Source of the DNA: Escherichia phage vB_EcoM-RPN242
Sequence record: OL656110.1
Length of the DNA: 64,000 bases
Strand: one strand, 5' to 3'
Positions within the stretch are counted from its first letter, which is position 1. Every line of letters starts with the position of its first letter. The notes below the pieces were generated by a model. It saw only the letters and a list, made by a program, of their open reading frames with translations, had not been told where the DNA came from and ran no database searches. Below are positions 1 to 64,000 of the stretch, piece after piece. The position numbers and the translations under genes are program-made.

Positions 1-165
1 TGACTTGGTAAATAGGCGGACAACCCCGTCCCATTTAGAAAAGGGGTTGGGAACGAAGTTCGGGTCTTCGAATTTGAAGTAGTCATTAAGTTCTTCCCTG
101 ATAGAAAGATCTGCGATGCAACGCATGCGGACTTCGTTAACCTTAACAATCTGAATGTCTGCCAT
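1..165 (-). CDS. hypothetical late protein, N-terminal 55 codons only (gene continues beyond window start)
   Basis: ATG at 165-163 preceded by GGGAG and a CTAAATACCCC late-promoter motif; open frame MADIQIVKVNEVRMRCIADLSIREELNDYFKFEDPNFVPNPFSKWDGVVRLFTKS runs to position 1 with no stop. Absent from ORF track because truncated. Confidence 0.45.
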   Translation of the reverse strand, partial: MADIQIVKVNEVRMRCIADLSIREELNDYFKFEDPNFVPNPFSKWDGVVRLFTKS

Positions 166-186
166 ACAAAATCTCCCAAGGATTAT

Positions 187-197
187 GGGGTATTTAG
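187..197 (-). promoter_or_regulatory. T4-type late promoter motif CTAAATACCCC
   Basis: Minus-strand CTAAATACCCC; the TAA stop of ORF 194..940 lies inside the motif; followed by GGGAG and ATG at 165. Confidence 0.55.
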
Positions 198-940
198 TGA
201 TCCGGCCAGACTCCGTTTTGTTCTTTATCCATGCGATGATACAGACGAACACGCTCAAACATCTTTGTCAGAATGTCATCACGGTTGAACTCAATGACGG
301 TTGGTAGAGGGGAAGACTCGTTGGCGATCACGTTGATGAGGCGGGTGATCTTGACGCCGAACATCTGCTGGAACATGACCGAATATAAGCACAGCTGGAT
401 ACTGTAATCCTCGATCATGCCCCGCGTCTTCATGGTGTTCGATGTCTTGAAGTCGATGACAGCAGGTTTACCCTCATAAACCCCGATAAGGTCTACACGA
501 CCTGCAAGACCAAGCACCTCACTATATAATGGGATCTCCTGAGCATAGATCTTTGTCATCTTGTTCAGGTAAGGGAACAGCTGCTTGAACATGAACATGT
601 ATTCGCCAGCCGCTTCCAACACTTCTTTCATTGGGCGGTTCTTTAGATACAGTTCACACGCAAGGTGCAGCTTCTCCCCTCGGTCAGCACAGCGCATGGT
701 CTCAAGATCAGCGGCCTCTGCGCCCAGCTTCTTCCTCCAAGACTCAAGCCATTCATGATCTCCAGTGCGTCCCAGCATAGTCGTGACGGATGTCAGTTTT
801 ACACCAGACGGTGAAACGTAATGACGACCATTCTCCGTCGTAACACACTCCAGTTCCTTATGAGGAAGTTCGTATTGCTGGAATGTGTAATGACGGTTTT
901 CGAAGTCATTCAGCTTGCGTAGATCCTGGAGAGATGCCAT
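194..940 (-). CDS. hypothetical protein, 248 aa (weak PD-(D/E)xK-like D...E.K signature)
   Basis: ATG start with GAGGA upstream; segment GRVDLIGVYEGKPAVIDFKTS resembles a nuclease core but is unverified. Confidence 0.55.
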   Translation of the reverse strand: MASLQDLRKLNDFENRHYTFQQYELPHKELECVTTENGRHYVSPSGVKLTSVTTMLGRTGDHEWLESWRKKLGAEAADLETMRCADRGEKLHLACELYLKNRPMKEVLEAAGEYMFMFKQLFPYLNKMTKIYAQEIPLYSEVLGLAGRVDLIGVYEGKPAVIDFKTSNTMKTRGMIEDYSIQLCLYSVMFQQMFGVKITRLINVIANESSPLPTVIEFNRDDILTKMFERVRLYHRMDKEQNGVWPDH

Positions 941-955
941 TATGTGTGATCCTCG

Positions 956-1408
956 TTATACACCATCAATATATTTTCTCCACTCAATAGCATTTTTCAC
1001 TTCGTATCCCAGTTTGTTCAGGCGATCCAAACAAGTCTCTATGAACTTGACTTTTGCTTTTTGTTCTTGTAACAGAACAGACAACTCCACATAGTCATCG
1101 TCTGCTTTGACCCATGTATCTAGGTCAGACTTCAGGGGGCGAACCTTCAGGGGGCGATCTGCGTAGATGTTAGGGGGTAACTCCCCTGCATAGTAGCGGC
1201 GCAGATAGAGATCGATTTGGCGGAAGCGCCCGTTGAGAAATTCAAGATAACGTCCCTCGCGCAGATAATGCCGCTGTACAGCCATCCAAGAGCGCCCGAT
1301 TTTCAGTGAGATCTGGTCAAGGTTCATGTCTTCTGGGTCCACTGTGATCAGCGGCTCCAGTTCGTTCATGATGTCCTCGGTAGCCATTGTCTGTAGTTGT
1401 TCTTTCAT
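956..1408 (-). CDS. hypothetical protein, 150 aa
   Basis: ATG start; tightly packed behind downstream gene; no recognisable motif. Confidence 0.5.
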   Translation of the reverse strand: MKEQLQTMATEDIMNELEPLITVDPEDMNLDQISLKIGRSWMAVQRHYLREGRYLEFLNGRFRQIDLYLRRYYAGELPPNIYADRPLKVRPLKSDLDTWVKADDDYVELSVLLQEQKAKVKFIETCLDRLNKLGYEVKNAIEWRKYIDGV

Positions 1409-1450
1409 AAAATATCCCAGCTTGTCAATGTCATAGAATTATACCGCATT

Positions 1451-1951
1451 TCATGGATTAGAATCAATCGCCTTCCCAACAGATAGTGGAACCAGCTGTT
1501 GGAACTTGAAGGTCACTGTCGTCACCAGCTGAGGTACAGCCGCGTCTACGTCCACCAGTACGTTGTCCAAAGCAGTCGGGCGGGCTTCCTCCAGCACTAG
1601 AGTGAGGCCAATCGGTCGGTTGAGGTTATCCAGCAATTCAATGGTAATGTCCTTGCTGACAGGCAAATCCTTGCCGACGTTGCTGGTAATCCATTGGTGG
1701 ATCTGTAACCATGATTTCCAGTCCTCGTCTATAACGAAAGTAAATACGACGGGATCATAGGTTAAACGCTCTGAAGGTATAGAAACCAACACGTCACCAG
1801 GAGACGGACCATCGATGCCTTCGGAGTACACCCCTGGTATACTGAAGTCGTGGATGTTACGGGTTAGGAGTACAAGGTCTCCGATAGTCAGACGCCACTT
1901 ATCGGACGCCGCGAAATTAGGGTTTTCGTTCTTGAATTGTACGTTGGACAT
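1451..1951 (-). CDS. hypothetical (possibly structural) protein, 166 aa with the ATG at 1951
   Basis: Track ORF 1451..2254 starts at GTG; internal ATG (MSNVQFKNEN...) has AAAGGTG upstream. True start could be anywhere up to 2254. Confidence 0.4.
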   Translation of the reverse strand: MSNVQFKNENPNFAASDKWRLTIGDLVLLTRNIHDFSIPGVYSEGIDGPSPGDVLVSIPSERLTYDPVVFTFVIDEDWKSWLQIHQWITSNVGKDLPVSKDITIELLDNLNRPIGLTLVLEEARPTALDNVLVDVDAAVPQLVTTVTFKFQQLVPLSVGKAIDSNP

Positions 1952-2222
1952 AATAGCACCTTTGCTGTGGAGATATTTTGTGACCCTGATGCGCGGGATC
2001 AGTAGATTGTTGTTGGCATGCTCGATGCTCTTGTTTACGAGCTGTCGCATCTTTGTCACGCCAATAATTTCTGTTTCCGAACTCTGGAACCCAGAAGTGC
2101 GCACTGTACCTGTGACGTTGTCGGCCAGCGTTCCCACTTGTAACAAGGGTATGCTGGACATCATCGTGCAAGAGTTCCAGCCCTTCCAGAAGCTCGTACC
2201 TTTAGGTTGCTTTGATGAGAAC

Positions 2223-2630
2223 ATGAGCACCCTCAAGCCATACTGGAAGACCACAATTCCTCTCCTGCGGCATGGCGATGAAGGGAAGATTCCATACCTA
2301 TCAGCAAGTATTTATTACTCTCAGAACAACAGCATCATTATCACTTTTAATCCATCATTCCATGCCAAGCTGAAGCAACACATGGTTGGGCGACTGGATA
2401 CAACATCAGATATAATCGTGACGTTCAAGATCATGAATGACTCGGATAAACCAGTACGAATCGCAACTCAGGGTGTGTTCGTTAACAACGACGCGGTTGG
2501 AAATGGGATGAGTATCTTTGAAGTTAACCCAGGGGGAACGATCTTGATCAGACTGAGTAATGTGGGTGTGAACTCCCTGCTGTTGGATGGCATCGAACCA
2601 GTGGGAGTTCTTCCGGCGCGGGAGCACTGA
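2223..2630 (+). CDS. hypothetical protein, about 135 aa, on the opposite strand
   Basis: C-terminal two-thirds of plus ORF 1815..2630 looks protein-like (IIITFNPSF..., IVTFKIMNDSDKPVRIATQG...) while the overlapping minus frames are W/H-rich; start uncertain (2151 or 2223). Confidence 0.3.
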   Translation: MSTLKPYWKTTIPLLRHGDEGKIPYLSASIYYSQNNSIIITFNPSFHAKLKQHMVGRLDTTSDIIVTFKIMNDSDKPVRIATQGVFVNNDAVGNGMSIFEVNPGGTILIRLSNVGVNSLLLDGIEPVGVLPAREH

Positions 2631-3359
2631 TTACTTCAGCGCGTTCTTCAGATTATCGGAACCAATGCTGTTGATGACACCTCCGGCGCAGATATCTTTC
2701 GCCCACTCTGAGATCACGTTGGCAAAAGAGAAGTTAAGACACTTACCAACCATGTCTTGGATATGGGCTAACTCTGCTGCAATACCGTTCGTGATGTCCT
2801 GAGCAATAGAGGCTACTGATGCGACAGCAGTGTCGATGGCCTGAGTAACTTCAGCAGCCAGTGCCTGAATAGCATCAAGACCAGCACCGACGCCCTGAGC
2901 TACCAACTCAGCCAGCTCATTCATCTTGTTTGTGATAGTTGTGAGAACACTTTGCATGGTGTTGATCCACTGTTTGCCGAGGTTCTGAATAACCCCAAAT
3001 GCATTATTGATCAGATCACAGTTGTTCGGTTCTCGACCTATAGACTTCAGGGCGGACTTATACGACACAGATGTACCGATGCGGGAATATGCCTCGTTCA
3101 CTGACTGGTCGCCATAGTTGTTCAAAGTAGTGATGCTGTTGTTGGCTGAGTTGAACATTGCTGTAGATTCGTTGAGTTTGGCTGTAGTCAACCCACCTGC
3201 CGTCAGCGCTTCCTGAATCTGCGCATTTCCGGTGTTAGCCAGTGACGCTGTAGTCGCCTTACCACTGGTGATTAACCCCTGTGAGGCGCTGCTGAGGGAC
3301 GGGAGAGGATTGGTAAAGGCGTTGCCCTGTGATAGGGCGTCATAGATCTGTGCGTTCAT
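2631..3359 (-). CDS. late protein, Ala/Ser/Thr-rich, likely virion-associated, 242 aa
   Basis: Track start 3401 lies upstream of the late promoter; re-called to ATG at 3359 which follows GGGGGTATTTTCTT. Confidence 0.6.
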   Translation of the reverse strand: MNAQIYDALSQGNAFTNPLPSLSSASQGLITSGKATTASLANTGNAQIQEALTAGGLTTAKLNESTAMFNSANNSITTLNNYGDQSVNEAYSRIGTSVSYKSALKSIGREPNNCDLINNAFGVIQNLGKQWINTMQSVLTTITNKMNELAELVAQGVGAGLDAIQALAAEVTQAIDTAVASVASIAQDITNGIAAELAHIQDMVGKCLNFSFANVISEWAKDICAGGVINSIGSDNLKNALK

Positions 3360-3383
3360 AAGAAAATACCCCCATGGATGATG

Positions 3384-3394
3384 GGGGTATTTAG
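3384..3394 (-). promoter_or_regulatory. late promoter motif CTAAATACCCCC with inverted copy at the ribosome-binding site
   Basis: Minus strand reads CTAAATACCCCCATCATCCATGGGGGTATTTTCTT-ATG; 11-12 bp inverted repeat AATACCCCCAT / ATGGGGGTATT. Confidence 0.6.
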
Positions 3395-3608
3395 GGATCA
3401 TGGTAGTTTGTAAACGAAGTTGGACCAGAACTTACGAACAAACTTCTTGACATAAACCATTCGGTTGGCGTATTCCCCATCCTTCAGGTCATTGTAGGTC
3501 TCGATCCCTACCGCGCCCAAGAAGTACGCCGTGAAGATATAGCAGAACAGATTGATGACGACAAACATGATGTATCTCCGCTGTGTGTACTCAATTATTT
3601 ATGGTATG

Positions 3609-4031
3609 TTACAAAAGGCGCTTGGTCTTCGGCTTACCCATTAGAGTGATATCCACAGGCAGGCCAGCTTTCTTGCAACGGTTGATCATGTCCAGGGTGC
3701 CAGTGGACGAACCATCCCACATCGCAATCGGATACACTTCCAGCTTGGTCTGTCTGACGAGATCCAATGCCTTGTCTAACATGTCCTGATTGCGTTTGTT
3801 GCCCATCCCTTTCCCATACTTTTCATAATAGCTCGGAGGTATTGGCATAGGAGTGATATGAACATAATTGATTTCAGCCCAGTCACGGCAAATCTTGTCC
3901 ACACCAGAGGCTTCACCCTCAATCAGTGTATAGACCTCACGAGGATCGAGGAGTTCGTCCAGCTTGGCGAATACCTTATCCCGCTCGGTGATTGAGCGGG
4001 AACCCGTAATGAGAACGATATACTTCTTCAT
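3609..4031 (-). CDS. hypothetical protein, possible Rossmann-like SLOG/DUF2493-type fold
   Basis: MKKYIVLITGSRSIT...LIEGEASGVDKICRDWA pattern; start at 4031 or 4049. Confidence 0.45.
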   Translation of the reverse strand: MKKYIVLITGSRSITERDKVFAKLDELLDPREVYTLIEGEASGVDKICRDWAEINYVHITPMPIPPSYYEKYGKGMGNKRNQDMLDKALDLVRQTKLEVYPIAMWDGSSTGTLDMINRCKKAGLPVDITLMGKPKTKRLL

Positions 4032-4035
4032 AGAA

Positions 4036-4356
4036 TCACAGCGCCCCAAGATTGCCGATTACGTACAGGGAGCACAGAGGAGTACCTGACGAACGAGGTT
4101 CGATCGTCATCCCGCTCAGGCGGATCAGTTCCAGTAAGCCGTCAGTGGTCTGATACGCGCGTGTCGAACCGTTCGGTCGATATAGCTCCAGCTCAGTTCG
4201 CCCTTCCTTTATTGCATTTCGAATGCGAGTGAACACACTGTGGTCGCCGAACTTCTGTTTCAGAAGATCCAGCTTGGTGGTCAGGCGGCGACGTGGTTTG
4301 CGCGCACGAGGGTTCTCTTTTACGACCGCTTCTAAAATCGGGATGCTGTTAGCCAT
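4036..4356 (-). CDS. hypothetical protein, 106 aa
   Basis: ATG with AGAGGA upstream. Confidence 0.5.
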   Translation of the reverse strand: MANSIPILEAVVKENPRARKPRRRLTTKLDLLKQKFGDHSVFTRIRNAIKEGRTELELYRPNGSTRAYQTTDGLLELIRLSGMTIEPRSSGTPLCSLYVIGNLGAL

Positions 4357-4512
4357 GATAAAGTCCTCTATTTGTAGGGGATAGGGTATGCGGTTAACAT
4401 ACCCTGTTCAAAGGTTTAGAACAAATTGCTGCAATGTTACTTTGTAACGAGAGTGGTGATAGTTCCTTCATTTCAGAGTCAGTGTTGTGCTGCTTATGGA
4501 ATGAAGTATACG

Positions 4513-4545
4513 GGGTTTATTGAAGAATTAAACCCCGTATATTGA
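4513..4545. terminator. perfect 12-bp hairpin atacggggttta...taaaccccgtat in a 200-bp intergenic region
   Basis: Inverted repeat read directly; contains the recurrent TTCTTCAATAAA motif on the minus strand; sits just past the end of 4559..4795. Confidence 0.4.
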
Positions 4546-4558
4546 ATAAATTTAAAAT

Positions 4559-4795
4559 TTATTTGAAGCGATCAGGAAGGGTGTCGTGAACCTCGGCGCT
4601 CAGCACCAGAAACTTACCATCCGTCGTTGGGAAGCAATAGTCTTTCTTGATGTGACGCAAGTGTTCAGCTACAGCTGCTACGCAGTCATCTGTCACGTCG
4701 GTCTTCTCACCAACCCACATGCTGGTTTTGGTGTTCAACCTGCCCTGGAATATAGTACCAGTGAGAGGACTTGCGCCGATCTTTTTGATAATCAT
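4559..4795 (-). CDS. hypothetical protein, 78 aa
   Basis: ORF in gene-dense minus-strand block. Confidence 0.45.
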   Translation of the reverse strand: MIIKKIGASPLTGTIFQGRLNTKTSMWVGEKTDVTDDCVAAVAEHLRHIKKDYCFPTTDGKFLVLSAEVHDTLPDRFK

Positions 4796-4803
4796 GTTTA
4801 ACC

Positions 4804-5247
4804 TCAGTTGTTAACGCGGAATGCCGCCGGATACCCACCTGGATGCCCTTCTCCGGTCACGAAGACCTCGTACCGGGCACCTTTAACCAAACCAGGCAAA
4901 TTGCCTGAGTCAAGCAGATAGCGGATTTTATCCATAGTCTCCATCCAGGACTTAGCAGGTTCGGCCTCGGCCTCCCCACGGTTGATTTTGATCACACCCT
5001 CTGAATAATACTTCCCATTGTCCTTCATGTAGTACAGCTTGACATCGATAAACTGTGGGGATGGAACTTCTGTCCAACCCTCATCGTTCAAATCCTGGCG
5101 ATCATTGTCGAAACTCTGAAAATCAACATCACCGCATGCCAGGCGATAATCTTTGAATTTACGGAAACCTTCCACCTTGTCCCCAACGGAGCTACGGAAG
5201 AACTGTTTCTTGGCGGGACTAATGAAAATGAAATTCTTGTCACACAT
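4804..5247 (-). CDS. hypothetical protein, 147 aa
   Basis: Track start is TTG at 5268; ATG at 5247 has AAAGGAAGG 9 nt upstream. Confidence 0.5.
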   Translation of the reverse strand: MCDKNFIFISPAKKQFFRSSVGDKVEGFRKFKDYRLACGDVDFQSFDNDRQDLNDEGWTEVPSPQFIDVKLYYMKDNGKYYSEGVIKINRGEAEAEPAKSWMETMDKIRYLLDSGNLPGLVKGARYEVFVTGEGHPGGYPAAFRVNN

Positions 5248-5264
5248 GATATAGATCCTTCCTT

Positions 5265-5489
5265 TCAAAGAATGTTGTGTTCGTCGATATCGGACTGCGT
5301 TGCAATCTCCCAGCGGACGATGTTCTCGGTTGTGACGAAATCACGGTTCAGGTGAGAGGCTGGCACATACACCATCGTGTCGACCATGAAGTAACACTGC
5401 TCATTGTTACAAGAATCAACGTAAACCTCGATGAGGCACACCTCGGCAACACCGGCTTTCGGCTTCTTCACGATCTTTTTCAAGTACAT
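5265..5489 (-). CDS. hypothetical protein, 74 aa
   Basis: ATG start, GAGGG upstream. Confidence 0.45.
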   Translation of the reverse strand: MYLKKIVKKPKAGVAEVCLIEVYVDSCNNEQCYFMVDTMVYVPASHLNRDFVTTENIVRWEIATQSDIDEHNIL

Positions 5490-5514
5490 GGTACAACCCT
5501 CGGATAAGTAGACG

Positions 5515-5546
5515 GGGCAATAATACCTCTCGCCCCGTTATTGAAA
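5515..5546. repeat. 32-nt intergenic repeat, copy 1 (gggcaataatacctctcgccccgttattgaaa)
   Basis: Identical 32-mer recurs at 5775-5806, exactly 260 nt away; contains a hairpin. Confidence 0.7.
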
Positions 5547-5549
5547 CTG

Positions 5550-5750
5550 TTATCCTTCTTGTTCTTCCCAACCCCATTCATCTTCCCAAGACTGGCGAGG
5601 GGTCTTGCCTGCTTCGTAATCATCACGCCAGGCGTCGGCGTCGGCGGCTGAACCGCCCTGGCTTTTCGCGACTTTGCATAATACGTCGTGCCACTCACGG
5701 AAAGTGGAGTTGGCGACTGTGGTGTTTACAGAATCTTCTTTCAGGCTCAT
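5550..5750 (-). CDS. hypothetical acidic, Trp-rich protein, 66 aa
   Basis: Track start is TTG inside repeat copy 2; ATG at 5750 has GAGGAAATCACA upstream. Confidence 0.4.
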   Translation of the reverse strand: MSLKEDSVNTTVANSTFREWHDVLCKVAKSQGGSAADADAWRDDYEAGKTPRQSWEDEWGWEEQEG

Positions 5751-5774
5751 TGTGATTTCCTCGATTAATAGAGA

Positions 5775-5806
5775 GGGCAATAATACCTCTCGCCCCGTTA
5801 TTGAAA
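5775..5806. repeat. 32-nt intergenic repeat, copy 2
   Basis: Identical to 5515-5546. Confidence 0.7.
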
Positions 5807-5813
5807 TGTTCTT

Positions 5814-7286
5814 TTAGTTCAAGACATATTTGATCAGTCCACAATTCCAAATCCTGACCAACCCGGCTTCGGTTGCTAACTGGCTTTCTGTTTTGCCTTC
5901 TACGTCATACCCCATGCGAGCAAATGAACCTTTTCTGAAACCGAATTTGTGCTCACGCATAAATGTGCCAGGCTTGTGATATTTGTAGTCTGGCTTCTGT
6001 ACTTCCTCTTCTATGAATCCGTGGGATAGGTAAATGTTGGACAACCTGCTTACAACACACCTATCCCCAAAGGAATAGATTTTGGTGTCGGCAAATTTTC
6101 TTCTGAAGTGTGAAAGAAGTTTACTGAATGCCCCGTGGCAATCATTAGAGGCAAATCTGACTAATTCCAGGCCATCTTTCCTTTTAGTGAATAGCATCAC
6201 GGCTTGTATGACCCCACTCTTGTCAATTAACGATAAATGGTGGGTGGAAGAAACGGAACCTTGTATGTGGTGGTTGTCTAAAAACTCCCTCAAGCCGCTT
6301 ATATTTCCCCAAACGACTTTGTGTTGGCGAGCATATGACGCAGGCGTTTTAATGCCAAGTTTAGCTTTCAGAAGAGATTTGACCACTTCCTGTTTCTCAA
6401 CCCATTCATCTTCCCAGATGTGGATCAACTGGATACCCTGAGATTCACATATTTCAGTCTTTTCCAGGTGATAATATTTCTCTTTAAAAACTTCTGAATG
6501 CCAGTACAGGCCATTAAATTCAATCGCCAATTTGTGTTCAGGGCAATAGATATCCAGTTGTTTACCGGATAATATACTGTAATCAGAAACAGTGTTTACA
6601 ACTCCCATTGAGGTGAGAAACTCGGATATTTCCTTTTCATAAGAAGATTTCTTGTTCCTGATAGAACCATTGCTGAACAACGCACGTTTTAGTATGTTCG
6701 AGTTTTTCATAGGGTTGTCAACACCATAACGTTCTTGTAACGTTGCCAACGCCTTCTCCCTCACACCAGGTAATTGTAGTGTGGAGCAGCTTCCGTATTT
6801 GGATATATTCGAAGTCTCTATGGCTTTCCGACCAATCCCACCTTTACACATAGAAACCTGATAACATTCTTCAGAACAATATGTTCTGTAATCTTTATTA
6901 TTGATATAAAAGTTGGTTTCCTTGGAACACACCGGGCATATTTTCACGGTTCTATTGTACAGCCAAGCTGTGACTTTACAAGCCAAATCTTGTAGGGTGT
7001 TGTGGGTATTGGCGAACGCTAAAAGGTCTACATTGATGTGCTTCATAAGCAGTTCAGATTTGCATTTTTGGATATCCAATTTGTTGTTCTTGGTAAACAT
7101 ATATTTGTAGAAAAATTGGCGATATGATTCCTCGTCAGACAATTCATTCACTGCTTCAAGGAAACCTTCCGGGAGGTTCTTTAGGGTGTTCGATGCGAAG
7201 GTCTTGCAAGCATCTGAACAAAATTTCTTATCTTTCCTGGATGCTTTGAACTGTTCATGGCAGACACTACAGATTACCTGATACAT
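5814..7286 (-). CDS. putative free-standing homing-endonuclease-like protein with Vsr/DUF559-type nuclease motif and two Cys-pair zinc-finger-like elements
   Basis: LAIEFNGLYWHSE matches the Vsr-family (F/I)xDGxxWH signature; CSVCHEQF...CSDAC and CPVCSKE...CSEEC pairs; sits next to the capsid gene as segD does in T4. Track start 7382 runs through the terminator hairpin; re-called to ATG at 7286 (GGAGGAG upstream). Confidence 0.55.
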   Translation of the reverse strand: MYQVICSVCHEQFKASRKDKKFCSDACKTFASNTLKNLPEGFLEAVNELSDEESYRQFFYKYMFTKNNKLDIQKCKSELLMKHINVDLLAFANTHNTLQDLACKVTAWLYNRTVKICPVCSKETNFYINNKDYRTYCSEECYQVSMCKGGIGRKAIETSNISKYGSCSTLQLPGVREKALATLQERYGVDNPMKNSNILKRALFSNGSIRNKKSSYEKEISEFLTSMGVVNTVSDYSILSGKQLDIYCPEHKLAIEFNGLYWHSEVFKEKYYHLEKTEICESQGIQLIHIWEDEWVEKQEVVKSLLKAKLGIKTPASYARQHKVVWGNISGLREFLDNHHIQGSVSSTHHLSLIDKSGVIQAVMLFTKRKDGLELVRFASNDCHGAFSKLLSHFRRKFADTKIYSFGDRCVVSRLSNIYLSHGFIEEEVQKPDYKYHKPGTFMREHKFGFRKGSFARMGYDVEGKTESQLATEAGLVRIWNCGLIKYVLN

Positions 7287-7335
7287 AATTATTCTCCTCC
7301 ATATGGTATCTAGTATAACCTGTTCGATAATATGA

Positions 7336-7363
7336 ACAAATAAAAACCCCGCCGAAGCGGGGT
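7336..7363 (-). terminator. rho-independent terminator after the capsid gene
   Basis: Minus strand: hairpin CCCCGCTTCGGCGGGG followed by TTTTTATTTGTT. Confidence 0.7.
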
Positions 7364-7390
7364 TTGTCAGGGTTAAGGACAACTATTCGA

Positions 7391-8713
7391 TTAGAAAAGT
7401 CCCTTAATTAACCCTTTGCGGAAATACACGTTGCTGTCCTTGGCGATACCATCCGCAGTCACATAGACCTGTGGATCCTGGTTCGCTGGGATCTGAACGA
7501 ATGGGTTAGCACAAATCCCGTAGCGGGTCTTGAATGCCATACGTGGTGCGAAGGTGGTTTCACCCTGGGTGCGGTACATTTCCAGCGGTACATACGGTGC
7601 GAAGAAGATACCAGCGTCCAGCGCGGTTGCGCCTTTGTATGCCAGGGTGATGTATTCTGCTACTGCATACGGGTCGATGTAGACACGCATACCGTTAGAC
7701 AGCACACCAGCGAAGGTCTGGCCAGTCGGATCAATCGCCAGCTTGGTGTTTTCCTGCAGCGCCGGAGCATAATCCAGCATGCCGGACATCGCCAGAGCGG
7801 ATGCTACGTTCGGAGAACACAGAACACGGTTGCCTTTACCACGACGGGTATCAACACCGATGCCGTTCGCTTCAACTTCCAGCATGAAAGTCATGTACTT
7901 CCATTTTTCCAGCGCCCAACGACCGGAGATGTCAGTGGAGATATCTACGATACCATTGGTGCCGAATTTTTTGAAGCGTACTGCGCTGAAGTTCATGGTG
8001 CGGATAAACTCACGGTTCATCTCTGCCTGAATTTCAGTTACCATCACGTCGGACAGGATGCTGTCAACGTCTTCGCCGTGGATCGCCATCATGTCCTGGC
8101 GCAGTTCGTGGCTGTAGTCAGCGTACAGGCCACGAGACTTCGCAGTCACGGTTGCTTTCTGAACGGTGATACCAACACGTGCCCATGGGTTGGTGGTGGT
8201 GCCCAGCAGTTCGGCGTCGGTAGTTGACATACCTTTACCGATGGTGGTAGCAGCGCCGGAACCTTCGATCTCAGTCTGGGAGAAGCCAGATGGGTCGCCA
8301 GCCTGTGCAGTGTCGTCACCAGAGTAGCCAGAATCAGCTTCCTGCATGAACAGTTCTTTACGGGAATGTTGGGTGTTGGAGCCGCCGTCTGAAATGCCCT
8401 GGCGAGCACGCAGTGCGAAGATCTGACCGTCAGGACCAGACAACGGCTGAACGCCGAAGAAGTCCATCGCGATGTTGACCGGAGCCAGACGTTTGGCCAT
8501 GTCGATCAGGACTGGCTGCCATTTGCCCACAGAGGCGTTCACGGAGCCAGGAGCGTCAGATTCGCCCAGGTTTTTGGCGTTCCACTCAGCCTGGTTTTGC
8601 AGCAGACGGACGGCAACGTTTTCGGCAGAAAGCGGCTGGATGCTTTCAGATTCTTTCTGAAGAACTGGCAGCCACTGCTCGCGCATTTGTTCGGTAACAA
8701 GTTTCTTAGCCAT
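7391..8713 (-). CDS. major capsid protein (T4 gp23-like)
   Basis: 440 aa; follows scaffold, protease and portal in T4 order; ATG at 8713 has TAAGGAA upstream. Confidence 0.75.
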   Translation of the reverse strand: MAKKLVTEQMREQWLPVLQKESESIQPLSAENVAVRLLQNQAEWNAKNLGESDAPGSVNASVGKWQPVLIDMAKRLAPVNIAMDFFGVQPLSGPDGQIFALRARQGISDGGSNTQHSRKELFMQEADSGYSGDDTAQAGDPSGFSQTEIEGSGAATTIGKGMSTTDAELLGTTTNPWARVGITVQKATVTAKSRGLYADYSHELRQDMMAIHGEDVDSILSDVMVTEIQAEMNREFIRTMNFSAVRFKKFGTNGIVDISTDISGRWALEKWKYMTFMLEVEANGIGVDTRRGKGNRVLCSPNVASALAMSGMLDYAPALQENTKLAIDPTGQTFAGVLSNGMRVYIDPYAVAEYITLAYKGATALDAGIFFAPYVPLEMYRTQGETTFAPRMAFKTRYGICANPFVQIPANQDPQVYVTADGIAKDSNVYFRKGLIKGLF

Positions 8714-8804
8714 GATGGTCATTCCTTACATTGATATTCAGTTAAGTTGAAATTACTTAGTAGTTCAAAATCAAGCCCCCTTTCGAGGGCTGTGGCTGCT
8801 AAAA

Positions 8805-9656
8805 TTAGCCGTTGATGCCGAAGCGACGATTATAGTCGGCCAACTGACGCTTGATAGATTCTTTCAGCTCTTTGTCTGTTTCATCTTCATCGTCATCTTC
8901 ATCGCCTTCTTTCTTAGGCTTTTTGCCTTCGGCTTTAACATCTTTGTTGTCGTCATCGCCGTCTTTACCGCCGACTTTGTCCTGGAAGTCATCGTCATCG
9001 TCATCGCCTTCTTTCTTCACGGACTTACCTTCTACCAGGTTGCGGAAGGTGTGTACGCGGGAAGCGAATTCGCTTTCGGTGGTGAACTGCACAGCTTCCA
9101 GCAGATTGACAACCGTTGCTTTCTTGGTGTCGACCATACCTTCACAGATACGGGCGATCACAGAGTCACGCAGAGTCGCATTCGCGGCTTCTTTGATTTG
9201 ACGGTTTTCGCTTTCGGCAATCGCAGCACGTCGTTCTGCTTCGGTCAGGCGGGCAGTCAGCGCAGCGATCTGGCCGTTTTCGTCGGTGGCAAAGTTGATA
9301 CCAGCTTCTTTCAGAACACCAGTCAGGCCAGTCAGCAGATTTTCAGCCGCTTCACGTTTGATCTGAGCATCGATTCCAGGAGCGTTCTTGTTAGCCCACT
9401 CTTCTACAACAGCATTCAGGAAGCCATCGACTTTGGTCGCGATTTCCATCAAGTGAGACTCTTTCAGCTGAGCAATCTCAGCCTGATGAGCTTCAACCAG
9501 ACGCAGGCGCTCAATGTTGGCAGCGTTTTCGGTTTCTTGAATAGCGTTCAGGCGAGCGGCTTCTACTTTAGATTCCAGCAGACCAGACACTTTATCCAGG
9601 AAGTCGGTGCTGAGGCCGTTAACGCCCTCAAACAGTTTTTGCAATTCAGGTTTCAT
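8805..9656 (-). CDS. prohead scaffold protein (gp22-like)
   Basis: 283 aa, coiled-coil-like with a poly-acidic tract (DDDDDDFQDK...EGDEDDDEDE); positioned between protease and capsid. Confidence 0.7.
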   Translation of the reverse strand: MKPELQKLFEGVNGLSTDFLDKVSGLLESKVEAARLNAIQETENAANIERLRLVEAHQAEIAQLKESHLMEIATKVDGFLNAVVEEWANKNAPGIDAQIKREAAENLLTGLTGVLKEAGINFATDENGQIAALTARLTEAERRAAIAESENRQIKEAANATLRDSVIARICEGMVDTKKATVVNLLEAVQFTTESEFASRVHTFRNLVEGKSVKKEGDDDDDDFQDKVGGKDGDDDNKDVKAEGKKPKKEGDEDDDEDETDKELKESIKRQLADYNRRFGING

Positions 9657-9680
9657 GATTGTTTCCTTCTGAACGATTTT

Positions 9681-9690
9681 CAGTATTTAG
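9681..9690 (-). promoter_or_regulatory. late promoter motif CTAAATACTG upstream of scaffold gene
   Basis: CTAAATA about 25 nt upstream of ATG 9656; AAGGAAA ribosome-binding site. Confidence 0.45.
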
Positions 9691-9701
9691 TGAGGCTGAA
9701 T

Positions 9702-10370
9702 TCAGCCCAGATGTTTCAATGCGATATCGAGGCGGCGCAGGAAGTCGTCTTCTAACTGAATATTGGTTTTCACCAATGAATCGACCACATGCCCCTTAAT
9801 GTCCTTAGGAACCCAAATTCCTGAAGATTCATCAAGCTGCCATTCCACAGATTCGCTCACAGCCTTTACATAACAAACTTGTCCAGAAGGACGGTCGACT
9901 GCATCAACAGCAGTGAGCATAAAGCCGGGTTGAACGTCATCATAGCCGTTCACTGACTTGGTCTCACCAAGGCCACGTGTAGACACGGCCAGGTTGAAGT
10001 CTGCTTCAGCCAGAGCACGAATGATCTGACCTTTCGGTGTATTCAGGATCCGCGCTCGACCGATAGCGTTGGTGCCTTCCCAGCGCAAAGATTCGGTTTT
10101 GAGTGCAGCGTGTTCGATATCGGGGAAAGGATAATCCGGATGCTTGAGTTCACCGATTGCACGACGATCCTGGATATACTCTTTGTCGTATGCTTCGACA
10201 GCAGGGATACCCACCTTTTGGAGATCGTAGTTGCGACCATTACGGTTCACCTGGTTACACATCACGAATGGACCTTCGATGTACATGGCCTTGCCGCCAG
10301 TAGCCGTGGCCGCTTCACCAATCTGAAGATCTTTCCCTATCGCAGTGATCTCACGCAACAGTTTCATCAT
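9702..10370 (-). CDS. prohead protease (gp21-like)
   Basis: 222 aa; sits between prohead core genes and scaffold; AAGGAG upstream. Confidence 0.65.
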   Translation of the reverse strand: MMKLLREITAIGKDLQIGEAATATGGKAMYIEGPFVMCNQVNRNGRNYDLQKVGIPAVEAYDKEYIQDRRAIGELKHPDYPFPDIEHAALKTESLRWEGTNAIGRARILNTPKGQIIRALAEADFNLAVSTRGLGETKSVNGYDDVQPGFMLTAVDAVDRPSGQVCYVKAVSESVEWQLDESSGIWVPKDIKGHVVDSLVKTNIQLEDDFLRRLDIALKHLG

Positions 10371-10377
10371 TCGCTCC

Positions 10378-10683
10378 TTAACTCAGTCCCATCATACGAC
10401 GGAACTTCATTGCTTTTTTCTTACGACGCTCGATTTTGCGCTGGTATCCCATACCCATGCGTTTCTTGGCTCGGATCGCCTTGCGGTTGCCCAGCTTGCG
10501 AGTACGGCGCTCACTGGCGACCATCACCTCACAACGGGAACCATCCGCAGACAGTTTGAAACCAGGAGCACACTGAAGACGGCGACGGCGTTTGCCTTTT
10601 GCGTTCACCTTGTCAATGACTTTCTGCTCATCCATGCGGGAAGCCAGGAAATCAGCGAACGTTGCAACTTCTTCGATTTCCAT
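10378..10683 (-). CDS. highly basic small protein, likely prohead core/internal protein
   Basis: 101 aa rich in Arg/Lys (KGKRRRRL, RRKKKAMKFRR); AGAGGA upstream. Confidence 0.5.
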   Translation of the reverse strand: MEIEEVATFADFLASRMDEQKVIDKVNAKGKRRRRLQCAPGFKLSADGSRCEVMVASERRTRKLGNRKAIRAKKRMGMGYQRKIERRKKKAMKFRRMMGLS

Positions 10684-10695
10684 GATACATTCCTC

Positions 10696-10866
10696 TTACT
10701 GGTCGTCGCCGAAAGGACCCATGTCTTGGCTCAGGGAGTTCAAGACATATTCAGTACCCTGCTGGACCAGTTCTTGGGCGCGAGCGGACAGCTCCATTTC
10801 GCATTCAGCAGCAGCGGCATCAGTATCACCAGCGATGATTGCTTTTACCAGATCGATAGCGGCCAT
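10696..10866 (-). CDS. small acidic prohead core protein (gp67/68-position)
   Basis: 56 aa from ATG 10866 (MAAIDLVKAIIAGDTD...); track start is a GTG overlapping the portal gene. Confidence 0.4.
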   Translation of the reverse strand: MAAIDLVKAIIAGDTDAAAAECEMELSARAQELVQQGTEYVLNSLSQDMGPFGDDQ

Positions 10867-10903
10867 GTTCATATCCTCTAAATGTTTTCTATACTTAGTC
10901 GAA

Positions 10904-12598
10904 TTATTCTTCACCACCAGGAGGGTTAGTCGCTGGGATGACGTTAGGTCTGAATTTCAGTGGACTGACTTCCCCGCTGCCGAAGCCGCCGGACTCATCT
11001 GCCTGCACTTCAGGGTATTTGCCTTCTTTCTTCTCTTTCGCGATCTTCTCTTGCTGGTCTTTGATGTCTTCATCGGACATACGCAGCAAATTGCGTTGAG
11101 CAAAATCGATAGAGAAGAGAGTGCCGATATATGGTTCGATCTGACCGAGAGCCGCCATACGCTGTGACAAGATTTCGTTCTCTTGTTGTTCACGGATGAA
11201 GCTGTCAGAAGTGAATTCGAACTTGACGAACGGCTTGATCTTCTCATTCCAGTCAGCCTGATCTGTAATGCCTTTCAATATCAGTTGACGGCGCAGAAGT
11301 TCCAGGAAGATACCAGAAGAATAACGACGGCGCAGGCTCGCACAGAACTTGTTGAAGCGCAGTTCTTCCTGTGTGATTTCAGCAAGATTGGAACCACCGA
11401 TGTTGATGGAACCTTCCTCTTGCAGGCGGCTCTTAGGGATCATCAGAGCCTCGTAGAGCTTCTCGCGGAAGTATACCACATGATCCATTTGACCCAGTTG
11501 ATCGCCACCGCCTACGTTGGAGATCTCGGTTGCGTTCTGCCCTTCGCGACGTGGTAGCCAGTAGTCCTCAGCGATACCCATCAAATGAGTGTTACCAGCC
11601 ACCTTACCAGTGGTGCGATCATACGCCAGGCGGTTCTTGAATTTGCCCATCATGGCTTGCATGTATTCTTCGGCCGACTTCTTACCCAGCGTACCCACGT
11701 CGAGATAGAAAGCTCGCTTCTCAGGAGCACGTGTGATCGCATAGATCACCGTTGCATCTTCAGTTGTAACAAGGTTGTTCAGGGGACGGATAGCTGGGTT
11801 CAGCAGGCTTGGTACAACCCCATTCGCCAGAGGCTCTTCACCACTGTCCAGATACACTATGCTCTCATCATCAAACACCAGCTCTTGCTGTGACGGTTGG
11901 AAGTTCTGAGACGTACCGGACTGGCCAGTGAATTGGTTGCGGTTGTAGTTCGGGTTGTAGTAGTATTGAAGTTTTACGTCATTGATGACTTCGATACCGT
12001 CGCGCATCGCCTTTTGAACGATGTACACTGGGCGGATACAGCGTGAGTCCATCATGATGAGTTTGGCGATACCCGCTTTCTTGTTCTTCGGGTCCACTAC
12101 AACGTGGAATGCCTGACGGCCTTCAATATACCATTTGCGGATCTTCTGATACGCTGTGTTGTCAAAGTCAAGGAGATGCATGATCTCTTTGAATGCGTCA
12201 GTGATCTTCTCTTTGACTTCGTCTGTGATGCCATCTACCTTTTCCAGGTTGATGGTTACAGGAGTCTCTTCCTCTTCACAAGTGACGACGTCGTTGACAA
12301 TGATATCCACAGCCTTACGAATCTCAGGCTGCTGAGCCATAGACTGGTACTCTTCGACCAGCTGTTTGACGTTGAGCAACTCATTCTCAACACCAACGAA
12401 ATTGAATGTGTTCGCGCCGCCCTGGAGGATGATGGAACCATCCTGAGAATCGTCCAGCGCAACAACAGTCGCTTTTGAAAGCAACTTCTCTTCTTGGTTC
12501 GTGACCATCTTGTCGGTATCAATCGGCGCTTCTACTTTGCCGCCTCTGCCGAACAAGCCGAAGAACCCATTTCCGAATGCACCATTACCGAATGCCAT
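10904..12598 (-). CDS. portal protein (gp20-like)
   Basis: 564 aa; sits between tube and prohead core genes as in T4. Confidence 0.75.
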   Translation of the reverse strand: MAFGNGAFGNGFFGLFGRGGKVEAPIDTDKMVTNQEEKLLSKATVVALDDSQDGSIILQGGANTFNFVGVENELLNVKQLVEEYQSMAQQPEIRKAVDIIVNDVVTCEEEETPVTINLEKVDGITDEVKEKITDAFKEIMHLLDFDNTAYQKIRKWYIEGRQAFHVVVDPKNKKAGIAKLIMMDSRCIRPVYIVQKAMRDGIEVINDVKLQYYYNPNYNRNQFTGQSGTSQNFQPSQQELVFDDESIVYLDSGEEPLANGVVPSLLNPAIRPLNNLVTTEDATVIYAITRAPEKRAFYLDVGTLGKKSAEEYMQAMMGKFKNRLAYDRTTGKVAGNTHLMGIAEDYWLPRREGQNATEISNVGGGDQLGQMDHVVYFREKLYEALMIPKSRLQEEGSINIGGSNLAEITQEELRFNKFCASLRRRYSSGIFLELLRRQLILKGITDQADWNEKIKPFVKFEFTSDSFIREQQENEILSQRMAALGQIEPYIGTLFSIDFAQRNLLRMSDEDIKDQQEKIAKEKKEGKYPEVQADESGGFGSGEVSPLKFRPNVIPATNPPGGEE

Positions 12599-12663
12599 GA
12601 TTAAGTCCTCAACATTTTCTTGTAATTAGTGAGGGGGAATAAGATCCCCCAGCACTGAGGACA

Positions 12664-13197
12664 TTAGAGAGACTTGTCTGAGATGGCCTGGAAGTAACGC
12701 AGGTCAACAGTGAACTGAGTATAAGAGTCCATTGCAGACATGTCCAGTTCCAGCTGACCGAGGTTCTGAGGCCAGGCACCCTGAAGGGTCCAGGTCTTGG
12801 TGACGTTGTCATTCGCATCCAACAGTTCCATGATTACATCACGGAAATAATCATCTGGGTTAGCAGACGCACGGTTGTTGTTGCTGCCGTTGATATACTG
12901 CTGCCAGACTTCGAATGCGTTGTACGGGGCGTTGTCCACGACGTTGATGAACGTCACAGGCAGAGCCTCGAAGCGGCGGTCACCTGGGAATGGAAGTTCA
13001 CGACCACCCCATGGGACGAGTATTTCCCCGAGCTGGCCTGTTGGGGTATTTGTGGTCACCGCCAACAGCGAAACATCACGGATAGTATCGCTTCCAGCCA
13101 CGAAGGAAGGGAAGTTAACAGTCACACGCCAACGGTGTTGGCGCTGAACGCCACCCCCGCGTGACATAGCTGCTCTGAATTCATTAACTGTAGCCAT
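12664..13197 (-). CDS. tail tube protein (gp19-like)
   Basis: 177 aa; C-terminal GAWPQNLGQLELDMSAMDSYTQFTVDL resembles the T4 gp19 C-terminus. Confidence 0.75.
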   Translation of the reverse strand: MATVNEFRAAMSRGGGVQRQHRWRVTVNFPSFVAGSDTIRDVSLLAVTTNTPTGQLGEILVPWGGRELPFPGDRRFEALPVTFINVVDNAPYNAFEVWQQYINGSNNNRASANPDDYFRDVIMELLDANDNVTKTWTLQGAWPQNLGQLELDMSAMDSYTQFTVDLRYFQAISDKSL

Positions 13198-13217
13198 TAT
13201 AGATTCTCCAGAAAGAG

Positions 13218-13931
13218 TTACACAATTCTAATTAGCTGCCAACCCGTCGTGTTCAAACGCTCTGCGGTCGCAGTTTTCCTATGATACACAGACGGTGGTG
13301 GAACTGGAATACCCTTGTCGATGTAATCATAGAGTGCTGAATATTTAAGTCCCAACCTCTCCACGTATTCGCGACAATTCCCGTGGATTTCGTATTCTTC
13401 GCCGGATGGAGATACCAATTTGAATCGCTTGGCATGACCGTTGTTCTTGCCCTTTCTGATTCCAGTTTCAATGCATTTTCGACTAAATGATAATTTACCT
13501 TCTTCTTTCCATTCAACCCCGATCCGACAGCTAATGATTTCTCCTGTTTTCCACCGTGGATCATCGCAATCAACTAAACCGAGATGTTCACCAGTAGAAG
13601 TCAAAACTGCTCCGTGTTTATTGGAAAATGTGGACCCGTCTCCACCCCAGGTCTTGTTGTACCCTTTCTGAGTTGACATGTGGGTTCCGTGTTGCTTTAT
13701 AAGAATGATTTCCAATTCTTTTAGATCTTCCAGGGATTTGGTCTGGGCTAACACTTGAACAGAAAAGGACTCTTCTCCGTACTTTCTTATTGCTTGGTGA
13801 ATAAAGTAATCAGATCCCTTCTGAGCACTATTGCAGTGCTCCCACCACCTTTGCATAGGGTCTCTCGTCGTTATCCCAATATAGGCTTTCTGATTGACTA
13901 GATTTGTAATTTTGTAAACACTTCCGATCAT
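13218..13931 (-). CDS. GIY-YIG homing endonuclease, free-standing
   Basis: N-terminus VYKITNLVNQKAYIGIT...RWWEH is a GIY-YIG signature; inserted between sheath and tube. Confidence 0.8.
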   Translation of the reverse strand: MIGSVYKITNLVNQKAYIGITTRDPMQRWWEHCNSAQKGSDYFIHQAIRKYGEESFSVQVLAQTKSLEDLKELEIILIKQHGTHMSTQKGYNKTWGGDGSTFSNKHGAVLTSTGEHLGLVDCDDPRWKTGEIISCRIGVEWKEEGKLSFSRKCIETGIRKGKNNGHAKRFKLVSPSGEEYEIHGNCREYVERLGLKYSALYDYIDKGIPVPPPSVYHRKTATAERLNTTGWQLIRIV

Positions 13932-13987
13932 TTCGATGCTCTCTCAGTAAAATCGTTCCATTTTAACCCGCGAGAGACCATTGAAAT

Positions 13988-14003
13988 GCCCTCCGAAGAG
14001 GGC
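13988..14003 (-). terminator. hairpin after the sheath gene
   Basis: GCCCTCTTCGGAGGGC on the minus strand directly after the sheath stop; weak U-tract. Confidence 0.45.
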
Positions 14004-14013
14004 ATGGGGTAAA

Positions 14014-15909
14014 TTAAGAAGCGGCTACGATACCACCACCGGATTCGATCTCACTGAATTCCATGTCTGGACGCACGGAAGCAAAATCAAGATACACCCA
14101 ATTTATACTGTACTCTGGTTTCAGCCAGATACCCGCGACCATGGTGTTGGCTGCGATAACATCAGCGGTGTTGTTGTCCTCGTCACACTTCACCATCCCG
14201 TCATAGATCGCGCCCATGTTGGCCAACTGGCGGATATATGGGCGGACAGCGTTGCTGAACAACCCACGAGTGAATGCATCGTTGTTCTCACCAAGGTAGT
14301 ATTTGGCGATGGCTGCGATATTCTGCTCTGCCATAATGAACAGACCACGAACGTTGATGCGGTCGAACGCAGATGGGCGGGTCAGGCCAGTCTTGTCGCC
14401 GTACAACACGATGCCTTCGTTGGAGAAGGTGACGATGCTGTTGATCTGGTTGCGATACAGCACAGCACGCTCATCAGAAGACGCAGACCACGCCATTCGA
14501 TTATAGTTGTTGTATTTACCACGGTTGTGGAACGCCGGAGATTTGTAGATACCCGCGATTTCAATGCTTCGCGCCCAAACACCTGCGGTGCCGCCACAAG
14601 CCGGAATCCAACGCATTTTGTCGTTGTACTTGTCGTACACATACGCCCAGTTGTCATCCATGAAGAAGTAGGAGGAGTCGCGAACAAGGCTTTCACGCCA
14701 GGCCACAACATCATCCATCTCACGGCCACGGTTTCCGACGACCGTATCGCGAAGAGGAGACACGAAGGACACTGTGTCTTTACGCTCGGTGGACAGGTCG
14801 ATCAGTGCCTGCTGCTCAATCAGTTCTTCACAGAAACCGAACACTGGCTTGGCATCATACGCTTCGGCGTTGTTCAGTGCCTGGATAGCCGCAACACGGT
14901 TCCCAGTGTAATCGTCTACACCACCTTCGAGTTCAATCACACCAGCAGCCAGGGTAGTGGCGAAGGTGTACACCCAATTTGAGGTGCCGTTGATCACGTC
15001 TTTGAAGTACGCATTGGATCCATCAGATTTCTTAGAACCCTGAGCGGTCTGCACCAGTTCATACTTCTCGATGATCGTACCGGAAGCACCAACAGTTGTG
15101 ACGGCAGCGGTGGCAGTCAGACCATTCGCGTCTGGAACAATCGCAGTCGCAGCCTGAGGACCGATTGCTTTGTGAGTGACGGTGACGGTGTTGGACTTCA
15201 CGACAACAGAAGAATACACGTCAGACAGGGACGTCAGCGCGGTTCCGATCTTTGTCGCCAGAGTCGCCGGGGTGTCAGCGTCAGTGTACGCCACGGCTTC
15301 ACCAGCAACAGAGATGGAACCAGCAGCGGTGGCAGTACCGGATACAGAGATACGATCAACCTGACTAACAGCGCCAGAAGAGTCGGTAATGCGACCTACT
15401 TTGTCAACGATGGCGATATGGTACTCGCCATCCTGTGGAGCATATGCGAAGTTGTTACGGAATTCCCAGGTCGGGAACAGCGCAGCATCACAGATGTTCA
15501 CAGCAATGTCGTTACCCAGAGAGCCAGCATAGCGGCCTGTCCAGGTAATAGACGCAGATGGGGACGCAGTTTCGAAGTCTAGTTTGTTGCGGATAAGGAT
15601 TGCAGTCTGACCTTTGGTTACAGCGTTGCGTGCCGCCGGACCGACCACACGGGTCACCCATGCAACAGAGCTGTAAGACAGGAAGTCAGCAATCACCAAG
15701 AAGTCGGTGGCAGTTGCATCGTTTGGCTTGAAGAATTTCTTCACCAGACCAGTTTCGCCACCAGTGACCAACACAGGGAGTTCTGCTTCACCCCATTGGA
15801 ATTTGCCGACAGTCGCACCCTGAACAACAACGGATGGAGACGTCTGAAGCGTGGCATCACGCTCAGTCCACTGTACGGACGGCGCAACGCTGAAGCTTTG
15901 AGTTGCCAT
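14014..15909 (-). CDS. tail sheath protein (gp18-like)
   Basis: 631 aa from ATG 15909 (track start 15942 is TTG); follows terminase as in T4; conserved-looking C-terminal domain. Confidence 0.8.
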   Translation of the reverse strand: MATQSFSVAPSVQWTERDATLQTSPSVVVQGATVGKFQWGEAELPVLVTGGETGLVKKFFKPNDATATDFLVIADFLSYSSVAWVTRVVGPAARNAVTKGQTAILIRNKLDFETASPSASITWTGRYAGSLGNDIAVNICDAALFPTWEFRNNFAYAPQDGEYHIAIVDKVGRITDSSGAVSQVDRISVSGTATAAGSISVAGEAVAYTDADTPATLATKIGTALTSLSDVYSSVVVKSNTVTVTHKAIGPQAATAIVPDANGLTATAAVTTVGASGTIIEKYELVQTAQGSKKSDGSNAYFKDVINGTSNWVYTFATTLAAGVIELEGGVDDYTGNRVAAIQALNNAEAYDAKPVFGFCEELIEQQALIDLSTERKDTVSFVSPLRDTVVGNRGREMDDVVAWRESLVRDSSYFFMDDNWAYVYDKYNDKMRWIPACGGTAGVWARSIEIAGIYKSPAFHNRGKYNNYNRMAWSASSDERAVLYRNQINSIVTFSNEGIVLYGDKTGLTRPSAFDRINVRGLFIMAEQNIAAIAKYYLGENNDAFTRGLFSNAVRPYIRQLANMGAIYDGMVKCDEDNNTADVIAANTMVAGIWLKPEYSINWVYLDFASVRPDMEFSEIESGGGIVAAS

Positions 15910-15947
15910 AATCTTATTCCTTCTCTGTAGAGTTTCGCTCAATTTGA

Positions 15948-15958
15948 AAGATATTTAG
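15948..15958 (-). promoter_or_regulatory. late promoter variant CTAAATATCTT
   Basis: Between terminase stop (15962) and sheath ATG (15909); GAGAAGG ribosome-binding site. Confidence 0.5.
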
Positions 15959-15961
15959 TGA

Positions 15962-18190
15962 TCACCGTCTCAGCCATTCTTCCATAGACATACCAGAGCG
16001 TTCATCATAAACCTGAATTCCACCGAACCCTGGGATGTTCTCCACAGAGTGAGGATCTGGCGTCGTCATCATGCCCCCAAATGGTAGCATCTGTGATTCT
16101 TCCATCGCAGACAACCGTCCTCTCATATCCACAGAGATATTTGAATTGGTGAGATCACTAAACCATTCTTGTTTCACCGCCCATGCATACAACACGAGGG
16201 GCATTACACAGTCATCATGACAACCATCATCGGCTTCATACCTTGTTCCAGTCCATACGAATGTACTGAGTTCATCTATCGTGTCCTGGTCATCTATCAC
16301 CAGCATTTCACGTTCAATCAGGGCTTTCAGGTTGGCACAGCCGTTTGTGCGCACCTTCTTGTTGGTATTGATACCAGGCTCAGGACGGCGACCACCGATT
16401 CTCTTGCCTGTGCCCTTGGTATCTGTTGTAGTGAAGATGATCTCGGGATATTCAATTTCCTGGTATAGAATTGTGATTACCTGACCACCCACGTCGTTGT
16501 TGGTCTCGACTAGCATCGGGCACGTTCCATACTTCTCGCCCATATCGGCGATTGTGTACGCATACATCATTGGAGGTATCGTGTTATTTCGATACTTGGC
16601 TGCGATCTTGTGAGGATAGTCTGTGATGTCGATAATGGTCAGCACAGAATAATCCCCTTCGACACCCTTGCCTGTATCTGCGATACCCATATAGATGCGC
16701 TTAGGATCGTAGTCGTGATAAATCTTGGTGAACTCGTTCGGCTCCTGATACAGCTTCGAGGTCATCTTGTCCAGACACTTGGCAGGTATCAGTGATCCCA
16801 CAGAACCACGGAACTTAATGCCAAATTCTTGATCGAAACGTGCATCACCCAGCTTCGCCCTTTGTTTGGATTCCCAGTCTGGATCTTTGGTGTACGTTGG
16901 AACACGATACCATGGGACCTCGGTGAGTTTGAAGTCGTTGTATTGTGGGTGTTCTGGGTTCGCCTTGGTGACGATGTCGTAGAACAACCCGCGCTGACCT
17001 TTCGGCGTACTGGTCAGAATACAACGTGAAGTCTCTGCAGATGCAATCGCCGGGAATGTAGACTCCCAGAATTCAAAGTCGTTTTCAATGAACGCCACTT
17101 CGTCCACATACAGGAGCGATACAGATCGACCACGGATGGAGTCGGAAGATGTCGCATAGGCGTAGATCTTTGATCCGTTTTCGAACTCTATCAGCGTGGA
17201 ACCGAACTTCTCACAACCCTGTTGGAGGAAGAATGGCAAATCTTGATATGCTTTGCGAATACGATCTAGGATTTCAATCGCCTGCTTCTCTTTGTTCGCC
17301 AGTACTGCGATCTCTTTGTCGGAGTGGAACATCGCATACCAGAGCAGGAACGCTGCCACGACAGTCGTGTTGTGGCTGAGGAAGCCGTTGGTGTAGTAGC
17401 GCTGATCACTAGATTTCACCTGTAGGTCATACATGTGATGCGTCTCACCAGTCTGCCAAACCTCACGGATTTCTTCTGGACCTTCTGACGTCATGATGTA
17501 TGACCCAGCATTCAGGTCTTTGGCAAATATCTCCTTCATTTCCGGAGTGAAGAATATATGTTCGTCGGCCACGTTAATTCGCCGCCCAGTAACAGTCACA
17601 ATAACGAATTCCGCATATTTCTTCGTCTTATGCGCTGCGATAACCGGAACCCAGCCACTATCGGATTGCACAAAGTAACGCTTGCCGAAGCGGCTGTCCA
17701 CGAACTTGTCATGGTTGCCAATGGTATTCAGCGGCACGGCGTGATTGACGTCCTCGAAGCGACTGTGAAGCTCCCCTATGGTCAGGAGCAACTGCTCTTG
17801 GCTGAGAGTATCGTAAACTGTGACAAGCGTGTCACCTTTTACACATTTCCCAGACTGACGAGCCTGGACGACCGCATTGAATCGATAGTCCTGGAAGTCA
17901 TGGAACAACTGCTTCTGGTAATCGTGCATGTCAAAGAGGATGAAGCCTTTATCGATGGTCGTGATCTTGTAGTAGTTGGCGGCGAAGTAATGGGCGTCCA
18001 TCGCGCACTCGACGAACTCCGATTCTTGTTCGTCGGTTAGCATCAACTCCACACGAGGTGCACGCACAGACGGCTTGCGCATGAACGTTTGGTCCATACG
18101 CAGTCTGACGTCTTCTGTCTTAAACCCCGTCTTGAGCGGGGCGTATTCTACATCACGCTTCTGATACGCCATCGTCTTCACCTTCTCCAT
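15962..18190 (-). CDS. terminase large subunit (gp17-like) containing a mini-intein
   Basis: Walker A reads ARQSGK|C...HN|TTVVAAF, giving ARQSGKTT after excision (T4 gp17 has SRQLGKTT); later region aligns with gp17. Alternative start at 18172. Confidence 0.9.
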   Translation of the reverse strand: MEKVKTMAYQKRDVEYAPLKTGFKTEDVRLRMDQTFMRKPSVRAPRVELMLTDEQESEFVECAMDAHYFAANYYKITTIDKGFILFDMHDYQKQLFHDFQDYRFNAVVQARQSGKCVKGDTLVTVYDTLSQEQLLLTIGELHSRFEDVNHAVPLNTIGNHDKFVDSRFGKRYFVQSDSGWVPVIAAHKTKKYAEFVIVTVTGRRINVADEHIFFTPEMKEIFAKDLNAGSYIMTSEGPEEIREVWQTGETHHMYDLQVKSSDQRYYTNGFLSHNTTVVAAFLLWYAMFHSDKEIAVLANKEKQAIEILDRIRKAYQDLPFFLQQGCEKFGSTLIEFENGSKIYAYATSSDSIRGRSVSLLYVDEVAFIENDFEFWESTFPAIASAETSRCILTSTPKGQRGLFYDIVTKANPEHPQYNDFKLTEVPWYRVPTYTKDPDWESKQRAKLGDARFDQEFGIKFRGSVGSLIPAKCLDKMTSKLYQEPNEFTKIYHDYDPKRIYMGIADTGKGVEGDYSVLTIIDITDYPHKIAAKYRNNTIPPMMYAYTIADMGEKYGTCPMLVETNNDVGGQVITILYQEIEYPEIIFTTTDTKGTGKRIGGRRPEPGINTNKKVRTNGCANLKALIEREMLVIDDQDTIDELSTFVWTGTRYEADDGCHDDCVMPLVLYAWAVKQEWFSDLTNSNISVDMRGRLSAMEESQMLPFGGMMTTPDPHSVENIPGFGGIQVYDERSGMSMEEWLRR
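17369..17845 (-). mobile_element. mini-intein, 159 aa, no endonuclease domain, inside the terminase P-loop
   Basis: Starts with Cys after GK, ends SHN followed by Thr; C-terminal block HHMYDLQVKSSDQRYYTNGFLSHN matches intein F/G blocks; removal restores GKTT. Confidence 0.8.
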
Positions 18191-18854
18191 TCGGCTCTGC
18201 CTGAACGTCGATTACATCTTCTTCGGGATCAGGTCCTTTGGGCGCAGCTTTCGCTGCAGCACGTTCTTCAGCACGTTTACGGGCGTCTTCGATGGTCTTC
18301 AGTAGATCACGGGAAGACCTGGCCTGTTTACCGACGTTGACCGTGGTTGTGCCATCAGGGGACGTGGTGACCTCGACGGTTGTTTCGTCTCCAGGAGGTG
18401 GCTCTCTGTCGCCCGTGACCGCCTTGATAGTTTTCTGGTTCTCCATCAGGTCTTTGTTCAGGCCGCGCATGAGTTCACCCAACTCTTTGAAGACTGTGAA
18501 GGCACGGGGTGCTTCAGTCGTCGTCGCGAGTTTGGCTGCCTGTCCCATCATGAACATCGTGGCTTCCTGCATGGCATAAGTCGTGTCACGGATGCGTTTG
18601 TAGTCGGTGGTGGCATCAGTGTCTTCGAAGTCTGGAACCTTAGACTCCTTGGGCTTCAGCTCTTCTGGGTCCAATGAAGGAGGAAACACCACAGGCTCAT
18701 ACCCCGCAGGCTTTTCACCCAACCATTCGCCTGTATCCGGATCGTAATTTTTTCCGGCCATAGGCGAGGTCTTCTCCATGACTTCTTGAGCGACCTCATC
18801 CCGCGCTTGGATAGCACTGAGGGTGGATAATAGGCGTTCTGACATAGCACTCAT
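18153..18854 (-). CDS. putative terminase small subunit (gp16 position)
   Basis: 233 aa directly upstream of and overlapping the large terminase gene; ATG at 18854. Confidence 0.45.
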   Translation of the reverse strand: MSAMSERLLSTLSAIQARDEVAQEVMEKTSPMAGKNYDPDTGEWLGEKPAGYEPVVFPPSLDPEELKPKESKVPDFEDTDATTDYKRIRDTTYAMQEATMFMMGQAAKLATTTEAPRAFTVFKELGELMRGLNKDLMENQKTIKAVTGDREPPPGDETTVEVTTSPDGTTTVNVGKQARSSRDLLKTIEDARKRAEERAAAKAAPKGPDPEEDVIDVQAEPNGEGEDDGVSEA

Positions 18855-18856
18855 AA

Positions 18857-19552
18857 TCAATCTCCAGGATGATGTACACCGTCTTTGTCAACACGGAACC
18901 ACTCCGGCAGTTCCGTCCACGGTGTTTTCAAATCATTAGACATTTCGATAATTATCTCTTTGATCCCGTTAGGATCCCCGCCTCCCTCGTTGTCCACCCA
19001 ATAGTCATACCCGTAGATGAAGCCGCTCAGCTGGAACATGAAGGAGCAGTCGACGTGTGGTGAATCAGAAGCATCCCCTTCCCAGTTATCGGACATCTGG
19101 TGGCTGATCAGTTGGATCTTGATCTTCTGGTCTTGCTGTAGTGTATCGTTGTCCTTGATACCACAGTCTAGAGAGGGAGTGAATACCGAATAAACCTGCT
19201 CTAGCACCTGTAACATCTCAACCAATTTCTTGGTTCGGATATTGTACTCAAAATCGATAATCAGGGGGATTCGCTGCTTCGCCCCTGCTGTTGGTGTCGA
19301 TTGTCGATTGTGGTACGTCTTCGTCACCTGTTTGTTGATCTCAAACTGGCCAAAAGAGAATGTCGCAAATGGAAGCATGTTGGACGGCACGTTCCTGTTG
19401 AGGTCATTGCGTCTCCCGATGGCCATGTGTAATGGGACTTCCATAAGACCACGCTCTGTGTTCACCTTCAGATCAGACATAATGGTGGCAAACAGATTGA
19501 TGTATTTCATCAATGAATCATGGTAGAAGTAATTTTCAAATGGTCTGGCCAT
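18857..19552 (-). CDS. neck/tail-completion protein (gp15 position)
   Basis: 231 aa; synteny only. Confidence 0.45.
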   Translation of the reverse strand: MARPFENYFYHDSLMKYINLFATIMSDLKVNTERGLMEVPLHMAIGRRNDLNRNVPSNMLPFATFSFGQFEINKQVTKTYHNRQSTPTAGAKQRIPLIIDFEYNIRTKKLVEMLQVLEQVYSVFTPSLDCGIKDNDTLQQDQKIKIQLISHQMSDNWEGDASDSPHVDCSFMFQLSGFIYGYDYWVDNEGGGDPNGIKEIIIEMSNDLKTPWTELPEWFRVDKDGVHHPGD

Positions 19553-19554
19553 GA

Positions 19555-20205
19555 TTATTCTCCAAAGTCGATCTTCATATTGTCTGTTGCAAGCCCCTTC
19601 TCAAGATCATCTGCTAAAGCATTGTCGGTCTGCAGAGAAGAATCCTTGTACACGTCCGGTTCGTTCTCTTCGTCCAAGATGGACAGACGTTTGTCGATAT
19701 CGTCGATCTCCGGAACGCCCGTATCGAAGTTTTCGTTGCCGTACTGGAACAACGTGCACGGCAGAGAGAACGTATACCATTTGCCAAATTGCATGAAGTC
19801 TTCATCGTTGTTCGGGTTGTTGACCTTGAAGATCTTGTTCGCCAGTGGTAGATAGATCAGGTCACCTTCCTGAGGTTGTTGTTCAAACCCAACACCGTTG
19901 CCTATCACCTCGGCAAATCGGCGGCGCGAGATAGAGAACGTCACTTCGTCTTGCAATTGGATACCCCCAAACTTCTCCCACATCTGGGTGTTGAAGCCCT
20001 GATAATCCTGCATGTACGCTTCGATGTCGAACGCCTGGTCGAATCTGTGGTTAGCGTCGTTGGTGATAGGAAATTTTTCAACGATGGAACGGGGTATATA
20101 CTTGATGTCTATCCCGCGCAACTCAATCATTTCCTGTACCAAATCTTCAATCAGCTTCTGTGTGCCTTGGTGATTGGTGGCGTTGAAATATTTAGAAGTG
20201 GCCAT
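19555..20205 (-). CDS. neck protein (gp14 position)
   Basis: 216 aa; synteny only; late promoter upstream. Confidence 0.45.
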   Translation of the reverse strand: MATSKYFNATNHQGTQKLIEDLVQEMIELRGIDIKYIPRSIVEKFPITNDANHRFDQAFDIEAYMQDYQGFNTQMWEKFGGIQLQDEVTFSISRRRFAEVIGNGVGFEQQPQEGDLIYLPLANKIFKVNNPNNDEDFMQFGKWYTFSLPCTLFQYGNENFDTGVPEIDDIDKRLSILDEENEPDVYKDSSLQTDNALADDLEKGLATDNMKIDFGE

Positions 20206-20224
20206 ATCAATACCCTCAATTTTG

Positions 20225-20235
20225 AAGGTATTTAG
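20225..20235 (-). promoter_or_regulatory. late promoter CTAAATACCTT with inverted repeat to ribosome-binding site
   Basis: CTAAATACCTTCAAAATTGAGGGTATTGAT-ATG on the minus strand. Confidence 0.5.
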
Positions 20236-20264
20236 TCGAAGTTTATTCTTTTGAGGAATAGCTC

Positions 20265-20477
20265 ATGCAAGTGGAAGACATCAAAGAAGTTCGCAGCGGT
20301 CGTCGCGTCCGAATCATCTGTGTGGACGCCAAGATTGGAGGTGGTGATTACGACATCGTCGGTCTGGTGAAAGAAGTAGATGGCACAGACTTCATTGAAT
20401 GGTGGAACTCCAAAGACAAGACAGAAGACGGTCTGCTGCGTGGTAGTGGCAACGGAAACCTGGATTTGAAAATCTAA
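20265..20477 (+). CDS. small hypothetical protein, 70 aa, opposite strand inside the late operon
   Basis: ATG with GAGGAA upstream; followed immediately by a strong hairpin and T-run. Confidence 0.5.
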   Translation: MQVEDIKEVRSGRRVRIICVDAKIGGGDYDIVGLVKEVDGTDFIEWWNSKDKTEDGLLRGSGNGNLDLKI

Positions 20478-20478
20478 A

Positions 20479-20507
20479 AGAAGGGCGGGAACCCGCCCTT
20501 CTTTTAC
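20479..20507. terminator. bidirectional terminator hairpin AAGGGCGGGAACCCGCCCTT
   Basis: Lies between convergent gene ends (plus 20477, minus 20504); T-run on the plus side. Confidence 0.65.
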
Positions 20508-21256
20508 CCCATGTAGAAGTCGATAGGGTACTGCTGACCAGTACGCAATTCTTCCTCTAAACGCTCGATCTCCGCTTCAGCCTCACTGAACATACTATCG
20601 CCATCCAGCTCGATACCGCCAGGGAGACGGATGCCTCTTGCCTTCTTGAGCACTTCTGCCCAGCGGCGCTTGACCAACGCAGTTGCATATGCCTTCAGCC
20701 ACATATCATTCCATGCTTCTTCATTACCCTCAACCTCTGGGTCGATGTTCTGGAAGCATTTGAACGCCAACACCTCGTCCTTTGTCAGGGCGAATTGTGG
20801 GTAGAGTTTGCGCTGGAATTTCTTGTAAACGAAGGTGCGTTTCACGTTCAGCACACTGGTGATGTCAGACAAACGCTGTTGCATTGAAACATAGTCGACC
20901 AAGCGGATGGAAACGAGGGCGGCCTTTGGTACCAACATGGCTTGGGCCATCTGCCATTGAGGGGTTGCCCAGTTACCGATCGATTCAATCGGAGGGCCAA
21001 CGATGACTTCAACCACGTCGTCGATGTCTTTGGGGAATTCGATGTAACCGTTGGTGATAGTTTCTTCAGTCACCTGGTGAACAAAGAATGCGTCCTGACT
21101 GCCATCACGATGATACTCCCAAAACTTCTGTAGAGCATCGTCTACAGCATCCGAAACTTGCGTTGGGTCAAGGTTGATCTGAATTACAGGTGCCCCCAAT
21201 TTCTTGAGAATGTAATTCATAAATCCTTTACGATCAACAATAGAATTAACGGCCAT
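20504..21256 (-). CDS. neck protein (gp13 position)
   Basis: About 250 aa from ATG 21256 (AAGGGGAA upstream); track start 21316 is over-extended. Confidence 0.45.
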   Translation of the reverse strand: MAVNSIVDRKGFMNYILKKLGAPVIQINLDPTQVSDAVDDALQKFWEYHRDGSQDAFFVHQVTEETITNGYIEFPKDIDDVVEVIVGPPIESIGNWATPQWQMAQAMLVPKAALVSIRLVDYVSMQQRLSDITSVLNVKRTFVYKKFQRKLYPQFALTKDEVLAFKCFQNIDPEVEGNEEAWNDMWLKAYATALVKRRWAEVLKKARGIRLPGGIELDGDSMFSEAEAEIERLEEELRTGQQYPIDFYMG

Positions 21257-21584
21257 TGCCATTCCCCTTGTTGCTCTGGATATCAGCGACGGTGATACGT
21301 AAAGTGCGAACGTCATCGGATAGACTGTTGCTATTGAGTTTCAACTCAGCAACGTTCTGCTTGACGTAGTTAACGTCTGTGTTTAACACAGCAATCTTCT
21401 CATTCATATCGTTCACCTTGGTGAGGATTAGGTTGACCTTGTTGGAGTCACGCTCAACCACATCAAGGCGATTCTCAAATTTACCCATCATCCAAACAAC
21501 CGAGCCAACAGAGACTATCGTCGCCGTCAGCACCCCGGTGAGGATCGCTTTCACATCGATCACAGTGTCAGTTTGGGCTGCCAT
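21246..21584 (-). CDS. small membrane-anchored coiled-coil protein
   Basis: 112 aa from ATG 21584 (CAGGAGG upstream); hydrophobic segment ILTGVLTATIVSVGSVVWMM. Confidence 0.45.
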   Translation of the reverse strand: MAAQTDTVIDVKAILTGVLTATIVSVGSVVWMMGKFENRLDVVERDSNKVNLILTKVNDMNEKIAVLNTDVNYVKQNVAELKLNSNSLSDDVRTLRITVADIQSNKGNGNGR

Positions 21585-21816
21585 CTTGGCCTCCTGACGG
21601 GAGTTCAATCCCGAGGTGTTCCGCCATGAGTTGTACCATCGCTGTCAGTTGATCTATTTGCGCTGCCTGCGCTGCAATAGTTCTGTCCTTTTCTTCCTGA
21701 TTTCGACGAGCGTTCAATGCTGCCAAACCGGCAGCATTGTCTGTGCAGATGATAGCCCCAGGGCAAGAGCTACTTCTCATCATCGATGCATGCCCTTGTA
21801 CTTTTACACCACGCAT
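21568..21816 (-). CDS. hypothetical protein, 82 aa
   Basis: ATG with AGAGGA upstream. Confidence 0.4.
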   Translation of the reverse strand: MRGVKVQGHASMMRSSSCPGAIICTDNAAGLAALNARRNQEEKDRTIAAQAAQIDQLTAMVQLMAEHLGIELPSGGQDGSPN

Positions 21817-21865
21817 GATAATATCCTCTGTTAATGGCGGGGCAACCCCGCCTTGTTAATACTAC

Positions 21866-24800
21866 TTATGCCAGAGCAATCAAACGGAAATCTTTGAATG
21901 ACGGCGGTGCTATGCGGTTGCCTCTGACCAGCAGGCGGATCTTCAGACCAACGAAAGGATTGGTGCTGTCTACAGTCTTGTCATACTCATATTCGAAGAA
22001 TGCAGAACCGTCATTGACCAGAGGGGATGTCGGTGTCACAGTTTCCCATGCCACATTATCCATCTCCTGACCTGCGCGCAGCAGTTTAACCTGCACAGTC
22101 ATTGAAGACTGAGAAGGTAGCATCGCGCCGAAGTATTGCTTCAGAGTGGTGCAAGGGTTATCGAATCCGATATCCTTGGTCACATAGCTGAACACATCTT
22201 CAAACGGATCCACACCGTAGGTGTTGAAGATGATAGTGAAATCATCACCGTCGATCATTGGAGCCGTGTAGACATTACTCTCGTTGCGAGTCATGGTTGC
22301 ACGAACCTGGAAGTCGCCCACCTGACGATAGATACCTTCCGTCGGCAGAGACACGTCCGTATCGGATTCGAACTCAACCCAATCAGAGAATGAGTTGGAG
22401 GTCGCATCGCGATAGCGGTATTCCAGTTTCAATACAGATCCTTCTAGGGCTGAATTGGTGACGCTTGCGTAGAACATGTCTACCAAGTAGTTGCCTAGGA
22501 AAGAAGCCGCTTCACCACCAATCTGACCGTCGGAGTCGGCGTTGGAACTCAGAACGAATTTGAACGTCGTGAACGTCGCATCAGTCACAGTGTGTTGAGC
22601 GTTCAGTTGCTCAGGAGTGAAACCGCAACCACCCGTCAACCCAGACAGAGTAACACTTTCACCCGCAGTCAGGCCATGCCCCGGAGCGTACACAGTAACA
22701 GTTGAAGAACCGTTGACACATTTCACGGTGTTCAGACCCAGAGGGCGGATCTTCGGACCGACTTTAGCATCGAAGGTCACGATGTTTGAACCAGCGGAGA
22801 AGTTACAGCGATACACACGGAACTTCATATCGGCAGTCTGGTTTGGAGTCCAGGTCGTACCATTTGAAGATGTGAAGAACACGCCAGTGTACGGCTGTTT
22901 GGCAATGAACTCGTTGGTCAGCAAGTTCTTCTTACCCATCTCTGCGATGTATGCGTTGTAGTCCTGAGTGTTGGCCAAGAGAACAATCGCGAACTCAGTC
23001 TGCGCCTGCAGATACACAGGATAATCAAACTTGAACATCGTCGGCACAGAAGAGTCTGTGGAGATGGAAACTTCTGATGGATTCAGAGTCTTACGAGTGA
23101 CGACAGTCGTCGCTGGCAGACCATTGCTCATCTCACGGATTTCCAGAGTGATCGGGATATCACGGGACTTGGTAGAGAAGAACACTTCAATACCTTCGAT
23201 GTATTCGCCGCCGATATTGGTGGCAACCATGAAGGACTGGGCGATAGGATCTTTCCACTTCGCGACTTCAACCGTCTCTGTTTTGTTTTCCGTAGACTTG
23301 GTCGCAGTGTATCCCAGGACGCGAGTGTTGACATAAGTCTTCTGGATGCCCTGTTTCTTGCCGAAGGACTTATGAACAGCCTCGGCATTGGTCAGGGTAT
23401 CATCAGCAGACTTGCTATCCACAGGACTGTCAGTCAGACGGAAGACGTTGTCGCCCGTGTTAAACTTGATAGTCTCGTTCTGAGGAACCGCAAACACACC
23501 TTTGATGTTACCGTTGGCATCAGTGTTCAACGCACCACCCAGTACACCACCGTTTGGGGTACAGTACGCGCTCACATCACGCCCAGAGAAGAACGGATAC
23601 ACACGAGTAAATGGACGCAGGCCTGTGGCTTCGAAGTTGATGTTCGTTTTGCGCATGTATGGGATAACCTGCGTTTCAACGATCTGCTCGCCAGTCAGGG
23701 TAGTGGTCGTCTTGTCGGTGTACGTGTACGTGGTGACGTCACGGGTAGACACAGTCGTGCGGTAGCGATAGCCCCACCATACACCACCTGCACCATGCGG
23801 TTCCCACACACGCTCAGACACAGACACAGTACGCCATGTGCCATACACAGAACCTTCTTTGATCGCACCACGGGTGTTGATCGTTTCGTTGACCACACGT
23901 GGGGTGACATAGTAGTTCTCAAACCAGTAATCAGTAGTTGGGTTCAGCTTCAAGAAACCTTCCCAGTTGAACACCGCATACGGGTTCACGTTGATGGTCG
24001 TGGTTGCATAGTCCTGGCGGACAGAGATCTCACGGGTGTAGTTGCATACAACCATGCCATCCTGAACGTTGTTCCAACCGACTGGCGTCAGGTCAATCGC
24101 GTTCTGCTGAACAAACGGGCGTAGGCGACCATTGTCAGTGTCGATTGAACCCACCCAGTCTGCAGACAAATCGTCGATCAGACGGAAGTCTTTGAACGGG
24201 TCTGCTGCGATACCGTTCTTGAAGCGCGGGTTGCCAGTAATTGGATCGAACACCTGTTGTGACATCGCCGAGGATTCCAGCTGAGACAGTGAGGTGTAAT
24301 ATTCGACATTGGAGATACGGGTCTCCAGTTTACCGATATCGCGCATCGTGTAGCGGCGGTTGTCGATAGTACGAATCTGGATGTCGTCAATGTTGGCCGT
24401 GTATGGTGGGATCATCAATTCATACAGGCGCATGCCGTTGTCTGGGATCGCAGGGGAAGCCAGGTTGTTGGAACTCACACCACGAGCAACGTTGAACACG
24501 CCGTTGTCTGCCAGATACACAGCATCAATACGAGGCAGATAGTACTCTGCATCTAGGATGATCGCGGTGTTCGGGCGAACCATGTCCGTGTCAGACGCTC
24601 CGCTGGTGATCTTGGGACGGAAGTCCAGACTGTCGGCCAACCCATACACAGTACCAGAACTGGATGAAACATAGTTCGGGATGTCTGGGTAGTTGATGGA
24701 CGAATAGGAGTCCGCTGTGAAGAAATCACCAGAGCTGTGAGCGAAATACTGATACACCACCGTGAACGTCCCTGAAATGGCTCCTGTGGACGATATGAGG

Positions 24801-26704
24801 TTAGAAAGGTAGTATGCAGCATCACGCTGACCGCCGTCCAGAGTGAAGTTAGAGGTGACGTCAGCGCCATTTGCGTTCTTCACGCTGATCAGCTTGTAAC
24901 CATCATGGTTCCCAAGTTGTGCGCTGGCCGCCGCAGTAAACGTCACAGTCTCGGTGACTTCGGTAACAGTCTTGGTCTTGATCGTCGCTGTGGTGCGGAC
25001 CATCAATGCCAACAGGTTGATAGACTGGTTGGCGTACCCCGCGCCCAGGGAAATCTGTAGTGCTGAACCAACCGGAGTACCAGCCAGGGACAGTCCCGAA
25101 GAGATATCAAACTGAGCTGCAGTGCCATCTGCCTTCGCTGCGGAGTACAGTGAAAACTCAGGGCTGAAGCTGTAACCCAGAGGAGCAGAAATTGAGCCTG
25201 CACCAGCGGCGTTCAACGTGATCTTGTTTGACCGCAGGACAGTGTAGTTGATGTCGATGGTGCCTGTAGGTGCTAGAGTCTTCACACCAAATACAGGCAG
25301 AGGGAAGATCAGGTCAATCGCCGAACTCTGGCTGAACTGATTGGACTCCAGTTCGCAAGAGAACATCGTTGTACCGCTTTCTTCATAAGCGACTTTGGTC
25401 ACCGTGCCCATGTCCCCAGTCACAACCAGGTCGCGCATATACAGACGGAATTCAGTACCAGAGCGCTCTGCCGAAATCAACAGGGCGGTGGCCTGCACAT
25501 CGCTGGATGCGTTCAGGAACTTGTAGCGGATTGTGCGGGAGACAACCGGAACCCCTTTGGAGTTCTTGGACACCAGATAGTTTCCAGTCGAAACAGCCAC
25601 AGGGTTGTTGTTCAGGATATCAGTGTCACGGGCTTTGTCAATTATGACCAGCTCTTCGCCGAGGTTTTCGATACGACGACCACGAACGTAGGAAATGCCT
25701 GGCTTCATAACCGCCACGAATTTGCTTTCATCACCGCCTTCAGCCGGAGTGTAAACGCCGCCGTTGTTGTTCTGTTTCAGATGTTCACGCAGGTCGATCT
25801 GGTGAGTAGAGACGTTGTAGTCACCATTGGTCTCATAGGTACGCTGAGCCATGGCGTCTTCGAGGATGTTGTACGTTGACTGGGTGACCATGGACTGAAT
25901 GCGACCGTCTTTCACCTTCGCCAGTTCGACGAAGTCGGCCACTTCTTCATCATAACCGTAGCGAGACAACACGAGGTCGACGCGCAGGCGATGCGCACCA
26001 GGGGCTTTAGAGTTCGGAGTACCCTGAGCATTGGAGAACAGACTTTCATCTTCTGCTTCGGTCACGATTGTTTCTGTAACTTTGAAGCCAATGCGGTGAG
26101 ATGTAGAGTTCGATGCGTTGTCTACGATCAGAGTGGCTGGTTCAACATCCAGGAACATACCACGAACGAAATAAACACCCTTTGTCATGCGAGCGACAAT
26201 CGAACCACCAACAGTATCGGCCACACCATAGCCGACACGGATGAAGTTATCGTTCACGTCATAGGTGTTGAAATATAGATTGTCGCCAGCTTCGAAACCG
26301 TCTGAACTACCACTTTCAGTCATCTCTAAGATGGCATACATTGTATCTGGCTCAGCTGGATAACGTTCCAAGGACAGGACGCGTGCTTTCGCATTGTTGT
26401 CCTTGCCCAGAACATAGAGTTCGGAGATACCTTCCAGATCAGTGAACTCACTACCACCAGCCAGAGTGAACTTCATGGACACAGCAGTGTTGGTGATCGT
26501 TAGGCCGCCGGGGATAACCATTGAACCGTCTTTGAACAGATGGTTGCCAAGTTTCTCCAGTTGATCCTGGAAGATGGTCTGCATCTGGTTCAGTTCACGC
26601 GTCTGAACTTTGATAGGTGCCGGACGGAATAGGATGCGCGAAAAACGCTTCTCTGGATTCCAGTCATCCCAATATGGGCGGCGGTTGAGGTTCATTTCTT
26701 GCAT
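21866..26704 (-). CDS. very large virion structural protein, about 1612 aa (tail or baseplate associated)
   Basis: Single uninterrupted frame; ATG at 26704 (GGAG upstream) after a CTAAATATCTC motif; sits between tailspikes and neck genes. Confidence 0.7.
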   Translation of the reverse strand: MQEMNLNRRPYWDDWNPEKRFSRILFRPAPIKVQTRELNQMQTIFQDQLEKLGNHLFKDGSMVIPGGLTITNTAVSMKFTLAGGSEFTDLEGISELYVLGKDNNAKARVLSLERYPAEPDTMYAILEMTESGSSDGFEAGDNLYFNTYDVNDNFIRVGYGVADTVGGSIVARMTKGVYFVRGMFLDVEPATLIVDNASNSTSHRIGFKVTETIVTEAEDESLFSNAQGTPNSKAPGAHRLRVDLVLSRYGYDEEVADFVELAKVKDGRIQSMVTQSTYNILEDAMAQRTYETNGDYNVSTHQIDLREHLKQNNNGGVYTPAEGGDESKFVAVMKPGISYVRGRRIENLGEELVIIDKARDTDILNNNPVAVSTGNYLVSKNSKGVPVVSRTIRYKFLNASSDVQATALLISAERSGTEFRLYMRDLVVTGDMGTVTKVAYEESGTTMFSCELESNQFSQSSAIDLIFPLPVFGVKTLAPTGTIDINYTVLRSNKITLNAAGAGSISAPLGYSFSPEFSLYSAAKADGTAAQFDISSGLSLAGTPVGSALQISLGAGYANQSINLLALMVRTTATIKTKTVTEVTETVTFTAAASAQLGNHDGYKLISVKNANGADVTSNFTLDGGQRDAAYYLSNLISSTGAISGTFTVVYQYFAHSSGDFFTADSYSSINYPDIPNYVSSSSGTVYGLADSLDFRPKITSGASDTDMVRPNTAIILDAEYYLPRIDAVYLADNGVFNVARGVSSNNLASPAIPDNGMRLYELMIPPYTANIDDIQIRTIDNRRYTMRDIGKLETRISNVEYYTSLSQLESSAMSQQVFDPITGNPRFKNGIAADPFKDFRLIDDLSADWVGSIDTDNGRLRPFVQQNAIDLTPVGWNNVQDGMVVCNYTREISVRQDYATTTINVNPYAVFNWEGFLKLNPTTDYWFENYYVTPRVVNETINTRGAIKEGSVYGTWRTVSVSERVWEPHGAGGVWWGYRYRTTVSTRDVTTYTYTDKTTTTLTGEQIVETQVIPYMRKTNINFEATGLRPFTRVYPFFSGRDVSAYCTPNGGVLGGALNTDANGNIKGVFAVPQNETIKFNTGDNVFRLTDSPVDSKSADDTLTNAEAVHKSFGKKQGIQKTYVNTRVLGYTATKSTENKTETVEVAKWKDPIAQSFMVATNIGGEYIEGIEVFFSTKSRDIPITLEIREMSNGLPATTVVTRKTLNPSEVSISTDSSVPTMFKFDYPVYLQAQTEFAIVLLANTQDYNAYIAEMGKKNLLTNEFIAKQPYTGVFFTSSNGTTWTPNQTADMKFRVYRCNFSAGSNIVTFDAKVGPKIRPLGLNTVKCVNGSSTVTVYAPGHGLTAGESVTLSGLTGGCGFTPEQLNAQHTVTDATFTTFKFVLSSNADSDGQIGGEAASFLGNYLVDMFYASVTNSALEGSVLKLEYRYRDATSNSFSDWVEFESDTDVSLPTEGIYRQVGDFQVRATMTRNESNVYTAPMIDGDDFTIIFNTYGVDPFEDVFSYVTKDIGFDNPCTTLKQYFGAMLPSQSSMTVQVKLLRAGQEMDNVAWETVTPTSPLVNDGSAFFEYEYDKTVDSTNPFVGLKIRLLVRGNRIAPPSFKDFRLIALA

Positions 26705-26744
26705 TTTGATGCTCCATCGATAGGTGCCATTATAGAGATATTTA

Positions 26745-26755
26745 GTATACAACCA
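26745..26755 (-). promoter_or_regulatory. late promoter variant CTAAATATCTC
   Basis: About 40 nt upstream of ATG 26704. Confidence 0.5.
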
Positions 26756-27114
26756 ACCGAGGAATAGAAAGAAATAAGCCCGAAGGGGCTTTGATTATCT
26801 TTCTGTGGTTATGGTCATGGATTCAAGACCTCCGCATTCTTCAGGAACTATTGCAGGGGTGCTGGTACAGCCAGGGAATGGAGAACGCAAACAAGGCGAA
26901 CCAATGGAACCACAGTAGTAGGTTCAGATGCTAGTGTTAAGGTACAGGGTACAGACATTGCCAACAGAGATAACGTATTAGCCACTTACACACTTGGTTC
27001 GACAGACCCTTTCATGGTAGAAGGTATTCAATTGGGTATGTTTAATATCTCTGGGCAAGTAATCACCTTAACAGCAGTATCAATTAGGGTAATGCAAACA
27101 GTAAATTCTATATA

Positions 27115-27140
27115 AGAAAAGACCCCAAATGGGGTCTTAG
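27115..27140 (-). terminator. terminator hairpin AAGACCCCAAATGGGGTCTT after tailspike gene
   Basis: Minus strand: hairpin followed by TTTCTTATA. Confidence 0.6.
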
Positions 27141-27155
27141 TTTTACAGTTATAAG

Positions 27156-29381
27156 TCACGCTTCTGGCGAGGGGATAGTAAACCAATCGGACGCTGTTCC
27201 TGTTGTAGTGCCTTTATGCCTCCAGCCACTAACAGTTCTTTTTACCGTAGGGCTATCCTGCCAACCTGTTGCCGGGAGAAAGAAATTCCTCACTGGGGCG
27301 GGGTTTAACGCTCCAGTAGCTGGCGTGGCGGTTCCAGTCTGAGATGATACGAAGGTGGTTACTGTTGAGTAATCTATTACGTTATCATCATGAAACGCAT
27401 TCGTGTATAGATTTGCGGGTGCTGAGTTAACGAAGAATGCCGTAGTAACCCCGCTAACCTTGTTTCTATATACGTTGTTCCATCTACAGTTACCACCAAG
27501 GCGTATACCCTCAGAATCAGAAGCCCCCGCAATGGTGTTACTATCTATGTCACAATATTGGAAACTTTGAGCTACTAAAAACCGGCAACTATTACGCGTA
27601 ACCCTGCCGTAAGTAGACGTACCATTGGCATAGTAAACTGTTATATTGCCAGATGTTAAACAGTCTTTAATCGAGAAATTGGTCATAGGGCTAGTAAGGT
27701 ATACACTGCCAGTACCTTTCACTGTAATGTTTATATTTTTTCTAACTGTCAGGGTGTATGCGGGCGCGCTATACATACTGACTATATACCCGTTCGCCCC
27801 TGTATTTACAGGGACATTTGCATCCACTGTCACATAATCACAGTCCTTAATTAATATCGCAGCGGTTGTTTGAGCGCCAGTCTTTACGAATCTAATAGAC
27901 GGGTTTGTGATGGTAAAGTTCTGGCATTGCTCCATAAAGATAACGCCTGATACTTGATCGTCTGCCGCCAGCGAGTCTACAACAATACGCTGAGCACCAA
28001 ATGCCCCCATAACCCCATACTTTCCGCCTTTAATATAATCAGCATGGGTGTTGCAGTCGAAGCATTTTGCACCAAAATATATACCTCCGTTGTTGGCCGT
28101 AGGTTTTAGGGTGTTATGGGATGTACGGATGTTACGGCAGCCAGCATAAGATATTATTTGCGCATCCCCACCGGTCCCTCCAATGTGGGTCGTACCTGTA
28201 ACAGTACAATCTGTAGATCCGTAACCAAAAAATATATTACCATTTCCGACACGCCCGGTATGGGTAGTGTTGTGGTACACCACACCGTACGCGTTATCAT
28301 GCCTTGAACCGCCATTTCCATTATAATCAAAAACAGTACCATGGAACTCTATAAGCGAAGCCCCCACAGATTGGTACATGTAGCTAGACCCTGACGCAGA
28401 ATTTTTTAAGATTCCCCCGATGAACTTAGTAGCGTTGCCTTTTATAAGATAAATAACCGAATTGGTGGTAGTTAGGTCCCACGGTAAAGCCGTTGCTAAA
28501 TTTACGGTAGCACCTGATATGGACGAGATTAAAAAAGATTCGCCTTGGTATCCGGTTACATCCGGATTCTGTGCGTTGGCAATATACCAAGCGTCACTTG
28601 TGTCCTCAGTGCGTATTACCAACGCCCGAGTATACCCAGTTCCTGCCACCTCAGATGTTAATGTGATGGACGTTGCTCCGGAAGCCGCAGGGGAAAGCAA
28701 GCTGAATTGGCTCTCGCTGACGAAATTAAGAGCATTAGCGGTCAATGATGTCAACCCAGCACCGTGACCGAAAGTAAAAATCGTACCTTTTGGTATGTTG
28801 ACTTGTGAATGGGAAATTGTCATGCCCGGAGGAACAAAAACATTCCCCGAGTTAATGGCTAACTGTAAACTAGATGCCTCATCAGACCCATCACCGACAA
28901 CCCCAAAAGCACGCACGTCCCGTAAATTAGGATCTGTCTGCGGCTTCCAGTCAGCGTTACCAACTGGGTTAGTTCCTGCGACAATAGTTACAGGTAAGGA
29001 ACCTAAGTAGGTGTAACCTATGCCATTATAAAATAGTAATTCATTTCTAGTATTCACAACTAAACCAGTAGCAAACGAGTCGGATAGGTTCACGAACTCT
29101 CTACGTGTAGCAGCCAGTTCCCCCAAATCAACTGTGCCTGCGGAATGAACCAGGACTGCATGTTTATTGAGGCTTACGGCAGTGGTTCCTACTGGAAGTA
29201 CAGGTAATGAGTAAGCACGTTGGGTAGACTTGTCATAGATTACTTTGTAGCCACCCAAGTCCACTCCCACAGCAAAGTAGACTACTTCATTTTGCTTAAC
29301 ACCAAACTTACGAGCAATGGCTTGCTTATTGGTAAGAATACCAGTAGAGCCTTTACCGCCTTGTGAGAACATTTCGTTCAT
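27156..29381 (-). CDS. tailspike protein (741 aa)
   Basis: N-terminal module (KQAIARKFGVKQNEVVYF...YKVIYDKSTQRAYSLP...VDLGELA) is shared with the other tailspike genes. Confidence 0.7.
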   Translation of the reverse strand: MNEMFSQGGKGSTGILTNKQAIARKFGVKQNEVVYFAVGVDLGGYKVIYDKSTQRAYSLPVLPVGTTAVSLNKHAVLVHSAGTVDLGELAATRREFVNLSDSFATGLVVNTRNELLFYNGIGYTYLGSLPVTIVAGTNPVGNADWKPQTDPNLRDVRAFGVVGDGSDEASSLQLAINSGNVFVPPGMTISHSQVNIPKGTIFTFGHGAGLTSLTANALNFVSESQFSLLSPAASGATSITLTSEVAGTGYTRALVIRTEDTSDAWYIANAQNPDVTGYQGESFLISSISGATVNLATALPWDLTTTNSVIYLIKGNATKFIGGILKNSASGSSYMYQSVGASLIEFHGTVFDYNGNGGSRHDNAYGVVYHNTTHTGRVGNGNIFFGYGSTDCTVTGTTHIGGTGGDAQIISYAGCRNIRTSHNTLKPTANNGGIYFGAKCFDCNTHADYIKGGKYGVMGAFGAQRIVVDSLAADDQVSGVIFMEQCQNFTITNPSIRFVKTGAQTTAAILIKDCDYVTVDANVPVNTGANGYIVSMYSAPAYTLTVRKNINITVKGTGSVYLTSPMTNFSIKDCLTSGNITVYYANGTSTYGRVTRNSCRFLVAQSFQYCDIDSNTIAGASDSEGIRLGGNCRWNNVYRNKVSGVTTAFFVNSAPANLYTNAFHDDNVIDYSTVTTFVSSQTGTATPATGALNPAPVRNFFLPATGWQDSPTVKRTVSGWRHKGTTTGTASDWFTIPSPEA

Positions 29382-29669
29382 AATGACCTCTTTGTTTTTC
29401 TAAGTAAGCCTCCCAACGTGGGGAGGCATGTAAGTAAAGTTATTTACCGATTCTCAATTCAGCTAACCAACCTAGAATTTGTTTATTGATTCTAGACGGG
29501 TAAGCAGCCTCTAACCATGCACATCGGTCTGGTATTAAACCTCACCTTGAACCAGCAGGAGTAACAAATTCTTTCCATCCTTTCTGTAGAACTCAGGTAT
29601 ACGCTTCTTTAATACCATTATTACCAACAATACTTGCATACACAACAGACACTAAACTCTATATAAGAA

Positions 29670-29688
29670 AAGGTCCCGAATGGGACCT
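29670..29688 (-). terminator. terminator hairpin AGGTCCCGAATGGGACCT
   Basis: Just past gene end 29700; minus strand followed by TTTCTTATAT. Confidence 0.55.
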
Positions 29689-29699
29689 TTATAATAAAA

Positions 29700-32108
29700 T
29701 TAAGGGCTAACCCGATACCACCCGTCGTAGCTAATATACAAACGTTTACCGGACACAACTGCATCAATGCGAAGCGTTTTTTCACCTTCAGTAAAGAACG
29801 CTCCTCCAGTGTTCCCGATGTTCATTCGAAAGCTGGCTGGAATATTTCCAGAGGTAAAACCGATGTCCCCGTTGTTCACCCCTGTTACTGCTATGTATGC
29901 GTAATCCCGCGCGACAGGAAATCCTGTCACAGATATGAACTGACTGGTGCCGGAACTCCATTCAATTGTCACATCAAACACACCGAATATATGAGCAAAA
30001 TCTCCGACATAATTTATGTTATGTACGGTATACTCGCCGTATGATATCACCGCATTGGTGCCTGATTGAACTGTAATTTCAGGCGAACCGGGGTCATTCG
30101 CTAAGAAAGTACGGTCTGGTCTGATTTTGGCGGATGAATTCGCCACCGTTCTGGTAACGTTGTTGAGCCAACCGGCCTCCACCGGATCCCCATTTCGCGT
30201 AGACCTTACAATGTTGTTACGCAATATTGCGTTAAAAAACGTAATATCGGAGATGTAAATATTATGGTGCTGCCCGGCTACGGCCCCGCCAAACAACATC
30301 CCATTAGAGTTGTACTCATAAGATACGTTGTTCTCAATGATGCTGTTGCGCGCCACTCCATTTAATTCTAGCCATGATATGTTAGACGGGCCTGTGTAAT
30401 CAGAACCAAGTCTAATACTGGTGTTATTGGTGAATGAGCTATGGTCGAAATTATCCAATCTCCAGTTAATACCCAGAGTGCCTTCTTGACCATTCCCAGT
30501 TACCGTTACCCCTAGCAGGTTCTGTAATATATAGCCATAACACACTCTTGTCCTGTCCGGATAATAGTCGTTCCTGTTAGTGTGATCACAGGCATTAGCC
30601 TCTATAACAGAGTATTTAAGATCCCGATAGCAATGCCCATAATCACGGCAACTATTACTATAGTTAGTAGATATTACGCATGAAGTGCCGTTGTTTATAA
30701 ATATCCCACCGAGACATGCGGTAACGCGGTTGTTTCCTACTCGCGACGCAAATACAACAGGGAGAATTAGCCCATACTTGCAATCGTAAATATAGACGTC
30801 TTCTATCGTGGCGTCGGATACCACGCCTGCATTTACGATACCAAATTCTACCGCGTGGTTTTCCGTTGTAGTTTTTGTCCCATGCAGAGTAACCCCTGTG
30901 ATGACACCGGACCATCTTGAACTACTAGAATCCCCTAAACAAATAACCGCATTCATATCTGTAGGCAGGGTTCCGGTATATCCTCCAGATAGTGCAGGCG
31001 CCGTCACCAGAACTGTAACGGTAGTGGATGTCGTTTTCGTTATAGTAACTGATTCGCGACTTCTCCCTATTACTGATACATTCGATGGTAGAGCAAGAGT
31101 ACTGCTTATTTTATAGTTACCATCCGGGAAATAAACCACGCCTTTTGTGGTGCTGGCATAAGCTATAGCTGCTTTTATAGCTACCGTATCATCAGTAGCT
31201 CCGTCACCAACAGCACCAAAATCTTTAACGTTATAGTAGTCTTTAAAATGGCTATCAATGGTTCGCTTAATTGCAGAAGAAACACCAGATAAGCCAGAAT
31301 TTACTAATGTTCCCCCATCAGTAACCATAGCCGTTTTATATACCTGCAACTCATTCTCCACTGGAGTTACATCATTGGGTGCAGGGAGCAGGTCAACAAC
31401 AATCCCACCAGGATTGTATGTTAGTTGGTCACCATTAACGGAAGAAATATATACGTTAGTAGGCAATGTAGGCAACCCATATGCCTTCTGCTCACTAACA
31501 GAATAAATAATCTTCTTACCATTGAGGGACTGAGTAGTATCGGTGCTAAGAATTACTTCACTATCTTTAACGTTAGTAGCACGAGCGATTTCTTGAATAC
31601 TTCGGTCAAACAACGGACTGATATTCGGTTGTTTAACAGACATTTCAGCGACTACCCAAACGCCTGCTGTCAGCGCAGTTTGTAAAGACACTTTCCCTGT
31701 CGTGCTGTCATAGGAATATTCAATTTCGGGTGTTTTGTACTCACCACCGATATAAAGAGATTGGACTCCATAAGATGTGTAATCAGGAGTGAACTCGGTT
31801 TCACCTCCTATAGCCTGAAACTTATAGATTCGAATCCCAGTTTTATAATCTTCTGGAGACAGAATCTTATCAAACAGACAGAACACAACGTCACCTTTGG
31901 ATAATGCGCGTCCGAGATTTAACGTATTTCCATCGATTTCAAAGTTGTCTAACGGAACTTGCATACCACCGTTGATTGTGACTATACCAGTGACAGGGTA
32001 GAAAGGGAGGGAGATAAACTTCTCTCCGCCCGTTGCTGTGTAAGTGTATGGAATCTGGTGCGGAGCTGTTACGACCGCTCCAAAGATGCTCTCGACGTTT
32101 CTGGTCAT
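29700..32108 (-). CDS. tailspike protein (about 802 aa)
   Basis: ATG at 32108 follows GGGGTATTTTCAA; shares the module IARATNVKDSEVIL...KKIIYSVSEQKAYGLP with the others. Confidence 0.7.
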   Translation of the reverse strand: MTRNVESIFGAVVTAPHQIPYTYTATGGEKFISLPFYPVTGIVTINGGMQVPLDNFEIDGNTLNLGRALSKGDVVFCLFDKILSPEDYKTGIRIYKFQAIGGETEFTPDYTSYGVQSLYIGGEYKTPEIEYSYDSTTGKVSLQTALTAGVWVVAEMSVKQPNISPLFDRSIQEIARATNVKDSEVILSTDTTQSLNGKKIIYSVSEQKAYGLPTLPTNVYISSVNGDQLTYNPGGIVVDLLPAPNDVTPVENELQVYKTAMVTDGGTLVNSGLSGVSSAIKRTIDSHFKDYYNVKDFGAVGDGATDDTVAIKAAIAYASTTKGVVYFPDGNYKISSTLALPSNVSVIGRSRESVTITKTTSTTVTVLVTAPALSGGYTGTLPTDMNAVICLGDSSSSRWSGVITGVTLHGTKTTTENHAVEFGIVNAGVVSDATIEDVYIYDCKYGLILPVVFASRVGNNRVTACLGGIFINNGTSCVISTNYSNSCRDYGHCYRDLKYSVIEANACDHTNRNDYYPDRTRVCYGYILQNLLGVTVTGNGQEGTLGINWRLDNFDHSSFTNNTSIRLGSDYTGPSNISWLELNGVARNSIIENNVSYEYNSNGMLFGGAVAGQHHNIYISDITFFNAILRNNIVRSTRNGDPVEAGWLNNVTRTVANSSAKIRPDRTFLANDPGSPEITVQSGTNAVISYGEYTVHNINYVGDFAHIFGVFDVTIEWSSGTSQFISVTGFPVARDYAYIAVTGVNNGDIGFTSGNIPASFRMNIGNTGGAFFTEGEKTLRIDAVVSGKRLYISYDGWYRVSP

Positions 32109-32140
32109 TTGAAAATACCCCATAAAGGATTTGCCAATAT

Positions 32141-32151
32141 GGGGTATTTAG
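32141..32151 (-). promoter_or_regulatory. late promoter CTAAATACCCC with inverted repeat
   Basis: CTAAATACCCCATATTGGCAAATCCTTTATGGGGTATTTTCAA-ATG; 12-bp arms. Confidence 0.6.
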
Positions 32152-32185
32152 TCTGAACTAATAAATTTATAAACAAATGTATAGA

Positions 32186-32220
32186 GAAACCCCGCCGAAG
32201 CGGGGCTAGTTTTTATTTGT
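32186..32220. terminator. hairpin CCCCGCCGAAGCGGGG with T-run on the plus side
   Basis: Same hairpin core as at 7347 and 34851; located just past the end of 32227..34776. Confidence 0.55.
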
Positions 32221-32226
32221 GGTGTG

Positions 32227-34776
32227 TCAATTGAGTTTTGATATCTCTACAGTTATACCGAATACGTTATTCGGTCTACTTGTGGTTGTAGCTATAGTTA
32301 GCTCAAAGAAATGCGCGTTTATATCTGGTGACTGTGTGTATCCCGCAGAATTAGTTAATGTTACATTGAGTGATATGTCCGAATCTGTTACGCCGTTTAT
32401 GCGAATTTCATTCACAGGTCCTGATAGCGACGCGGCGGAAGTTGCACCTATCTTATGATTTACCAGGTACGTCTTCTCAATATAAGCAACGGATCCCCCA
32501 TTATTATATGAAGAGCACGACTTAACTTTTACCAGTAGGTTTTGCGATTCTAATGTTCCATAGTTATCAAAAATCTTTAAAACTTTGTTAGCAGATGCAC
32601 CAGAAATGCTTCCACAGTTCACTTCCCATAATGTAGTTCTATTCGCATTCGGTGCGTTCTCATACATGTAGAAACTACCATCTGGAATTACCCTGTTGTT
32701 TATTAATGTTTTCAGATTTCCGCAGTTACCTATTAGTCTCACGTGGGCATTGATGTTTGTTAATGTTACTGTTTTTATTTTTGATTCTGTGTTTGCGCAC
32801 CTAATAGAACCACCCATGCAGTTAATATTTTCGTAATAGACATTACCAGCTTGCCACGGTAACGCGAAAATATCGTCCGCCCGGTTTTTATAATTGAGCG
32901 CAACATTAGCAGCAATCCAGTCTCGGTGCATAGAAGAATCACCAGTAAATGTGACGATACCTATTTGAGGGTCTTCTGCTGGGGTTGTGCCCAAACTGGC
33001 AACTATATTGATATCTGTCAGCTCACCACCAAGACATCTTATATTTGGCATATCATATTCTTCGGTGGCAAATACGTTACGCCATTTAGCATCAAAACCA
33101 GCGTGCGAGTCCATCGTGGCGAAGTTATTATAACCGAAGCACTTTTTAACCTCGAACTTGTTGAACCATGTTGTTGGGGAGGCAGCATGTCTACAGAATG
33201 ATGCTGTGATGCTATCAACAACTGTATCGTAAGTGCCCGCCGCAGGGCTGATAGGATACTGACACCTATTAGCAACTACATTGCCAATCCTTGGCATATA
33301 GCAAGCTATTAATAAGTACGAGGAACCACCACTGGTTTCCACGTCACCAGAAAAGACTGGCATATAAAAACCACGGAACCATGAAGATGAAACCCCAAAT
33401 GATGCGGTGCCTATATTAACAAAAGATGAGTTATCACGGTTGTTAAAGTGCTCCATCTTGAAGTTATTGAAAATCAACCTTACCGGTTTGTACCTGTTAA
33501 CCTTAACGTTGTTTGCTACTAGATGATCGAATAGCGCTGGCCTATCAACTTTCATATTAGAACCAGATTCACGCTCTGCAATAAACAACTCCCTTGAGTT
33601 AAAATTCCACTGAGTCTCGTACGTCTTGTTGTCCTCTATATAAATCAAATCACCCTCTACAGCCCCAGCCACCCGCGCAACTGTGGAGCCGCTTACCATA
33701 TCAGCTAGAAGTGAAGACTGAATCTCGGTTGATGACAGGTGCATTTCCACCCCATCAGAGGCCCCGAACAGCTTTATGCCAGACCAATCAACAACTAAGT
33801 TTTTATCAATCGACAATAGTTCTATATTACTGGTTACAGTAACCTCACCGACTGACCTGAAGTATCCACGGCACCCGGATGTGTAAGCTACAGTCAGGAA
33901 TTCAGATATAGTCTGGCCTGATACAGACCCTCCAGCGGTTATGCCGAAATCATCTCCGCAAATCGCGCTTATAGGGGTAAATGATGTTAATGCCGGCTGG
34001 GAAGCAGACCTGACCCACATTGTACCGCCGGTTGAGCATACCGAATCTACAGGTAACTCTGCCTCCGTGGACGCAATCATCTCGTAAAAAGAGGAGAAAT
34101 GTTTGTATATTCCAGCAACTTTGTAACCACCAGTTATAGGATTAGTCCCAGCGACAACTATACCAGCAGGACCGGAGAACGCCTTACCAGTGCGTTCTTG
34201 TAGTAGCACATCGTTGGCGTTCACTAGTGTACCGCCCGACTCAAAGCTACCATCTACTAGATTATAGCCTGCTGTTGCATAGCTACGGCGCAACGCCTCA
34301 CGGGTCTGTGTACTTGTGAACTGATTGGAGCACCTAATATAACCACTCCCTGGAAGAGTAGGGTCTGTGCCAGCAGGAACTACTTTAGGTAATGCCCCAT
34401 CCCAACGGTACTTCCCATCTGTAAAGACAACTAATTCATTCTTGGTATTAACTGTTACACCGGTATCAAATGACCCAGACAATGTGACGTACTCTTCACG
34501 AGATACAGCCAATTCCCCGAGATCTACAGAACCTGCTGAATGTACCAGGATTGCCTGTTCGTTCAGACTTATCGCAGTCGTTCCTGAAACAATACCTGAA
34601 GGAAGAGAATAAGCCCGTTGGGTAGACTCATCATAAATTACTTTAAATCCACTGAGATCAATACCAGCAGTGAAATAAATGACTTCGTCTTCTTTGACAC
34701 CGAAATTTCGAGCGATAGATTGTTTGTTAACTTCTATGGAAGTGGAGCCGCGTGGTTGATTGAATTGAGAAATCAT
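32227..34776 (-). CDS. tailspike protein (849 aa)
   Basis: Shared N-terminal module; contains a 160-bp segment nearly identical to one in the next gene. Confidence 0.7.
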   Translation of the reverse strand: MISQFNQPRGSTSIEVNKQSIARNFGVKEDEVIYFTAGIDLSGFKVIYDESTQRAYSLPSGIVSGTTAISLNEQAILVHSAGSVDLGELAVSREEYVTLSGSFDTGVTVNTKNELVVFTDGKYRWDGALPKVVPAGTDPTLPGSGYIRCSNQFTSTQTREALRRSYATAGYNLVDGSFESGGTLVNANDVLLQERTGKAFSGPAGIVVAGTNPITGGYKVAGIYKHFSSFYEMIASTEAELPVDSVCSTGGTMWVRSASQPALTSFTPISAICGDDFGITAGGSVSGQTISEFLTVAYTSGCRGYFRSVGEVTVTSNIELLSIDKNLVVDWSGIKLFGASDGVEMHLSSTEIQSSLLADMVSGSTVARVAGAVEGDLIYIEDNKTYETQWNFNSRELFIAERESGSNMKVDRPALFDHLVANNVKVNRYKPVRLIFNNFKMEHFNNRDNSSFVNIGTASFGVSSSWFRGFYMPVFSGDVETSGGSSYLLIACYMPRIGNVVANRCQYPISPAAGTYDTVVDSITASFCRHAASPTTWFNKFEVKKCFGYNNFATMDSHAGFDAKWRNVFATEEYDMPNIRCLGGELTDINIVASLGTTPAEDPQIGIVTFTGDSSMHRDWIAANVALNYKNRADDIFALPWQAGNVYYENINCMGGSIRCANTESKIKTVTLTNINAHVRLIGNCGNLKTLINNRVIPDGSFYMYENAPNANRTTLWEVNCGSISGASANKVLKIFDNYGTLESQNLLVKVKSCSSYNNGGSVAYIEKTYLVNHKIGATSAASLSGPVNEIRINGVTDSDISLNVTLTNSAGYTQSPDINAHFFELTIATTTSRPNNVFGITVEISKLN

Positions 34777-34802
34777 GATAATACCCCAAGAATGACCAAT
34801 AT

Positions 34803-34813
34803 GGGGTATTTAG
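34803..34813 (-). promoter_or_regulatory. late promoter CTAAATACCCC with inverted repeat
   Basis: CTAAATACCCCATATTGGTCATTCTTGGGGTATTATC-ATG. Confidence 0.6.
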
Positions 34814-34848
34814 TCTGAACTAATAAATTTATGAACAAAGTTATAATA

Positions 34849-34872
34849 AGAACCCCGCCGAAGCGGGGTTTA
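34849..34872. terminator. hairpin CCCCGCCGAAGCGGGG
   Basis: Third copy of this hairpin core; just past gene end 34876. Confidence 0.55.
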
Positions 34873-34875
34873 TTG

Positions 34876-37800
34876 TTATGATGCATTTGCTGATTTGTTT
34901 AAATACCATCCGTAGTTCGTTTTTATTAACTCTACAATCTCCCCGTTTGTCTTGTATTTTGTCTTCCCGGTTTCTGTATTATACATAATTCTGTCGGTGA
35001 CAGAGACGCCGGACGCTTGTTTTGAAAGCGTCACAACAGTGTTGCCGGATAACGGAAGTATTGATATCCTTTGTCCGATATATCCACCAGTGATTGACGT
35101 TATCACTGATCCATTACTTCCAGCGTCGAGATAAAATACGTCGCAAGAGTTGGCATCTAATGTAGTTGTTTCAGTTGTTAGCGTTTTCGTTGGCGACGAA
35201 ATACCAAGCACAAATGATGAACCGTTCCATGTATATTCTTTGCCGTCAGCAAGACCAATCACTCGCTCGTTGATTCTTAAATCGGGTGCAAAAGTCTTTC
35301 TAATGTCAACAATTTTAATAGTGCCACAAAACGGGACAGGGATAATCACGTTACCTGCAAGCCTGTTAATAGTGTAAATTGAATTGCTGATCGTCCACTG
35401 TCTACCGTTCCACATACTCATAAATGAACCAGAAGATAGAAGCACGGTTGAACTGTAACCTGCTTCCAAAGCATTTGTGTCTGTTATCATGCCGCGATCA
35501 ATAGGATTGCTAAAATCGTCAGAGCAGTCGAATACTCTAATGTTTGCACGTCCTTCATAATTACCTGATTGACCAACAGGTGCGATAACAAAGAGATAAT
35601 CCTTATCAAAACCATAATCAGGGCCAACGCGTAAGAACGACGCCATACAGTTAGTGGTAGGGAACTGTCCTTTTACAACCCACTTTCCACTAGAATCTTG
35701 CATCAATAGCTTTTGAATGGCTATTTTGTACGGCTTAGTGGTCGTATCTGCTGCGCGCTCAATGGCAAACGGTGTTCCGTCATAAAAATTTCCGAAACCA
35801 ATTTCACCGCCAGATGTACCGAGAGTATCGGTATCCGTGTCTTTCCTGACATCTTCACCGTAGGTGTAGTTACCGCTATCATCAACTGTGATATACCCCT
35901 CAACTATTCCGGTAGATAGTTGAGTTAAATAATAATAAGGAATTGCAGGCTTGCCATTTATGTACCCGACTTGTGTAGGTGCAATTGATGAGAAGTAAGC
36001 ACCAGATGGTTTAACCAATGGCGTAATATCAACAGGGGTGCTCCATGTATTGCCACCATCCTTTGATATGACATATTCAATAGTTGATGTTGTGTCAGGG
36101 TTAGTTCCTTGTTGTGCATGCCCCCACCCAGTAATCCCCTTCATTGATGTAAAGAAACAATACAAATATCCATCAAGATTATTTAGGAATAGTACCGTTT
36201 CAGAAGTGGCATATCCTGGCCCTTTGTTAACAACAGTTCCAGTGGTCCAGTTCACACCGTTATCATCAGATATTAGGTAATCAATGTGCATAGGTGTGCC
36301 GTCCTGTCCTGGGTCAATATTAGCACCATCCTTCACTGTGTAGATACATACCACCCGCCCACTTGGAAGTGACACCGCTTTTGGTGCAAAGTTAAATACA
36401 TTCTCCACATAAGTTTGCAACTGTAAGCGCAAATTATTGTTAAAGCTTCTTGAGTATTTATTCCCAAAAGCGAAATTAAATCTATTTTTTGCAATTGATT
36501 GCCTTTTGTAAAGCTCAAAATCTTTATCCTTGACTGCTCCGTTAACTAAATCAACTCCGTCATCATCAGCCAGGTCACTTCTTAAACTTACATCACCAAC
36601 ACTTAACCATTTTCCTGCACCAGTACCACCAGCACTCCCTGGGGTTGAGCCAGCAGAAACCTCTTTAGGCAATTCCCCATCCCAGCGATACTTCCCATCT
36701 GTAAAGACAACTAATTCATTCTTGGTATTAACTGTTACACCGGTATCAAATGACCCGGACAATGTGACGTACTCTTCACGAGATACAGCCAATTCCCCGA
36801 GATCTACAGAACCCGCTGAATGCACAAGTACAGCGGAAGGACTAAGACTGACAGCAGTAGTACCAGGGGCAATATCAGCAGGCAAGGGATAAGCCCTTTG
36901 CGTCTCCTTGTCATAAATAACTTTATACCCACTTAACGCAGCACCAACACTAAAATAAACGACCTCTGTATCTTTAACATTGGTTACACGAGCAACTTCC
37001 CGCAAAGTATAATCAATTTGATTGTAGATGTTTGGTGTTCCATTGATAATTACAACAACTTCATCCTCTGGTTCCAGTTCTTGCGCAAGAGTGATTTTAC
37101 TGGTTGATGGATCGAATGTGAATCCCAGATTTTTATACTGGCGACTTCCGTTTATATCAATGGCCGGAACATCGTCAACAACGACGTCCAACGTGATTTC
37201 GGTTTCACCGCCAATCGCTGAACCCCCATTATAGACCCAGGTAATCGTAGAAGAACCAGAACCACCGACATTACCCAATTGAATAGGAGTATATTCAATC
37301 ACCTGAAGTTCTGTGCTGGCTGGCAAAGAAGGACTGAAAGTGATTACATTCCCATCTAGTGAATATTTGGATTCCGCAAGACGTTTTCCGTCAGCATACA
37401 CGTCCACGATTGTTGGTGGAGTATTGAGAGCGACAGAACTTGTTTCAGACGCCAAAATTTTTGTAAAGATTTCACGACTGTAGACACGGCCTTGGCCAAG
37501 ACCGACGCCGGATGTAATAATCCAACCTTGTTCAGGTCCAGACCAAGTGAACGTTGCTGATACGTTATCAGTTGTTATAGCCATGTCTTCAGTGGAGCCA
37601 TACAAATTATTTCCAGAAGGAGACACGGTCAATGGGTAAGTGGCAAATTTCCCATAAGCATCACAAATAGTAACGGAATCCCCAATACGCGTAGGGGAAG
37701 GGAGAACCACTGTAGATGCCCCTGTGGTATTATTAATGAGATAGCCTCGCCCTTCAGTGAGCGTTGCCGTAGAGGCATGCGGAAGGACTTCCCAGCGGAT

Positions 37801-38037
37801 ACCACCGCCACCCAGCGGCAACCATCCACCATTTTCATAGAAGCCCTCAAATTCGTCGGAGTCGGCATTGTAGCGAACGGAAGACGGGAGTCCTGCGCTG
37901 GCATTACCCTCGGGTAAAGTCAGGACAGCATCTGGTCCATGCTCAATCGTACCCGTGTTGAGGAGACCAGCCAAAGTAGACTGCTCTTCAGCCGCCAGAC
38001 CGAGAGGGAAAACAGGCTGTGTTGGTTTATTAGCCAT
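34876..38037 (-). CDS. long tailspike protein (about 1053 aa) with extended N-terminal domain
   Basis: ATG 38037 follows GGGGTATTTGAA; internal copy of the shared module (VARVTNVKDTEVVYF...YKVIYDKETQRAYPLP...VDLGELAVSREEYVTLSGSFDTGVTVNTKNELVVFTDGKYRWDG). Confidence 0.7.
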   Translation of the reverse strand: MANKPTQPVFPLGLAAEEQSTLAGLLNTGTIEHGPDAVLTLPEGNASAGLPSSVRYNADSDEFEGFYENGGWLPLGGGGIRWEVLPHASTATLTEGRGYLINNTTGASTVVLPSPTRIGDSVTICDAYGKFATYPLTVSPSGNNLYGSTEDMAITTDNVSATFTWSGPEQGWIITSGVGLGQGRVYSREIFTKILASETSSVALNTPPTIVDVYADGKRLAESKYSLDGNVITFSPSLPASTELQVIEYTPIQLGNVGGSGSSTITWVYNGGSAIGGETEITLDVVVDDVPAIDINGSRQYKNLGFTFDPSTSKITLAQELEPEDEVVVIINGTPNIYNQIDYTLREVARVTNVKDTEVVYFSVGAALSGYKVIYDKETQRAYPLPADIAPGTTAVSLSPSAVLVHSAGSVDLGELAVSREEYVTLSGSFDTGVTVNTKNELVVFTDGKYRWDGELPKEVSAGSTPGSAGGTGAGKWLSVGDVSLRSDLADDDGVDLVNGAVKDKDFELYKRQSIAKNRFNFAFGNKYSRSFNNNLRLQLQTYVENVFNFAPKAVSLPSGRVVCIYTVKDGANIDPGQDGTPMHIDYLISDDNGVNWTTGTVVNKGPGYATSETVLFLNNLDGYLYCFFTSMKGITGWGHAQQGTNPDTTSTIEYVISKDGGNTWSTPVDITPLVKPSGAYFSSIAPTQVGYINGKPAIPYYYLTQLSTGIVEGYITVDDSGNYTYGEDVRKDTDTDTLGTSGGEIGFGNFYDGTPFAIERAADTTTKPYKIAIQKLLMQDSSGKWVVKGQFPTTNCMASFLRVGPDYGFDKDYLFVIAPVGQSGNYEGRANIRVFDCSDDFSNPIDRGMITDTNALEAGYSSTVLLSSGSFMSMWNGRQWTISNSIYTINRLAGNVIIPVPFCGTIKIVDIRKTFAPDLRINERVIGLADGKEYTWNGSSFVLGISSPTKTLTTETTTLDANSCDVFYLDAGSNGSVITSITGGYIGQRISILPLSGNTVVTLSKQASGVSVTDRIMYNTETGKTKYKTNGEIVELIKTNYGWYLNKSANAS

Positions 38038-38070
38038 TTCAAATACCCCTAAATGTGTTCGTTTCATCTA

Positions 38071-38081
38071 GGGGTATTTAG
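38071..38081 (-). promoter_or_regulatory. late promoter CTAAATACCCC with inverted repeat
   Basis: CTAAATACCCCTAGATGAAACGAACACATTTAGGGGTATTTGAA-ATG. Confidence 0.6.
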
Positions 38082-38089
38082 TTTTCACT

Positions 38090-39280
38090 TTAGAAAGAAG
38101 CTACAATAGAATAATCGACCGAACAAGCAGTCGTCGTGTTCGCATTAACAACGGAAATTCTCAATTTACCACCCACCACAGCTCCTGTGAACGTCACTGT
38201 ACCGCTCGTACTTTTCTGAACCAACAACTCCGACTTGATAGTTCCGTCGCGAGTTATGGTTACTCGATATGTATCAACAACGTTACCTGTCCCCCATTGC
38301 GCGGTCACCAGTATTTGACAAAGGTTCACCAAATCAAAATCTGGAAGAGCCGTCGTCCCAGAAGCCGAAACCGTGTAAGAAGACAAATTCGTTTTGGTAC
38401 GATAAACGGCGTTCCCTAAACTATTGTCGACAGAGGTCATCTTGGCATTATACGTTGATACATTAACTTTATCACTGGAAAGAGAACTGATGCTGTTATC
38501 CAACGATGCCATCTTAGTGTTGTACGTGCTGACCTCGACTTTATTACCCAGAGACGTATTGATATTGGAGATACTCAAATCCAACGATGCCATCTTAGTG
38601 TTGTAAGTCGATGTGTTGACTTTCCCGTTCAACGACGTGTTGATGTTATTAATCTGGGACTCTAGACTCAGCATATCTGCGTCATACGCTGTCGTTGTCA
38701 CATATCCATTAAATCGGTTATCTGCAAACAACGCATCAAAAAATGCAGTCATTGTCCAATAACGCACTCCAGAATCTGTTTGTACTGGAATTGAAGTCGG
38801 CATCGTTGATCCGGTATACGCAGACAATCTGGTGAAATCCAAATTGAATTTGTAATATCCGGATGCCAACAACTCCCCAGCCAAACCAGAACCAGGTGGG
38901 GTAGTGTCTTCACTGACACCATGCTTTCTCAGCATGCTCAGGTTAACACCATCTGTCGCTACCATAGGTTCATCCGCGATAGACAGTTTCTTTCCAGTCG
39001 GAACAGTCAGGCCGCCGTTGGCTGTCAACAACGCAGCAAAAGTCTTGTTCCCGTTGATCGTTTGTTCACCACCGTCGGTGCGAATCACTTTGTTTTCCAG
39101 TGTGTCGTAGATAATATCCACAGAACGCTTCAGCTCGTATGTCAAATGAGCTGAAGGAGGGAACAACGGATCATCAACAGCGAAATCGTTGACAACATCA
39201 GTCTTGCTTATTTTATCGTCAACAGAAGAAAGGATTGCATCAATCTGCTGACCTGTGTATCGACTCAGAAAATCGGCCAT
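38090..39280 (-). CDS. tail fibre protein with tandem 26-27-aa repeats
   Basis: 396 aa; repeats NINTSL..KV..STYNTKMASLD; AGGAG ribosome-binding site. Confidence 0.6.
   Translation of the reverse strand: MADFLSRYTGQQIDAILSSVDDKISKTDVVNDFAVDDPLFPPSAHLTYELKRSVDIIYDTLENKVIRTDGGEQTINGNKTFAALLTANGGLTVPTGKKLSIADEPMVATDGVNLSMLRKHGVSEDTTPPGSGLAGELLASGYYKFNLDFTRLSAYTGSTMPTSIPVQTDSGVRYWTMTAFFDALFADNRFNGYVTTTAYDADMLSLESQINNINTSLNGKVNTSTYNTKMASLDLSISNINTSLGNKVEVSTYNTKMASLDNSISSLSSDKVNVSTYNAKMTSVDNSLGNAVYRTKTNLSSYTVSASGTTALPDFDLVNLCQILVTAQWGTGNVVDTYRVTITRDGTIKSELLVQKSTSGTVTFTGAVVGGKLRISVVNANTTTACSVDYSIVASF
38400..38640. repeat. in-frame tandem repeats of about 78 nt inside the tail fibre gene
   Basis: tccaacgatgccatcttagtgttgta recurs about 78-79 nt apart. 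Confidence 0.6.
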
Positions 39281-39282
39281 TT

Positions 39283-40137
39283 TTAACTCCTTGAACTTTC
39301 TAGGAATACAGTAAACCCAGCAGGATGGAAATGCTGACGGAAGACGCGATCAAACACACCTTCAAAATCAGATACGTTGCCAGGAACTCTTATCACATAC
39401 GTGAATTCATCATAGTAGTAATCGTCACGCATTCCTGTCGCGCCGTCACATTCAAAGTTGTCATCCAGGCCACCAATTGCTTCCTTGGGATAATACACAC
39501 TCACTGGGCAACCAAAGTAAATCCAGAAGAACAATTCAATCGCTTTCTTCGTCCCGCGAATGCGATAAATGTGTTTAAGTAACTTCAACCAGCGTACATG
39601 GTCCAGTGTCCGGCGTTCAGTTCCCTCGACATACACAGAGAGTGTGTCTCCGTCTGAAGTCACCAAACTGTCCGAACCAACTGGCACAAACTTCCCGAAC
39701 TCCAGGAAGGACTTATCAACCGTTCTCTGGAATCCAAAATCAGCATACCAATCGTCGATGCGTTCGTTCTTGTCTTCCATTGAGATTAATGCTCGACCGT
39801 CCACGTCCAGCAAATCTTCGAAGTCTAGCGCCATCATGTTCTCAAACGTGCGCGTCAGGAACTTGTCTTCCAAGAAGTCTTTGGCCTCAGTACCTGGCGT
39901 CTTGCGCTTCTTGATGTCAATCAACTGCTCAATAGGAGACTGATCCGTATTTGGATTCACCCAACCACCAGTGTCTGCCAGATACGCCAAGATCTCCTCT
40001 TCGGTGAATCCCTGCTGGCGATACAACCAGTTGAAGAACGTATCCATAAACTCGATGAATACTGGGAATTCATTCTGGTAAAACAATGGGGTTTCATATT
40101 TCACCCCATTGTGCCCGTTATTAAGATCTTTGGACAT
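39283..40137 (-). CDS. baseplate-associated protein
   Basis: 284 aa; start overlaps the upstream gene by 17 nt, suggesting translational coupling; synteny only. Confidence 0.45.
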   Translation of the reverse strand: MSKDLNNGHNGVKYETPLFYQNEFPVFIEFMDTFFNWLYRQQGFTEEEILAYLADTGGWVNPNTDQSPIEQLIDIKKRKTPGTEAKDFLEDKFLTRTFENMMALDFEDLLDVDGRALISMEDKNERIDDWYADFGFQRTVDKSFLEFGKFVPVGSDSLVTSDGDTLSVYVEGTERRTLDHVRWLKLLKHIYRIRGTKKAIELFFWIYFGCPVSVYYPKEAIGGLDDNFECDGATGMRDDYYYDEFTYVIRVPGNVSDFEGVFDRVFRQHFHPAGFTVFLESSRS

Positions 40138-41899
40138 AACGCACCTCCGGCTCCACAGTTACAGCACCGATGCGGAGCACCTGATTCTGTGTGGCCTGAA
40201 TGTTCTGGTCAAGACCGTCTGGAGACACAATTATTGTCACACCCTCAGTGTTGTAGTTGGATACTATGATACGCTGGAGTTCAACAACGCCAGTCACATA
40301 ATCAACCGTCCCAACAGCTTGTACCAGATATTCCTTGGTCGTGTCTGTTGTACTCACCTTGTACATATTCAGGACACCACTGACGTCGCGTATGTAGTAA
40401 GTGAATTCGACCTCGGCCGGAAGCGGCTTAAACCCACTGATACGCACAGAACCAGACGCAATCGAGCGCCCAAACTCGAATGTGAAGCTGTCCAGTACCC
40501 CATAGTCTGGCTTGAAATGGCGCTTATACTTCACAGAAGTGATGTTTGACACTATCGATCTGTCTATGTCGGTGATGGCCGACTGTAACTGCTCTTTATC
40601 GAACAGTTCGTCGAATCCTTCTAGGTTCCCCAAGCCCCAGTTGACAACACCGTTCTTCACGACTGTCTTCAACTGCTCTTCGGTATAGGACGTGGAAGTC
40701 GGATCCCAGAACACGCGGGTGGTGACATCAACATAAGTCAGTTCAGCGTCGACAATCTTGGGTGTGATCGTGCCCACATTGTACTTGTCTAACGTCGCCA
40801 CGATATCTGCCTTCTCAGCGTCCGAGAGCGCCTCACCAACAGAAGGTATCACAGCAATGTAAACGTATCCGGAGTCGGGCGGAGAGAGCGTGTCGCCGCC
40901 ATATGCTTTGGCGCGGGAGACGTTGGAGAACAGACGCTCGGTCAACATAGCATAATCGACTTCGGCTACCGCCGCACCCTCAGCCTGATAAGCCAGCGGA
41001 GCAAGGCGCTTGATGTCCTCAATGCTCTCTGGGTCCGCACCGCCGGAAGAACGTTCTGACACCAGCTCAACATCTACAAGGTTGAATCCCCCGATGGAAG
41101 ACGCGGAGGACAAGGCAGTGATGTCATTGCCGTCTGCACCAGCTGTCTCCAGATACTGGAGGTACACGACGTTCCCGTCTTCTACTCGCTTACAGATATA
41201 CCCATCACCGAATTCGAACGTGTACATCCCGTCCAACCCCAGCTCAACGAAGTAGAGTTGCGCATACTGGCTCAAATCGAACGGGCTGACATATCGTGAA
41301 AAGGTAGACAGCACGTCAGATGTCTCAGATTCCTGCACCTGCACCACCATATGGTCGATGTCCACGGAAGAAGATGGGATCACATAGGTGGAGATCGCGC
41401 TACCTTCCACATCATAGGACTTGTACAGCCAGTTACCCTGTATGAGTTTGATGTTCTCGAACTTGTAAGAGCCGTCTACAAGAGAGGCGCTCACAGGTTG
41501 GTCAACCGTGAAGTTATAGGATTTGCCATCCTTCACCCCAATGAACATCGCGCGGCGATCCATTACAATCGTGTCTGGAGCCGTGCTGGCGTCATATGGA
41601 GTGACTGTGACGTTTGCGTACAGGTACGCGGCCTGGTAGTTGTGAGGGGTGTAAGATAAGAACCCCGCCGCCAGACCGACATTAGAACGCTGTTGAGCAG
41701 AGTGAAGATGGCTTTCGCCATTCAGCATGTTCTGCATGAACCCGATAGAGTTGGCATCCGAGGCCAAGATACGCACGATTGCACTGAGACCAGAACCTTC
41801 AAAGTCATAATCCTTGAAAGTTGGATCAGCTTTCATGCGCTTCTTGATAAGATACTCGAAAGCCCTGACATCGAGTGAAGGGACTGTTTGCGTGGCCAT
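40121..41899 (-). CDS. baseplate wedge protein (gp6-like)
   Basis: About 592 aa from ATG 41899 (track start 41950 is TTG); first gene of the late module. Confidence 0.55.
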   Translation of the reverse strand: MATQTVPSLDVRAFEYLIKKRMKADPTFKDYDFEGSGLSAIVRILASDANSIGFMQNMLNGESHLHSAQQRSNVGLAAGFLSYTPHNYQAAYLYANVTVTPYDASTAPDTIVMDRRAMFIGVKDGKSYNFTVDQPVSASLVDGSYKFENIKLIQGNWLYKSYDVEGSAISTYVIPSSSVDIDHMVVQVQESETSDVLSTFSRYVSPFDLSQYAQLYFVELGLDGMYTFEFGDGYICKRVEDGNVVYLQYLETAGADGNDITALSSASSIGGFNLVDVELVSERSSGGADPESIEDIKRLAPLAYQAEGAAVAEVDYAMLTERLFSNVSRAKAYGGDTLSPPDSGYVYIAVIPSVGEALSDAEKADIVATLDKYNVGTITPKIVDAELTYVDVTTRVFWDPTSTSYTEEQLKTVVKNGVVNWGLGNLEGFDELFDKEQLQSAITDIDRSIVSNITSVKYKRHFKPDYGVLDSFTFEFGRSIASGSVRISGFKPLPAEVEFTYYIRDVSGVLNMYKVSTTDTTKEYLVQAVGTVDYVTGVVELQRIIVSNYNTEGVTIIVSPDGLDQNIQATQNQVLRIGAVTVEPEVRYVQRS

Positions 41900-41935
41900 G
41901 ATAATCTCCATCACCTGAGTTTGAATATGGTGTTG

Positions 41936-41946
41936 AAGATATTTAG
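41936..41946 (-). promoter_or_regulatory. late promoter variant CTAAATATCTTC
   Basis: About 40 nt upstream of ATG 41899. Confidence 0.5.
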
Positions 41947-42265
41947 CCAACGGGAATCAAAACGGCTCGCGCGCGTTTAATTTATTCGAATATAACTCGC
42001 GAGGGGGCTGACGCCCTCGCTCGTAACACCGCCCTGTGCGGGCAGCACCATTCCACAGCCATGGAGGCTGCTTCTCGTTGTTCGTTGACACTCACAACTC
42101 GAAGGGCACTGCGTTAGGATACAGTTTCTTGATGTTGTAGAAAAGTAGTTTTTACCTATTAATAATCACTGTCATTATTTTATTGGTCATTCCTGTGTTT
42201 ATATTCAATAAACATACTCCCAATATAATAACGGAGACATTTAATCAATCCAGTGAGGCTCCGGA

Positions 42266-42835
42266 ATGCACATTAACACAGCAATCATGAAACACATTAT
42301 TCCTTTGTTAGCAAAATACGAAGGGGAACGCGCCACGAATATCCCTTTTGAAACAATCACCGATGAAGTGAAACGCCTGACAGGTAAAAGTATCAATTTC
42401 CGTCGCGTTATTGAATCTGCGTTAGAGTTGGCCCGTTCTGATTTACGAAATCCAACATTTTCATTTAATATTGACATAACTTCTTCACTTCGACAAGAAT
42501 TGGAAGAATCATCACAAGCACGGCGCAATCGCTTCCGTCATTTATATGTTCGTAACGAATTCTCTGAAGGTCGTGTTGGTATGAAACTGGAGTCTATTCG
42601 TTCTGACATTTGCTTCACTGTCAACTACGTTTTAGAGCCAGAAAGTGGGCGCATTTATTTTGGCGCGATTATCGGTTTCTATGGGAACTCTATTAATGGT
42701 TGGGCTGAACGCGTTGGATTAAAAGAAACCCAGAACACTCATTCCACACCTTCTACCCATTATATGACGCATGAAGCTGCTGGTGAATATGTTTACATTC
42801 TGCGTCGTATTGTGAAGTTAGAAGTGTTAAAATAA
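42266..42835 (+). CDS. hypothetical protein, 189 aa
   Basis: First plus-strand gene after the divergent region; GTGAGG upstream. Confidence 0.55.
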   Translation: MHINTAIMKHIIPLLAKYEGERATNIPFETITDEVKRLTGKSINFRRVIESALELARSDLRNPTFSFNIDITSSLRQELEESSQARRNRFRHLYVRNEFSEGRVGMKLESIRSDICFTVNYVLEPESGRIYFGAIIGFYGNSINGWAERVGLKETQNTHSTPSTHYMTHEAAGEYVYILRRIVKLEVLK

Positions 42836-42892
42836 CGCTTTATTCAATAAATAATTGCAGTAAAGTTAGTTGCATGGAAGGGAGGGAACACT

Positions 42893-43039
42893 ATGTTTTA
42901 CATGATGTTACTCCTCATCCTCCTGATCGGGATTACCTTTACTCTCCTGGGTCTACCCGATCAGTCCGGTAAACAGTCGCCCACTTCGGCGCATCCGGTT
43001 TTGTGTGAAGGTTCGTCCGCACTGCTGTGGGCAGTGTAG
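42893..43039 (+). CDS. small hydrophobic membrane protein, 48 aa
   Basis: Strong ribosome-binding site GGAAGGGAGGG; MFYMMLLLILLIGITFTLLGLP... Below the track length cut-off. Confidence 0.4.
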   Translation: MFYMMLLLILLIGITFTLLGLPDQSGKQSPTSAHPVLCEGSSALLWAV

Positions 43040-44864
43040 CTCAAAGAGGAGAGGACTTTTCAAATTAGCTGGGCTGCAGTAAAGTATTAAGCGTGAGGCG
43101 AACAACGCATCGAGTTAGGCATCTAAAGCCGACCTCGCTAATCCCAGTCTCAGGGGCATGCGTGAATAGAGGCGTGATATCCACCTTGCATGGTGTCAGT
43201 GGACGCACTTGACCGTCGGAGAACGAAACTCCCTGTTGTAGCGTGATTAGCTCAGAATCAGAGAGCACCCCGTTGGCAAGTCGACACCAACACAAGGGGA
43301 GGTCGGGGGCGCTAATCTCCATCACGCCGACAACATTATGAGTCTTCCATAGAGGGTTCATAATGTTGCGTCAAAGGGCAACAAGGTTCCTGTTGGTTGA
43401 ATTAACTTGATTCATAGTTCCTACTGATCTTCCCGGATTCGAAGGATCACCAACAGGCGAGGCCGGATGCGTAAGTTCCGGTAAATCGATGGTAACGCCC
43501 TCGCCAACAAAAATAAAAGGTTTTATCAATAACGGGTTACAAAGTATAGTTAACCCACTGAAGCGAAAAGCTGTTTGGGCATTAGACAAACACTTCGATG
43601 TGAACCCAGGACATGGTGTCTTGTGCTCAAACAGGTTTTCGTTTTCGTTGTGCGTGACTTTGCGGGTTTTTAGAAACTGACCAAGCAAATAACTGCTAAT
43701 GATTCCGAAGTTCTGATGGCGGCGTAACAGCCTATAAGTCAGTGAGGTCTTCCGATTCCTCATCACCAAATTCGGCGCACTAAAATAGACGGGAGGGTGT
43801 GATTAATAATCTCCCGTCGACAATGCCGTTATATCTGACTGTCCAAAGGGGATAAGCTCCTGAGTAAGCAGAGGTGGGTTGCCTAAGTCAGATGGGATGT
43901 AAGGTCAGCGCTGGCCAAGCATTTGGGTTCGACTCCTAAAAACGGCTCCACATCTTTGAGGATATTCTCACGAGTATCTTGAAAGATGTGAGCGAAGTCT
44001 TGCCATCAGCCCTGATCCCTGGCAGGTGAAGGGCACACAAATCGAAGTGTCTTGACAATTTATCTTAAACCCAAAGGTTGATCTAGAAATTGGGCGGCCA
44101 ATCCGGTGGACGATAACAGCATATTGGGCCATACTGTTGAGTCAGGGCACTTCGATTTGTGAACTTGAGAGAGCATTGGGTGAAATAGACCATGCCTTGC
44201 AGATTGCGATGTCTACACATTCCGGACACTGGTGGACACCAAGAAGAACTCAGTAGCAGACGAGCCATCAGGGTTAGCTACCCGGCGCGGCGAGGACTGG
44301 GAGGCCGAACTAAGGGGAAACCCGAGACAGGCGTAGTATTCTCAAGTTCACAAAATGAAGAGCATTAAAGAACTCGCAAAGGACCTGAAATTGGTATCCC
44401 TGGCTTGTACCACTGAGTGTTCTTCATCTTTGGGTGATTCTATGTTGCCGGGCTATCAACCCATGCTTGCTGGAGCAACCAGCGGCTCTGAATCAACCAG
44501 CCAGCCTCGTTTGGTCCGAGCGTTAGAGGACAAGTTGCTTCTACATGGAAGTTGCGAGTTGCGACATTGGTTGCAACTTTGATGGCTCTGGATTTTATAA
44601 ACCATGTCTATGGGTGACGCGGGATCTTTAGTACCAGAGCTATCAAAGTTGTGTCCAACCCGATCTTACAAGCCCGTATCCCGGTCTGGTTAAGACTTGT
44701 AAGTGGAAAGCCCTGGAAAAATAAACGCCTGTGGCGAGGCTATGGTGCAAGCCAAAGACTCACAGAAGCGCATGCCGTGAGGCAGCACAAAGAGGCATGC
44801 ATGAACTGATCATGCACAAACGGGATAAAGGGTTGACAGTCCTTGGTCGGACACACAATAATTT

Positions 44865-44941
44865 GGTCCTGTAGCTCAGTGGTAAGTAGCAGTGAACTCA
44901 TAATTCATTGGTCGTTGGTTCAAATCCAACCAGGATCACCA
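44865..44941 (+). tRNA. tRNA with CAU anticodon (Met or Ile2)
   Basis: Hand-folded cloverleaf: acceptor GGTCCTG/CAGGATC, anticodon loop CTCATAA, T-arm GTTGG-TTCAAAT-CCAAC, encoded CCA. Confidence 0.75.
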
Positions 44942-45193
44942 TGTTAAGGGGTGTGAAACATGACACTCCGACAAACACAGTAAGCGTTGCAGTCAGCTGT
45001 GTATAAAATGGGGTGACTCCGCATCGGAAACGATGCCCCAACTTCCAGAAATGGTCGGGCGCAAAGCCTGTAAAGTTCCAGGAGATCGAACCAGAAGGCA
45101 CTGGTCGCCAGTTAACCAATCGGCGCTGAGAAGCGCGGGGAGTTGGGCTACGGCAGATCAAATGCTCAATCGGGTGTGAAGCCCGTCCAAATT

Positions 45194-45282
45194 GGAAGGT
45201 TGCCCGAGATGTTTAAGGGACTCGACTGCTAATCGAGTGGGGCTTTTAGCCCCCGAAGGTTCGAATCCTTCACCTTCCGCCA
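45194..45282 (+). tRNA. tRNA-Ser (GCU) with long variable arm
   Basis: Acceptor GGAAGGT/ACCTTCC, anticodon stem CTCGA/TCGAG with loop CTGCTAA, variable arm GGGGCTTTTAGCCCC, T-arm GAAGG-TTCGAAT-CCTTC, CCA. Confidence 0.75.
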
Positions 45283-45498
45283 AATTACGGGCGTGACTTC
45301 CTGAAGAGTTAGAAGATGTGCATGTCGACTCTCTCGTAATCGGGTGTTTAGGAAGTTAAGAAAATCGCGGCGAGGATAGTGAAATGCAAATAGCTTTCTC
45401 TACGTCGACGACTTCAGGTTCGACTCCTGACGCGCTCTCCCATAGGGTAGTACCAGTGCAAGCGTGTAGTCTTTCAACCCATCCCATCGATGTGGTGT

Positions 45499-45528
45499 AG
45501 CCGGATATCCTATCCGGCTTTCTTTTTA
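45499..45528 (+). terminator. rho-independent terminator after the tRNA region
   Basis: Hairpin GCCGGATATCCTATCCGGC followed by TTTCTTTTTA. Confidence 0.7.
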
Positions 45529-45651
45529 TCCCTGTCTTATTATCTTCTTATCGACCCAAGCATGTCCTCCTTTATCATAGTTTGTTCAATGATACAAAGG
45601 GGGTTTAAAATTTAACCGTTAACCCCCTATCATAGATTTGAGGATACACCA

Positions 45652-46320
45652 ATGCGTAATGTTTCTATCTGGGAATTGAACGAAGTGATTTCCCATGACA
45701 CCCCTCCAATTGTCAGACTCTTCCGATACAAGGGTGTCAAGCGTACTCTGAATGAGTTCCTGTCGCCTGTTTACGTCTACCGTGATGGCGGGTTCTTCCG
45801 CCGCGATAAAAACATCCCGAACCTTGGTATGACGTTTGATTTGAGTATCAAAGGCCAGGTTGTATTGATGGGTTATGATAGCCTGGAACAATCTGAGAAA
45901 GGCCAGGGCGCTCCACTTATGGTCTTCGGTTCGTTTGAACAAGCCGTGCACTGGCTGATCAGAAACGGATATGATTTCTATGGCGAAGAAAGCGCCAATT
46001 GGCGTCGTCGCAAGGTCAAGTCTGTTGATTTCTACGCAGAGCGCAAGAAATACCTGGATATCGCTCATCAGTATGAGCAGTCTAAGAAATCCGTTCTAAT
46101 CAAACCATGCGTTACGGTCGGTGAAGAAGTGGGTGTCGTGGATAATTCCGATTTGAATCAGGCAATTAAATCTTTGAATCCAACTCCTCCGGTCAGTCGT
46201 GTTCTGAATGATCAGGGTGCTCCGGCCAAGCATGACAGTTCTATTCCGGTCCCCCAATCGGAGAAACCAGCGGAGCACAAATCGTTCTTCCGTCGCTTGC
46301 TGGACTTCCTGACCAAGTAA
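45652..46320 (+). CDS. hypothetical protein, 222 aa
   Basis: ATG with GAGGA upstream. Confidence 0.55.
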   Translation: MRNVSIWELNEVISHDTPPIVRLFRYKGVKRTLNEFLSPVYVYRDGGFFRRDKNIPNLGMTFDLSIKGQVVLMGYDSLEQSEKGQGAPLMVFGSFEQAVHWLIRNGYDFYGEESANWRRRKVKSVDFYAERKKYLDIAHQYEQSKKSVLIKPCVTVGEEVGVVDNSDLNQAIKSLNPTPPVSRVLNDQGAPAKHDSSIPVPQSEKPAEHKSFFRRLLDFLTK

Positions 46321-46389
46321 GACGAGATTCTCCTTTTCTATACTCCTGTAGATACGCTATGATAAGCCAATGTCTACAGGAGAAATAGA

Positions 46390-47664
46390 ATGAACAAATT
46401 CGCTGCACAACCCCTCGCTCCATATATCCCGTTCCGCACGTATATCCCGTTCCACACGTTAGGGAAAGGTCCATATAAAACGATTTTTGATGTCCTCTCT
46501 CTTCATCGTGAACATATTCACTGGGAAGACTACCTCTACAAACACACTCCGTGTGAACTCGTCGCCAACCCCGAAACTAACCAGCAGGTCTGGTTCAAGC
46601 GTGAAGATTACTTCGCGCCGCTATCTTGTTATATGAATGGCAAGCAGGGCATCAATGGCAGTAAGTTGCGCCAGGCCATCTGGTTGATGGTTGAGCACCT
46701 GAAGACCGGAGGCTCCCCTGACATCATCCATGGTACTGTCGTTGGTAGTCCGCAGTCCCCTATGGCGACGGCAGTCTCTCGGCACTTCGGCGGCAAGACA
46801 ACCACTGTACTCGGAGCGACCAAACCCACCACCTGTATGAACCACGACATGGTGGCAATGTCAGCCTGGTTTGGTAGTGAGTTCAACTTCGTCGGCTCGG
46901 GTTACAACAGCACGATCCAGCCGCGCTGTAAGAAGTTGATCGAACAACAGAATCCAAAGGCGTATTATCTGGAATATGGTATCACCCTCGACCACACAGC
47001 GCATTCTCCTGAGCGCATCGCTGGCTTCCATATGCTGGGTGGCGAGCAGGTTGCCAACATCCCTGACCATATTACCGATCTGATTATCCCAGCCGGATCC
47101 TGCAACTCTTGCACAAGCATCCTGACCGGGCTGGCAATGCATCCGAAGCCTAATCTGAAGCGTGTGTATCTGATTGGCATCGGTCCTAACCGCCTTGACT
47201 TTATCGAGAGCCGTCTGCGCATCATCGGCAAACATGCCAATCTGCCGCACATTGTCGACTTCACCCGTCGCTATCACGACAACCCAGACTATGTACACGG
47301 CAAGAAGGAGCTTCAGCATGCCTCTAAGAGCGTTTCGCTGGCTGGCCTCCTAAGTGGTATCAGGCAGAAGGAAGAGCCAGAGGTCGTGCTTCCTCGCTTT
47401 GAGGTACACCATTGGGATCTTCATACCACTAATTGGGTTCGTTACAATGATCTGATGGAATATCAGTGGGGTGATATTGAGTTGCATCCTCGCTATGAAG
47501 GCAAGGTCATGACCTGGGTTCAACAACACAAGCCCGAGTTGCTCAACGAGAACACCCTGTTCTGGATTGTGGGTAGCAAGCCATACATCGAGCCGATGAA
47601 GGCAGCATGCCCTGAGCTGGCTATCCCTGAAACAGTTCCTGTAAACGACTTCACCCCTTCCTGA
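46390..47664 (+). CDS. putative PLP-dependent enzyme (fold-type II, ACC-deaminase/D-cysteine-desulfhydrase-like)
   Basis: 424 aa; GINGSKLRQ resembles the GGNKxRK PLP-lysine loop and GSPQSP the Gly-rich phosphate loop; AGGAG upstream. Confidence 0.45.
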   Translation: MNKFAAQPLAPYIPFRTYIPFHTLGKGPYKTIFDVLSLHREHIHWEDYLYKHTPCELVANPETNQQVWFKREDYFAPLSCYMNGKQGINGSKLRQAIWLMVEHLKTGGSPDIIHGTVVGSPQSPMATAVSRHFGGKTTTVLGATKPTTCMNHDMVAMSAWFGSEFNFVGSGYNSTIQPRCKKLIEQQNPKAYYLEYGITLDHTAHSPERIAGFHMLGGEQVANIPDHITDLIIPAGSCNSCTSILTGLAMHPKPNLKRVYLIGIGPNRLDFIESRLRIIGKHANLPHIVDFTRRYHDNPDYVHGKKELQHASKSVSLAGLLSGIRQKEEPEVVLPRFEVHHWDLHTTNWVRYNDLMEYQWGDIELHPRYEGKVMTWVQQHKPELLNENTLFWIVGSKPYIEPMKAACPELAIPETVPVNDFTPS

Positions 47665-47670
47665 TCCATC

Positions 47671-47681
47671 CTAAATACCCC
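47671..47681 (+). promoter_or_regulatory. late promoter CTAAATACCCC with inverted repeat, plus strand
   Basis: CTAAATACCCCATGCAAACCAGTGTGGGGTATTT-ATG. Confidence 0.6.
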
Positions 47682-47704
47682 ATGCAAACCAGTGTGGGGT
47701 ATTT

Positions 47705-48169
47705 ATGAAAACCTTTCTTGAATATCTTAAAGAGGCGTCTGAGGCTGAACCCAAGTTCGATAACATGCGCCTCTTTCACGGCTCCAACGTAGGATTCGAT
47801 GTCTTCGACTTTGAGCGCTTCGGTCAGACTGACTGTGGTACGATGGGACCTGGGTTCTATCTGACAGGCAACGAAGAAGAGGCACAGCGCTATGCAGAGA
47901 ACGCCGTCCGCTACCGCCAGAGTGGTGAACCCCATGTTCTGGTGTTTAACGTCAGTGTTAAGAAGCCCCTCGAACTCGACTCTAACAATGTCTCGGCCTG
48001 GGAAGACGCTATGCGTGAACTTGGTATCGAACCGGGTAAGATCCATGAGAACGCCGCCGAGCTAATTGCTCAGGGCTATGACTCCACCATCGTGCTGGAC
48101 CGCTTTGGGTTGCCTATGGTGCGTGAGATCGTCCTGTACAAACCAGGCCTGGCAGTGCGGGAAGCCTAA
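47705..48169 (+). CDS. late-expressed hypothetical protein, 154 aa, with an HGS motif
   Basis: RLFHGSN...GFYLTGN suggests a nucleotide-modifying fold but is unverified; driven by a late promoter. Confidence 0.55.
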   Translation: MKTFLEYLKEASEAEPKFDNMRLFHGSNVGFDVFDFERFGQTDCGTMGPGFYLTGNEEEAQRYAENAVRYRQSGEPHVLVFNVSVKKPLELDSNNVSAWEDAMRELGIEPGKIHENAAELIAQGYDSTIVLDRFGLPMVREIVLYKPGLAVREA

Positions 48170-48177
48170 ATACCCCC
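48166..48177 (+). promoter_or_regulatory. late promoter CTAAATACCCCC
   Basis: The TAA stop of the upstream gene is embedded in the motif; GAGGAA then ATG at 48206. Confidence 0.55.
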
Positions 48178-48205
48178 ATATGGCTAACCCACTGAGGAAC
48201 CTAAC

Positions 48206-48664
48206 ATGCCAACCTCCAAATTGTTTGAATCAGAATACACCAATGACATCCCTGTATGGACTGGTGTTCAAGACGGTATCACGATTGAGCTGTTTGATCG
48301 TGAAGAGACAGGCGCGGAAGAGATCTATGCAGGCGTTGAAGGCACTGATGTTGTCCGCGCCGCCGTAGCACTTGCCACCTTCCTGGAAGATGCACCGATT
48401 GATGGTGTGCCGTTCGAGGCGCACGTAGATCCTCAGGATCCGACCTCTATCATCATTACAGTGAATGGGGTGCCATACACTTCATACAGCATCGAGACGG
48501 ACGAAGAAGGCAGTGGAGCGCTGTATATTGCCACCGACCTGCAGCTGGAAGACGATGAGATGGATTATCTGATTCAGAACGGGGTGCTGCCACCGTTTAC
48601 CGATGAAGAACTGGACACGGAACTGGCCGCCGTCGGGGACGACGAAGACTTCTGGGAAGAATAA
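48206..48664 (+). CDS. highly acidic late protein, 152 aa
   Basis: Asp/Glu-rich throughout (EEGSGALYIATDLQLEDDEMDYL...DEELDTELAAVGDDEDFWEE). Confidence 0.55.
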   Translation: MPTSKLFESEYTNDIPVWTGVQDGITIELFDREETGAEEIYAGVEGTDVVRAAVALATFLEDAPIDGVPFEAHVDPQDPTSIIITVNGVPYTSYSIETDEEGSGALYIATDLQLEDDEMDYLIQNGVLPPFTDEELDTELAAVGDDEDFWEE

Positions 48665-48666
48665 GA

Positions 48667-48695
48667 AAAGGGGCTTAACGCCCCTTTCTTTATTT
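48667..48695. terminator. bidirectional terminator GGGGCTTAACGCCCC
   Basis: Between convergent gene ends 48664 (plus) and 48690 (minus); T-run on plus, A-run upstream. Confidence 0.65.
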
Positions 48696-49241
48696 CACCT
48701 TGCGAGTTGGATATTGGTTAAAGAGTTTGCCTAGCTTAGACACGTTGATGATCGTTTGGGTCTTCCAGCGCTGGATCCCTTCCGGGGTAGTCACGGTCAG
48801 GATTGAATGCCCCCAAATGTGGGAACCGTCCAGCACAGCCGCGCTGTGGCTACCAATCTTATCTTCCAGTTTGCAAATGAAAGATTCATACTGATGGGCA
48901 GCGTTGCAACGGGCTTCCTTGATGAACAGACGCTGGCGCTCTGGATCGGCCTTGACGATGTTCGGTGCACCCACTTGATAAGAACGGTTTGGCGGGTTAT
49001 TGTCGGTAGTCAGGCTCATATACAAAGACTGCTTTGCCTTCATGCGATGGTAATCGTGGTGACCCATTCTGATGCCAACAGTTGATGGCCAAGGAGCGCA
49101 CTTCTGAAGATCCCAGCCGTTGGTGGCTAGATCGTCCATCACGTTCTTGATGATTTTGTTCGCGTACTGCTCGGCAGCTTCTTCGGCTTGCGACAACAGA
49201 GGCTCAACAGCGATACGGACAGCAGTTTTTGGTATTGTCAT
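48690..49241 (-). CDS. hypothetical protein, about 183 aa
   Basis: ATG at 49241 with GAAGGG upstream; track start 49295 over-extended. Confidence 0.5.
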   Translation of the reverse strand: MTIPKTAVRIAVEPLLSQAEEAAEQYANKIIKNVMDDLATNGWDLQKCAPWPSTVGIRMGHHDYHRMKAKQSLYMSLTTDNNPPNRSYQVGAPNIVKADPERQRLFIKEARCNAAHQYESFICKLEDKIGSHSAAVLDGSHIWGHSILTVTTPEGIQRWKTQTIINVSKLGKLFNQYPTRKVK

Positions 49242-49287
49242 GATATAGCCCTTCAGTTCAAAGTAAGCCCCCGGAGGGGCTTTGTAA

Positions 49288-49596
49288 TTAGACAAAGATG
49301 AATTTAGAATCTTTGAATGTCAAGCGGGAGCAAACTTCTTCAACCGCGTCAACCACCATAAAATCGTTGAATGCTTTGTGTAGGGCTTTCAGGAAGGAAG
49401 CCGGAACCAGCCCACACGCTGGGTTGTCAAACAAAGCCGAAGAGACGACAGAGTTGAAAGTTGAGTCTGGAGTACAAGACTGGGCAATCATAAGCGCTTC
49501 TGCGTTTCTCACTGCGTGGAACTTAAAGGTAGCAACAACGGTTTCTTTGTTAGATTTAGCCAGTTGTGCTTCAAATTGTTCTTTTGTGATTGCCAT
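49288..49596 (-). CDS. hypothetical protein, about 102 aa
   Basis: ATG at 49596 with GAGAAGGAAA upstream. Confidence 0.45.
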   Translation of the reverse strand: MAITKEQFEAQLAKSNKETVVATFKFHAVRNAEALMIAQSCTPDSTFNSVVSSALFDNPACGLVPASFLKALHKAFNDFMVVDAVEEVCSRLTFKDSKFIFV

Positions 49597-49691
49597 GATG
49601 TATTTCCTTCTCTTCAGATTGTTGTTTGTTCGTACTACAATTAGAAGTATACGCCAGTTATTGAAGAAGTAAACTTTATTCAATAAATATT

Positions 49692-49904
49692 TTAATAAAT
49701 TTTGAACTCCGCTCCTTTATACACCGCCGACCCTCGTTCTATGAGACCGTCTGGGACAATCACCTTTGTCGGCCAACCACCATCGGGAGCCTTAACAGTC
49801 AGGCGCGTCTTATGATCGCCCAGCTGTGTTTGTTCATAGATCCTTCCGCGTACTATCGTCGCCCCGCCCTGGGTGACGAGCAATCTCTTGTTTACCACAT
49901 TCAT
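49692..49904 (-). CDS. hypothetical protein, 70 aa
   Basis: ATG start but weak ribosome-binding site. Confidence 0.35.
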   Translation of the reverse strand: MNVVNKRLLVTQGGATIVRGRIYEQTQLGDHKTRLTVKAPDGGWPTKVIVPDGLIERGSAVYKGAEFKIY

Positions 49905-49946
49905 TCCCTAAACACCAAAAGAAAGGGGAGTTTCCTCCCCTTGAAC

Positions 49947-50519
49947 TTATTTCTTCAGATCAGGCCACGCACCAGAGGTCGCAGTAGACCCAGCTGGGGG
50001 AGCAGACTCAAGATCGGGAGAACCCGACTGAGTAACAACAGTGGGATCTTTCTGTACGACCCGAACCCCAAATTGCTTGAGAGCATCCATAGCTTGGGCT
50101 TTTCGCCTGTTGCTTTTGTAGTGGTTGTAGCCTTTGATACCGAATGATGCACTAATTGCTGTCAATAACGAATAGGTATACCATTCAGGTGCGGTATCTA
50201 GTGCCTGAAGGCCACCGATTACTGCTTTGATGAAATCCCCTTTATGATACTCACCAGGGAACAGAATCAGTTCCACAACCGGAGCAGTCATGACGAGGAT
50301 GGCGGGTATGGCCAACACGATAGTCCAGAATTCGTCTTTCCAAGACCCGCCGACTTCGGTAATCTTAGACAGCTCCCAATCTGAGGAGGACTTGATGGCC
50401 TCCAGCTTGACGTCGTGTTTGGCCTGTACAACTTCCCGCTTATATTGGATCAAATCAGTCCCGAGGTTCCAGAGTTGCTTGAGCGCCCCTGGGATCATAC
50501 CAACGAGGGGGATTGCCAT
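49947..50519 (-). CDS. membrane protein, possibly holin-like
   Basis: About 190 aa from ATG 50519 (AAGGAG upstream); two to three hydrophobic segments and a charged C-terminus. Confidence 0.5.
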   Translation of the reverse strand: MAIPLVGMIPGALKQLWNLGTDLIQYKREVVQAKHDVKLEAIKSSSDWELSKITEVGGSWKDEFWTIVLAIPAILVMTAPVVELILFPGEYHKGDFIKAVIGGLQALDTAPEWYTYSLLTAISASFGIKGYNHYKSNRRKAQAMDALKQFGVRVVQKDPTVVTQSGSPDLESAPPAGSTATSGAWPDLKK

Positions 50520-50598
50520 AATAAACTCCTTGGTCAATGAATGGCTCTATGGTTAAATATGCCCACGTGCTAACGGCACGGATAACCTGGAGAATTAC

Positions 50599-52016
50599 AT
50601 GACCGTCTTCTATACGAACGTTGCCCGCCGGGGCAATGACCTGTTGATTCGAATCGCAGATGACATGGGTAATCGCCGTCTGTTGAAAAAGAAATTCGAA
50701 CCCACTCTCTATTTACCCACGGCTGATTATTCAAATGTTGAAAAGGTCGGCCTGCTCAACGAACCCCTGGTCTCCAAGAAGTTCCCTGACATGCGCACTG
50801 CTGACAACTACCTTGAAGAGTACAAGGAAGTCCAGGGTGCAGCCATTTACGGGCAGACCGATTATGCATACCAGTTCATCGCCCATAGCTTTCCTGGAAA
50901 GATTGAGCCGGATTACTCCAACATCCATATTGCTAACCTCGATATCGAAGTGTTCTCCGCCGGGTGGAAAGATGGAAAGATGACCAAAGGTCCATTCCCT
51001 CACCCAACCATTGAGCAGCAGACGTTCAAAGGGAATGAGGCGCGCATTCGCCGCTTCCATCAGCAGGTACTGGCCAACCATGACTTCATCCGTGAGCACT
51101 TTCCCAGTTCCTTTATCAGCAACAACGTCACTGATCAGTTCCCTATCATTGACAGCAACGGTAAGATCACCCAAGACATGAATGCGGCGTTCCCCATTAC
51201 CCTGATCCAGCTTCAGGACATGGCGACCAATAAGTTCATGGTGTGGGGTATGCCGTGCGCGAAGGATCGTGCGAAGTTCAGATACGATCCAGAAGACGCG
51301 GAGATCGGTGGACTTGAGGTGGAGTACAAGGAGTTTGTCACCGAGCAGGATCTGCTGCGATCTTTCCTTGACTTCTGGTCACAGCGTCAGTTCGACGGCT
51401 GGACAGGCTGGAACATTGAGACGTTTGATAGCCCTTATCTTGTTGAGCGCATGAATCAGGTTCTGGGTGAGGCTGAAACGTCGCGCCTCAGTCCTTGGGG
51501 TATCATTAAGAAGCGTATCATTCGCGATAAGAAGGGCGATATCACGACGTATCAGTTCGTGGGTTGCCCTATGCTCGATTATATGCAGATCTACAAGAAA
51601 CACACGTACACCACCCGTGAACGCTACTCTCTTGACTGGATTGCGTATTGTGAGCTGGGTGAGAAGAAGATGGACTACAGTGAGAGCAAGTCGCTCTTTG
51701 ATCTGTACTTCAACGACTACTGCAAACACACCCGATATGGTATCAAAGACGTTAAGCTGGTATGGCGACTTGAACAGAAGCTGCGCCTGCTCCAGCTGAT
51801 GTTCGTCCTGGCCTACCGCACCAAGTCCAACTATGAGGACGGCCTGGGTACTGTGGCTCCGTGGCTGGCCATGTGCTATTATCGCCTGTATGAGAAGGGG
51901 ATAGTGCCTAAGATCCAGCGTGTATACGATGGTCCGACCGACTTTGAGGGTGCATACGTCATGGATGTGACACCAGGAATCTACTTCTGGGTCTTCTCTG
52001 AGGACTTGAACTCCCT
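50599..52016 (+). CDS. DNA polymerase, family B, exon 1 (N-terminal and exonuclease region up to motif A)
   Basis: N-terminus MTVFYTNVARRGNDLLIRI... resembles T4 gp43; frame ends at ...SEDLNSL, the first half of motif A. Confidence 0.85.
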
Positions 52017-53199
52017 TAAGTTAGCAGCATAGGGGCTTTGGTTGGCGACAACCATCGAATAACTCTCTTAATTGCTGGGAAGTCTCTTTAGAGATAATCA
52101 GCAGCCAAGGTCGGCCACGAAGACCTAAATACTCTGTAACCACGGTGAAGGAGTAAGGTCATGAAGGAAATCAAGAGTCTGTTCTATCGAAATGATTTGG
52201 TAATTGAAGAATCTAAGATAGAAGAATATTTGAAGTTCTGTAAGGAACACAGTTATGATGGTGATGGATACAGTGAACGCCATCATATACTGCCTCAGGC
52301 GCATTATCCTGAGTTCTCTAAAGAAGAATGGAACATTGTAAACCTGTTATATAAAGATCATGTAGAGGCTCATCGCCTGTTGCATGAAGCATTACCAGAA
52401 GATAAATCAGCGTTCTTCGCCTACTTCATGATGAAATCCCATAACGGGGAACTAAGTGAGGAATTGAGAAGAAAGAATGTTGAAATGCTGACGGGAGAGG
52501 GAAATCCTTCGAAGAGGGAAGATGTCAGAAGAAAGATATCCAAATCTAAGAAGGGTGTTAGAAGAGCAGATATGAAGGGTAAGGCTTATTTCGGCGCTGA
52601 TAAAGAAACAGCTGAAAGAATTAAAGCCAATTCCAGTCTTGTTCACAAAGGCACTGTCCCCGTAAGACTCCTGGATGGTAGTGTTATCAAAGTTTCAACG
52701 CAAGACCCGAGATATTTGAGTGGTGAGTTGAAATGTATAATAGGTGCAAAGAAAGGTCAGGTGGGACCAAACACCGACCCAAAAGCGAAGAAGAAATTTA
52801 AAGATTCTTTAGAGAAAAGGAAGGAAATGTTTGCCAGAATGAGTGGGGAAGAAATAACCACTCATTGCTTGACACAACAGGATTTAGGTAAGAAGACTGT
52901 AGAGTGGGGCAAGTTGGCAAGAAACTTCAAACGACTCTTTGGTTACGCTGGGTTAAACCCAGATGATTTCCTTGAAGTAGTGGGTGACAAGGTTCAACGA
53001 CTATCGAAAGCAAGACCGACGACTAAGCGTCTGATCTGAAGCGAGTAGAGTAGGGGCAAGCGCCTCGAAATGGAGAGAATCTCTAGACAGTTCTGGAGAT
53101 TGTGATATAGTCTGGCCTGTATGGTGACATACAGCAGTGTTCGGTAAACTGAATGACGAACACGGGGGATGAAATAGCGAGCATCCCTGAACATAAGCG
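52017..53199 (+). mobile_element. group I intron carrying an HNH homing endonuclease gene
   Basis: R-like element GTTCAACGACTA at 52992-53003 and S-like GATATAGTC at 53104-53112; 5' exon ends in U, intron ends in G; splicing gives DLNSL|YPHIIQQYNLGPETI. Confidence 0.7.
52161..53039 (+). CDS. HNH homing endonuclease (intron-encoded)
   Basis: ERHHILPQ...NIVNLLYKDHVEAHRLLHE is an HNH motif; GGAG upstream; 3' end overlaps the intron core. Confidence 0.8.
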   Translation: MKEIKSLFYRNDLVIEESKIEEYLKFCKEHSYDGDGYSERHHILPQAHYPEFSKEEWNIVNLLYKDHVEAHRLLHEALPEDKSAFFAYFMMKSHNGELSEELRRKNVEMLTGEGNPSKREDVRRKISKSKKGVRRADMKGKAYFGADKETAERIKANSSLVHKGTVPVRLLDGSVIKVSTQDPRYLSGELKCIIGAKKGQVGPNTDPKAKKKFKDSLEKRKEMFARMSGEEITTHCLTQQDLGKKTVEWGKLARNFKRLFGYAGLNPDDFLEVVGDKVQRLSKARPTTKRLI

Positions 53200-54781
53200 A
53201 TATCCACACATCATTCAGCAATACAACCTCGGTCCAGAGACTATCGTTGGCGACAAACACCAGCGCCGCGAGATTATTGAGGCTATGTGTGAAGAGCTGG
53301 CTGCTCAGATGAATAACATGGCAACGCCGATGCACAAACGTCGGTTGATGAAAGCCCTTCACGACAAGCTGTTGCGTGCGGTTGACGAACGCCTGCAGGT
53401 TGTTGATGAGTTGGTTGCCCTGGGTGAGTTCCACTTTGAAACCCTGCGCCGCTACAACGTGTCGTTCACGCCGAACGTTCAATTCTTCAGCAACGAGAAG
53501 ATGTCGTTCCTGTCTGAAATCATGCGTGGTATCTACAGCGACCGTAAAGTAGAGAAGGCCAAGGGTCTGAAGTATGAGCAGTGGGCTGGCTGGTGTAAAG
53601 AGATGTCGAAGGGCGACTTCCATCTTGAGTCTGCCATGAAGTCTCGCTACTATGACCCAGAGTGGTATGAAGAGCACAAGAACATTGATCTTGATGCCCT
53701 GACCGAAGTGATGAAGAAGTGGGAAGACCTGGGCGTCGCTCAAGATACCCTACAGCAAGGTCTGAAGATCTTGATGAACGCAGGTTATGGCGCTATCTCA
53801 AACGTCTGGTTCAAAGAGTACTTCAACCTCAACATTGCCGAAGCCATCACCACATCCGGTCAGCTGATCAACAAGTGGAACAAGCGTTACACTGATGACT
53901 ATCTGAACAAGCTGTGTGGTACAACAGGCCAGGACTTCGTCATCGCAGGGGATACCGACTCCAACTACATCTGTATTGAGCGTCTTGTCAAGCAGTTGTG
54001 GCCTGATGTTACTGACCATCATGCTATGGTTGATAATATCGACCAATGGATCAAAGACAACTACCAGCCGAAGACCAATGAGTGGGCACAGCTTCTGTGT
54101 AACACCATGAACGGATTTGAACAGCGCATGGTGTGGGAGCGTGAGGTCATTGCGTCAGCCGCTGTCTGGCGAGCCAAGAAGATGTATGCCATGGCCGTGT
54201 ACGACAGTGAGGGTATCAAGTATGAGAAGCCGAAGATCAAGTTCAAAGGTCTGGAAGCCCGCAAGTCCACCACGCCGGAATGGTGTCGTGAGCGCCTTGT
54301 CAAGTGCTATGAGAAGATCCTACTCGGCACCGAAGAGGAAGTACAGACGCTCATCTCCCAGTACAAAGAGGAGTATATGAAACTCTCTGTAGACGATATC
54401 GCCAAGGCGTCAGGCGTGTCCGACATAGAGAAGTGTGTGGCTGCTGACGGATCGTTTATATCTGGTGCTCATTTTGCTGCCAAGGCGTGTGTGGGCTACA
54501 ACCGTCTGGTTGAGAAGAACGAAGATCTGGGTCTACCGATGATCGAGTCGGGTGATAAGGTACAGATGGTGTTGTTGAAGCCGGGCAACCCGTTTGGGCA
54601 GAACTACTTTGCATATCCTGAGTTCTTCCCAGAGGAGCTTGGTCTGGGCAAATGGGTGGATTATCAGGCGGCCTTTGAGAAGTCCTTCATTGATCCGATT
54701 CAGTCTATCCTCGACGTGGTCGGCTGGTCACACAAGCGCCGTGTGAACCTTCTTGCCATGATGCAAAAGAAGAAAGGTTGA
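53200..54781 (+). CDS. DNA polymerase, family B, exon 2 (motif A second half, motif C, thumb)
   Basis: Begins ...YPHIIQQYNLGPETI; contains VIAGDTDSNYI (motif C). The track's ATG at 53153 lies inside the intron. Confidence 0.85.
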
Positions 54782-54843
54782 TTCAATAAACCAAAGGGGG
54801 ATATAATTCCCCCTGTTAACCCTTTGACAAACAGGTGATTGAA

Positions 54844-55185
54844 ATGAAACTCAATAAGATTCTTCTGGTGTGCGCTCTGGCTTTCTCTACCACTGCGTGT
54901 TCCACCCTTCTGGACGTTGCGTCTACTGTAGACCTTGACGCGCCGACGTTCACCAATGAGCAGGCCGTGTCCAAGATGGAAGACACCATCAAGGCGCATG
55001 CAGCACTGGACAACACTACCCCAGGTCCGCTCCAAACTGTCTGCAACTATGACGATTCCATCCAGGAAGACGAAACTTACCACTGCATCACCTACGTGAA
55101 GCAGGCCTCCGTCGTTCTGTATGCAGATTGTACCGAAGAACAGTGTGTTGCTACAGGCTACGATAAAGTTGAGGAAGACAAATGA
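54844..55185 (+). CDS. putative lipoprotein, about 113 aa
   Basis: MKLNKILLVCALAFSTTAC signal peptide with lipobox-like TTAC; AGGTGA upstream; track start is a GTG at 54835. Confidence 0.5.
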   Translation: MKLNKILLVCALAFSTTACSTLLDVASTVDLDAPTFTNEQAVSKMEDTIKAHAALDNTTPGPLQTVCNYDDSIQEDETYHCITYVKQASVVLYADCTEEQCVATGYDKVEEDK

Positions 55186-55961
55186 ACAACCTGGTTTGTA
55201 TCTATGATATGAAATCAAAGGTCGGTGGCCTGTATCGCGTCCTCGTGGATGTTGACCTGACGTTGGTCGACAGCCTCTCCCCTTGGGTGCAGTGGTTTAA
55301 CGAAGAGAACATCGCCGCCGCTGCTACCGCTACGGGGGAACATAAGTCATACCAGTTCCAGCCGATTACCAAAGAGTGTTATATGTCCCATGCTGGCGAC
55401 CTGGCTATTCTGATGCGTGAACGTGCGCATCCGGCGTGGCTATACCATGAAGTCCAATTGGGGATGCACAAACAACGTGTGCCAAGCGGTAACGATCCTA
55501 TGGACTGGTGGCGTCGCCCTGACTTGTACGCCAAGATGAACCCACTTCCTGGTGCTTACGAGTTCCTGGTAAATCTGAAGAAGATTCTGCTCGAAGACTT
55601 TGACAATGTTGAATTCATCGCAGTGTCCAAGTGTGAGCCGGAACACGAGCGCAGCAAGCGCCAGTTTGTCTACGACAAGTTCCCTGGTATCTTCAACGGG
55701 TTTGTCAGCACCGACGAAAAGCATCTGCTGGCTGGCGATGTCCTGATTGATGACAATCCGAAGTATGTCGAGCCATGCGGTCTGAACAACATCTTCGTCA
55801 TCTTTGTTCCTCAGGGTAATTATGAAAAACTGGATCTTTCGAATTCGGAAGACATGCTTTATATTAAACCAGTAGAAGGCCAGAACCACTTCGACTTCCT
55901 GAACCACAATATTGTCGAAGTGGTTAACCGCCTGATTAGTCATTATCAATACGTCCGATAG
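55182..55961 (+). CDS. HAD-superfamily hydrolase-like protein (possible nucleotidase)
   Basis: LVDVDLTLVDS resembles HAD motif I (DxDxT/V); ATGA overlap with the upstream stop. Confidence 0.45.
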   Translation: MNNLVCIYDMKSKVGGLYRVLVDVDLTLVDSLSPWVQWFNEENIAAAATATGEHKSYQFQPITKECYMSHAGDLAILMRERAHPAWLYHEVQLGMHKQRVPSGNDPMDWWRRPDLYAKMNPLPGAYEFLVNLKKILLEDFDNVEFIAVSKCEPEHERSKRQFVYDKFPGIFNGFVSTDEKHLLAGDVLIDDNPKYVEPCGLNNIFVIFVPQGNYEKLDLSNSEDMLYIKPVEGQNHFDFLNHNIVEVVNRLISHYQYVR

Positions 55962-55970
55962 GAGGACATC

Positions 55971-56276
55971 GTGCAAGAACAATCCAAGTTTGGGGAAACC
56001 CCAGACAAGCGTTCCGGTGATAGCGACATGGATAGCGTGATTAACCATGTGAACAACTTCATTCGCCAGCAGGAGACTCCAACTCCTATCGGTGCAGCCA
56101 AGGCTCTTCATGATGTACTGGTGAAGATCGGCCAGCGCTCTGAAGCGGATGAAATCTTCTATAACTTCGACGACCAGTATAAAGTTAAGTTTGAAGAGAA
56201 TGGCTGCCCACAGGTTGCTGTGTTCTGGGCACCTTGGCTGGGCGGCGTGAGCTGGCGTATTGAGGATGCTGTGTAA
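55971..56276 (+). CDS. hypothetical protein, 101 aa
   Basis: GTG start with strong AGGAGG 6 nt upstream. Confidence 0.5.
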   Translation: MQEQSKFGETPDKRSGDSDMDSVINHVNNFIRQQETPTPIGAAKALHDVLVKIGQRSEADEIFYNFDDQYKVKFEENGCPQVAVFWAPWLGGVSWRIEDAV

Positions 56277-56962
56277 TGCTGTCGCTTTACCTGATCACGA
56301 ATCTCGTCAATCATAAATTCTATATCGGTGTCACCTCAGAACCGGATAGGCGGTTGGCTGAGCATAAGTGTGGTCAGGGGAGCATTGCATTACAACGAGC
56401 GTTCAAGAAATACGGTGAAGACCAGTTCAAGTTTGAAGTTCTGTTCCGAGGGAAAGATTCGGTTATCCTTCAGATAGAGTCTGAACTGGTCTGCCAGGAG
56501 ATCCTTGACTCTGGGTGGTGCTACAACATGGTCGTCGGGGGTGGGAAGCCTCCATTGGCCACGCCTAATTCATCCGCAAAGAGTGCTGCAACCCGCAAAC
56601 GTTTGATCGCTGAGGGTAAGATCAAGCCACCTCCCCGCATATCGGCTGAGTCACAAAGAAAGGGTGGTGAAACCAGAAGGAAACTGATTTCCGAGGGAGT
56701 GATAAAGAAGCCATTACCTCCACCTTCAAAAGCCCAGAGGCGAGCAGGTGAGACAAGGAAACAGTTGCATGCTCTTGGCCTGATAGACATTGGTCCTGGC
56801 CGCGATGAAACGATTTACAAATGGCAGCACAAAGATGGTCGCATTGTTGAGTTAAGAAGATGCGATATGGAACTTCAATATGGCCTCCCTTCTGGTAATA
56901 TAACGAATCTCTTGAAAGGTAGGGCTAAAACATGTCTCGGTTGGAGAATAATGAATGGCTAA
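56276..56962 (+). CDS. GIY-YIG homing endonuclease with C-terminal NUMOD-like repeats
   Basis: LYLITNLVNHKFYIGVT...RRLAEH; three repeats of TRK.L...G.I; paralogous to 13218..13931. Confidence 0.8.
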   Translation: MLSLYLITNLVNHKFYIGVTSEPDRRLAEHKCGQGSIALQRAFKKYGEDQFKFEVLFRGKDSVILQIESELVCQEILDSGWCYNMVVGGGKPPLATPNSSAKSAATRKRLIAEGKIKPPPRISAESQRKGGETRRKLISEGVIKKPLPPPSKAQRRAGETRKQLHALGLIDIGPGRDETIYKWQHKDGRIVELRRCDMELQYGLPSGNITNLLKGRAKTCLGWRIMNG

Positions 56963-57860
56963 AATAATTGTAGTGAAGGGAACAAGTGGCGTGGGTAAGG
57001 GTACGAGAGTGGTCCAGTTCATCGAATGGCTGCGCACTAAGCTGGAGCCTACCGAACTGACCTACACCGTTGGTGACAAGACTCGCCCGTTTGGCTTGAA
57101 GTTCGGAGAGCTGAAGTTAATCTTCGTTGGACAGTACACCGTGTCTAACAAATCCGGCCTGGCTTCCTGGACTTCAATGGATGCAATCCATGCTGCTACA
57201 GGCTCAGGCGATATTGCTCGTGATCTAATCAAGTGCTGGTTGGTTCAGGGATACACTCTGGTGTGCGAGGGAGAACCTCTCATGCTATCGGACAAATGGC
57301 GTCCTGAATGGATGTTCAAGAACTATCCGATTGAATCATTGGCGCTGCTGTACTTTGCGTACCCCGACCGCTATCAGTACGATGCTCGTATCCGTGGTCG
57401 CTCTGGTAAAGAAGCAGGGAACTCCGGCTGGTCGCGCAACGAATCTTACTACAAGGAGTTTGAGAAGTCGAAGGCCGAAATGTTGGCACTGGGGTGGAAC
57501 GTTTTGGCAGACGTGTACAGTGGGCAGGATGTTGAGTATACAAAACCTTCTCAGAATGAGTGGGAAATGGATCCACGTAGCGAACTGGCAGTCATGCCGT
57601 TTGATGCCCCTCTTTGGGTTGTCGGGGATGCTATCGCTTATCAGATGGATATCGGCGCGGTTAACCTTGACATCAAAGATTTTTATGCCTACTGTGAAAC
57701 CAATCCAATGACCCGTGAGGTCGGCGGTGATGATCCTTTGGCGCACAGAGTGCCTGAGAAGCCGCAGAAGGCATCCAAAACTAAAACCAAGGCGAGCGCC
57801 CAGCCAGAAGCAACGAAGGCAGCGTCGCGCTCTCTCCTTGACCTGATGAAGAAGGGGTGA
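56955..57860 (+). CDS. P-loop kinase, candidate 5-hydroxymethyl-dU DNA kinase
   Basis: KGTSGVGKGT P-loop (NMP-kinase-like GxxGxGKGT); 301 aa without a HAD motif, so not a T4 Pnk-type kinase/phosphatase. Confidence 0.5.
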   Translation: MAKIIVVKGTSGVGKGTRVVQFIEWLRTKLEPTELTYTVGDKTRPFGLKFGELKLIFVGQYTVSNKSGLASWTSMDAIHAATGSGDIARDLIKCWLVQGYTLVCEGEPLMLSDKWRPEWMFKNYPIESLALLYFAYPDRYQYDARIRGRSGKEAGNSGWSRNESYYKEFEKSKAEMLALGWNVLADVYSGQDVEYTKPSQNEWEMDPRSELAVMPFDAPLWVVGDAIAYQMDIGAVNLDIKDFYAYCETNPMTREVGGDDPLAHRVPEKPQKASKTKTKASAQPEATKAASRSLLDLMKKG

Positions 57861-57862
57861 TC

Positions 57863-58060
57863 ATGAAACGGTTGTCTAATTATCTGTTGTTCATTGGTCT
57901 GGTTATGGCAGCCGTTTCAATGTGTACTGCCCTAGCCTATCATTTCACCCCTCTGGACTTAACAACCTCAGAGAAGTTGAACGTGACTGTGATGTACTGT
58001 ATTGGCGCGGTGATGTCTATCGGCGCTGCTGGTTACAAAATATTCAAGGAACCAAAATGA
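57863..58060 (+). CDS. small two-helix membrane protein, 65 aa
   Basis: ATG at 57863 with AAGGGGTG upstream; two hydrophobic segments. Confidence 0.45.
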   Translation: MKRLSNYLLFIGLVMAAVSMCTALAYHFTPLDLTTSEKLNVTVMYCIGAVMSIGAAGYKIFKEPK

Positions 58061-58434
58061 AAATTCAAATCCCTCGCGATGCTGTGGCTGTTGCGATCGA
58101 CTACACCGGAAACGCCAAGCACATTACTGCCGTGCGCCTGATTCCTGAAAAGAACTGCGTCATCCCTCAGTTCCAGCTGAATGCCAATCCGTCGTCCAAA
58201 GACTTCGGAAAGTGGTTGCAGGCTGCTCCGTTCCGTACCCAGACGAACGCTCAGATGTTCATCTCGGGTAAGACCCACACTGCAGCCCGTCTGTGGTTCG
58301 TGACCGCTGACCGTCGCTTTGTCGATATGTGGGAACGTCCGATGGGGTTCGTGAAGCCGGAAGATATTCAGCTGGCTCCTGAGCCTGAAGCTGTGGCTCC
58401 TGAAGAGGAAGCGAAAGATGCATCATTTATCTAA
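58057..58434 (+). CDS. hypothetical protein, about 125 aa
   Basis: ATGA overlap with the upstream stop; track ORF 57922..58434 is over-extended. Confidence 0.45.
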   Translation: MKIQIPRDAVAVAIDYTGNAKHITAVRLIPEKNCVIPQFQLNANPSSKDFGKWLQAAPFRTQTNAQMFISGKTHTAARLWFVTADRRFVDMWERPMGFVKPEDIQLAPEPEAVAPEEEAKDASFI

Positions 58435-59644
58435 AATGCCGACGGGCTATACGCCTCCGGCTGAATGGAAGTACCCGATTGACCTGGCTGTTGATTATCG
58501 CAAGCCTGAGAATCGCATGTACTTGCTCAAGGCTTGGGTGGAGGCGCTGTCCTACACAGAAGAGCACAACCAGCAGATGCGTCTGATGGACTATGCGATC
58601 GAAGTCACTGAAGGCATCAGCCTCGAACAGAAAGTCGAGCGCAAGATCTGGATGGCATTCCTGTGGGGTTGTTGCTATAACGCCGTCGGGCCGTGGACGA
58701 TCTACAGTGAGTTCCCTGTGCCGCCTCAGTCTAAGGAAGAGATGCAGCGCTTCTCTGATTGGTATAATCTGAACTTTGAACGCATGCGATTCGATACCGA
58801 CTGTCGCTACCGCAAGTCCAAGATGATCCCGTGTGTTCAGTCCTATATTGACTGGCTGGCTGGCCGTACTCAATATGACGCTTTCCGTGGGATGTTGGTG
58901 TGCATCGATAAGACAGAACAATTCACCCAGCTGTGGGACACGGCGATGTCCTGGAAATACTTCGGTCGCCTGAGCGCCTGGAACTTCCTGGAAGCCCTGA
59001 ACATGGTATTCGGAAACGAATACACCATTGACGTCCCTGGCTTCATGCTGCGTGATCGTGATGGAAGCGAGTCCAACCGTAATGGCGCGGCGTTCTTGTC
59101 CAACCGTGACGATTGGGTGACTAAACACGGGAAGAAAAAGATCAACGGTTGTCCTATCACGGATGAAGAGTGTGACATCCTTGAGGCTGACCTTGAGCAG
59201 GCGTTCCAGGATTGTGTGGCTGAGTTCGGGCACCTGACGTTCATCAACCGTCTGAACTTTGAAACCTCCGGTGCTTGTTGGCTGAAGAAATTCTTCCGAC
59301 TGAAGAATACCCGTTACATCGGGTGGGACGCAGAGCGTACCTGGGATGAGATAGACTACATGGAACGCGTCTGGCCTGAATACTCCTGCGCAGCGCTCTG
59401 GGAAGCCCGTTCGCTCTGGCTGCCAGATACCCTGTTGTGCGAAAAGGCTCCTGCAGGGCACGTTCCAGGCGTCCAGAAGTGGAAGATGCCTGTGTTCTTT
59501 GAGACTGGTGTTCCTCTGCACATCTGGCATCTGCAAAAGGGTACGCGTTGGGAGCCTGACCAGGTGTATCGAGAATTGGGTAAACCGAAGATTGATAAAC
59601 CGAAGTCCAACAGCGTCAACCTCATGGCACTCTTGAAACGCTGA
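58418..59644 (+). CDS. hypothetical 408-aa protein, candidate base-modifying transferase by context
   Basis: GAGGAAG upstream; no motif recognised by eye; assignment rests on neighbourhood with the kinase only. Confidence 0.5.
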   Translation: MHHLSKMPTGYTPPAEWKYPIDLAVDYRKPENRMYLLKAWVEALSYTEEHNQQMRLMDYAIEVTEGISLEQKVERKIWMAFLWGCCYNAVGPWTIYSEFPVPPQSKEEMQRFSDWYNLNFERMRFDTDCRYRKSKMIPCVQSYIDWLAGRTQYDAFRGMLVCIDKTEQFTQLWDTAMSWKYFGRLSAWNFLEALNMVFGNEYTIDVPGFMLRDRDGSESNRNGAAFLSNRDDWVTKHGKKKINGCPITDEECDILEADLEQAFQDCVAEFGHLTFINRLNFETSGACWLKKFFRLKNTRYIGWDAERTWDEIDYMERVWPEYSCAALWEARSLWLPDTLLCEKAPAGHVPGVQKWKMPVFFETGVPLHIWHLQKGTRWEPDQVYRELGKPKIDKPKSNSVNLMALLKR

Positions 59645-59680
59645 TATAAATATCCTCGCCTATAAAGTGAGGATATTATC

Positions 59681-59848
59681 ATGTTACAAGATCTGCTGGT
59701 TTATGCGCTTCCTGGCGTGGTTGTCGGCTTCGTAGCTGGCGCTCTGGTATTCCGCAAACACGCGCAAGACGGTGAAGTGATTGTTCAGAAGGGTAAAGAC
59801 ATCCTGGAACAAATCGAAGCCAAACTGGAAGAGCTGAAGAAAAAGTAA
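59681..59848 (+). CDS. small membrane protein, 55 aa
   Basis: MLQDLLVYALPGVVVGFVAGALVFRK...; ribosome-binding site GAGGA lies inside an 8-bp inverted repeat ATATCCTC/GAGGATAT. Confidence 0.4.
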   Translation: MLQDLLVYALPGVVVGFVAGALVFRKHAQDGEVIVQKGKDILEQIEAKLEELKKK

Positions 59849-59875
59849 TCTGATTGCGATTGCGTTCTTCAATAA

Positions 59876-59916
59876 AGGGGAATGGGTTAATATTAGCCCG
59901 TTCCCCTTTCTTTTTG
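59876..59916 (+). terminator. rho-independent terminator
   Basis: AGGGGAATGGG...CCCGTTCCCCT followed by TTCTTTTTG; preceded by the TTCTTCAATAAA motif. Confidence 0.7.
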
Positions 59917-59930
59917 CAAGGAAATACATC

Positions 59931-60143
59931 ATGGCAATGCAACGAATTGAAGATATGTCCCTACTGGATATGGAAGCGACTTTTGGTGATTACTTTGAGT
60001 CCACTCCGAAACAAAAAGACCCTCTGGTTGGCCGTCTGGTGGTTTCTGAAGCGTTCGCACAGAAAGTTCGCGAAGGTCTTCCACCTGAATATGGGTGCTT
60101 CCGTAATGGCGCTTCCGTTATCGTCATGGGTGAATCTAAATGA
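59931..60143 (+). CDS. hypothetical protein, 70 aa
   Basis: AAGGAAA upstream. Confidence 0.5.
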   Translation: MAMQRIEDMSLLDMEATFGDYFESTPKQKDPLVGRLVVSEAFAQKVREGLPPEYGCFRNGASVIVMGESK

Positions 60144-60526
60144 CACAGTCCGAATACAAACAGTACCTGTACGATCTGTTCATGAAAGAAACGGATGGTA
60201 CACTCCACCCTAAGAAAGCCACTATCGTCTTGCTGTATTCACAAGGTGCCCTGTCATTCTCCTATCTTTTCAAAGAATTGGATCTGATGGGCATTGAATA
60301 TAAAAAGCACATTACGCCAGAACGCACTCTGAAGCGCGCAATCGCTCACTGCGTCCACTCGGTGGCGACTGTTATGTTCCGCCATCACATTACATTCGAT
60401 GAAGCTCTTGACCCACAGTATCACGAAGAGCGTTGGGATCTGTTGTTAAAGAACGGTGCCAAGCCTGAGCACAAAGATCAACTCCTTGGGATGACCAAGG
60501 CGCAACTCGTGGATGGTGTGTTATGA
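60140..60526 (+). CDS. hypothetical protein, 128 aa
   Basis: ATGA overlap with the upstream stop. Confidence 0.5.
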   Translation: MTQSEYKQYLYDLFMKETDGTLHPKKATIVLLYSQGALSFSYLFKELDLMGIEYKKHITPERTLKRAIAHCVHSVATVMFRHHITFDEALDPQYHEERWDLLLKNGAKPEHKDQLLGMTKAQLVDGVL

Positions 60527-61635
60527 TCTATCTCCTGTTTGGTGTGCCATTGATACTGGCCATCCTGTTTGTGGTCTACCACCGCAAGACCCATGAGCCG
60601 AAAGAGACTCTGATTGCGACGGCGATTGTGGTGGTGCTATCCTGTCTGATTCAGGTCGGGGCTTATGCTGCGTTCTCCCTCGGCAGTTCAGGGGACGTTG
60701 AGATACTGAACGGGTACGTCACTGCAAAGGAACGGAATAAGGTGAGCTGTGAGCATTCATATGAATGTATGTGCTATTACACAACATCTTGTACAGGTTC
60801 AGGAAATAACCGATCTTGTACACAAACGCGTCATTGCAGCACATGCTATGAGCACTCTTATGACGTTGATTGGGATGTATTAACAACCGTCGGTGATCTG
60901 AGCATTGACCGTATTGATCGTCAGGGTACTACAGAGCCTCCGCGTTGGACACAAGTTAAAATCGGGGAACCTGCGGCACGTGAACATTCATATATGAATT
61001 ATGTGCTGGGTAACAAAGACTCTCTGTTCTCTCGTTCAGACCAGCAGTTTGCTGAGCGCTTCAAAGACAAGATTCCGAAGTATCCCGAAGTCTATGACTA
61101 CTATCGTGTCACTCGTGTACTGAATGTGTCTGGTCTGGCGTTACCGACCACATACTGGAACGATTATCTGAACAATACTCTGAAAACATTAGGTGCTTCA
61201 CGTCAGGTCAATATCGTCTGGGTTGTGACTTCCGGCCAGCCAGTTGAATACTTCCAGGGCTTGGTCTATGCTTGGGATGGTGGTAAAAAGAACGACGTTA
61301 TCGTCGTGACCGACATCAGCAAAGACCTGAAGATCAACTGGGGTAAGAGCACTTCGTTCGCTGATGGTATGCATAACCGTGAACTCCACTCTCGCAATGG
61401 TATGGCTCTCACAGGACACGACATGGGTGTCGGTGTCATGGCTGATGTTGTCGCTAACATCACCAAAGGCTACAACCGCGTTGAGATGAAGGAAATGGAG
61501 TACCTGAAGTGGCGGGAACTCAAGACCTGGGAAGTTGTGATTGTTGTTCTGCTAGGCTGTCTGCCGTTCACCGCAATTTTCATATTACAGCGAATGGAGT
61601 ACAATGGTGGTCGTCGTTATCCGTTTAATTTTTAA
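60523..61635 (+). CDS. Cys-rich integral membrane protein, 370 aa
   Basis: N- and C-terminal hydrophobic segments; Cys cluster CEHSYECMCYYTTSCTGSGNNRSCTQTRHCSTCYEHSY. Confidence 0.55.
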   Translation: MIYLLFGVPLILAILFVVYHRKTHEPKETLIATAIVVVLSCLIQVGAYAAFSLGSSGDVEILNGYVTAKERNKVSCEHSYECMCYYTTSCTGSGNNRSCTQTRHCSTCYEHSYDVDWDVLTTVGDLSIDRIDRQGTTEPPRWTQVKIGEPAAREHSYMNYVLGNKDSLFSRSDQQFAERFKDKIPKYPEVYDYYRVTRVLNVSGLALPTTYWNDYLNNTLKTLGASRQVNIVWVVTSGQPVEYFQGLVYAWDGGKKNDVIVVTDISKDLKINWGKSTSFADGMHNRELHSRNGMALTGHDMGVGVMADVVANITKGYNRVEMKEMEYLKWRELKTWEVVIVVLLGCLPFTAIFILQRMEYNGGRRYPFNF

Positions 61636-61653
61636 TCAAAAGAGGAAGTAAGA

Positions 61654-62223
61654 ATGTCTCAATCTAAGGGTATCGCAACAGGTTGGATAGTTGGTTTGGC
61701 TTTGCTGGGTATAGTGATTCTCGGCATCAGTACAGTCATCAGCTACTTCAACGACTTCAACCGCACTGAGCAGCAGGTCAAGAAGTTCAACAAAGACTCC
61801 GAGAACTACCTGAGCAACTACACGCTCAAAGTTCAGGAGACGGCGCAGATTCCTGACATGTATAAAGACGGCCTGAAGGAAGTGATCAAAGGCACGTTCG
61901 AAGGGCGTTATGGCGCTGATGGTTCCAAGGCCGTCATGCAGTGGATCCAGGAGCAGAATATTCAGTTCGATTCCAGCCTGTACAAAGAGATCCAGGTGGT
62001 GATCAGTTCTGGGCGTGATGAATTCCGCATCAGCCAGACCAAGAAGCTGGATATCTGCACAATATACGAAACCAAGCTGGCTCAGTTCCCTGGTTCGTTG
62101 ATTGCTGGCATGTTCGGCTACCCGCGCATCGACCTTGACAAGACCTGCCAAGTGGTGAGTGATACCCGTACCCAGGCCGCGTTCGACGCTGGTATTCAGA
62201 AACCGATTAACTTCAAAGGCTGA
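61654..62223 (+). CDS. LemA-family-like membrane protein
   Basis: N-terminal hydrophobic segment; C-terminal YETKLAQFPGSLIAGMFGYPRID resembles the LemA C-terminal motif; AAGAGGAAG upstream. Confidence 0.45.
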   Translation: MSQSKGIATGWIVGLALLGIVILGISTVISYFNDFNRTEQQVKKFNKDSENYLSNYTLKVQETAQIPDMYKDGLKEVIKGTFEGRYGADGSKAVMQWIQEQNIQFDSSLYKEIQVVISSGRDEFRISQTKKLDICTIYETKLAQFPGSLIAGMFGYPRIDLDKTCQVVSDTRTQAAFDAGIQKPINFKG

Positions 62224-62227
62224 TGTC

Positions 62228-62641
62228 ATGAGCGTGAAACTCACTGAATCCCTGACACTGGACCAACAGCAGGCTCTGTTGGATGAGGTGGTGATCTCTG
62301 CTATCAAGCAAGGGATTATCAAAGACGACATGTTGATTGACCGCCCCGAGATGATCCATCATCTGGTGGTGTGCCTGGGTGAGGCCAGCAACCCTCGCAA
62401 GAAGATCGTGCTGTTTACTGATGGTGTGATCCTTCCGAGCGGGAAATGTGCGTTCTTGGATGTGGTTGAACATCCGAACACGAAAGGCAAAGAGGTCAAG
62501 ACTTCTGTTCCGGTGACTCCATACACTGAGGGTGTTGACCAGCTGTCTTGGTTTGAGACAATCAACACCATTTATGTGATGACACCGGACGGTAAACCAG
62601 TTCGGGATCTACGAGGCGGCAAAGTAGAATCTGAAGACTAA
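62228..62641 (+). CDS. hypothetical protein, 137 aa
   Basis: ATG at 62228 just past the upstream stop; track ORF starts earlier in-frame. Confidence 0.45.
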   Translation: MSVKLTESLTLDQQQALLDEVVISAIKQGIIKDDMLIDRPEMIHHLVVCLGEASNPRKKIVLFTDGVILPSGKCAFLDVVEHPNTKGKEVKTSVPVTPYTEGVDQLSWFETINTIYVMTPDGKPVRDLRGGKVESED

Positions 62642-62658
62642 TCGTTCTTCAATAAAAG

Positions 62659-62690
62659 GGGATAGGGTATTATTGCTCTATCCCTTTTTC
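62659..62690 (+). terminator. rho-independent terminator
   Basis: GGGATAG...CTATCCC followed by TTTTT; preceded by TTCTTCAATAAA. Confidence 0.6.
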
Positions 62691-62751
62691 GTGGACAGGA
62701 ACATGACAGACAAGCCAAGAAGATGAAGAACAAACGCCGGAGCAAACGCTG

Positions 62752-63207
62752 ATGACTACCAAACCAACTTATGAAGAACTGGCGCAGACCGTTCTGACCT
62801 TTGACAGTACCCTGAAGAATCTTTACAAGGTGCTGGGAAATAACCCGACTTCAGAGTCAGGAGAAACAGTTAATCTTCTGTTACTGATGAACCCTCTGTG
62901 GGATATTGATACCACTGTTACTGCCCTGAAAGATCCTGGGGCACAGGAGCCGGAGCCAGCCCCTATATCCACTGGGATTCAGAAATACCTGGAGAACTTT
63001 GACGAGTACTCCTTCACCGATCTGCTCCTGCGTGATATGATCAACACAGAACGCCGTCGCCAGGGGAAGAACTGTCCTGTGGTCCAGTCTGATGAAGAAA
63101 TCGAGCAGAGTGTTCGAGAAGATCTGAACAGCACCTACTCGCCGATCGATCTGGCTGTAATGATTGTTCAGGCACTGTCCTATGCTGCCAAGGGGGAAAC
63201 AAAATGA
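62752..63207 (+). CDS. hypothetical acidic protein, 151 aa
   Basis: ORF with GGAG upstream. Confidence 0.5.
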   Translation: MTTKPTYEELAQTVLTFDSTLKNLYKVLGNNPTSESGETVNLLLLMNPLWDIDTTVTALKDPGAQEPEPAPISTGIQKYLENFDEYSFTDLLLRDMINTERRRQGKNCPVVQSDEEIEQSVREDLNSTYSPIDLAVMIVQALSYAAKGETK

Positions 63208-63404
63208 AGAAATCATCTGCGGCTGTTGCTGCTATGCTAGCGCTGTCAGAAATGGAAATCGTCGCCGCGCATCGTGGTGATGACATGTGGGGGCGTCGTT
63301 ACACTCAGGGTGGCACACCCGGCGAACCAGGACATGGTCGTCCATCTGCAACCCGCAAGAAGAAGGCGAAGACCTATGGAAAGAACAAGCGCAAACGTAA
63401 GTGA
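63204..63404 (+). CDS. small protein with a strongly basic C-terminal tail
   Basis: 66 aa ending RKKKAKTYGKNKRKRK; ATGA overlap. Confidence 0.45.
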   Translation: MKKSSAAVAAMLALSEMEIVAAHRGDDMWGRRYTQGGTPGEPGHGRPSATRKKKAKTYGKNKRKRK

Positions 63405-63545
63405 GGAGTGCCTGTAGAAAGATCCTTCAGGCACTCCAAAGTTGGCCAGATCATGGGTGATGTTTGATGACCGACGAGATAATCTTCCTTCGAGCAGAGG
63501 TCGCTCGATTAAGTAAAACCGAACCCAAAAAGTAGAGGATATGTT

Positions 63546-63893
63546 ATGAGTTCTATTGAACAGCTGATCACCCCACAGTATGTGTACTCCAACATTGTTG
63601 AGCACCTGCGCTCACAGTTGAACGTGGGAACCCTGAACAGCACTGACCTGAAAGATCTACAAATCGTTAAAGTCGAAGTGGCGGCCTTTGGTTCTCGCTA
63701 TCACTTCAATGTGGAATACACGCGTGTAGAAGAGCAGCAGTCCTCTATCATCGCGCTGGCTACTCCAGTCAACCCACGCAAAGAGCCTGTGTCGGTCACC
63801 CGCACCATCATCGGCTATCTGGAAGAGAAGTTGGAACCTGGTGCCCAGCGCCCAACATTCGACTTCCAGGCGCGATTTGCCACCGAAGATTGA
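63546..63893 (+). CDS. hypothetical protein, 115 aa
   Basis: AGAGGA upstream; followed by a terminator. Confidence 0.5.
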   Translation: MSSIEQLITPQYVYSNIVEHLRSQLNVGTLNSTDLKDLQIVKVEVAAFGSRYHFNVEYTRVEEQQSSIIALATPVNPRKEPVSVTRTIIGYLEEKLEPGAQRPTFDFQARFATED

Positions 63894-63901
63894 TCTGAAC
63901 A

Positions 63902-63926
63902 AAGCCCTCAGTCGAGGGCTTTTTCA
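63902..63926 (+). terminator. rho-independent terminator
   Basis: AGCCCTCAGTCGAGGGCT followed by TTTTT. Confidence 0.65.
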
Positions 63927-64000
63927 ATTGAAGCCCACCACAGGTATCATACTCACTCAACCAATATGTTTCCCTTTGACATTGATAGGATTTCTATACT

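Follow-up and report, generated by a model that had tools for sequence, protein, structure and literature searches.

The window, by which we mean the whole 64,000-nucleotide stretch analysed here, belongs to an Ackermannviridae (Aglimvirinae) coliphage that is 97.9% identical to phage YX22. Directly downstream of the major capsid gene, where an earlier note on this DNA had placed it, lies a free-standing gene embedded in a variable cassette. The features of the locus are as follows.

7391..8722, minus strand: major capsid gene, the conserved neighbour directly upstream of the endonuclease gene
7463..7529, minus strand: silent-site haplotype in the capsid gene, at its 3' end; putative co-conversion tract and candidate target region
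5814..7382, minus strand: mechanical ORF, 522 aa from a TTG
7344..7365, minus strand: intrinsic terminator of the capsid gene, outside the cassette, whose start directly follows the T-tract
5788..7341, minus strand: variable cassette of ~1.55 kb, comprising gene, leader and a 26-nt 3' tail
7287..7341, minus strand: leader of 55 nt, part of the cassette, with the ribosome-binding site GGAGGAG at 7294-7300
7334-7339 and 7312-7317, minus strand: weak sigma-70-like pair in the leader, TTGTTC and TATACT, separated by 16 nt
5814..7286, minus strand: putative homing endonuclease gene and F-LimVII ortholog; 490 codons and a stop

The mechanical ORF opens upstream of the capsid terminator, as the earlier note had observed, and the hairpin lies inside its 5' end. 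This terminator consists of a 9-bp G+C-rich hairpin and a T-run (7365-7344, minus strand), with a predicted RNA fold of -16.1 kcal/mol (z = -3.2; 0 of 200 shuffles equally stable). It is kept in 15 related phages, both with and without the endonuclease gene, and the LIMEstone1 record annotates the same hairpin as a terminator. The ATG at 7286 (7286-7284) behind GGAGGAG (7300-7294), proposed earlier as the true start, is borne out by six orthologs of 490-491 aa, all annotated from the equivalent ATG. We rejected the 522-aa TTG reading because an in-frame stop precedes the ATG by 4 codons in pSal-SNUABM-02 and by 8 in CECAV_050, and because the TTG lies in sequence common to gene-less phages, homology to which spans both terminator and TTG.

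Within the leader, the stretch GGTTATACTAGATACCAT is identical in all seven gene-carrying phages and missing from the gene-less ones. TATACT is the -10 element of an annotated early promoter of LIMEstone1. Because the TTGTTC/TATACT pair scores under the promoter-scan threshold, we regard it as a putative promoter. A search of the minus strand between 5700 and 7400 for a LIMEstone-type late promoter (TAAATA) found none. The gene may be expressed by read-through of the terminator or from a weak promoter of its own.

The 490-aa protein divides into the following parts.

7182..7286, minus strand: zinc finger 1, aa 1-35; C6, C9, C23, C27
6846..6950, minus strand: zinc finger 2, aa 113-147; C117, C120, C137, C141; similar to YacG/FCS fingers
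6672..6839, minus strand: helical "KYG" repeats, DUF7487 region, aa 150-205
6357..6653, minus strand: Vsr-fold nuclease domain, aa 212-310; conserved E217, D245, E256, N258, H263, H273, K276, D293
5817..6356, minus strand: Mom-family GNAT domain, aa 311-490; conserved H340, R377, S388, D408, R409, Y419

The earlier note had described two CxxC...CxxC pairs ahead of the nuclease core. Two cysteine clusters are present (C6-x2-C9...C23-x3-C27 and C117-x2-C120...C137-x3-C141), but each ends in CxxxC and not CxxC. Both are treble-clef zinc fingers; the AF2 model of the first shows a beta-hairpin and a helix, and Pfam YacG matches aa 117-145 (0.0038). All eight cysteines are intact in the seven orthologs. 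In the 52-member family alignment, 22-24 sequences retain the first cluster, and 45 and 44 retain C117 and C120, respectively, the two cysteines of the second cluster that were tabulated. Pfam DUF7487 matches aa 153-205 at 4.7e-5, below cut-off in this protein, and is matched by 26 of the 52 relatives (best E, 3e-36). The helical KYG repeats probably contribute sequence recognition.

The Vsr-type nuclease fold proposed from the sequence, a variant of the restriction-endonuclease fold, holds up. Both motifs, LAIEFNGLYWHSE and IHIWEDEW, are found in the protein, the full-length structure model has a pLDDT of 92, and the top PDB match in Foldseek is 3r3p. That entry, I-Bth0305I (3R3P), is also the closest solved relative by sequence and is a homing endonuclease, in keeping with the earlier remark that at least one such enzyme uses this fold. 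The profile searches suggested as a check came out in part: a Vsr-like fold was found, but the curated cut-offs were missed (TIGR00632 of NCBIfam, 19.3 bits versus 97.85; Pfam Vsr, 18.3 versus 27). D245, E256, H263, H273, K276, and D293 are invariant in all 52 family members and E217 in 51, and the nuclease residues are intact in 7 of 7 orthologs. The motif residues of I-Bth0305I, the EDxHD prototype, are E170, D196, N208, H213, and D222 (PMC3239194). The first four are matched by E217, D245, N258, and H263, respectively, whereas D222 aligns with the invariant H273 (52/52), which is followed by a shared lysine, K276.

Database comparisons place the protein in a described family. It matches PHROG 3339, "homing endonuclease," at 2.5e-156, and its sole PADLOC match is the generic "HEase" model (7e-6). 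Amino acid identity is 98.8% to a protein of phage LHE287, 87% to F-LimVII of LIMEstone1, and 43-44% to F-LimIII and F-LimX; a tblastn search of the window found no paralogs. F-LimVII has been listed as a Hef-like, free-standing, putative homing endonuclease of the Dickeya phage LIMEstone1 (PMC3296691), and Taylor et al. include the Hef-type enzymes of phages in the EDxHD family, which is Vsr-like (PMC3239194). The present gene likewise shows the traits of Hef-like genes, being intergenic, free-standing, next to a conserved gene, and present or absent among close relatives. The family comprises 19,754 cluster representatives (50% identity) at E <= 1e-3. The best 150 of these all match about aa 4-285 of a nuclease plus Mom-like core of ~285 aa, which ends no more than ~20 residues from the C terminus in 149 of the 150; family members of 256-286 aa consist of nuclease and Mom-like domain and nothing else.

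Comparison of the capsid-proximal regions of relatives, another check that had been proposed, showed that the gene is sporadic at this site and defined the limits of the cassette. Homology to the gene-less phage MK-13 stops at 5787 and restarts at 7342, and in a 15-phage alignment divergence begins directly after the terminator T-tract. The cassette stands in place of two small ORFs present in most relatives. The full cassette occurs in 24 of 287 records sharing the locus, its carriers being phages of Escherichia, Salmonella, Shigella, and Dickeya. Other carriers of endonuclease genes at the same site include A221, with a 662-aa Hef-like paralog (the match pattern is the same in PC3, PH4, and fGh-Ecl02), and SP-9-14, with a GIY-YIG Seg-like gene.

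The seven orthologs are 84-99% identical at the DNA level, and the phylogeny of the gene conflicts with the phylogeny of the flanking sequence. In the scaffold and protease genes, CECAV_050 and the window are 98.5% identical, but in the endonuclease gene they are just 84.5% identical; against LIMEstone1, CECAV_050 reaches 96.7% in the endonuclease gene and just 88.7% in the flanks. pSal-SNUABM-02 shows the opposite of the first pattern, with the gene at 95.1% versus about 90% for the capsid, scaffold, and protease genes and 77% for downstream genes. Because the cassette replaces sequence and does not simply interrupt it, part of this pattern could have arisen by ordinary recombination, illegitimate or homologous, within a variable region.

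A haplotype in the adjacent capsid gene is linked to the cassette. Six of about 1550 columns fully separate seven gene-carrying from six gene-less phages, in a comparison of few and nonindependent genomes; all six lie within 7463-7529 and all are third codon positions. Among IMG/VR loci (3 carriers versus 20 noncarriers), 7529 and 7523 stay fully diagnostic and 7514 separates the groups but varies inside each, whereas 7496, 7475, and 7463 fail to hold. The capsid gene of ChubbyThor matches that of MK-13, which lacks the endonuclease gene, at 98-100% identity in each 100-nt window between 8608 and 7612, and at about 7530 it changes to the haplotype linked to the gene. This linkage could stem from a shared block of recombination and not from a cleavage site.

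We conclude with good confidence that 5814-7286 (minus strand) encodes a free-standing Hef-like, Vsr-fold ("EDxHD") homing endonuclease, the ortholog of F-LimVII, carried on a mobile cassette. The sporadic distribution, the discordant phylogeny, and the co-conversion tract bear indirectly on site-specific cleavage and homing. In a mixed infection, the enzyme, which presumably cleaves DNA, would cut the genome of a gene-less relative, probably close to where the capsid gene ends or in the intergenic region beyond. Recombinational repair templated by the gene-carrying genome would then install the cassette, and the adjacent capsid 3' markers may be copied along with it. The gene is an ordinary member of an already described family with one under-explored feature, the Mom-like domain.

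The last 180 residues of the protein, overlooked in the first reading of the sequence, constitute a GNAT domain with homology to Mom of phage Mu. The C-terminal domain has a GNAT fold, and a profile-profile comparison of the family with Mom gives 93.6% (E, 2e-7). A direct Pfam search with the C-terminal 180 aa gave no match at E <= 10, a narrow Mom-only HMM failed to pick up the protein, and an hhalign comparison with Mu Mom as a single sequence reached a probability of just 21%. The Mom family HMM (PF25680) matches 13 of 52 relatives at E <= 0.01, with P0041 and P0083 above the cut-off; the Mom link rests on the profile-profile alignment and these Pfam matches in relatives. Residues H58, R111, S124, D149, R151, and Y159 are essential or important in Mu Mom (PMC13219725; PMC7261163) and align with the identical H340, R377, S388, D408, R409, and Y419. 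H340, R377, and Y419 are invariant in the family (52/52), D408 is kept in 51, R409 in 42, and S388 in 36 of the 52 members, and Mom Y59 and the dimerization residue W48 are unmatched in the protein. Among orthologs, the Mom-like domain and the nuclease domain are equally conserved (91-99% each), compared with 79-99% for the N terminus.

The Mom-like domain most likely binds DNA, and possibly flips bases, in partnership with the small nuclease domain. Mom itself acts post-replicatively on dsDNA, modifying the N6 of adenine, and its use of Gly-tRNA for DNA modification was recently demonstrated. It is possible, if unlikely, that the Mom-like domain is also catalytically active, so that the enzyme both cuts DNA and marks it chemically, for instance through tRNA-dependent base aminoacylation, the reaction of Mom. 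If so, a cut-and-mark enzyme could confer epigenetic self-immunity on the element or provide a means of marking the target, a mode of action that would be new for homing endonucleases in a family of about 20,000 sequence clusters.

An active Mom-like domain would also admit another function, in which the single chain is a modification-restriction weapon: the Mom-like domain would protect the phage's own DNA while the nuclease attacks unmodified host or competitor DNA, and homing would be a by-product or the self-immunity epigenetic. Iyer et al. 2021 (PMC7824862) made exactly this prediction for jumbo-phage Mom-REase fusions. The six identical residues speak for it, as do the near-complete invariance of four of them and a constraint on the Mom-like domain equal to that on the nuclease; moreover, R111 is kept among Mom homologs and not across GNATs generally (PMC7261163). 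Against this, the S124 equivalent is replaced in 16 of 52 members, including by Gly in the 87%-identical LIMEstone1 ortholog, and S124A is catalytically dead in Mom. The lack of counterparts to Y59 and W48, and the fact that the protein reaches no Mom HMM directly, weigh in the same direction. Further, genome-wide restriction fails to predict the sporadic, site-specific, and flank-dragging distribution, and as many as 10-12 matches within one Campylobacter phage genome better suit selfish elements. We consider the modification-restriction function improbable and favor the homing endonuclease.

The gene might instead be a relic, decayed or domesticated, of a homing endonuclease that has lost the ability to cut and is retained for another reason or has yet to be lost. 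Many phage homing endonuclease genes are inactive, and here a strong terminator precedes the gene and no TAAATA-type late promoter lies ahead of it. The full-length reading frame, the good ribosome-binding site, and the intact nuclease and zinc-binding residues in seven orthologs diverged to 84% in DNA argue otherwise, as does a conservation of the gene that in some pairs exceeds that of its flanks, and we judge decay to be very unlikely. Another alternative is a genuine Vsr-type T:G mismatch repair nickase acting on phage DNA, since the protein has its fold and some of its active site in common with Vsr. The scores under both vsr cut-offs, a homing endonuclease as the closest solved relative by sequence, and extra domains and a presence/absence pattern unexpected for a repair enzyme make such a function extremely improbable.

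For annotation, these results correct the start codon and put a name to a gene that, in GenBank records of near-identical phages, is "hypothetical" (YX22, LHE287, and AV101) or mislabeled "HNH endonuclease" (ChubbyThor). More broadly, two literatures appear to treat one very large family, as a "Hef-like homing endonuclease" in one and as a "Mom-REase fusion for restriction and self-protection" in the other; in the literature searched, we found none joining Hef, homing endonuclease, and Mom. The chemistry of Mom makes a binding, flipping, or modifying role of the Mom-like domain a concrete, testable question, for which the Ackermannviridae capsid locus, with its natural carriers and noncarriers, is a convenient system.

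Among the closest known systems is F-LimVII (ORF137 of vB_DsoM_LIMEstone1; Adriaenssens et al. 2012, PMC3296691), which has the same orientation and the same position between the capsid terminator and small genes, and whose 491 aa align end to end with the 490 aa of the present protein at 87% identity. It differs in host genus, phage genus, and downstream neighbors, in an N-terminal 112 aa that is 79% identical, and in a Gly at Ser388. The parallel to T4 segD drawn in the earlier note stands for position only: segD is also a free-standing endonuclease gene adjoining the major capsid gene, but it encodes an unrelated GIY-YIG protein and lies antisense between genes 23 and 24 (PMC2988022). No GIY-YIG match was found in our protein with Pfam, PHROGs, or NCBIfam.

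Hef of phage U5 and the hef-like genes of Acj9 and 133 share the family name, the free-standing position next to a conserved gene, and the nuclease plus C-terminal core. Sandegren et al. reportedly saw Hef cut hef-carrying as well as hef-less DNA in vitro, which, if correct, would raise the question of how carrier genomes are protected. In the T4-like phages, matches cover aa 175-487 or 201-487 at 32-35% identity and leave the N terminus of two zinc fingers and DUF7487 repeats unmatched. The target gene also differs: Hef of the T-even-like phage U5 (Sandegren et al. 2005, cited in PMC2988022 and PMC2993671), by the literature the only tested family member, is reported to cut nrdB.

I-Bth0305I (PDB 3R3P; PMC3239194) is intron encoded, with 266 aa, N-terminal NUMOD/HTH repeats, and no C-terminal domain, whereas our protein is free-standing, gave no NUMOD match, and begins instead with two zinc fingers and DUF7487 repeats. 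Mu Mom (PF25680; PDB 8BV8; PMC13219725) has a helical insertion before its last strand, and our model has helices at a comparable place (aa 447-473, between strands 434-437 and 477-480). It is a stand-alone 241-aa dimeric enzyme, whereas the domain described here is fused behind a nuclease, is only remotely similar, and has a variable S124 equivalent in its family. Finally, the jumbo-phage Mom-REase fusions apparently have the same domain pair; matches to aa 179-488 or 206-488 of our protein occur in jumbo phages such as RaK2, AR9, Callisto, and the Lak phages. These fusions were read as serving restriction and self-protection, not homing, in a text that nowhere names Hef or Vsr (Iyer et al. 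2021, PMC7824862).

The endonuclease gene lies on the minus strand behind the major capsid gene, and the features at its start are as follows:

5814..7382, minus strand: ORF as listed in the six-frame ORF list, 522 aa from TTG
7391..8722, minus strand: major capsid gene, directly upstream of the endonuclease ORF on the same strand
7365-7344, minus strand: intrinsic terminator between the two genes, made of a G+C-rich hairpin (9 bp) and a trailing T-run

As RNA, the hairpin folds at -16.1 kcal/mol (z = -3.2 versus shuffles). It is kept in all 15 related phages compared, carriers and non-carriers of the endonuclease gene alike, and the record of Dickeya phage LIMEstone1 annotates it as a terminator. 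An earlier note, made from the sequence alone, had placed the listed start upstream of this terminator and the real start most likely at the ATG at 7286. Both observations are confirmed, since the ORF, the capsid gene and the hairpin are present, the TTG at 7382 is upstream of the hairpin, and GGAGGAG (7300-7294) precedes the ATG. Further, this ATG is the annotated start in six orthologs (product, 490-491 aa), and an in-frame stop lies 4 codons upstream of it in pSal-SNUABM-02 and 8 codons upstream in CECAV_050. The 32-codon TTG extension falls in DNA common to phages without the gene, and the ChubbyThor ortholog has no alternative start. We rejected the 522-aa frame as an artefact of the "first start after a stop" rule, given the ortholog stops and the presence of the extension DNA in non-carriers.

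Escherichia phage YX22 (Ackermannviridae, Aglimvirinae) matches the region at 97.9% identity, and the locus is common to 287 phage records. The 490-aa product shares 98.8% identity with a "hypothetical protein" from phage LHE287 and 87% with F-LimVII of LIMEstone1, listed as a free-standing "Hef-like" homing endonuclease by Adriaenssens et al. 2012 (PMC3296691); it also matches PHROG 3339 "homing endonuclease" (2.5e-156). Labels in GenBank are inconsistent: "hypothetical protein" (YX22, LHE287, AV101), "DUF559 domain protein" (pSal-SNUABM-02) and "putative HNH endonuclease" (ChubbyThor), despite the absence of an HNH motif from the orthologous gene. Publications or annotations already cover the gene and its family, as well as the Vsr-fold link and the Mom-REase fusion.

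Homology to the gene-less phage MK-13 stops at 5787 and restarts at 7342, delimiting a cassette, and in a 15-phage alignment divergence begins immediately past the terminator T-tract. Most relatives (Ag3, MK-13, Det7, Se_EM4, and EspM4VN) have two small ORFs (~228 and 333 nt) at this site; pSal-SNUABM-02 retains one (315 nt) beside the endonuclease gene. The full cassette occurs in 24 of the 287 records, from phages of four host genera. By sequence identity, the phylogeny of the gene is incongruent with that of its flanks. In its scaffold and protease genes, CECAV_050 shares 98.5% identity with the window, but in the endonuclease gene just 84.5%. Its endonuclease gene is 96.7% identical to that of LIMEstone1, while the flanks of CECAV_050 and LIMEstone1 reach only 88.7% identity to each other. 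In pSal-SNUABM-02, identity is 95.1% for the endonuclease gene, compared with ~90% for the capsid, scaffold, and protease genes and 77% for downstream genes.

Two further features lie where the cassette ends on the left; this end, at 5788, falls inside the second repeat copy:

5503-5546 and 5763-5806: direct repeat, 32 nt identical (5515-5546 and 5775-5806)
5550-5750: 66-aa gene of PHROG 519 (unknown function), bracketed by the repeat

The 64-kb window contains no further copy of the repeat, and shuffled sequences contain none. AV101, ChubbyThor, and CECAV_050 lack an annotation of the 66-aa gene at this position, and the same 5% gap in coverage is seen for LHE287 and ZQ1; a small gene cassette next to the endonuclease gene seems to have been inserted or deleted by way of the repeat. 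In Enterobacter phage EspM4VN, an extra 285-aa ORF without a Pfam match (1566-2423 of that locus) stands where relatives have a 201-nt small gene, a further sign that the few kilobases downstream of the capsid gene form a variable region.

The capsid gene itself carries a linked haplotype. That of ChubbyThor agrees with gene-less MK-13 at 98 to 100% across each of the 100-nt windows between 8608 and 7612, then takes on the gene-linked haplotype near 7530. Over ~1550 aligned nucleotides, six columns alone separate 7/7 carriers from 6/6 non-carriers, all at third codon positions and all inside 7463-7529. Among 23 further IMG/VR loci, 7529 and 7523 stay fully diagnostic (3 carriers GC, 20 non-carriers AT), 7514 still parts the groups yet varies inside each, and the other three columns fail. 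Judged from these alignments, the stretch is a co-conversion tract, as well as a candidate target region.

Two treble-clef-type zinc fingers occupy the N terminus:

aa 1-35: zinc finger 1, C6/C9/C23/C27
aa 113-147: zinc finger 2, C117/C120/C137/C141, weak YacG match

The two cysteine clusters had been noted earlier, but as CxxC...CxxC; each reads CxxC...CxxxC. A helical "KYG" repeat region follows (DUF7487, sub-threshold in the window protein and strong in 26/52 relatives). Variation among family members is mainly N-terminal and the core at aa ~206-490 is conserved, suggesting that the N terminus may tune target recognition.

The nuclease domain gives only sub-threshold matches in Pfam and NCBIfam (MTES_1575, DUF559, and Vsr). 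Sequence searches reached one solved structure only, I-Bth0305I (3R3P); E is 0.003 for the single protein and 1.1e-6 for a profile of 52 family sequences. AlphaFold2 models are confident (pLDDT 92 for the full length, 91 for residues 1-312), and 3r3p is the top Foldseek match of the full-length model. Structure and profile thus clearly support the Vsr-type core first read from the sequence. The protein has the E, D, N, and H of the EDxHD motif described by Taylor et al. 2011 (PMC3239194), and His273 aligns with the motif's final Asp (D222); that study already counts phage Hef-type proteins in the Vsr-like family. A true Vsr repair enzyme is unlikely, as the direct Vsr matches stay below threshold. 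A decayed relic of a homing endonuclease is also unlikely. D245, E256, H263, H273, K276, and D293 are invariant in 52/52 members (E217 in 51/52). A functional Hef-like homing endonuclease is the best-supported reading, and we consider it probable. Such an enzyme would cleave the DNA of relatives without the gene, close to the 3' end of the capsid gene, and repair would copy its gene into the cut genome, flanking markers along with it.

Residues 311 to 490, overlooked in the earlier note, are conserved as strongly as the nuclease domain. The 52 members match 16 Pfam families, among which Mom (PF25680) is the sole acyltransferase family, matching 13/52 (best, 5e-8; two checked members exceed the curated cut-off). 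A direct Pfam search of the C-terminal 180 aa of the window protein gave no match, and a narrow Mom HMM search did not report the protein. Profile-profile comparison of the family with 27 aligned Mom proteins gave 93.6% probability (E 2e-7; residues 320-435 of the window protein to Mom 38-175), a remote kinship. Mom residues H58, R111, S124, D149, R151, and Y159, essential or important (PMC13219725; PMC7261163), align with identical H340, R377, S388, D408, R409, and Y419. Family members do not vary at H340, R377, and Y419; just 36/52 retain S388, which is Gly in LIMEstone1. Iyer et al. read Mom-REase fusions as restriction plus self-protection (PMC7824862), in which case the domain would catalytically modify DNA. 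We think this improbable but keep it in view, given the invariance of the Mom-specific Arg and of most residues in the pocket. We favor a role in DNA-binding or base-flipping recognition, because members of 256 to 286 aa consist of the nuclease and Mom-like domain only and the essential-Ser position is variable. In the searchable library, no paper joins Hef, homing endonuclease, and Mom. A family of ~20,000 clusters appears to stand under two unreconciled interpretations, and that remains the interesting point. The window carries two phage tRNA genes on the plus strand, tRNA-Met(CAT) (44865-44941) and tRNA-Ser(GCT) (45194-45282); tRNA-Gly, co-substrate of Mu Mom, was not found within the 64 kb.

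A search of 5700-7400 on the minus strand found no TAAATA-type late promoter ahead of the endonuclease gene; the cassette leader holds a conserved TTGTTC-16-TATACT, under the promoter-scan threshold. Expression may come from terminator read-through of the abundant capsid transcript or from a weak promoter of its own. Either would give low expression, which is usual for such genes (PMC2988022).

Other endonuclease genes occupy the same site. In Escherichia phage A221, it holds a 662-aa Hef-like paralog (3815-5803 of that locus; DUF7487 plus nuclease) with 46% aa identity. The last ~260 nt of its coding region are 95% identical to the window gene, and the paralog is therefore a mosaic with its recombination junction inside the Mom-like domain; its match pattern recurs in PC3, PH4, and fGh-Ecl02. 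Salmonella phage SP-9-14 has, in place of the Hef-like gene, a capsid-proximal 283-aa ORF (2939-3790 of that locus) with a weak SegE-type GIY-YIG match. With Hef-like or GIY-YIG genes at one site, the position after the capsid terminator is a hot spot for unrelated endonuclease families. Elsewhere in the window, 56276-56962 (plus strand, 228 aa) encodes a second putative homing endonuclease (PHROG 19446 "homing endonuclease," 1.3e-102; weaker GIY-YIG-type matches). The parallel drawn earlier with T4 segD stands for position, given the Seg-like gene at this site in SP-9-14, but not for kinship: segD is a GIY-YIG gene, antisense and unrelated to the window endonuclease gene (PMC2988022).

Follow-up and report, generated by a model that had tools for sequence, protein, structure and literature searches.

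Host range in the Ackermannviridae is set by four swappable tailspike genes, which engineers already swap by homologous recombination. Receptor-binding domains have been swapped between tailspike genes, between genera and with unrelated phages, and a conserved region upstream of the β-helix is the proposed crossover (Sorensen et al. PMC10791037; review PMC11721090). Terminators, promoters and intergenic regions receive 0 mentions each in these two sources (the AV101 paper and the 2024 family review), and compared with them a 3' crossover at a terminator hairpin is described here only. The literature yielded no RNA-seq, Term-seq, or terminator, promoter or start-site maps for Ackermannviridae, including Kuttervirus.

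The closest described regulatory elements come from T4-type phages. Canonical Rho-independent terminators of E. coli and T4-type phages combine a GC-rich stem of 6–9 bp, a 4-nt UUCG loop and a U-rich gene-strand tail just past the stop codon; the published description of T4 terminators agrees with this (PMC2988022). T4 also offers a precedent for a weak terminator (~30% termination) followed by the promoter of the next gene, and for composite terminator/promoter elements as exchange points (PMC2988022, PMC4122927). Through composite elements of this kind, the promoter-early stem loops (PeSLs), modules are shuffled in T4-like phages (Arbiol et al. 2010, PMC2839356; Comeau et al. 2014, PMC4122927). 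In a further type of T4 hairpin (genes e, soc, 49, I-TevI and segB; also Aeh1 mobE), a late-promoter element lies in the 5' strand and the Shine-Dalgarno sequence in the 3' strand, and the ribosome site would be free only in transcripts that started at that promoter (PMC3014915, PMC2988022).

Here we describe a hairpin that occurs three times in a 64-kb stretch (the window) of an Agtrevirus-like Ackermannviridae genome. It shares the features of canonical terminators, except that the U-tract is interrupted in the two tailspike copies, for which weaker termination is predicted. We consider it likely that the three copies are generic, near-ideal intrinsic terminators oriented for minus-strand late transcripts, and that the tailspike pair opens a terminator/late-promoter cassette that marks a module crossover.

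Results

A pattern search of the 64-kb window returned three exact matches to the 16-mer CCCCGCCGAAGCGGGG, starting at 7347, 32190 and 34853 (7347-7362, 32190-32205 and 34853-34868, all plus-strand hits), against a chance expectation of 0.02, and three or more matches arose in 0 of 100 shuffles. No further copy appeared in the window with two mismatches allowed, and the relaxed pattern CCCGCNNNNGCGGG found no site there beyond the same three. These matches bear out the three-copy hairpin of an earlier sequence-only reading, in which 34851-34870 denoted the same hairpin with two added A-U pairs. The genes flanking the hairpins are all on the minus strand. The core is an imperfect palindrome with a CGAA loop on the plus strand and UUCG on the minus strand, and the gene-strand RNA reads CCCCGC-UUCG-GCGGGG at all three sites; because the loop is asymmetric and reads the same way on the gene strand at each site, nothing is inverted. 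Flanks included, the capsid and 34853 copies agree at 26 of 27 bases in the same orientation (repeat family D3), contrary to the "opposite flank orientation" of that reading, and the likeness of capsid and tailspike copies stops at the A-tract and the U-tract.

Each stem consists of six G-C pairs with A-U or G-U extensions and is closed by a UUCG loop. Folded alone, the hairpin has −12.0 kcal/mol as gene-strand RNA, compared with −11.1 kcal/mol for the opposite strand, and the context folds reach −15.3 to −17.1 kcal/mol (z = −3.2 to −4.5). All three hairpins have a stem rich in G and C of about 5 bp or more and a loop of 3–8 nt, lie downstream of and co-oriented with a gene end, and carry a U-rich tract 3' of the stem, weakly so at the tailspike copies; all three pass, or nearly pass, the terminator scan. 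The distance to the stop codon is 28 nt for the gp23 capsid gene, 21 nt for the 849-aa TSP3 and 7 nt for the 1063-aa TSP4. A search of the whole window at Rfam gathering thresholds returned only two tRNAs, so that no known RNA family covers the hairpins or the cassettes. We rejected a REP/MITE-like mobile palindrome: the 64-kb window contains just three copies, conservation of the flanks does not go past the A/T tracts, and the 16-mer occurs in more than 100 unrelated contigs.

The sequence marks the 16-mer as a near-ideal terminator of a generic kind. The core of the synthetic forward terminator BBa_B1002 is the same sequence, which also occurs exactly in at least 120 other viral contigs (IMG/VR), where the UUCG-oriented hairpin is followed by at least six T among eight bases in 91 of 125 occurrences. 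With hairpin plus flanks as a 36-nt query, 2221 phage records were hit, several of them with a terminator annotation, and near-identical 27-mers are present in unrelated contigs.

The capsid site comprises the following features; here and below, terminator strength is given as a d'Aubenton-Carafa-type score (d), used together with a distance-weighted tail score.

5814-7286, minus strand: free-standing homing endonuclease gene, after the capsid terminator (phrog_3339, E = 2.5e-156)
7336-7365, minus strand: capsid terminator, AAACCCCGC-UUCG-GCGGGGUUU then UUAUUUG; 9-bp stem, strong U-tract; d = 43.7
7391-8722, minus strand: major capsid protein gene, gp23 family (Pfam Gp23 PF07068, E = 5.1e-124)

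The homing endonuclease is a homologue of LIMEstone1 F-LimVII and starts at the ATG at 7286; the TTG-extended ORF to 7382 is spurious. The stem CCCCGC/GCGGGG with a T-tract recurs at this position in 21 of 22 capsid loci of the Ackermannviridae while the surrounding 3' untranslated region varies, and one of the 22 has the compensated stem GCCCTC/GAGGGC. In bering and Se-J the capsid terminator has CGAA on the gene strand with unchanged flanks, a loop inversion within the family. The LIMEstone1 record annotates a terminator beside the capsid-site hairpin, after gp23, and the Mutine (Kuttervirus) record annotates the cassette hairpin after a tailspike gene as a terminator; both are homologous to the window hairpins.

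The tailspike locus contains the two other copies together with two different hairpins.

27119-27138, no single strand: terminator hairpin after TSP1, common to a converging plus-strand relic of a phrog_17779 gene (26841-27115)
29669-29690, minus strand: different terminator hairpin after TSP2, AAAGGUCCC-AUUC-GGGACCUUU then UCUUAUAUAG; family D6; d = 19.2
32109-32226, minus strand: TSP3>TSP2 intergenic cassette; CTAAATACCCC at 32141-32151, promoter/ribosome-site hairpin at 32113-32149, likely start ATG 32108
32190-32205, minus strand: terminator hairpin after TSP3; tail UUUCUCUAUA, upstream flank AAATAAAAACTAG from the imported module
32189-34122, minus strand: TSP3 receptor-binding module with 3' tail and hairpin, 90.2% identical to a Phapecoctavirus AV126 gene
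32227-34776, minus strand: tailspike TSP3, 849 aa, the gene preceding the 32190 hairpin
34777-34875, minus strand: TSP4>TSP3 intergenic cassette; hairpin, weak U-tract, spacer TTTGTTCATAAATTTATTAGTTCAGA, CTAAATACCCC (34803-34813), promoter/ribosome-site hairpin (34780-34810), ATG 34776
34853-34868, minus strand: terminator hairpin after TSP4; tail UUCUUAUUAU, an interrupted U-tract; upstream TAA-CAATAAA
34851-36684, minus strand: TSP4 receptor-binding module with 3' tail and hairpin, 95.8% identical to a tail protein gene of Gamaleyavirus nithesis (Schitoviridae)
34876-38067, minus strand: tailspike TSP4, 1063 aa, the gene preceding the 34853 hairpin
38040-38081, minus strand: CTAAATACCCC (38071-38081) and ribosome-site hairpin ahead of TSP4, without terminator hairpin; likely start ATG 38037

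The two window cassettes are paralogues, 94% identical over 50 nt (repeat family D7). Queried with 99 nt, the cassette of about 100 nt was found in 185 phage records at 355 places, two per record in most records listed. The hairpin is present in 19 of 21 unique cassette copies, 12 of which have the tail TTCTTATTAT and three more TTTTTATTAT; the two copies lacking it, in YX22 and one Kuttervirus, retain the promoter part, the break falling inside the cassette. Within cassettes the terminator stem is almost invariant, compensated stems occurring only across different junctions or in deeper relatives. All four tailspike genes, here and at related loci, end in a GC hairpin followed by a T-rich tail, and the stems differ, some by compensating changes (CCCCGC/GCGGGG versus CCCCTC/GAGGGG). 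Terminator and promoter are thus combined in one short, conserved and repeated intergenic unit, the putative promoter being assigned from motif enrichment, the LIMEstone1 annotation and a published motif (PMC7283392).

The motif CTAAATACCCC is enriched in the window, with 8 sites against 0.48 expected, and among 26 unique TAAATACCCC contexts 22 have GGGGTAT within 47 nt and then a start codon within 14 nt. The resulting promoter/ribosome-site hairpins fold at −13 to −24.5 kcal/mol, with a late −10-like element in the 5' arm and the Shine-Dalgarno sequence in the 3' arm just before the start codon, and their extra pairs co-vary (CCCCAT/ATGGGG, CCCCTA/TAGGGG and CCCCCAT/ATGGGGG). No −35/−10 pair scored in the cassettes, whose CTAAATA motif is T4-late-like and does not belong to the early (sigma-70) promoter class. 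The form CTAAATAcCcc reportedly originates in the Viunalikevirus paper. It is one of two regulatory motifs listed for these phages (PMC7283392); LIMEstone1 carries (C)TAAATA boxes with a putative late-promoter annotation, and gp55/gp33/gp45 late-transcription homologues have been reported for the relative phiSboM-AG3 (PMC3121705).

In alignments, similarity to the nithesis (34851-36684) and AV126 (32189-34122) modules ends at the hairpins and Ackermannviridae cassette similarity starts there, from 32206-32217 at one junction and up to 34868-34880 at the other, so that breakpoints between otherwise unrelated sequences lie on the element and the modular exchange proposed by the sequence-only reading for the tailspike locus is supported. 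Of 130 BLAST segment ends, 20 fall within 12 nt of the two tailspike hairpins versus 0.77 expected, an enrichment whose P value overstates the evidence because the genomes are related and the events not independent; ends near the hairpins are also expected since the hairpins adjoin stop codons, and variable coding sequence comes to an end there. At the TSP3>TSP2 junction, PC3 and A221 have a hairpin, ~130 nt and a second hairpin where the window has one fused hairpin, and the ~20 bases right after the 32190 hairpin are unlike PC3 and A221, so that a simple fusion of two hairpins is an incomplete account. The copies at the two junctions have separate histories, given that 34853 matches nithesis and 32190 matches AV126.

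On the gene (minus) strand, d is 43.7 for the capsid copy, 14.1 for the 32190 copy and 11.6 for the 34853 copy; the plus-strand values are 2.5, −23.5 and 16.9. The distance-weighted score is higher on the gene strand for the capsid and TSP3 copies (3.22 minus versus 1.45 plus at 32190), and the two sides are about symmetric at 34853 (3.09 minus versus 3.67 plus). Seven of the eight bases of the gene-strand tail are T in the capsid copy (TTTTTATT), five in the TSP3 copy (TTTCTCTA) and six in the TSP4 copy (TTCTTATT). A U-tract thus follows the capsid copy on the gene strand (TTTTTATTT), as had been noted; a "stronger T-run on the plus strand" at the tailspike copies, also claimed, is not borne out, 32190 favouring the minus strand and 34853 being near equal. 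The T5 run on the plus strand at 32190 lies 4 nt away from the stem (CTAGTTTTTATTTG). Each plus-strand T-run corresponds to an A-rich tract that precedes the hairpin on the gene strand. These runs are the complement of the stop codon and of A-rich 3' untranslated tails travelling with the imported modules; the same A-rich tails are found in the nithesis and AV126 homologues.

Bidirectional terminators lie between convergent units and carry a U-tract on either strand. This combination is absent from the three 16-mers, none of which is abutted by a plus-strand gene among the window ORFs, and is found only at the 27119-27138 hairpin, in the nithesis context, where two intact convergent genes flank its counterpart. 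Credible plus-strand coding sequence comes no nearer than the relic at 26.8–27.1 kb and a gene at ~2.0–2.6 kb. The idea of terminators kept from an earlier gene arrangement fits the 27119-27138 hairpin instead of the three 16-mers, which have no abutting plus-strand gene or relic. An identical 16-mer in YX22 separates TSP3 from a plus-strand relic and has T-tracts on both sides.

Discussion

Altogether, we favor a model in which the gene strand of all three hairpins would present an extra-stable cUUCGg tetraloop. The capsid copy, with its UUUUUAUUU tail, would act as a strong terminator that closes the highly expressed gp23 transcript, and is probably held in place by purifying selection across the Ackermannviridae. 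The two tailspike copies open a conserved cassette of about 100 nt, read in the order of hairpin, interrupted U-tract (UUCUUAUUAU), spacer, CTAAATA-CCCC late-promoter motif, motif/Shine-Dalgarno GGGGU hairpin and ATG. We suggest that read-through from the upstream tailspike gene is partially stopped at the hairpin and that transcription re-initiates at the local late promoter, which would make each tailspike gene a self-contained expression unit. The 3' crossover of an exchanged module would lie at the terminator hairpin and the 5' crossover in or near the conserved Tail_spike_N region. Because the same hairpin follows receptor-binding genes in unrelated phages and is the only sequence common at the 3' edge of the modules, it marks, and probably serves as, the crossover point.

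Two alternatives are unlikely, and about equally so. Selection of the tailspike hairpins, chiefly 34853, as bidirectional terminators that also block antisense transcription through the tailspike genes would explain why 34853 scores on both strands (d = 11.6 and 16.9), why its plus-strand RNA has a longer stem (−22.6 versus −15.3 kcal/mol) and why an A4–6 tract abuts the stem in most Kuttervirus copies. To the left of the sites, however, there is neither a plus-strand gene nor an evident promoter to feed them, an upstream A-tract is normal in one-way terminators such as the designed forward BBa_B1002, and the 32190 copy fails on the plus strand. Alternatively, the tailspike hairpins might not terminate appreciably and might instead protect or process the 3' ends of polycistronic late mRNA, or be mere passengers of the modules. 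Interrupted U-tracts agree with this, as do the cassette copies that keep the promoter part without a hairpin; moreover, the AV126 homologue lacks any T-tract, and the hairpin may therefore not terminate in some contexts. Positive gene-strand d scores argue for termination, as do the tails TTCTTATTAT and TTTTTATTAT, kept in 12 and 3 of 19 cassette copies respectively, and the GC hairpin with T-rich tail that ends all four tailspike genes, some with compensated stems.

Recent copying or gene conversion between the capsid and tailspike terminators within the genome is improbable: the identical 16-mers and the 26 of 27 bases shared by the capsid and 34853 copies would be expected from it, but similarity ends at the A-tract and U-tract, near-identical 27-mers exist in unrelated contigs, the match for the 34853 copy and its upstream flank is in nithesis whereas that for the 32190 copy is in AV126, and loops change independently, differing between sites within single relatives (capsid CGAA or CATGT versus tailspike TTTG in bering, Se-J and STML-13-1), on which ground we rejected gene conversion between these copies. 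Least probable by a narrow step is the proposal of the sequence-only reading that a terminator cassette was duplicated in reverse orientation, or that the tailspike hairpins survive from a time when they ended plus-strand genes, for which the plus-strand T5 near 32190, the slightly better plus tail at 34853, the loop inversion known in bering and Se-J, the true converging-gene relic at the neighboring 27119-27138 hairpin and the YX22 arrangement can be cited, but which conflicts with the single loop polarity relative to the minus-strand genes in all window copies, the same-way match of the capsid and 34853 flanks, the lack of any plus-strand ORF or relic abutting 32190 or 34853, the likely origin of the T-runs in the stop codon and A-rich tail with which the upstream minus-strand gene ends, as in nithesis and AV126, and the T5 at 32206, which begins 4 nt off the stem (d = −23.5).

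Returning to the model of one-way terminators at a module crossover, the tailspike cassette resembles PeSLs in that similarity breakpoints sit on the element. While PeSLs carry an early sigma-70 promoter and flank small accessory ORFs in hyperplastic regions, the window cassette is of the late type (CTAAATA), flanks structural receptor-binding genes and, unlike PeSLs, has exchange partners that include other phage families; with a late rather than an early promoter, it can be said to work like a PeSL but not to be one. Its ribosome-site hairpin is built as in T4, where the promoter motif is TATAAATA compared with CTAAATACCCC in the window; unlike in the T4 case, the upstream read-through transcripts in this phage are themselves late. 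It is tempting to speculate, though we hold this as a tentative proposal with somewhat less than even odds, that the hairpin joined to a late promoter forms a portable junction, the late-gene counterpart of PeSLs, in which the 16–22 nt hairpin gives microhomology for the 3' crossover between Ackermannviridae, Schitoviridae/Gamaleyavirus and Phapecoctavirus, the cassette restores expression and the ribosome-site hairpin limits translation to locally initiated transcripts.

As terminators, these elements are routine. The unexplained family motif CTAAATAcCcc can now be read as a late promoter paired with a ribosome-binding site, and the hairpin boundary hints at a route by which modules move between phage families with no other sequence in common. 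Finally, in every natural exchange examined the 3' boundary falls on a terminator hairpin, and the start of the terminator/late-promoter/ribosome-site cassette may thus offer a natural, expression-neutral design boundary for tailspike swaps.

Three copies of one hairpin

By sequence similarity the phage is an Agtrevirus-like member of the Ackermannviridae, subfamily Aglimvirinae. Its capsid region is 96-98% identical to that of Escherichia phages YX22, LHE287, ZQ1, and AV101, while the tailspike region matches PC3 and PH4 at 97-98.6% identity across most of its length. Every long ORF flanking the three hairpins is on the minus strand, with the tailspike genes in the order TSP4, TSP3, TSP2, TSP1 and a Tail_spike_N domain in two of the four.

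Capsid-region and tailspike genes
5814-7286, minus, free-standing homing endonuclease
7391-8722, minus, major capsid gene, gp23-type (Pfam E = 5e-124)
27156-29381, minus, TSP1
29700-32108/32123, minus, TSP2
32227-34776, minus, TSP3
34876-38037/38067, minus, TSP4

The sequence CCCCGCCGAAGCGGGG occurs exactly three times in the window (0.02 expected by chance), at 7347, 32190, and 34853, lying 28, 21, and 7 nt past the capsid, TSP3, and TSP4 stop codons, respectively; the same stem with any loop gave no further site in the window. The sequence-only reading was thus correct that one hairpin recurs after the capsid gene and two tailspike genes, and the repeat is genuine and not due to chance.

The same reading proposed that the flanks are oppositely oriented and the cassette inverted. 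This is wrong. The 16-mer is not self-reverse-complementary (plus-strand loop CGAA, minus-strand loop UUCG), and all three matches are on one and the same strand; therefore, the gene strand reads CCCCGC-UUCG-GCGGGG at each copy, and the core is not inverted relative to the genes. Moreover, the flanks common to the capsid copy (AATAAAAACCCCGCCGAAGCGGGGTTT) and the 34853 copy (AATAAGAACCCCGCCGAAGCGGGGTTT) have the same orientation and are identical at 26 of 27 bases. In bering (L144) and Se-J (L152), the terminator loop ~30 nt past the capsid stop is the reverse complement of that in close relatives (CGAA instead of TTCG), with the stem and the flanks on either side unchanged. This pattern resembles inversion of a hairpin loop, suggesting that core polarity can flip in Ackermannviridae, though it has not flipped in the window.

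Hairpins were scored with a distance-weighted T-tail and a d'Aubenton-Carafa-type discriminant (d), the values of which are approximate because the energies are from ViennaRNA.

Discriminant scores of the three hairpins
7347 (capsid): d 43.7 on the gene (minus) strand, 2.5 on the plus strand
32190 (TSP3 to TSP2): d 14.1 on the gene (minus) strand, -23.5 on the plus strand
34853 (TSP4 to TSP3): d 11.6 on the gene (minus) strand, 16.9 on the plus strand

These scores do not bear out a stronger plus-strand T-run at both tailspike copies. At 32190 the gene strand is favored, the plus-strand T5 run at 32206-32219 scoring poorly because it starts 4 nt from the stem. At 34853 the two strands are about equal as terminator sides, and the plus-strand T-run is the complement of the TSP4 stop codon and its 7-nt A-rich spacer (CATCA-TAA-CAATAAA).

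The hairpin is a generic terminator

The exact 16-mer is present in at least 120 IMG/VR contigs of very different sizes and sources. Among the matches listed, 91 of 125 occurrences have at least 6 T in the 8 bases past the UUCG-oriented hairpin, and upstream A-tracts are far less regular than these T-tracts. A 36-nt query spanning the hairpin and its flanks hits 2221 phage records, which cover many host genera and in some cases label the match a terminator. The identical core is in the designed "forward transcriptional terminator BBa_B1002", cgcaaaaaaCCCCGCTTCGGCGGGGttttttcgc (10.1101/624551), and in primers of PMC8233975. Because the hairpin is generic, a common 16-mer is weak evidence of copying, even where A3 and T-rich flanks are shared too. 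By every sequence criterion, the three elements are intrinsic terminators; homologous elements already carry terminator annotation in two relatives.

Among 22 Ackermannviridae capsid loci from IMG/VR, all have a hairpin at a short, variable distance past the capsid stop with a T-tract after it. Of these, 21 share the CCCCGC/GCGGGG stem, and the most distant locus has a compensated one, GCCCTC/GAGGGC.

Loops of the capsid hairpin
TTCG: 10 loci, including the compensated-stem locus
CATGT or CATAT: 8 loci
TCCG: 2 loci
CGAA: 2 loci

Capsid genes of T4-like phages further removed also end with UUCG hairpins, on other stems. The capsid site of LIMEstone1 is identical in sequence (AAACCCCGCTTCGGCGGGGTTTTTATTTGTTCAT), and the record of this phage holds a 29-nt "putative factor-independent terminator" overlapping or adjoining this hairpin. 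The feature is offset ~30 nt downstream from the hairpin and T-tract themselves, also 29 nt long (2669-2697 vs 2699-2727 in L001), probably a coordinate slip in the annotation. Altogether, the capsid hairpin is a conserved, canonical, and predicted strong terminator of the most abundant late transcript. The homing endonuclease gene comes after it, a layout resembling T4, in which segD, set among terminators, separates genes 23 and 24 (PMC2988022).

Elsewhere in the window, a plus-strand phrog_3832 gene (~1989-2630; E = 1e-94) lies amid minus-strand structural genes beside the tail tube gene, a position comparable to that of LIMEstone1's opposite-strand homing endonuclease. A 44-nt direct repeat (5503-5546 and 5763-5806; 91% identical) holds the inverted repeat GGGGC...GCCCC, and two plus-strand tRNA genes (44865-44938 and 45194-45279) are found where minus-strand genes switch to plus-strand genes.

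A tailspike cassette with a putative late promoter and ribosome-site hairpin

The intergenic regions 34777-34875 and 32124-32226 are paralogous, with 94% identity over 50 nt (repeat family D7) in addition to the hairpin. The 99-nt cassette is found in 185 phage records at 355 places in all, mostly in Kuttervirus and at two places in most records listed. On the gene strand it consists of a stop codon, an A-rich tail, the hairpin, TTCTTATTATA(C/A)C, TTTGTTCATAAATTT(T)ATTAGTTCAGA, CTAAATACCCC, ATATTGG..., ATGGGGTAT, 4-9 nt, and ATG. Among 21 unique copies, the hairpin is present in 19 (loop TTCG in 8, TTTG in 8, other in 3) and absent from 2; 12 copies carry the tail TTCTTATTAT and 3 carry TTTTTATTAT. 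The record of Kuttervirus Mutine annotates the cassette hairpin as a terminator. The Ackermannviridae tailspike literature that we examined makes no mention of tailspike intergenic elements.

Motif CTAAATACCCC has 8 sites in the window vs 0.48 expected. CTAAATAcCcc is one of two regulatory motifs listed for these phages (PMC7283392), and putative late promoters are marked in the LIMEstone1 record at (C)TAAATA boxes ahead of late structural genes. Homologues of gp55, gp33, and gp45 are encoded by the relative phiSboM-AG3, in which T4-type late promoters, TATAAATA, have been sought (PMC3121705).

The motif doubles as the 5' arm of a second hairpin, the 3' arm of which, GGGGTAT(TT), is likely the Shine-Dalgarno sequence and spacer directly before the start codon. 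Across all loci, TAAATACCCC precedes GGGGTAT by at most 47 nt, with a start codon no more than 14 nt further on, in 22 of 26 unique contexts. Predicted folding energies range from -13 to -24.5 kcal/mol, and pairs outside the invariant part co-vary.

Putative promoter/ribosome-site hairpins in the window
about 3355-3394, minus
32113-32151, minus
34780-34813, minus
38040-38081, minus
47671-47707, plus

The first in-frame ATGs of TSP4 (38067) and TSP2 (32123) are within such hairpins. Downstream ATGs (TSP4 38037, ATGGCT...; TSP2 32108, ATGACC...) are annotated in several relatives and have a GGGGT ribosome site at proper spacing; the PC3 annotation starts TSP2 at the upstream ATG. In the Mutine GenBank record, the promoter/ribosome-site hairpin is labeled "terminator".

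This design matches that of T4 genes e, soc, 49, and I-TevI, in which the 5' strand of a hairpin hiding the ribosome site contains a late promoter and efficient translation is limited to transcripts begun there (PMC3014915, PMC2988022). The e/soc/I-TevI layout is apparently in wide use for late genes here.

Tailspike modules end at the hairpins

Window 34851-36684, comprising the TSP4 receptor-binding part, stop codon, A-rich tail, and hairpin, is 95.8% identical to a tail protein gene of Gamaleyavirus nithesis (Schitoviridae), in which the hairpin loop is TTAG. Past the hairpin this likeness is gone and the window aligns instead with the Ackermannviridae cassette of YX22, CECAV_050, and CBA120, which before the hairpin are unrelated to the window. 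Similarly, a gene of Phapecoctavirus AV126 matches 32189-34122 at 90.2% identity, including the tail CACACCACAAATAAAAACTAG and the hairpin, which in AV126 has no T-tract after it. The similarity stops at the hairpin's last base, and similarity to the Kuttervirus cassette begins from 32206-32217; the odd upstream flank at 32190, with its displaced A-tract, thus comes with the imported module.

At the TSP3 to TSP2 junction, PC3 (L172, 9925-10199) and A221 (L173, 8091-8535) have two terminator hairpins ~130 nt apart, and the window has one. A small conserved ORF, M(V/G)NEPDNVTLARLEERLRNIFENQNPA..., between the two runs into the second hairpin; this segment is absent from the window. The window hairpin has the upstream flank of the first PC3/A221 hairpin and a cassette-type downstream flank, as expected from recombination between the two hairpins, although ~20 bases past the hairpin have diverged. 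Across comparisons with nine genomes, BLAST segments end at most 12 nt from the two tailspike hairpins in 20 of 130 cases vs 0.77 expected, a figure that is descriptive only because the hairpins adjoin stop codons and the ends do not represent independent events. At their 5' side, the module edges are in or just past the conserved Tail_spike_N region (repeat family D1; 93% between TSP3 and TSP4), already proposed as a crossover region (PMC10791037).

The 403-nt "intergenic" region past TSP1 includes a plus-strand phrog_17779 relic (region 26841-27138; C-terminal 40%, no start codon), which converges on TSP1 and has terminator hairpin 27119-27138 in common with it. Retention of terminators from an earlier gene arrangement, as had been suggested, is supported only for this neighboring hairpin and not for the three 16-mers. 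The relic block and the TSP1 receptor-binding part are 95.5% identical to nithesis, which has the gene at full length (208 aa). A 57-nt repeat past TSP2 (29646-29702) keeps the last six phrog_17779 codons and a compensated hairpin. The TSP2 to TSP1 spacer (29382-29699; 318 nt) has one hairpin directly after TSP2 (29669-29690) and, beyond ~235 nt of unassigned sequence, another directly ahead of the TSP1 ribosome site (GCCTCCC-CACGT-TGGGAGGC); in relatives, the spacer is 47-57 nt with a single hairpin.

Discussion

We suggest, as the most likely scheme, that a late transcript leaving TSP4 or TSP3 would meet a stable hairpin with an interrupted U-tract, causing partial termination and partial read-through, and that the late promoter 45-50 nt beyond would start the transcript of the next tailspike gene. 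A precedent measured in T4 is the weak mobE terminator, at which ~30% of transcripts end, with nrdB expressed from a promoter immediately beyond it (PMC2988022). If the T4 rule holds here, read-through RNA would be translated poorly and each tailspike gene would be driven by its own, nearly identical promoter and leader.

Because similarity to the nithesis and AV126 modules switches at the hairpins, modular exchange at the tailspike locus, also anticipated from sequence, is well supported. The cassette seems to work like the promoter-early stem loop (PeSL), the composite terminator/promoter exchange element of T4-like phages. It is no PeSL by definition, because its promoter is late rather than early, it flanks receptor-binding genes, and it connects different phage families. 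In itself the finding is ordinary; what may be modestly new is the role of the hairpin as a module boundary together with the promoter/ribosome-site hairpin.

Follow-up and report, generated by a model that had tools for sequence, protein, structure and literature searches.

Phage T4 encodes SegA to SegG, free-standing GIY-YIG homing endonucleases, of which SegF and SegG are known for "intronless homing". I-HmuI of SPO1 and I-TevIII of RB3 are HNH endonucleases of phage group I introns. Among the Ackermannviridae, Dickeya phage LIMEstone1 carries 14 homing endonucleases (the set F-LimI to F-LimXI and I-LimI to I-LimIII) and three introns (PMC3296691), and the homing nucleases of 14 Agtrevirus genomes vary without relation to phylogeny (PMC10791037). 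The CBA120 orf195, an orthologue of the short type B gene described below, has been called a segD homologue (PMC3184105).

We analyzed a stretch of 64,000 nucleotides from Escherichia phage vB_EcoM-RPN242 (OL656110.1), referred to here as the window. Its source is a Vi01-like phage of the Ackermannviridae, Agtrevirus-type, which shares family and gene order with LIMEstone1. The sheath-tube region shows 98.4% identity with Escherichia phage YX22 (Aglimvirinae) and has matches in 279 Ackermannviridae records. Four homing endonuclease genes, one intron and one mini-intein were identified in the window. The five elements listed in the original prediction, namely two GIY-YIG genes, a Vsr-like ORF, an intron-borne HNH gene and a mini-intein, all exist where it placed them once the coordinates were rechecked, and together they take up some 7% of the window (about 4.5 kb). 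These elements and the genes associated with them are:

5814..7286, minus strand: free-standing homing endonuclease gene, Hef-like and probably EDxHD (Vsr-fold), located downstream of the gene for the major capsid protein (PHROG, PDB match)
12664..13197, minus strand: tail tube gene, gp19-like (Pfam and PHROG)
13218..13931, minus strand: free-standing GIY-YIG homing endonuclease gene, "type A", 237 aa (Pfam, PHROG, I-TevI alignment)
14014..15942, minus strand: tail sheath gene, gp18-like (Pfam and PHROG)
17369..17845, minus strand: mini-intein of 159 aa, terL residues 116-274 (junction residues, absence in Bue1)
52017..53200 (+/-1 nt), plus strand: probable group I intron, splitting the gene for a family B DNA polymerase (absence in relatives, RF00028)
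52161..53039, plus strand: intron-encoded homing endonuclease gene, putatively HNH, 292 aa (phrog_12434)
56276..56962, plus strand: second free-standing GIY-YIG gene, "SegD-like", 228 aa, here GIY2 (Pfam, PHROG)
56955..57860, plus strand: 5-hmdU DNA kinase 2 gene, for thymidine hypermodification (Pfam HMUD2, E 2e-150)

No further endonuclease genes were found in 10 other ORFs, and none is annotated in a 96% identical relative. An Rfam search of the whole window at gathering thresholds returned two tRNAs and nothing else. Close relatives differ in having or missing every element but the intein, with precise boundaries, and the top database match varies by locus: YX22 for the sheath-tube region, A221 (99.8%) for GIY2 plus the kinase gene and vB_EcoM-ZQ1 for the intron. 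The analysis as a whole establishes the identity of the domains, the exact boundaries of the insertions, their presence/absence polymorphism, the mosaicism of the flanks and purifying selection. The comparison with insert-free relatives that had been proposed as a check revealed empty-site alleles, so the objection that the inserts might sit at identical positions in all relatives does not stand.

The ORF predicted as an insertion between the sheath and tube genes is intact, with 14014-15942 and 12664-13197 as its flanks. Its product matches Pfam GIY-YIG (PF01541) with an E-value of 5.4e-9 and 36.7 bits (cut-off 22.6 bits) and the PHROG homing endonuclease families phrog_314/5123 (E 1e-38), and it can be aligned to the I-TevI catalytic domain (1MK0). 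We looked for the core residues of I-TevI: the Tyr of GIY, the Tyr of YIG, Arg27, His31, Glu75 and Asn90. In the comparison with 1MK0/1LN0 the VYK...YIG motif is present, the R in QRWWEH faces R27 and a His faces H31, while a Glu (LKELEI) and an Asn (GYNKTWGG), located by eye only, are candidates. Orthologues of type A occur at the same site in other genera with 80-95% identity and are under purifying selection (dN/dS 0.05-0.13), dS in the endonuclease gene being about 1 between the window and fGh-Ecl02. As in the T4 Seg proteins, a catalytic core is followed by a separate C-terminal region in both GIY-YIG proteins of the window; their genes are likewise intergenic between conserved essential genes and present or absent among related phages, and the mosaic flanks extend over a few hundred bases, as co-conversion predicts. 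In sequence, the similarity to I-TevI is confined to the core. The insertion sites, sheath/tube and DUF7254/5-hmdU kinase, differ from those of the T4 seg genes, and homing is here a prediction.

The type A gene is absent from Salmonella phage P46FS4 and Erwinia phage Bue1, where the sheath-tube gap is only 77-78 bp. Compared with the empty P46FS4 allele, the insert begins past a conserved hairpin and stops ahead of CTAATTAGAATTGTGTAA. The slot is occupied in 24 of the 26 genomes compared, and at least eight occupancy states were distinguished, tube starts in the divergent loci being placed from tblastn coordinates:

Empty (P46FS4, Bue1): 2/26
Type A alone, the window counted in: 5/26
A': 1/26
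Short B: 6/26
A+B in tandem: 4/26
C+B, opposite-strand: 2/26
C alone: 1/26
Hef-like gene: 3/26
Hef remnant (LHE287 and L004): 2/26

LIMEstone1 has the Hef-like F-LimVIII in this slot instead of type A, and next to it a 35-aa C-terminal type A remnant. The last 18 nt of the type A ORF are also the end of the type B ORF and are found in the "empty" P46FS4, which could thus be a deletion derivative and not a naive site; alternatively, the shared 18 nt would be resident sequence into which the inserts read. The surroundings of the slot are mosaic. Between fGh-Ecl02 and the window the flanks are 97-100% identical, but 13401-13931 reaches only 64-77%, and the final ~90 nt of the sheath gene form a divergent patch (77%). 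The first ~150-225 nt of the tube gene correspond to an exchange tract that is tied to insert type and spans genus boundaries. Over tube nucleotides 1-150, two carriers of the Hef-like insert, Kuttervirus maane and L010, show 93-99% identity with the window and other Kutterviruses show 71-84%; downstream of the tract all converge. This tract could also come from ordinary recombination at a conserved gene and not from endonuclease-induced repair. When carriers and non-carriers were compared, substitutions in the final part of the sheath gene and the first part of the tube gene tracked lineage and insert type, and the two empty alleles are too few for a target site to be defined from them.

Two hairpins lie between the sheath stop codon and the type A start codon:

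13986..14005, minus strand: G+C-rich terminator-like hairpin just 3' of the sheath stop codon (fold)
13932..13985, minus strand: leader hairpin, proposed translational brake (fold, leader comparison)

The terminator-like hairpin is invariant in six orthologous leaders and also present in the empty P46FS4 allele; retained with or without an insert, it is the left edge of the insertion. The 3' arm of the leader hairpin masks a GAGAG Shine-Dalgarno-like sequence and stops 1 nt short of the GIY-YIG start codon. Its stem is preserved in the six leaders although three of them have a 25-nt apical deletion. A single compensatory pair and a z-score of only -1.86 give weak support to this hairpin, which may act as a translational brake. 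A sigma-70 promoter scan upstream of the type A gene gave nothing convincing, and no TATAAATA-type late promoter was visible in the 82-nt leader. Placed behind the sheath terminator hairpin, with no obvious promoter of its own and with its ribosome-binding site buried in a hairpin, the gene would likely be expressed by low and delayed read-through.

Judged from its sequence, 13218-13931 is very probably an active free-standing Seg-type GIY-YIG gene in a family-wide sheath/tube hotspot, spreading by intronless homing. That the enzyme cleaves DNA, where its target site lies, that the gene homes and that the hairpin controls GIY-YIG expression are inferences. In a mixed infection the type A enzyme would cut an insert-free relative near the sheath-tube junction, most probably where the tube gene starts or where the sheath gene ends, as far as the positions of the mosaic tracts indicate. 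Phage recombination would repair the break with the endonuclease-bearing genome as template, and the repair would carry the endonuclease gene plus up to a few hundred flanking bases into the recipient, that is, intronless homing with co-conversion. The same workings are proposed for the Hef-like gene by the capsid gene, the HNH gene in the polymerase intron and GIY2 before the 5-hmdU kinase gene. The DNA of this phage is expected to carry hypermodified thymidine, and cleavage could be affected by it.

GIY2 matches Pfam GIY-YIG with an E-value of 5.2e-8 and 33.5 bits (cut-off 22.6) and phrog_19446 with an E-value of 1e-102. Its insertion point is the TAATG in which the stop and start codons of the DUF7254 and 5-hmdU DNA kinase genes overlap: the empty allele reads ...TAATGGCTAAA... 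and the window ...TAATG[684 nt]AATGGCTAAA... Of 23 genomes, 3 have the gene and at least 13 have an empty site; its orthologues in other genera occupy this same site with 80-95% identity and are called "SegD-like" in their records. The "NUMOD-like repeats" attributed to this protein do exist as three tandem repeats (S-x(3-7)-[AE]TR[KR]xLxxxGxI, at residues 99, 126 and 151), but the NUMOD label is unproven, as Pfam NUMOD3 (PF07460) gave no match at E <= 1 and residues 203-223 yielded a 13.4-bit match to I-HmuI_NUMOD-like and nothing more. Relative to YX22 and CECAV_050, GIY2 and the kinase gene were exchanged as one unit, with kinase alleles ~50% divergent, and the kinase gene is probably a hitch-hiker or a target of GIY2. 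The two alleles occur among phages otherwise 95-99% identical. Allele 1, that of the window, has the free-standing GIY-YIG gene in front, and allele 2 is an in-frame fusion to a different GIY-YIG-like domain; LIMEstone1 has the fused form in place of GIY2.

Beside these results we note a joint proposal that we consider doubtful as a whole. Its first part is that five or more endonuclease lineages of two nuclease superfamilies (GIY-YIG A, A', B and C, and the Hef-like genes) may replace each other at the Ackermannviridae sheath-tube junction, leaving remnants behind and dragging 150-225 nt of the tube gene across genera. Its second part is that each endonuclease could target the other kinase allele, or that a DNA-modification enzyme could have captured a nuclease. 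Neither the sheath-tube arena nor the two-allele kinase pattern was found described in the literature searched.

The large ORF beside the capsid gene, originally described as Vsr-like, is a real endonuclease gene by its match to phrog_3339 "homing endonuclease" (E 2e-156), its Pfam Vsr match being below threshold. A further match, with an E-value of 0.003 and 19.8 bits, is to the catalytic domain of I-Bth0305I (PDB 3R3P). Residues 216-303 align with this domain, including the AIE.NG.YW.S block, and the weak Pfam matches to Vsr, DUF559 and MTES_1575, all under the cut-off, fall on the same stretch, so that the whole likeness to Vsr-fold families is sub-threshold. Set beside I-Bth0305I and Hef of T4-related phages, the protein is far longer, at 490 aa; it has Cys-rich repeats at its N terminus and a C-terminal domain, and its gene stands free and is not carried by an intron or intein. 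According to the annotation of the matching LIMEstone1 region, it is a homologue of F-LimVII. Three of 22 IMG/VR relatives have the ORF and the others are without it; among INPHARED records it is covered to at least 80% in 22 of 285.

The mini-intein was also correctly recognized. It lies in the large terminase and interrupts its Walker A (P-loop) motif (SGK|C...HN|T), with the junctions SGK|CVKGD...FLSHN|TTVV, and is exactly absent in frame from the Erwinia phage Bue1 terminase, which reads ARQSGKTTVVAAF (SGKTTVV). Because the Pfam Intein_splicing (PF14890) score of 28.8 bits is under the 35.8-bit cut-off, the call rests on the junction residues and this in-frame absence. Like other phage terminase inteins it has Cys1, a C-terminal His-Asn followed by Thr, and an insertion point in the P-loop ATPase motif, but it differs from them as a 159-aa mini-intein without a homing endonuclease domain that is nearly fixed. 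It is annotated in phages Maynard and Magnus and occurs in 284 records. Being nearly fixed in the Ackermannviridae, it is not currently mobile by itself; it is a fixed passenger with no sign of current traffic. The idea that the genome is a hotspot of selfish-element traffic thus holds for the mobile endonuclease elements, with their polymorphic presence, but not for the intein.

An alternative to homing as the reason for the maintenance of these genes is that they serve the phage as weapons: by destroying or shutting out the genomes of relatives in the same cell (marker exclusion), they would favor the adjacent structural and DNA-modification genes. Such a role is possible, though we consider it unlikely. 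It would account for the strong purifying selection, for the filled sheath-tube slot in most genomes, for the essential neighbors (tube, capsid, polymerase, 5-hmdU kinase) and for the exchange of an endonuclease and a divergent kinase allele as a single cassette; the work of Goodrich-Blair and Shub (1996), which PMC3296691 cites, was counted in its favor as well. Yet a weapon does not exclude homing, a purely selfish cycle fits the same data, and loss and decay, as seen in the ORF-deleted A221 intron, the Hef remnants and the empty alleles, would be unexpected for a strongly beneficial gene.

That the ORFs are instead decaying relics of old invasions whose nuclease activity is gone is very unlikely. 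Decay does occur in the family, as the Hef remnants, the ORF-deleted intron and the LIMEstone1 type A remnant attest, and the HNH ORF lacks a Pfam HNH match. All four endonuclease ORFs of the window are, however, full length compared with their PHROG profiles, and the alignment of the GIY-YIG core to I-TevI covers the Tyr, Arg and His positions. The reading of dead relics was rejected on the dN/dS values of 0.05-0.13.

Spread by homing would also involve the polymerase gene, which is split by a 1183-1184 nt insertion within motif A (DLNSL|YPH). The HNH gene predicted there is real, lies inside this insertion and overlaps the intron core with its 3' end. Its product matches phrog_12434 "HNH endonuclease" (E 1e-159) and shows an ERHHILP...NIVNL...HVEAH pattern, although no Pfam HNH family matched it at E <= 1. 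The closest relatives, YX22 and vB_CECAV_050, lack the intron at the exact position, which restores DLNSLYPH: across the junction, the sequence of intron-less relatives is exactly AACTCCCTGTATCCTCAC (N S L Y P H), and silent changes flank the site in them. A relaxed search with RF00028, whose gathering score is 50 bits, gave 31.2 bits (E 1e-5) for the window intron, where the model is split by the 879-nt ORF, and 58.8 bits for the ORF-deleted copy of A221, which is near-identical to the window intron outside the deleted ORF (two differences in the aligned stretches). The intron is present in 2 of 23 IMG/VR genomes and in 29 of 265 INPHARED records at a coverage of at least 80%. The matching LIMEstone1 region, a homologue with 88% nucleotide identity, is annotated as an HNH intron endonuclease; LIMEstone1 has one more polymerase intron, with no counterpart in the window. 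As in the introns of I-HmuI and I-TevIII, a group I core carries its ORF in a peripheral loop and interrupts an essential replication gene in its most conserved motif, and intron-less, intron-plus-ORF and ORF-deleted forms exist side by side among relatives. In contrast to them, the host gene is a family B polymerase interrupted at motif A, Pfam HNH models do not match the endonuclease, and splicing is predicted. Split gp43 has been described for some T4-related phages, and here too the polymerase might be made as two polypeptides, the intervening DNA being a simple mobile insert that is not spliced; a stop codon 15 nt past the junction would end the first part and the second contains an in-frame ATG at 53153. 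This is highly improbable given the group I core, recognizable in the window and above the gathering score in its A221 twin, and the exact regeneration of the invariant DLNSLYPH on excision.

Least of all can we accept a recent duplication within the genome followed by re-insertion at a second site, as originally suggested from the near-identical N-termini of the two GIY-YIG proteins, because this similarity, though real (11 of 14 residues), is only the conserved GIY...YIG motif block of a catalytic core to which all significant BLASTP similarity is confined (45% identity over 62 aa, 47 bits), the best PHROG families differ, type A is nearer to the lineages that fill the same slot in other phages (A' with 45% and C with 28%, both over the full length, and B with 42-44%) than to GIY2, and each gene has its 80-95% identical orthologues at its own site in other genera. 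By their sequences, type A and GIY2 are old separate lineages.

The selfish-DNA traffic in the window is genuine, yet traffic of this kind is already documented for the Ackermannviridae and for T4. In annotations, a split polymerase and a long terminase should here be read as intron and intein artefacts and not as damaged genes, and the 237-aa sheath-tube ORF as a mobile passenger and not as a tail component. Near-identical Ackermannviridae phages can be told apart by their endonuclease content and not only by their tail spikes. If the proposed succession of lineages is true, the sheath-tube arena would be a natural series for the study of competition and succession among homing endonucleases. 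Endonuclease genes appear to shift pieces of flanking structural and DNA-modification genes between genera, which is relevant to the mixing of phages in therapeutic and biocontrol cocktails.

Over the 3.4 kb around the type A GIY-YIG homing endonuclease gene, the window shares 98.4% identity with Escherichia phage YX22 (Ackermannviridae, Aglimvirinae), and this stretch has matches in 279 Ackermannviridae records from Salmonella, Klebsiella, Escherichia, Dickeya, Serratia and Shigella phages. The genes and insertions concerned are the following:

Features of the window
5814-7286: Vsr-like endonuclease ORF
7391-8722: major capsid gene
10904-12598, minus strand: portal gene
12664-13197, minus strand: tail tube gene
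13218-13931, minus strand: type A GIY-YIG ORF, 237 aa
14014-15942, minus strand: tail sheath gene
15962-18190, minus strand: large terminase gene
17369-17845: mini-intein of 159 aa, terminase residues 116-274, in the Walker A motif
52017-53200 (+/-1 nt): insertion of 1183-1184 nt in the polymerase gene, between DLNSL and YPH
52161-53039: HNH ORF inside the polymerase insertion
56276-56962, plus strand: second GIY-YIG gene by Pfam and PHROG (GIY2)

All five elements of the original prediction (two GIY-YIG genes, Vsr-like ORF, intron-borne HNH ORF and mini-intein) proved real. They take up about 4.5 kb in total (some 7% of the window), and neither ten other window ORFs nor the annotated genes of a relative at 96% identity included a further endonuclease gene. 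The type A ORF scores 36.7 bits against Pfam GIY-YIG (cut-off 22.6), matches PHROG homing-endonuclease families over its full length and can be aligned to the I-TevI catalytic domain. The predicted NUMOD-like repeats of GIY2 exist as three tandem repeats of 18-20 residues, but Pfam does not recognize NUMOD3 in them. The capsid-adjacent ORF is a member of phrog_3339 (E 2e-156), and over residues 216-303 it can be aligned to the catalytic domain of I-Bth0305I (PDB 3R3P, E 0.003); its Pfam matches (Vsr, DUF559, MTES_1575) are all under threshold. In LIMEstone1 the corresponding region carries the annotation F-LimVII, one of the Hef-like endonucleases of that phage (PMC3296691). Three of 22 genomes carry a copy of this capsid-adjacent gene.

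Elsewhere in the window, a second tail-tube-related ORF (1451-2254, minus strand; phrog_45, E 9e-35) is distant from the main tube gene, and its counterpart in vB_CECAV_050 carries the annotation "tail tube protein". At 44865-45282 the only tRNAs are tRNA-Met and tRNA-Ser; YX22 likewise has two tRNAs, and vB_CECAV_050 (96% identical) has five at this position (Met, Trp, Asn, Tyr, Ser). The largest block unaligned with YX22 or vB_CECAV_050 (26835-36590) is the tail-spike gene cluster, in keeping with the variability known for Ackermannviridae tail spikes.

We compared the stretch from the sheath stop codon to the tube start codon in the window, 22 IMG/VR loci found with the tube protein and three GenBank relatives:

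Occupancy of the sheath-tube junction
Salmonella phage P46FS4 (Agtrevirus) and Erwinia phage Bue1: empty, 77-78 bp
Five genomes, window counted in: type A alone
One genome: A' variant (45% identical)
Six genomes: type B, a short 152-aa GIY-YIG gene (orf195 of CBA120, termed a segD homologue; PMC3184105)
Four genomes: A and B in tandem
Two genomes: type C (opposite-strand GIY-YIG) and B
One genome: type C alone
Three genomes (LIMEstone1, Kuttervirus maane, one more): Hef-like gene, 603-608 aa, opposite strand
Two genomes: truncated Hef-like remains, one being LHE287 (flanks 98% identical to the window)

The junction is an insertion hotspot. A lack of empty-site alleles would have refuted the original prediction, and P46FS4 and Bue1 have such alleles. 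Beside its Hef-like gene, LIMEstone1 retains a 35-aa C-terminal remnant of type A. LIMEstone1 (Limestonevirus), Kuttervirus maane and locus L010 all have a Hef-like insert together with a tube 5' end 92-99% like that of the window.

Concerning the insert boundaries, a G+C-rich hairpin (13986-14005) follows the sheath stop codon in occupied and empty alleles alike. The left edge of the type A insert lies just past it, and the right edge lies before CTAATTAGAATTGTGTAA. This sequence, found 20 nt ahead of the tube start codon, closes the endonuclease ORF with its last five codons and stop codon. The 18 nt ending the type A ORF recur at the end of the type B ORF and in the empty P46FS4 allele; they may be resident sequence into which the inserts read, or else P46FS4 is an allele left after insert loss. 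A second hairpin (13932-13985) is predicted to pair the GAGAG ribosome-binding sequence and to stop 1 nt short of the AUG. Its stem is kept in six orthologous leaders, three of them with a 25-nt apical deletion, with covariation at one pair only, and a scan of the type A leader found no promoter-like site. Expression of type A is probably low: its transcripts would come from read-through out of the sheath gene, and the second hairpin would mask their translation. Such low, hairpin-masked expression resembles that of T4 intron and seg endonuclease genes. Type A orthologues show dN/dS values of 0.05-0.13, indicating that the protein is under selection.

The sequences around the insert are mosaic. 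The flanks of fGh-Ecl02 are 97-100% identical to those of the window, yet the N-terminal two thirds of its endonuclease gene (13401-13931) show only 64-77% identity, with dS about 1, and identity returns to 98-100% in the C-terminal third (13218-13400); the last 90 nt or so of the sheath gene (14014-14100) form another patch of 77% identity. This mosaic implies recombination with a divergent allele and suggests a breakpoint between the catalytic and C-terminal parts of the endonuclease. On the tube side, the first two 75-nt bins of the tube gene match the window at 99% and 93% identity in two Kutterviruses with Hef-like inserts (Kuttervirus maane and L010) and at 84% and 71-75% in other Kutterviruses; from the third bin onward all Kutterviruses are alike. 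LIMEstone1 reaches 97, 97 and 92% in the first three bins over a baseline near 80-88%. Locus L009 is the converse case: its portal gene is 95-99% identical to that of the window, its tube gene only 80% and 69% over the first 150 nt. By these sequence comparisons, the first 225 nt or so of the tube gene (12970-13197) form an exchange tract between genera. It is possible that ordinary recombination, without an endonuclease, gave rise to the tube tracts. Insert-adjacent tracts of a few hundred bases shared across genera are the expected trace of co-conversion in endonuclease-induced repair, and the 5' end of the tube gene is likely the target region of the endonuclease.

The original prediction also took the two GIY-YIG genes to be consistent with duplication and re-insertion. 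BLASTP aligned the two proteins across 62 catalytic-core residues (45% identity), with no further similarity, and each has orthologues at its own site in other genera, which contradicts a recent duplication. Type A is also closer to A', B and C, the GIY-YIG lineages that occupy its site in other phages, than it is to GIY2. Judged from their sequences, the two proteins are not recent duplicates; the interpretation as a whole is partly supported, holding for the mobile elements and failing on this point.

GIY2 lies between a DUF7254 gene and the gene for 5-hmdU DNA kinase 2 (Pfam HMUD2, E 2e-150). Its insertion site is the TAATG at which the stop and start codons of these two genes overlap, and the insertion restores AATG for the kinase. 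GIY2 is present in three of 23 genomes and missing from at least 13. In YX22, vB_CECAV_050, LIMEstone1 and two other genomes (fused-ORF loci L027:4645-6243, L081 about 8610-10210, L072 and L066), a single ORF of about 532 aa occupies the slot (window 56276-57860). At the N-terminus of this ORF, a divergent GIY-YIG-like domain (phrog_15209, phrog_314; no Pfam match) is fused in frame to an HMUD2 kinase only about 48-50% identical to that of the window. The genes flanking the slot are 95-99% identical, and homology returns 126 nt ahead of the kinase stop (window 57735). Speculatively, two divergent hypermodification-kinase alleles, each paired with a different endonuclease, would be compatible with mutual marker exclusion.

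The polymerase intron is missing at exactly the same position in YX22 and vB_CECAV_050, where the junction reads AAC TCC CTG TAT CCT, with silent differences from the exon edges in the window. The window intron scores only 31.2 bits in Rfam because the ORF splits the model. A221 (L087 918-1385) carries the same intron minus the HNH ORF, lost by two deletions between short direct repeats (GGAAAT and GAGTGGGG), and this form scores 58.8 bits, over the Rfam group I gathering score. Close relatives thus include intron-less, ORF-containing and ORF-deleted forms, the pattern expected from the homing cycle. The intron is found in two of 23 IMG/VR genomes, both with a second polymerase intron missing from the window. 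LIMEstone1 and Kuttervirus maane (L081, L084) have a second polymerase insertion, of about 915 nt, at second-exon residues 133/156 (about window 53600), missing in the window and 21 other genomes.

The terminase intein begins with Cys1 and ends in His-Asn followed by Thr. As it occurs in 284 records at 80% coverage or more and is missing only from Erwinia phages Bue1 and phiEa2809, it is essentially fixed. Its alleles fall into classes of 95-100% and 74-76% amino acid identity to the window that cut across genera (Agtrevirus Ag3, 74.8%; Kuttervirus PhiSH19, 96%).

The best database match changes by locus: YX22 for the sheath-tube region, A221 (99.8%) for GIY2 and the kinase, and vB_EcoM-ZQ1 (98.8%) for the intron. 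This fits the published variation of homing nuclease content among Agtrevirus genomes, which is unrelated to phylogeny (PMC10791037). T4 has about 15 homing endonuclease genes and LIMEstone1 has 14, three introns among them (PMC3296691); two or three were stated for CBA120, ViI and Ag3 (PMC3184105). LIMEstone1 counterparts of the window elements are F-LimVII and the polymerase-intron HNH endonuclease, for which the GenBank record uses the name I-LimII and the table of the paper I-LimIII (PMC3296691); others appear in GenBank as "SegD-like protein" and as the "intein" of Maynard and Magnus. Since these counterparts are already named or annotated in GenBank and the literature, the homing elements are real and already known, and the value of the finding lies in correct annotation.
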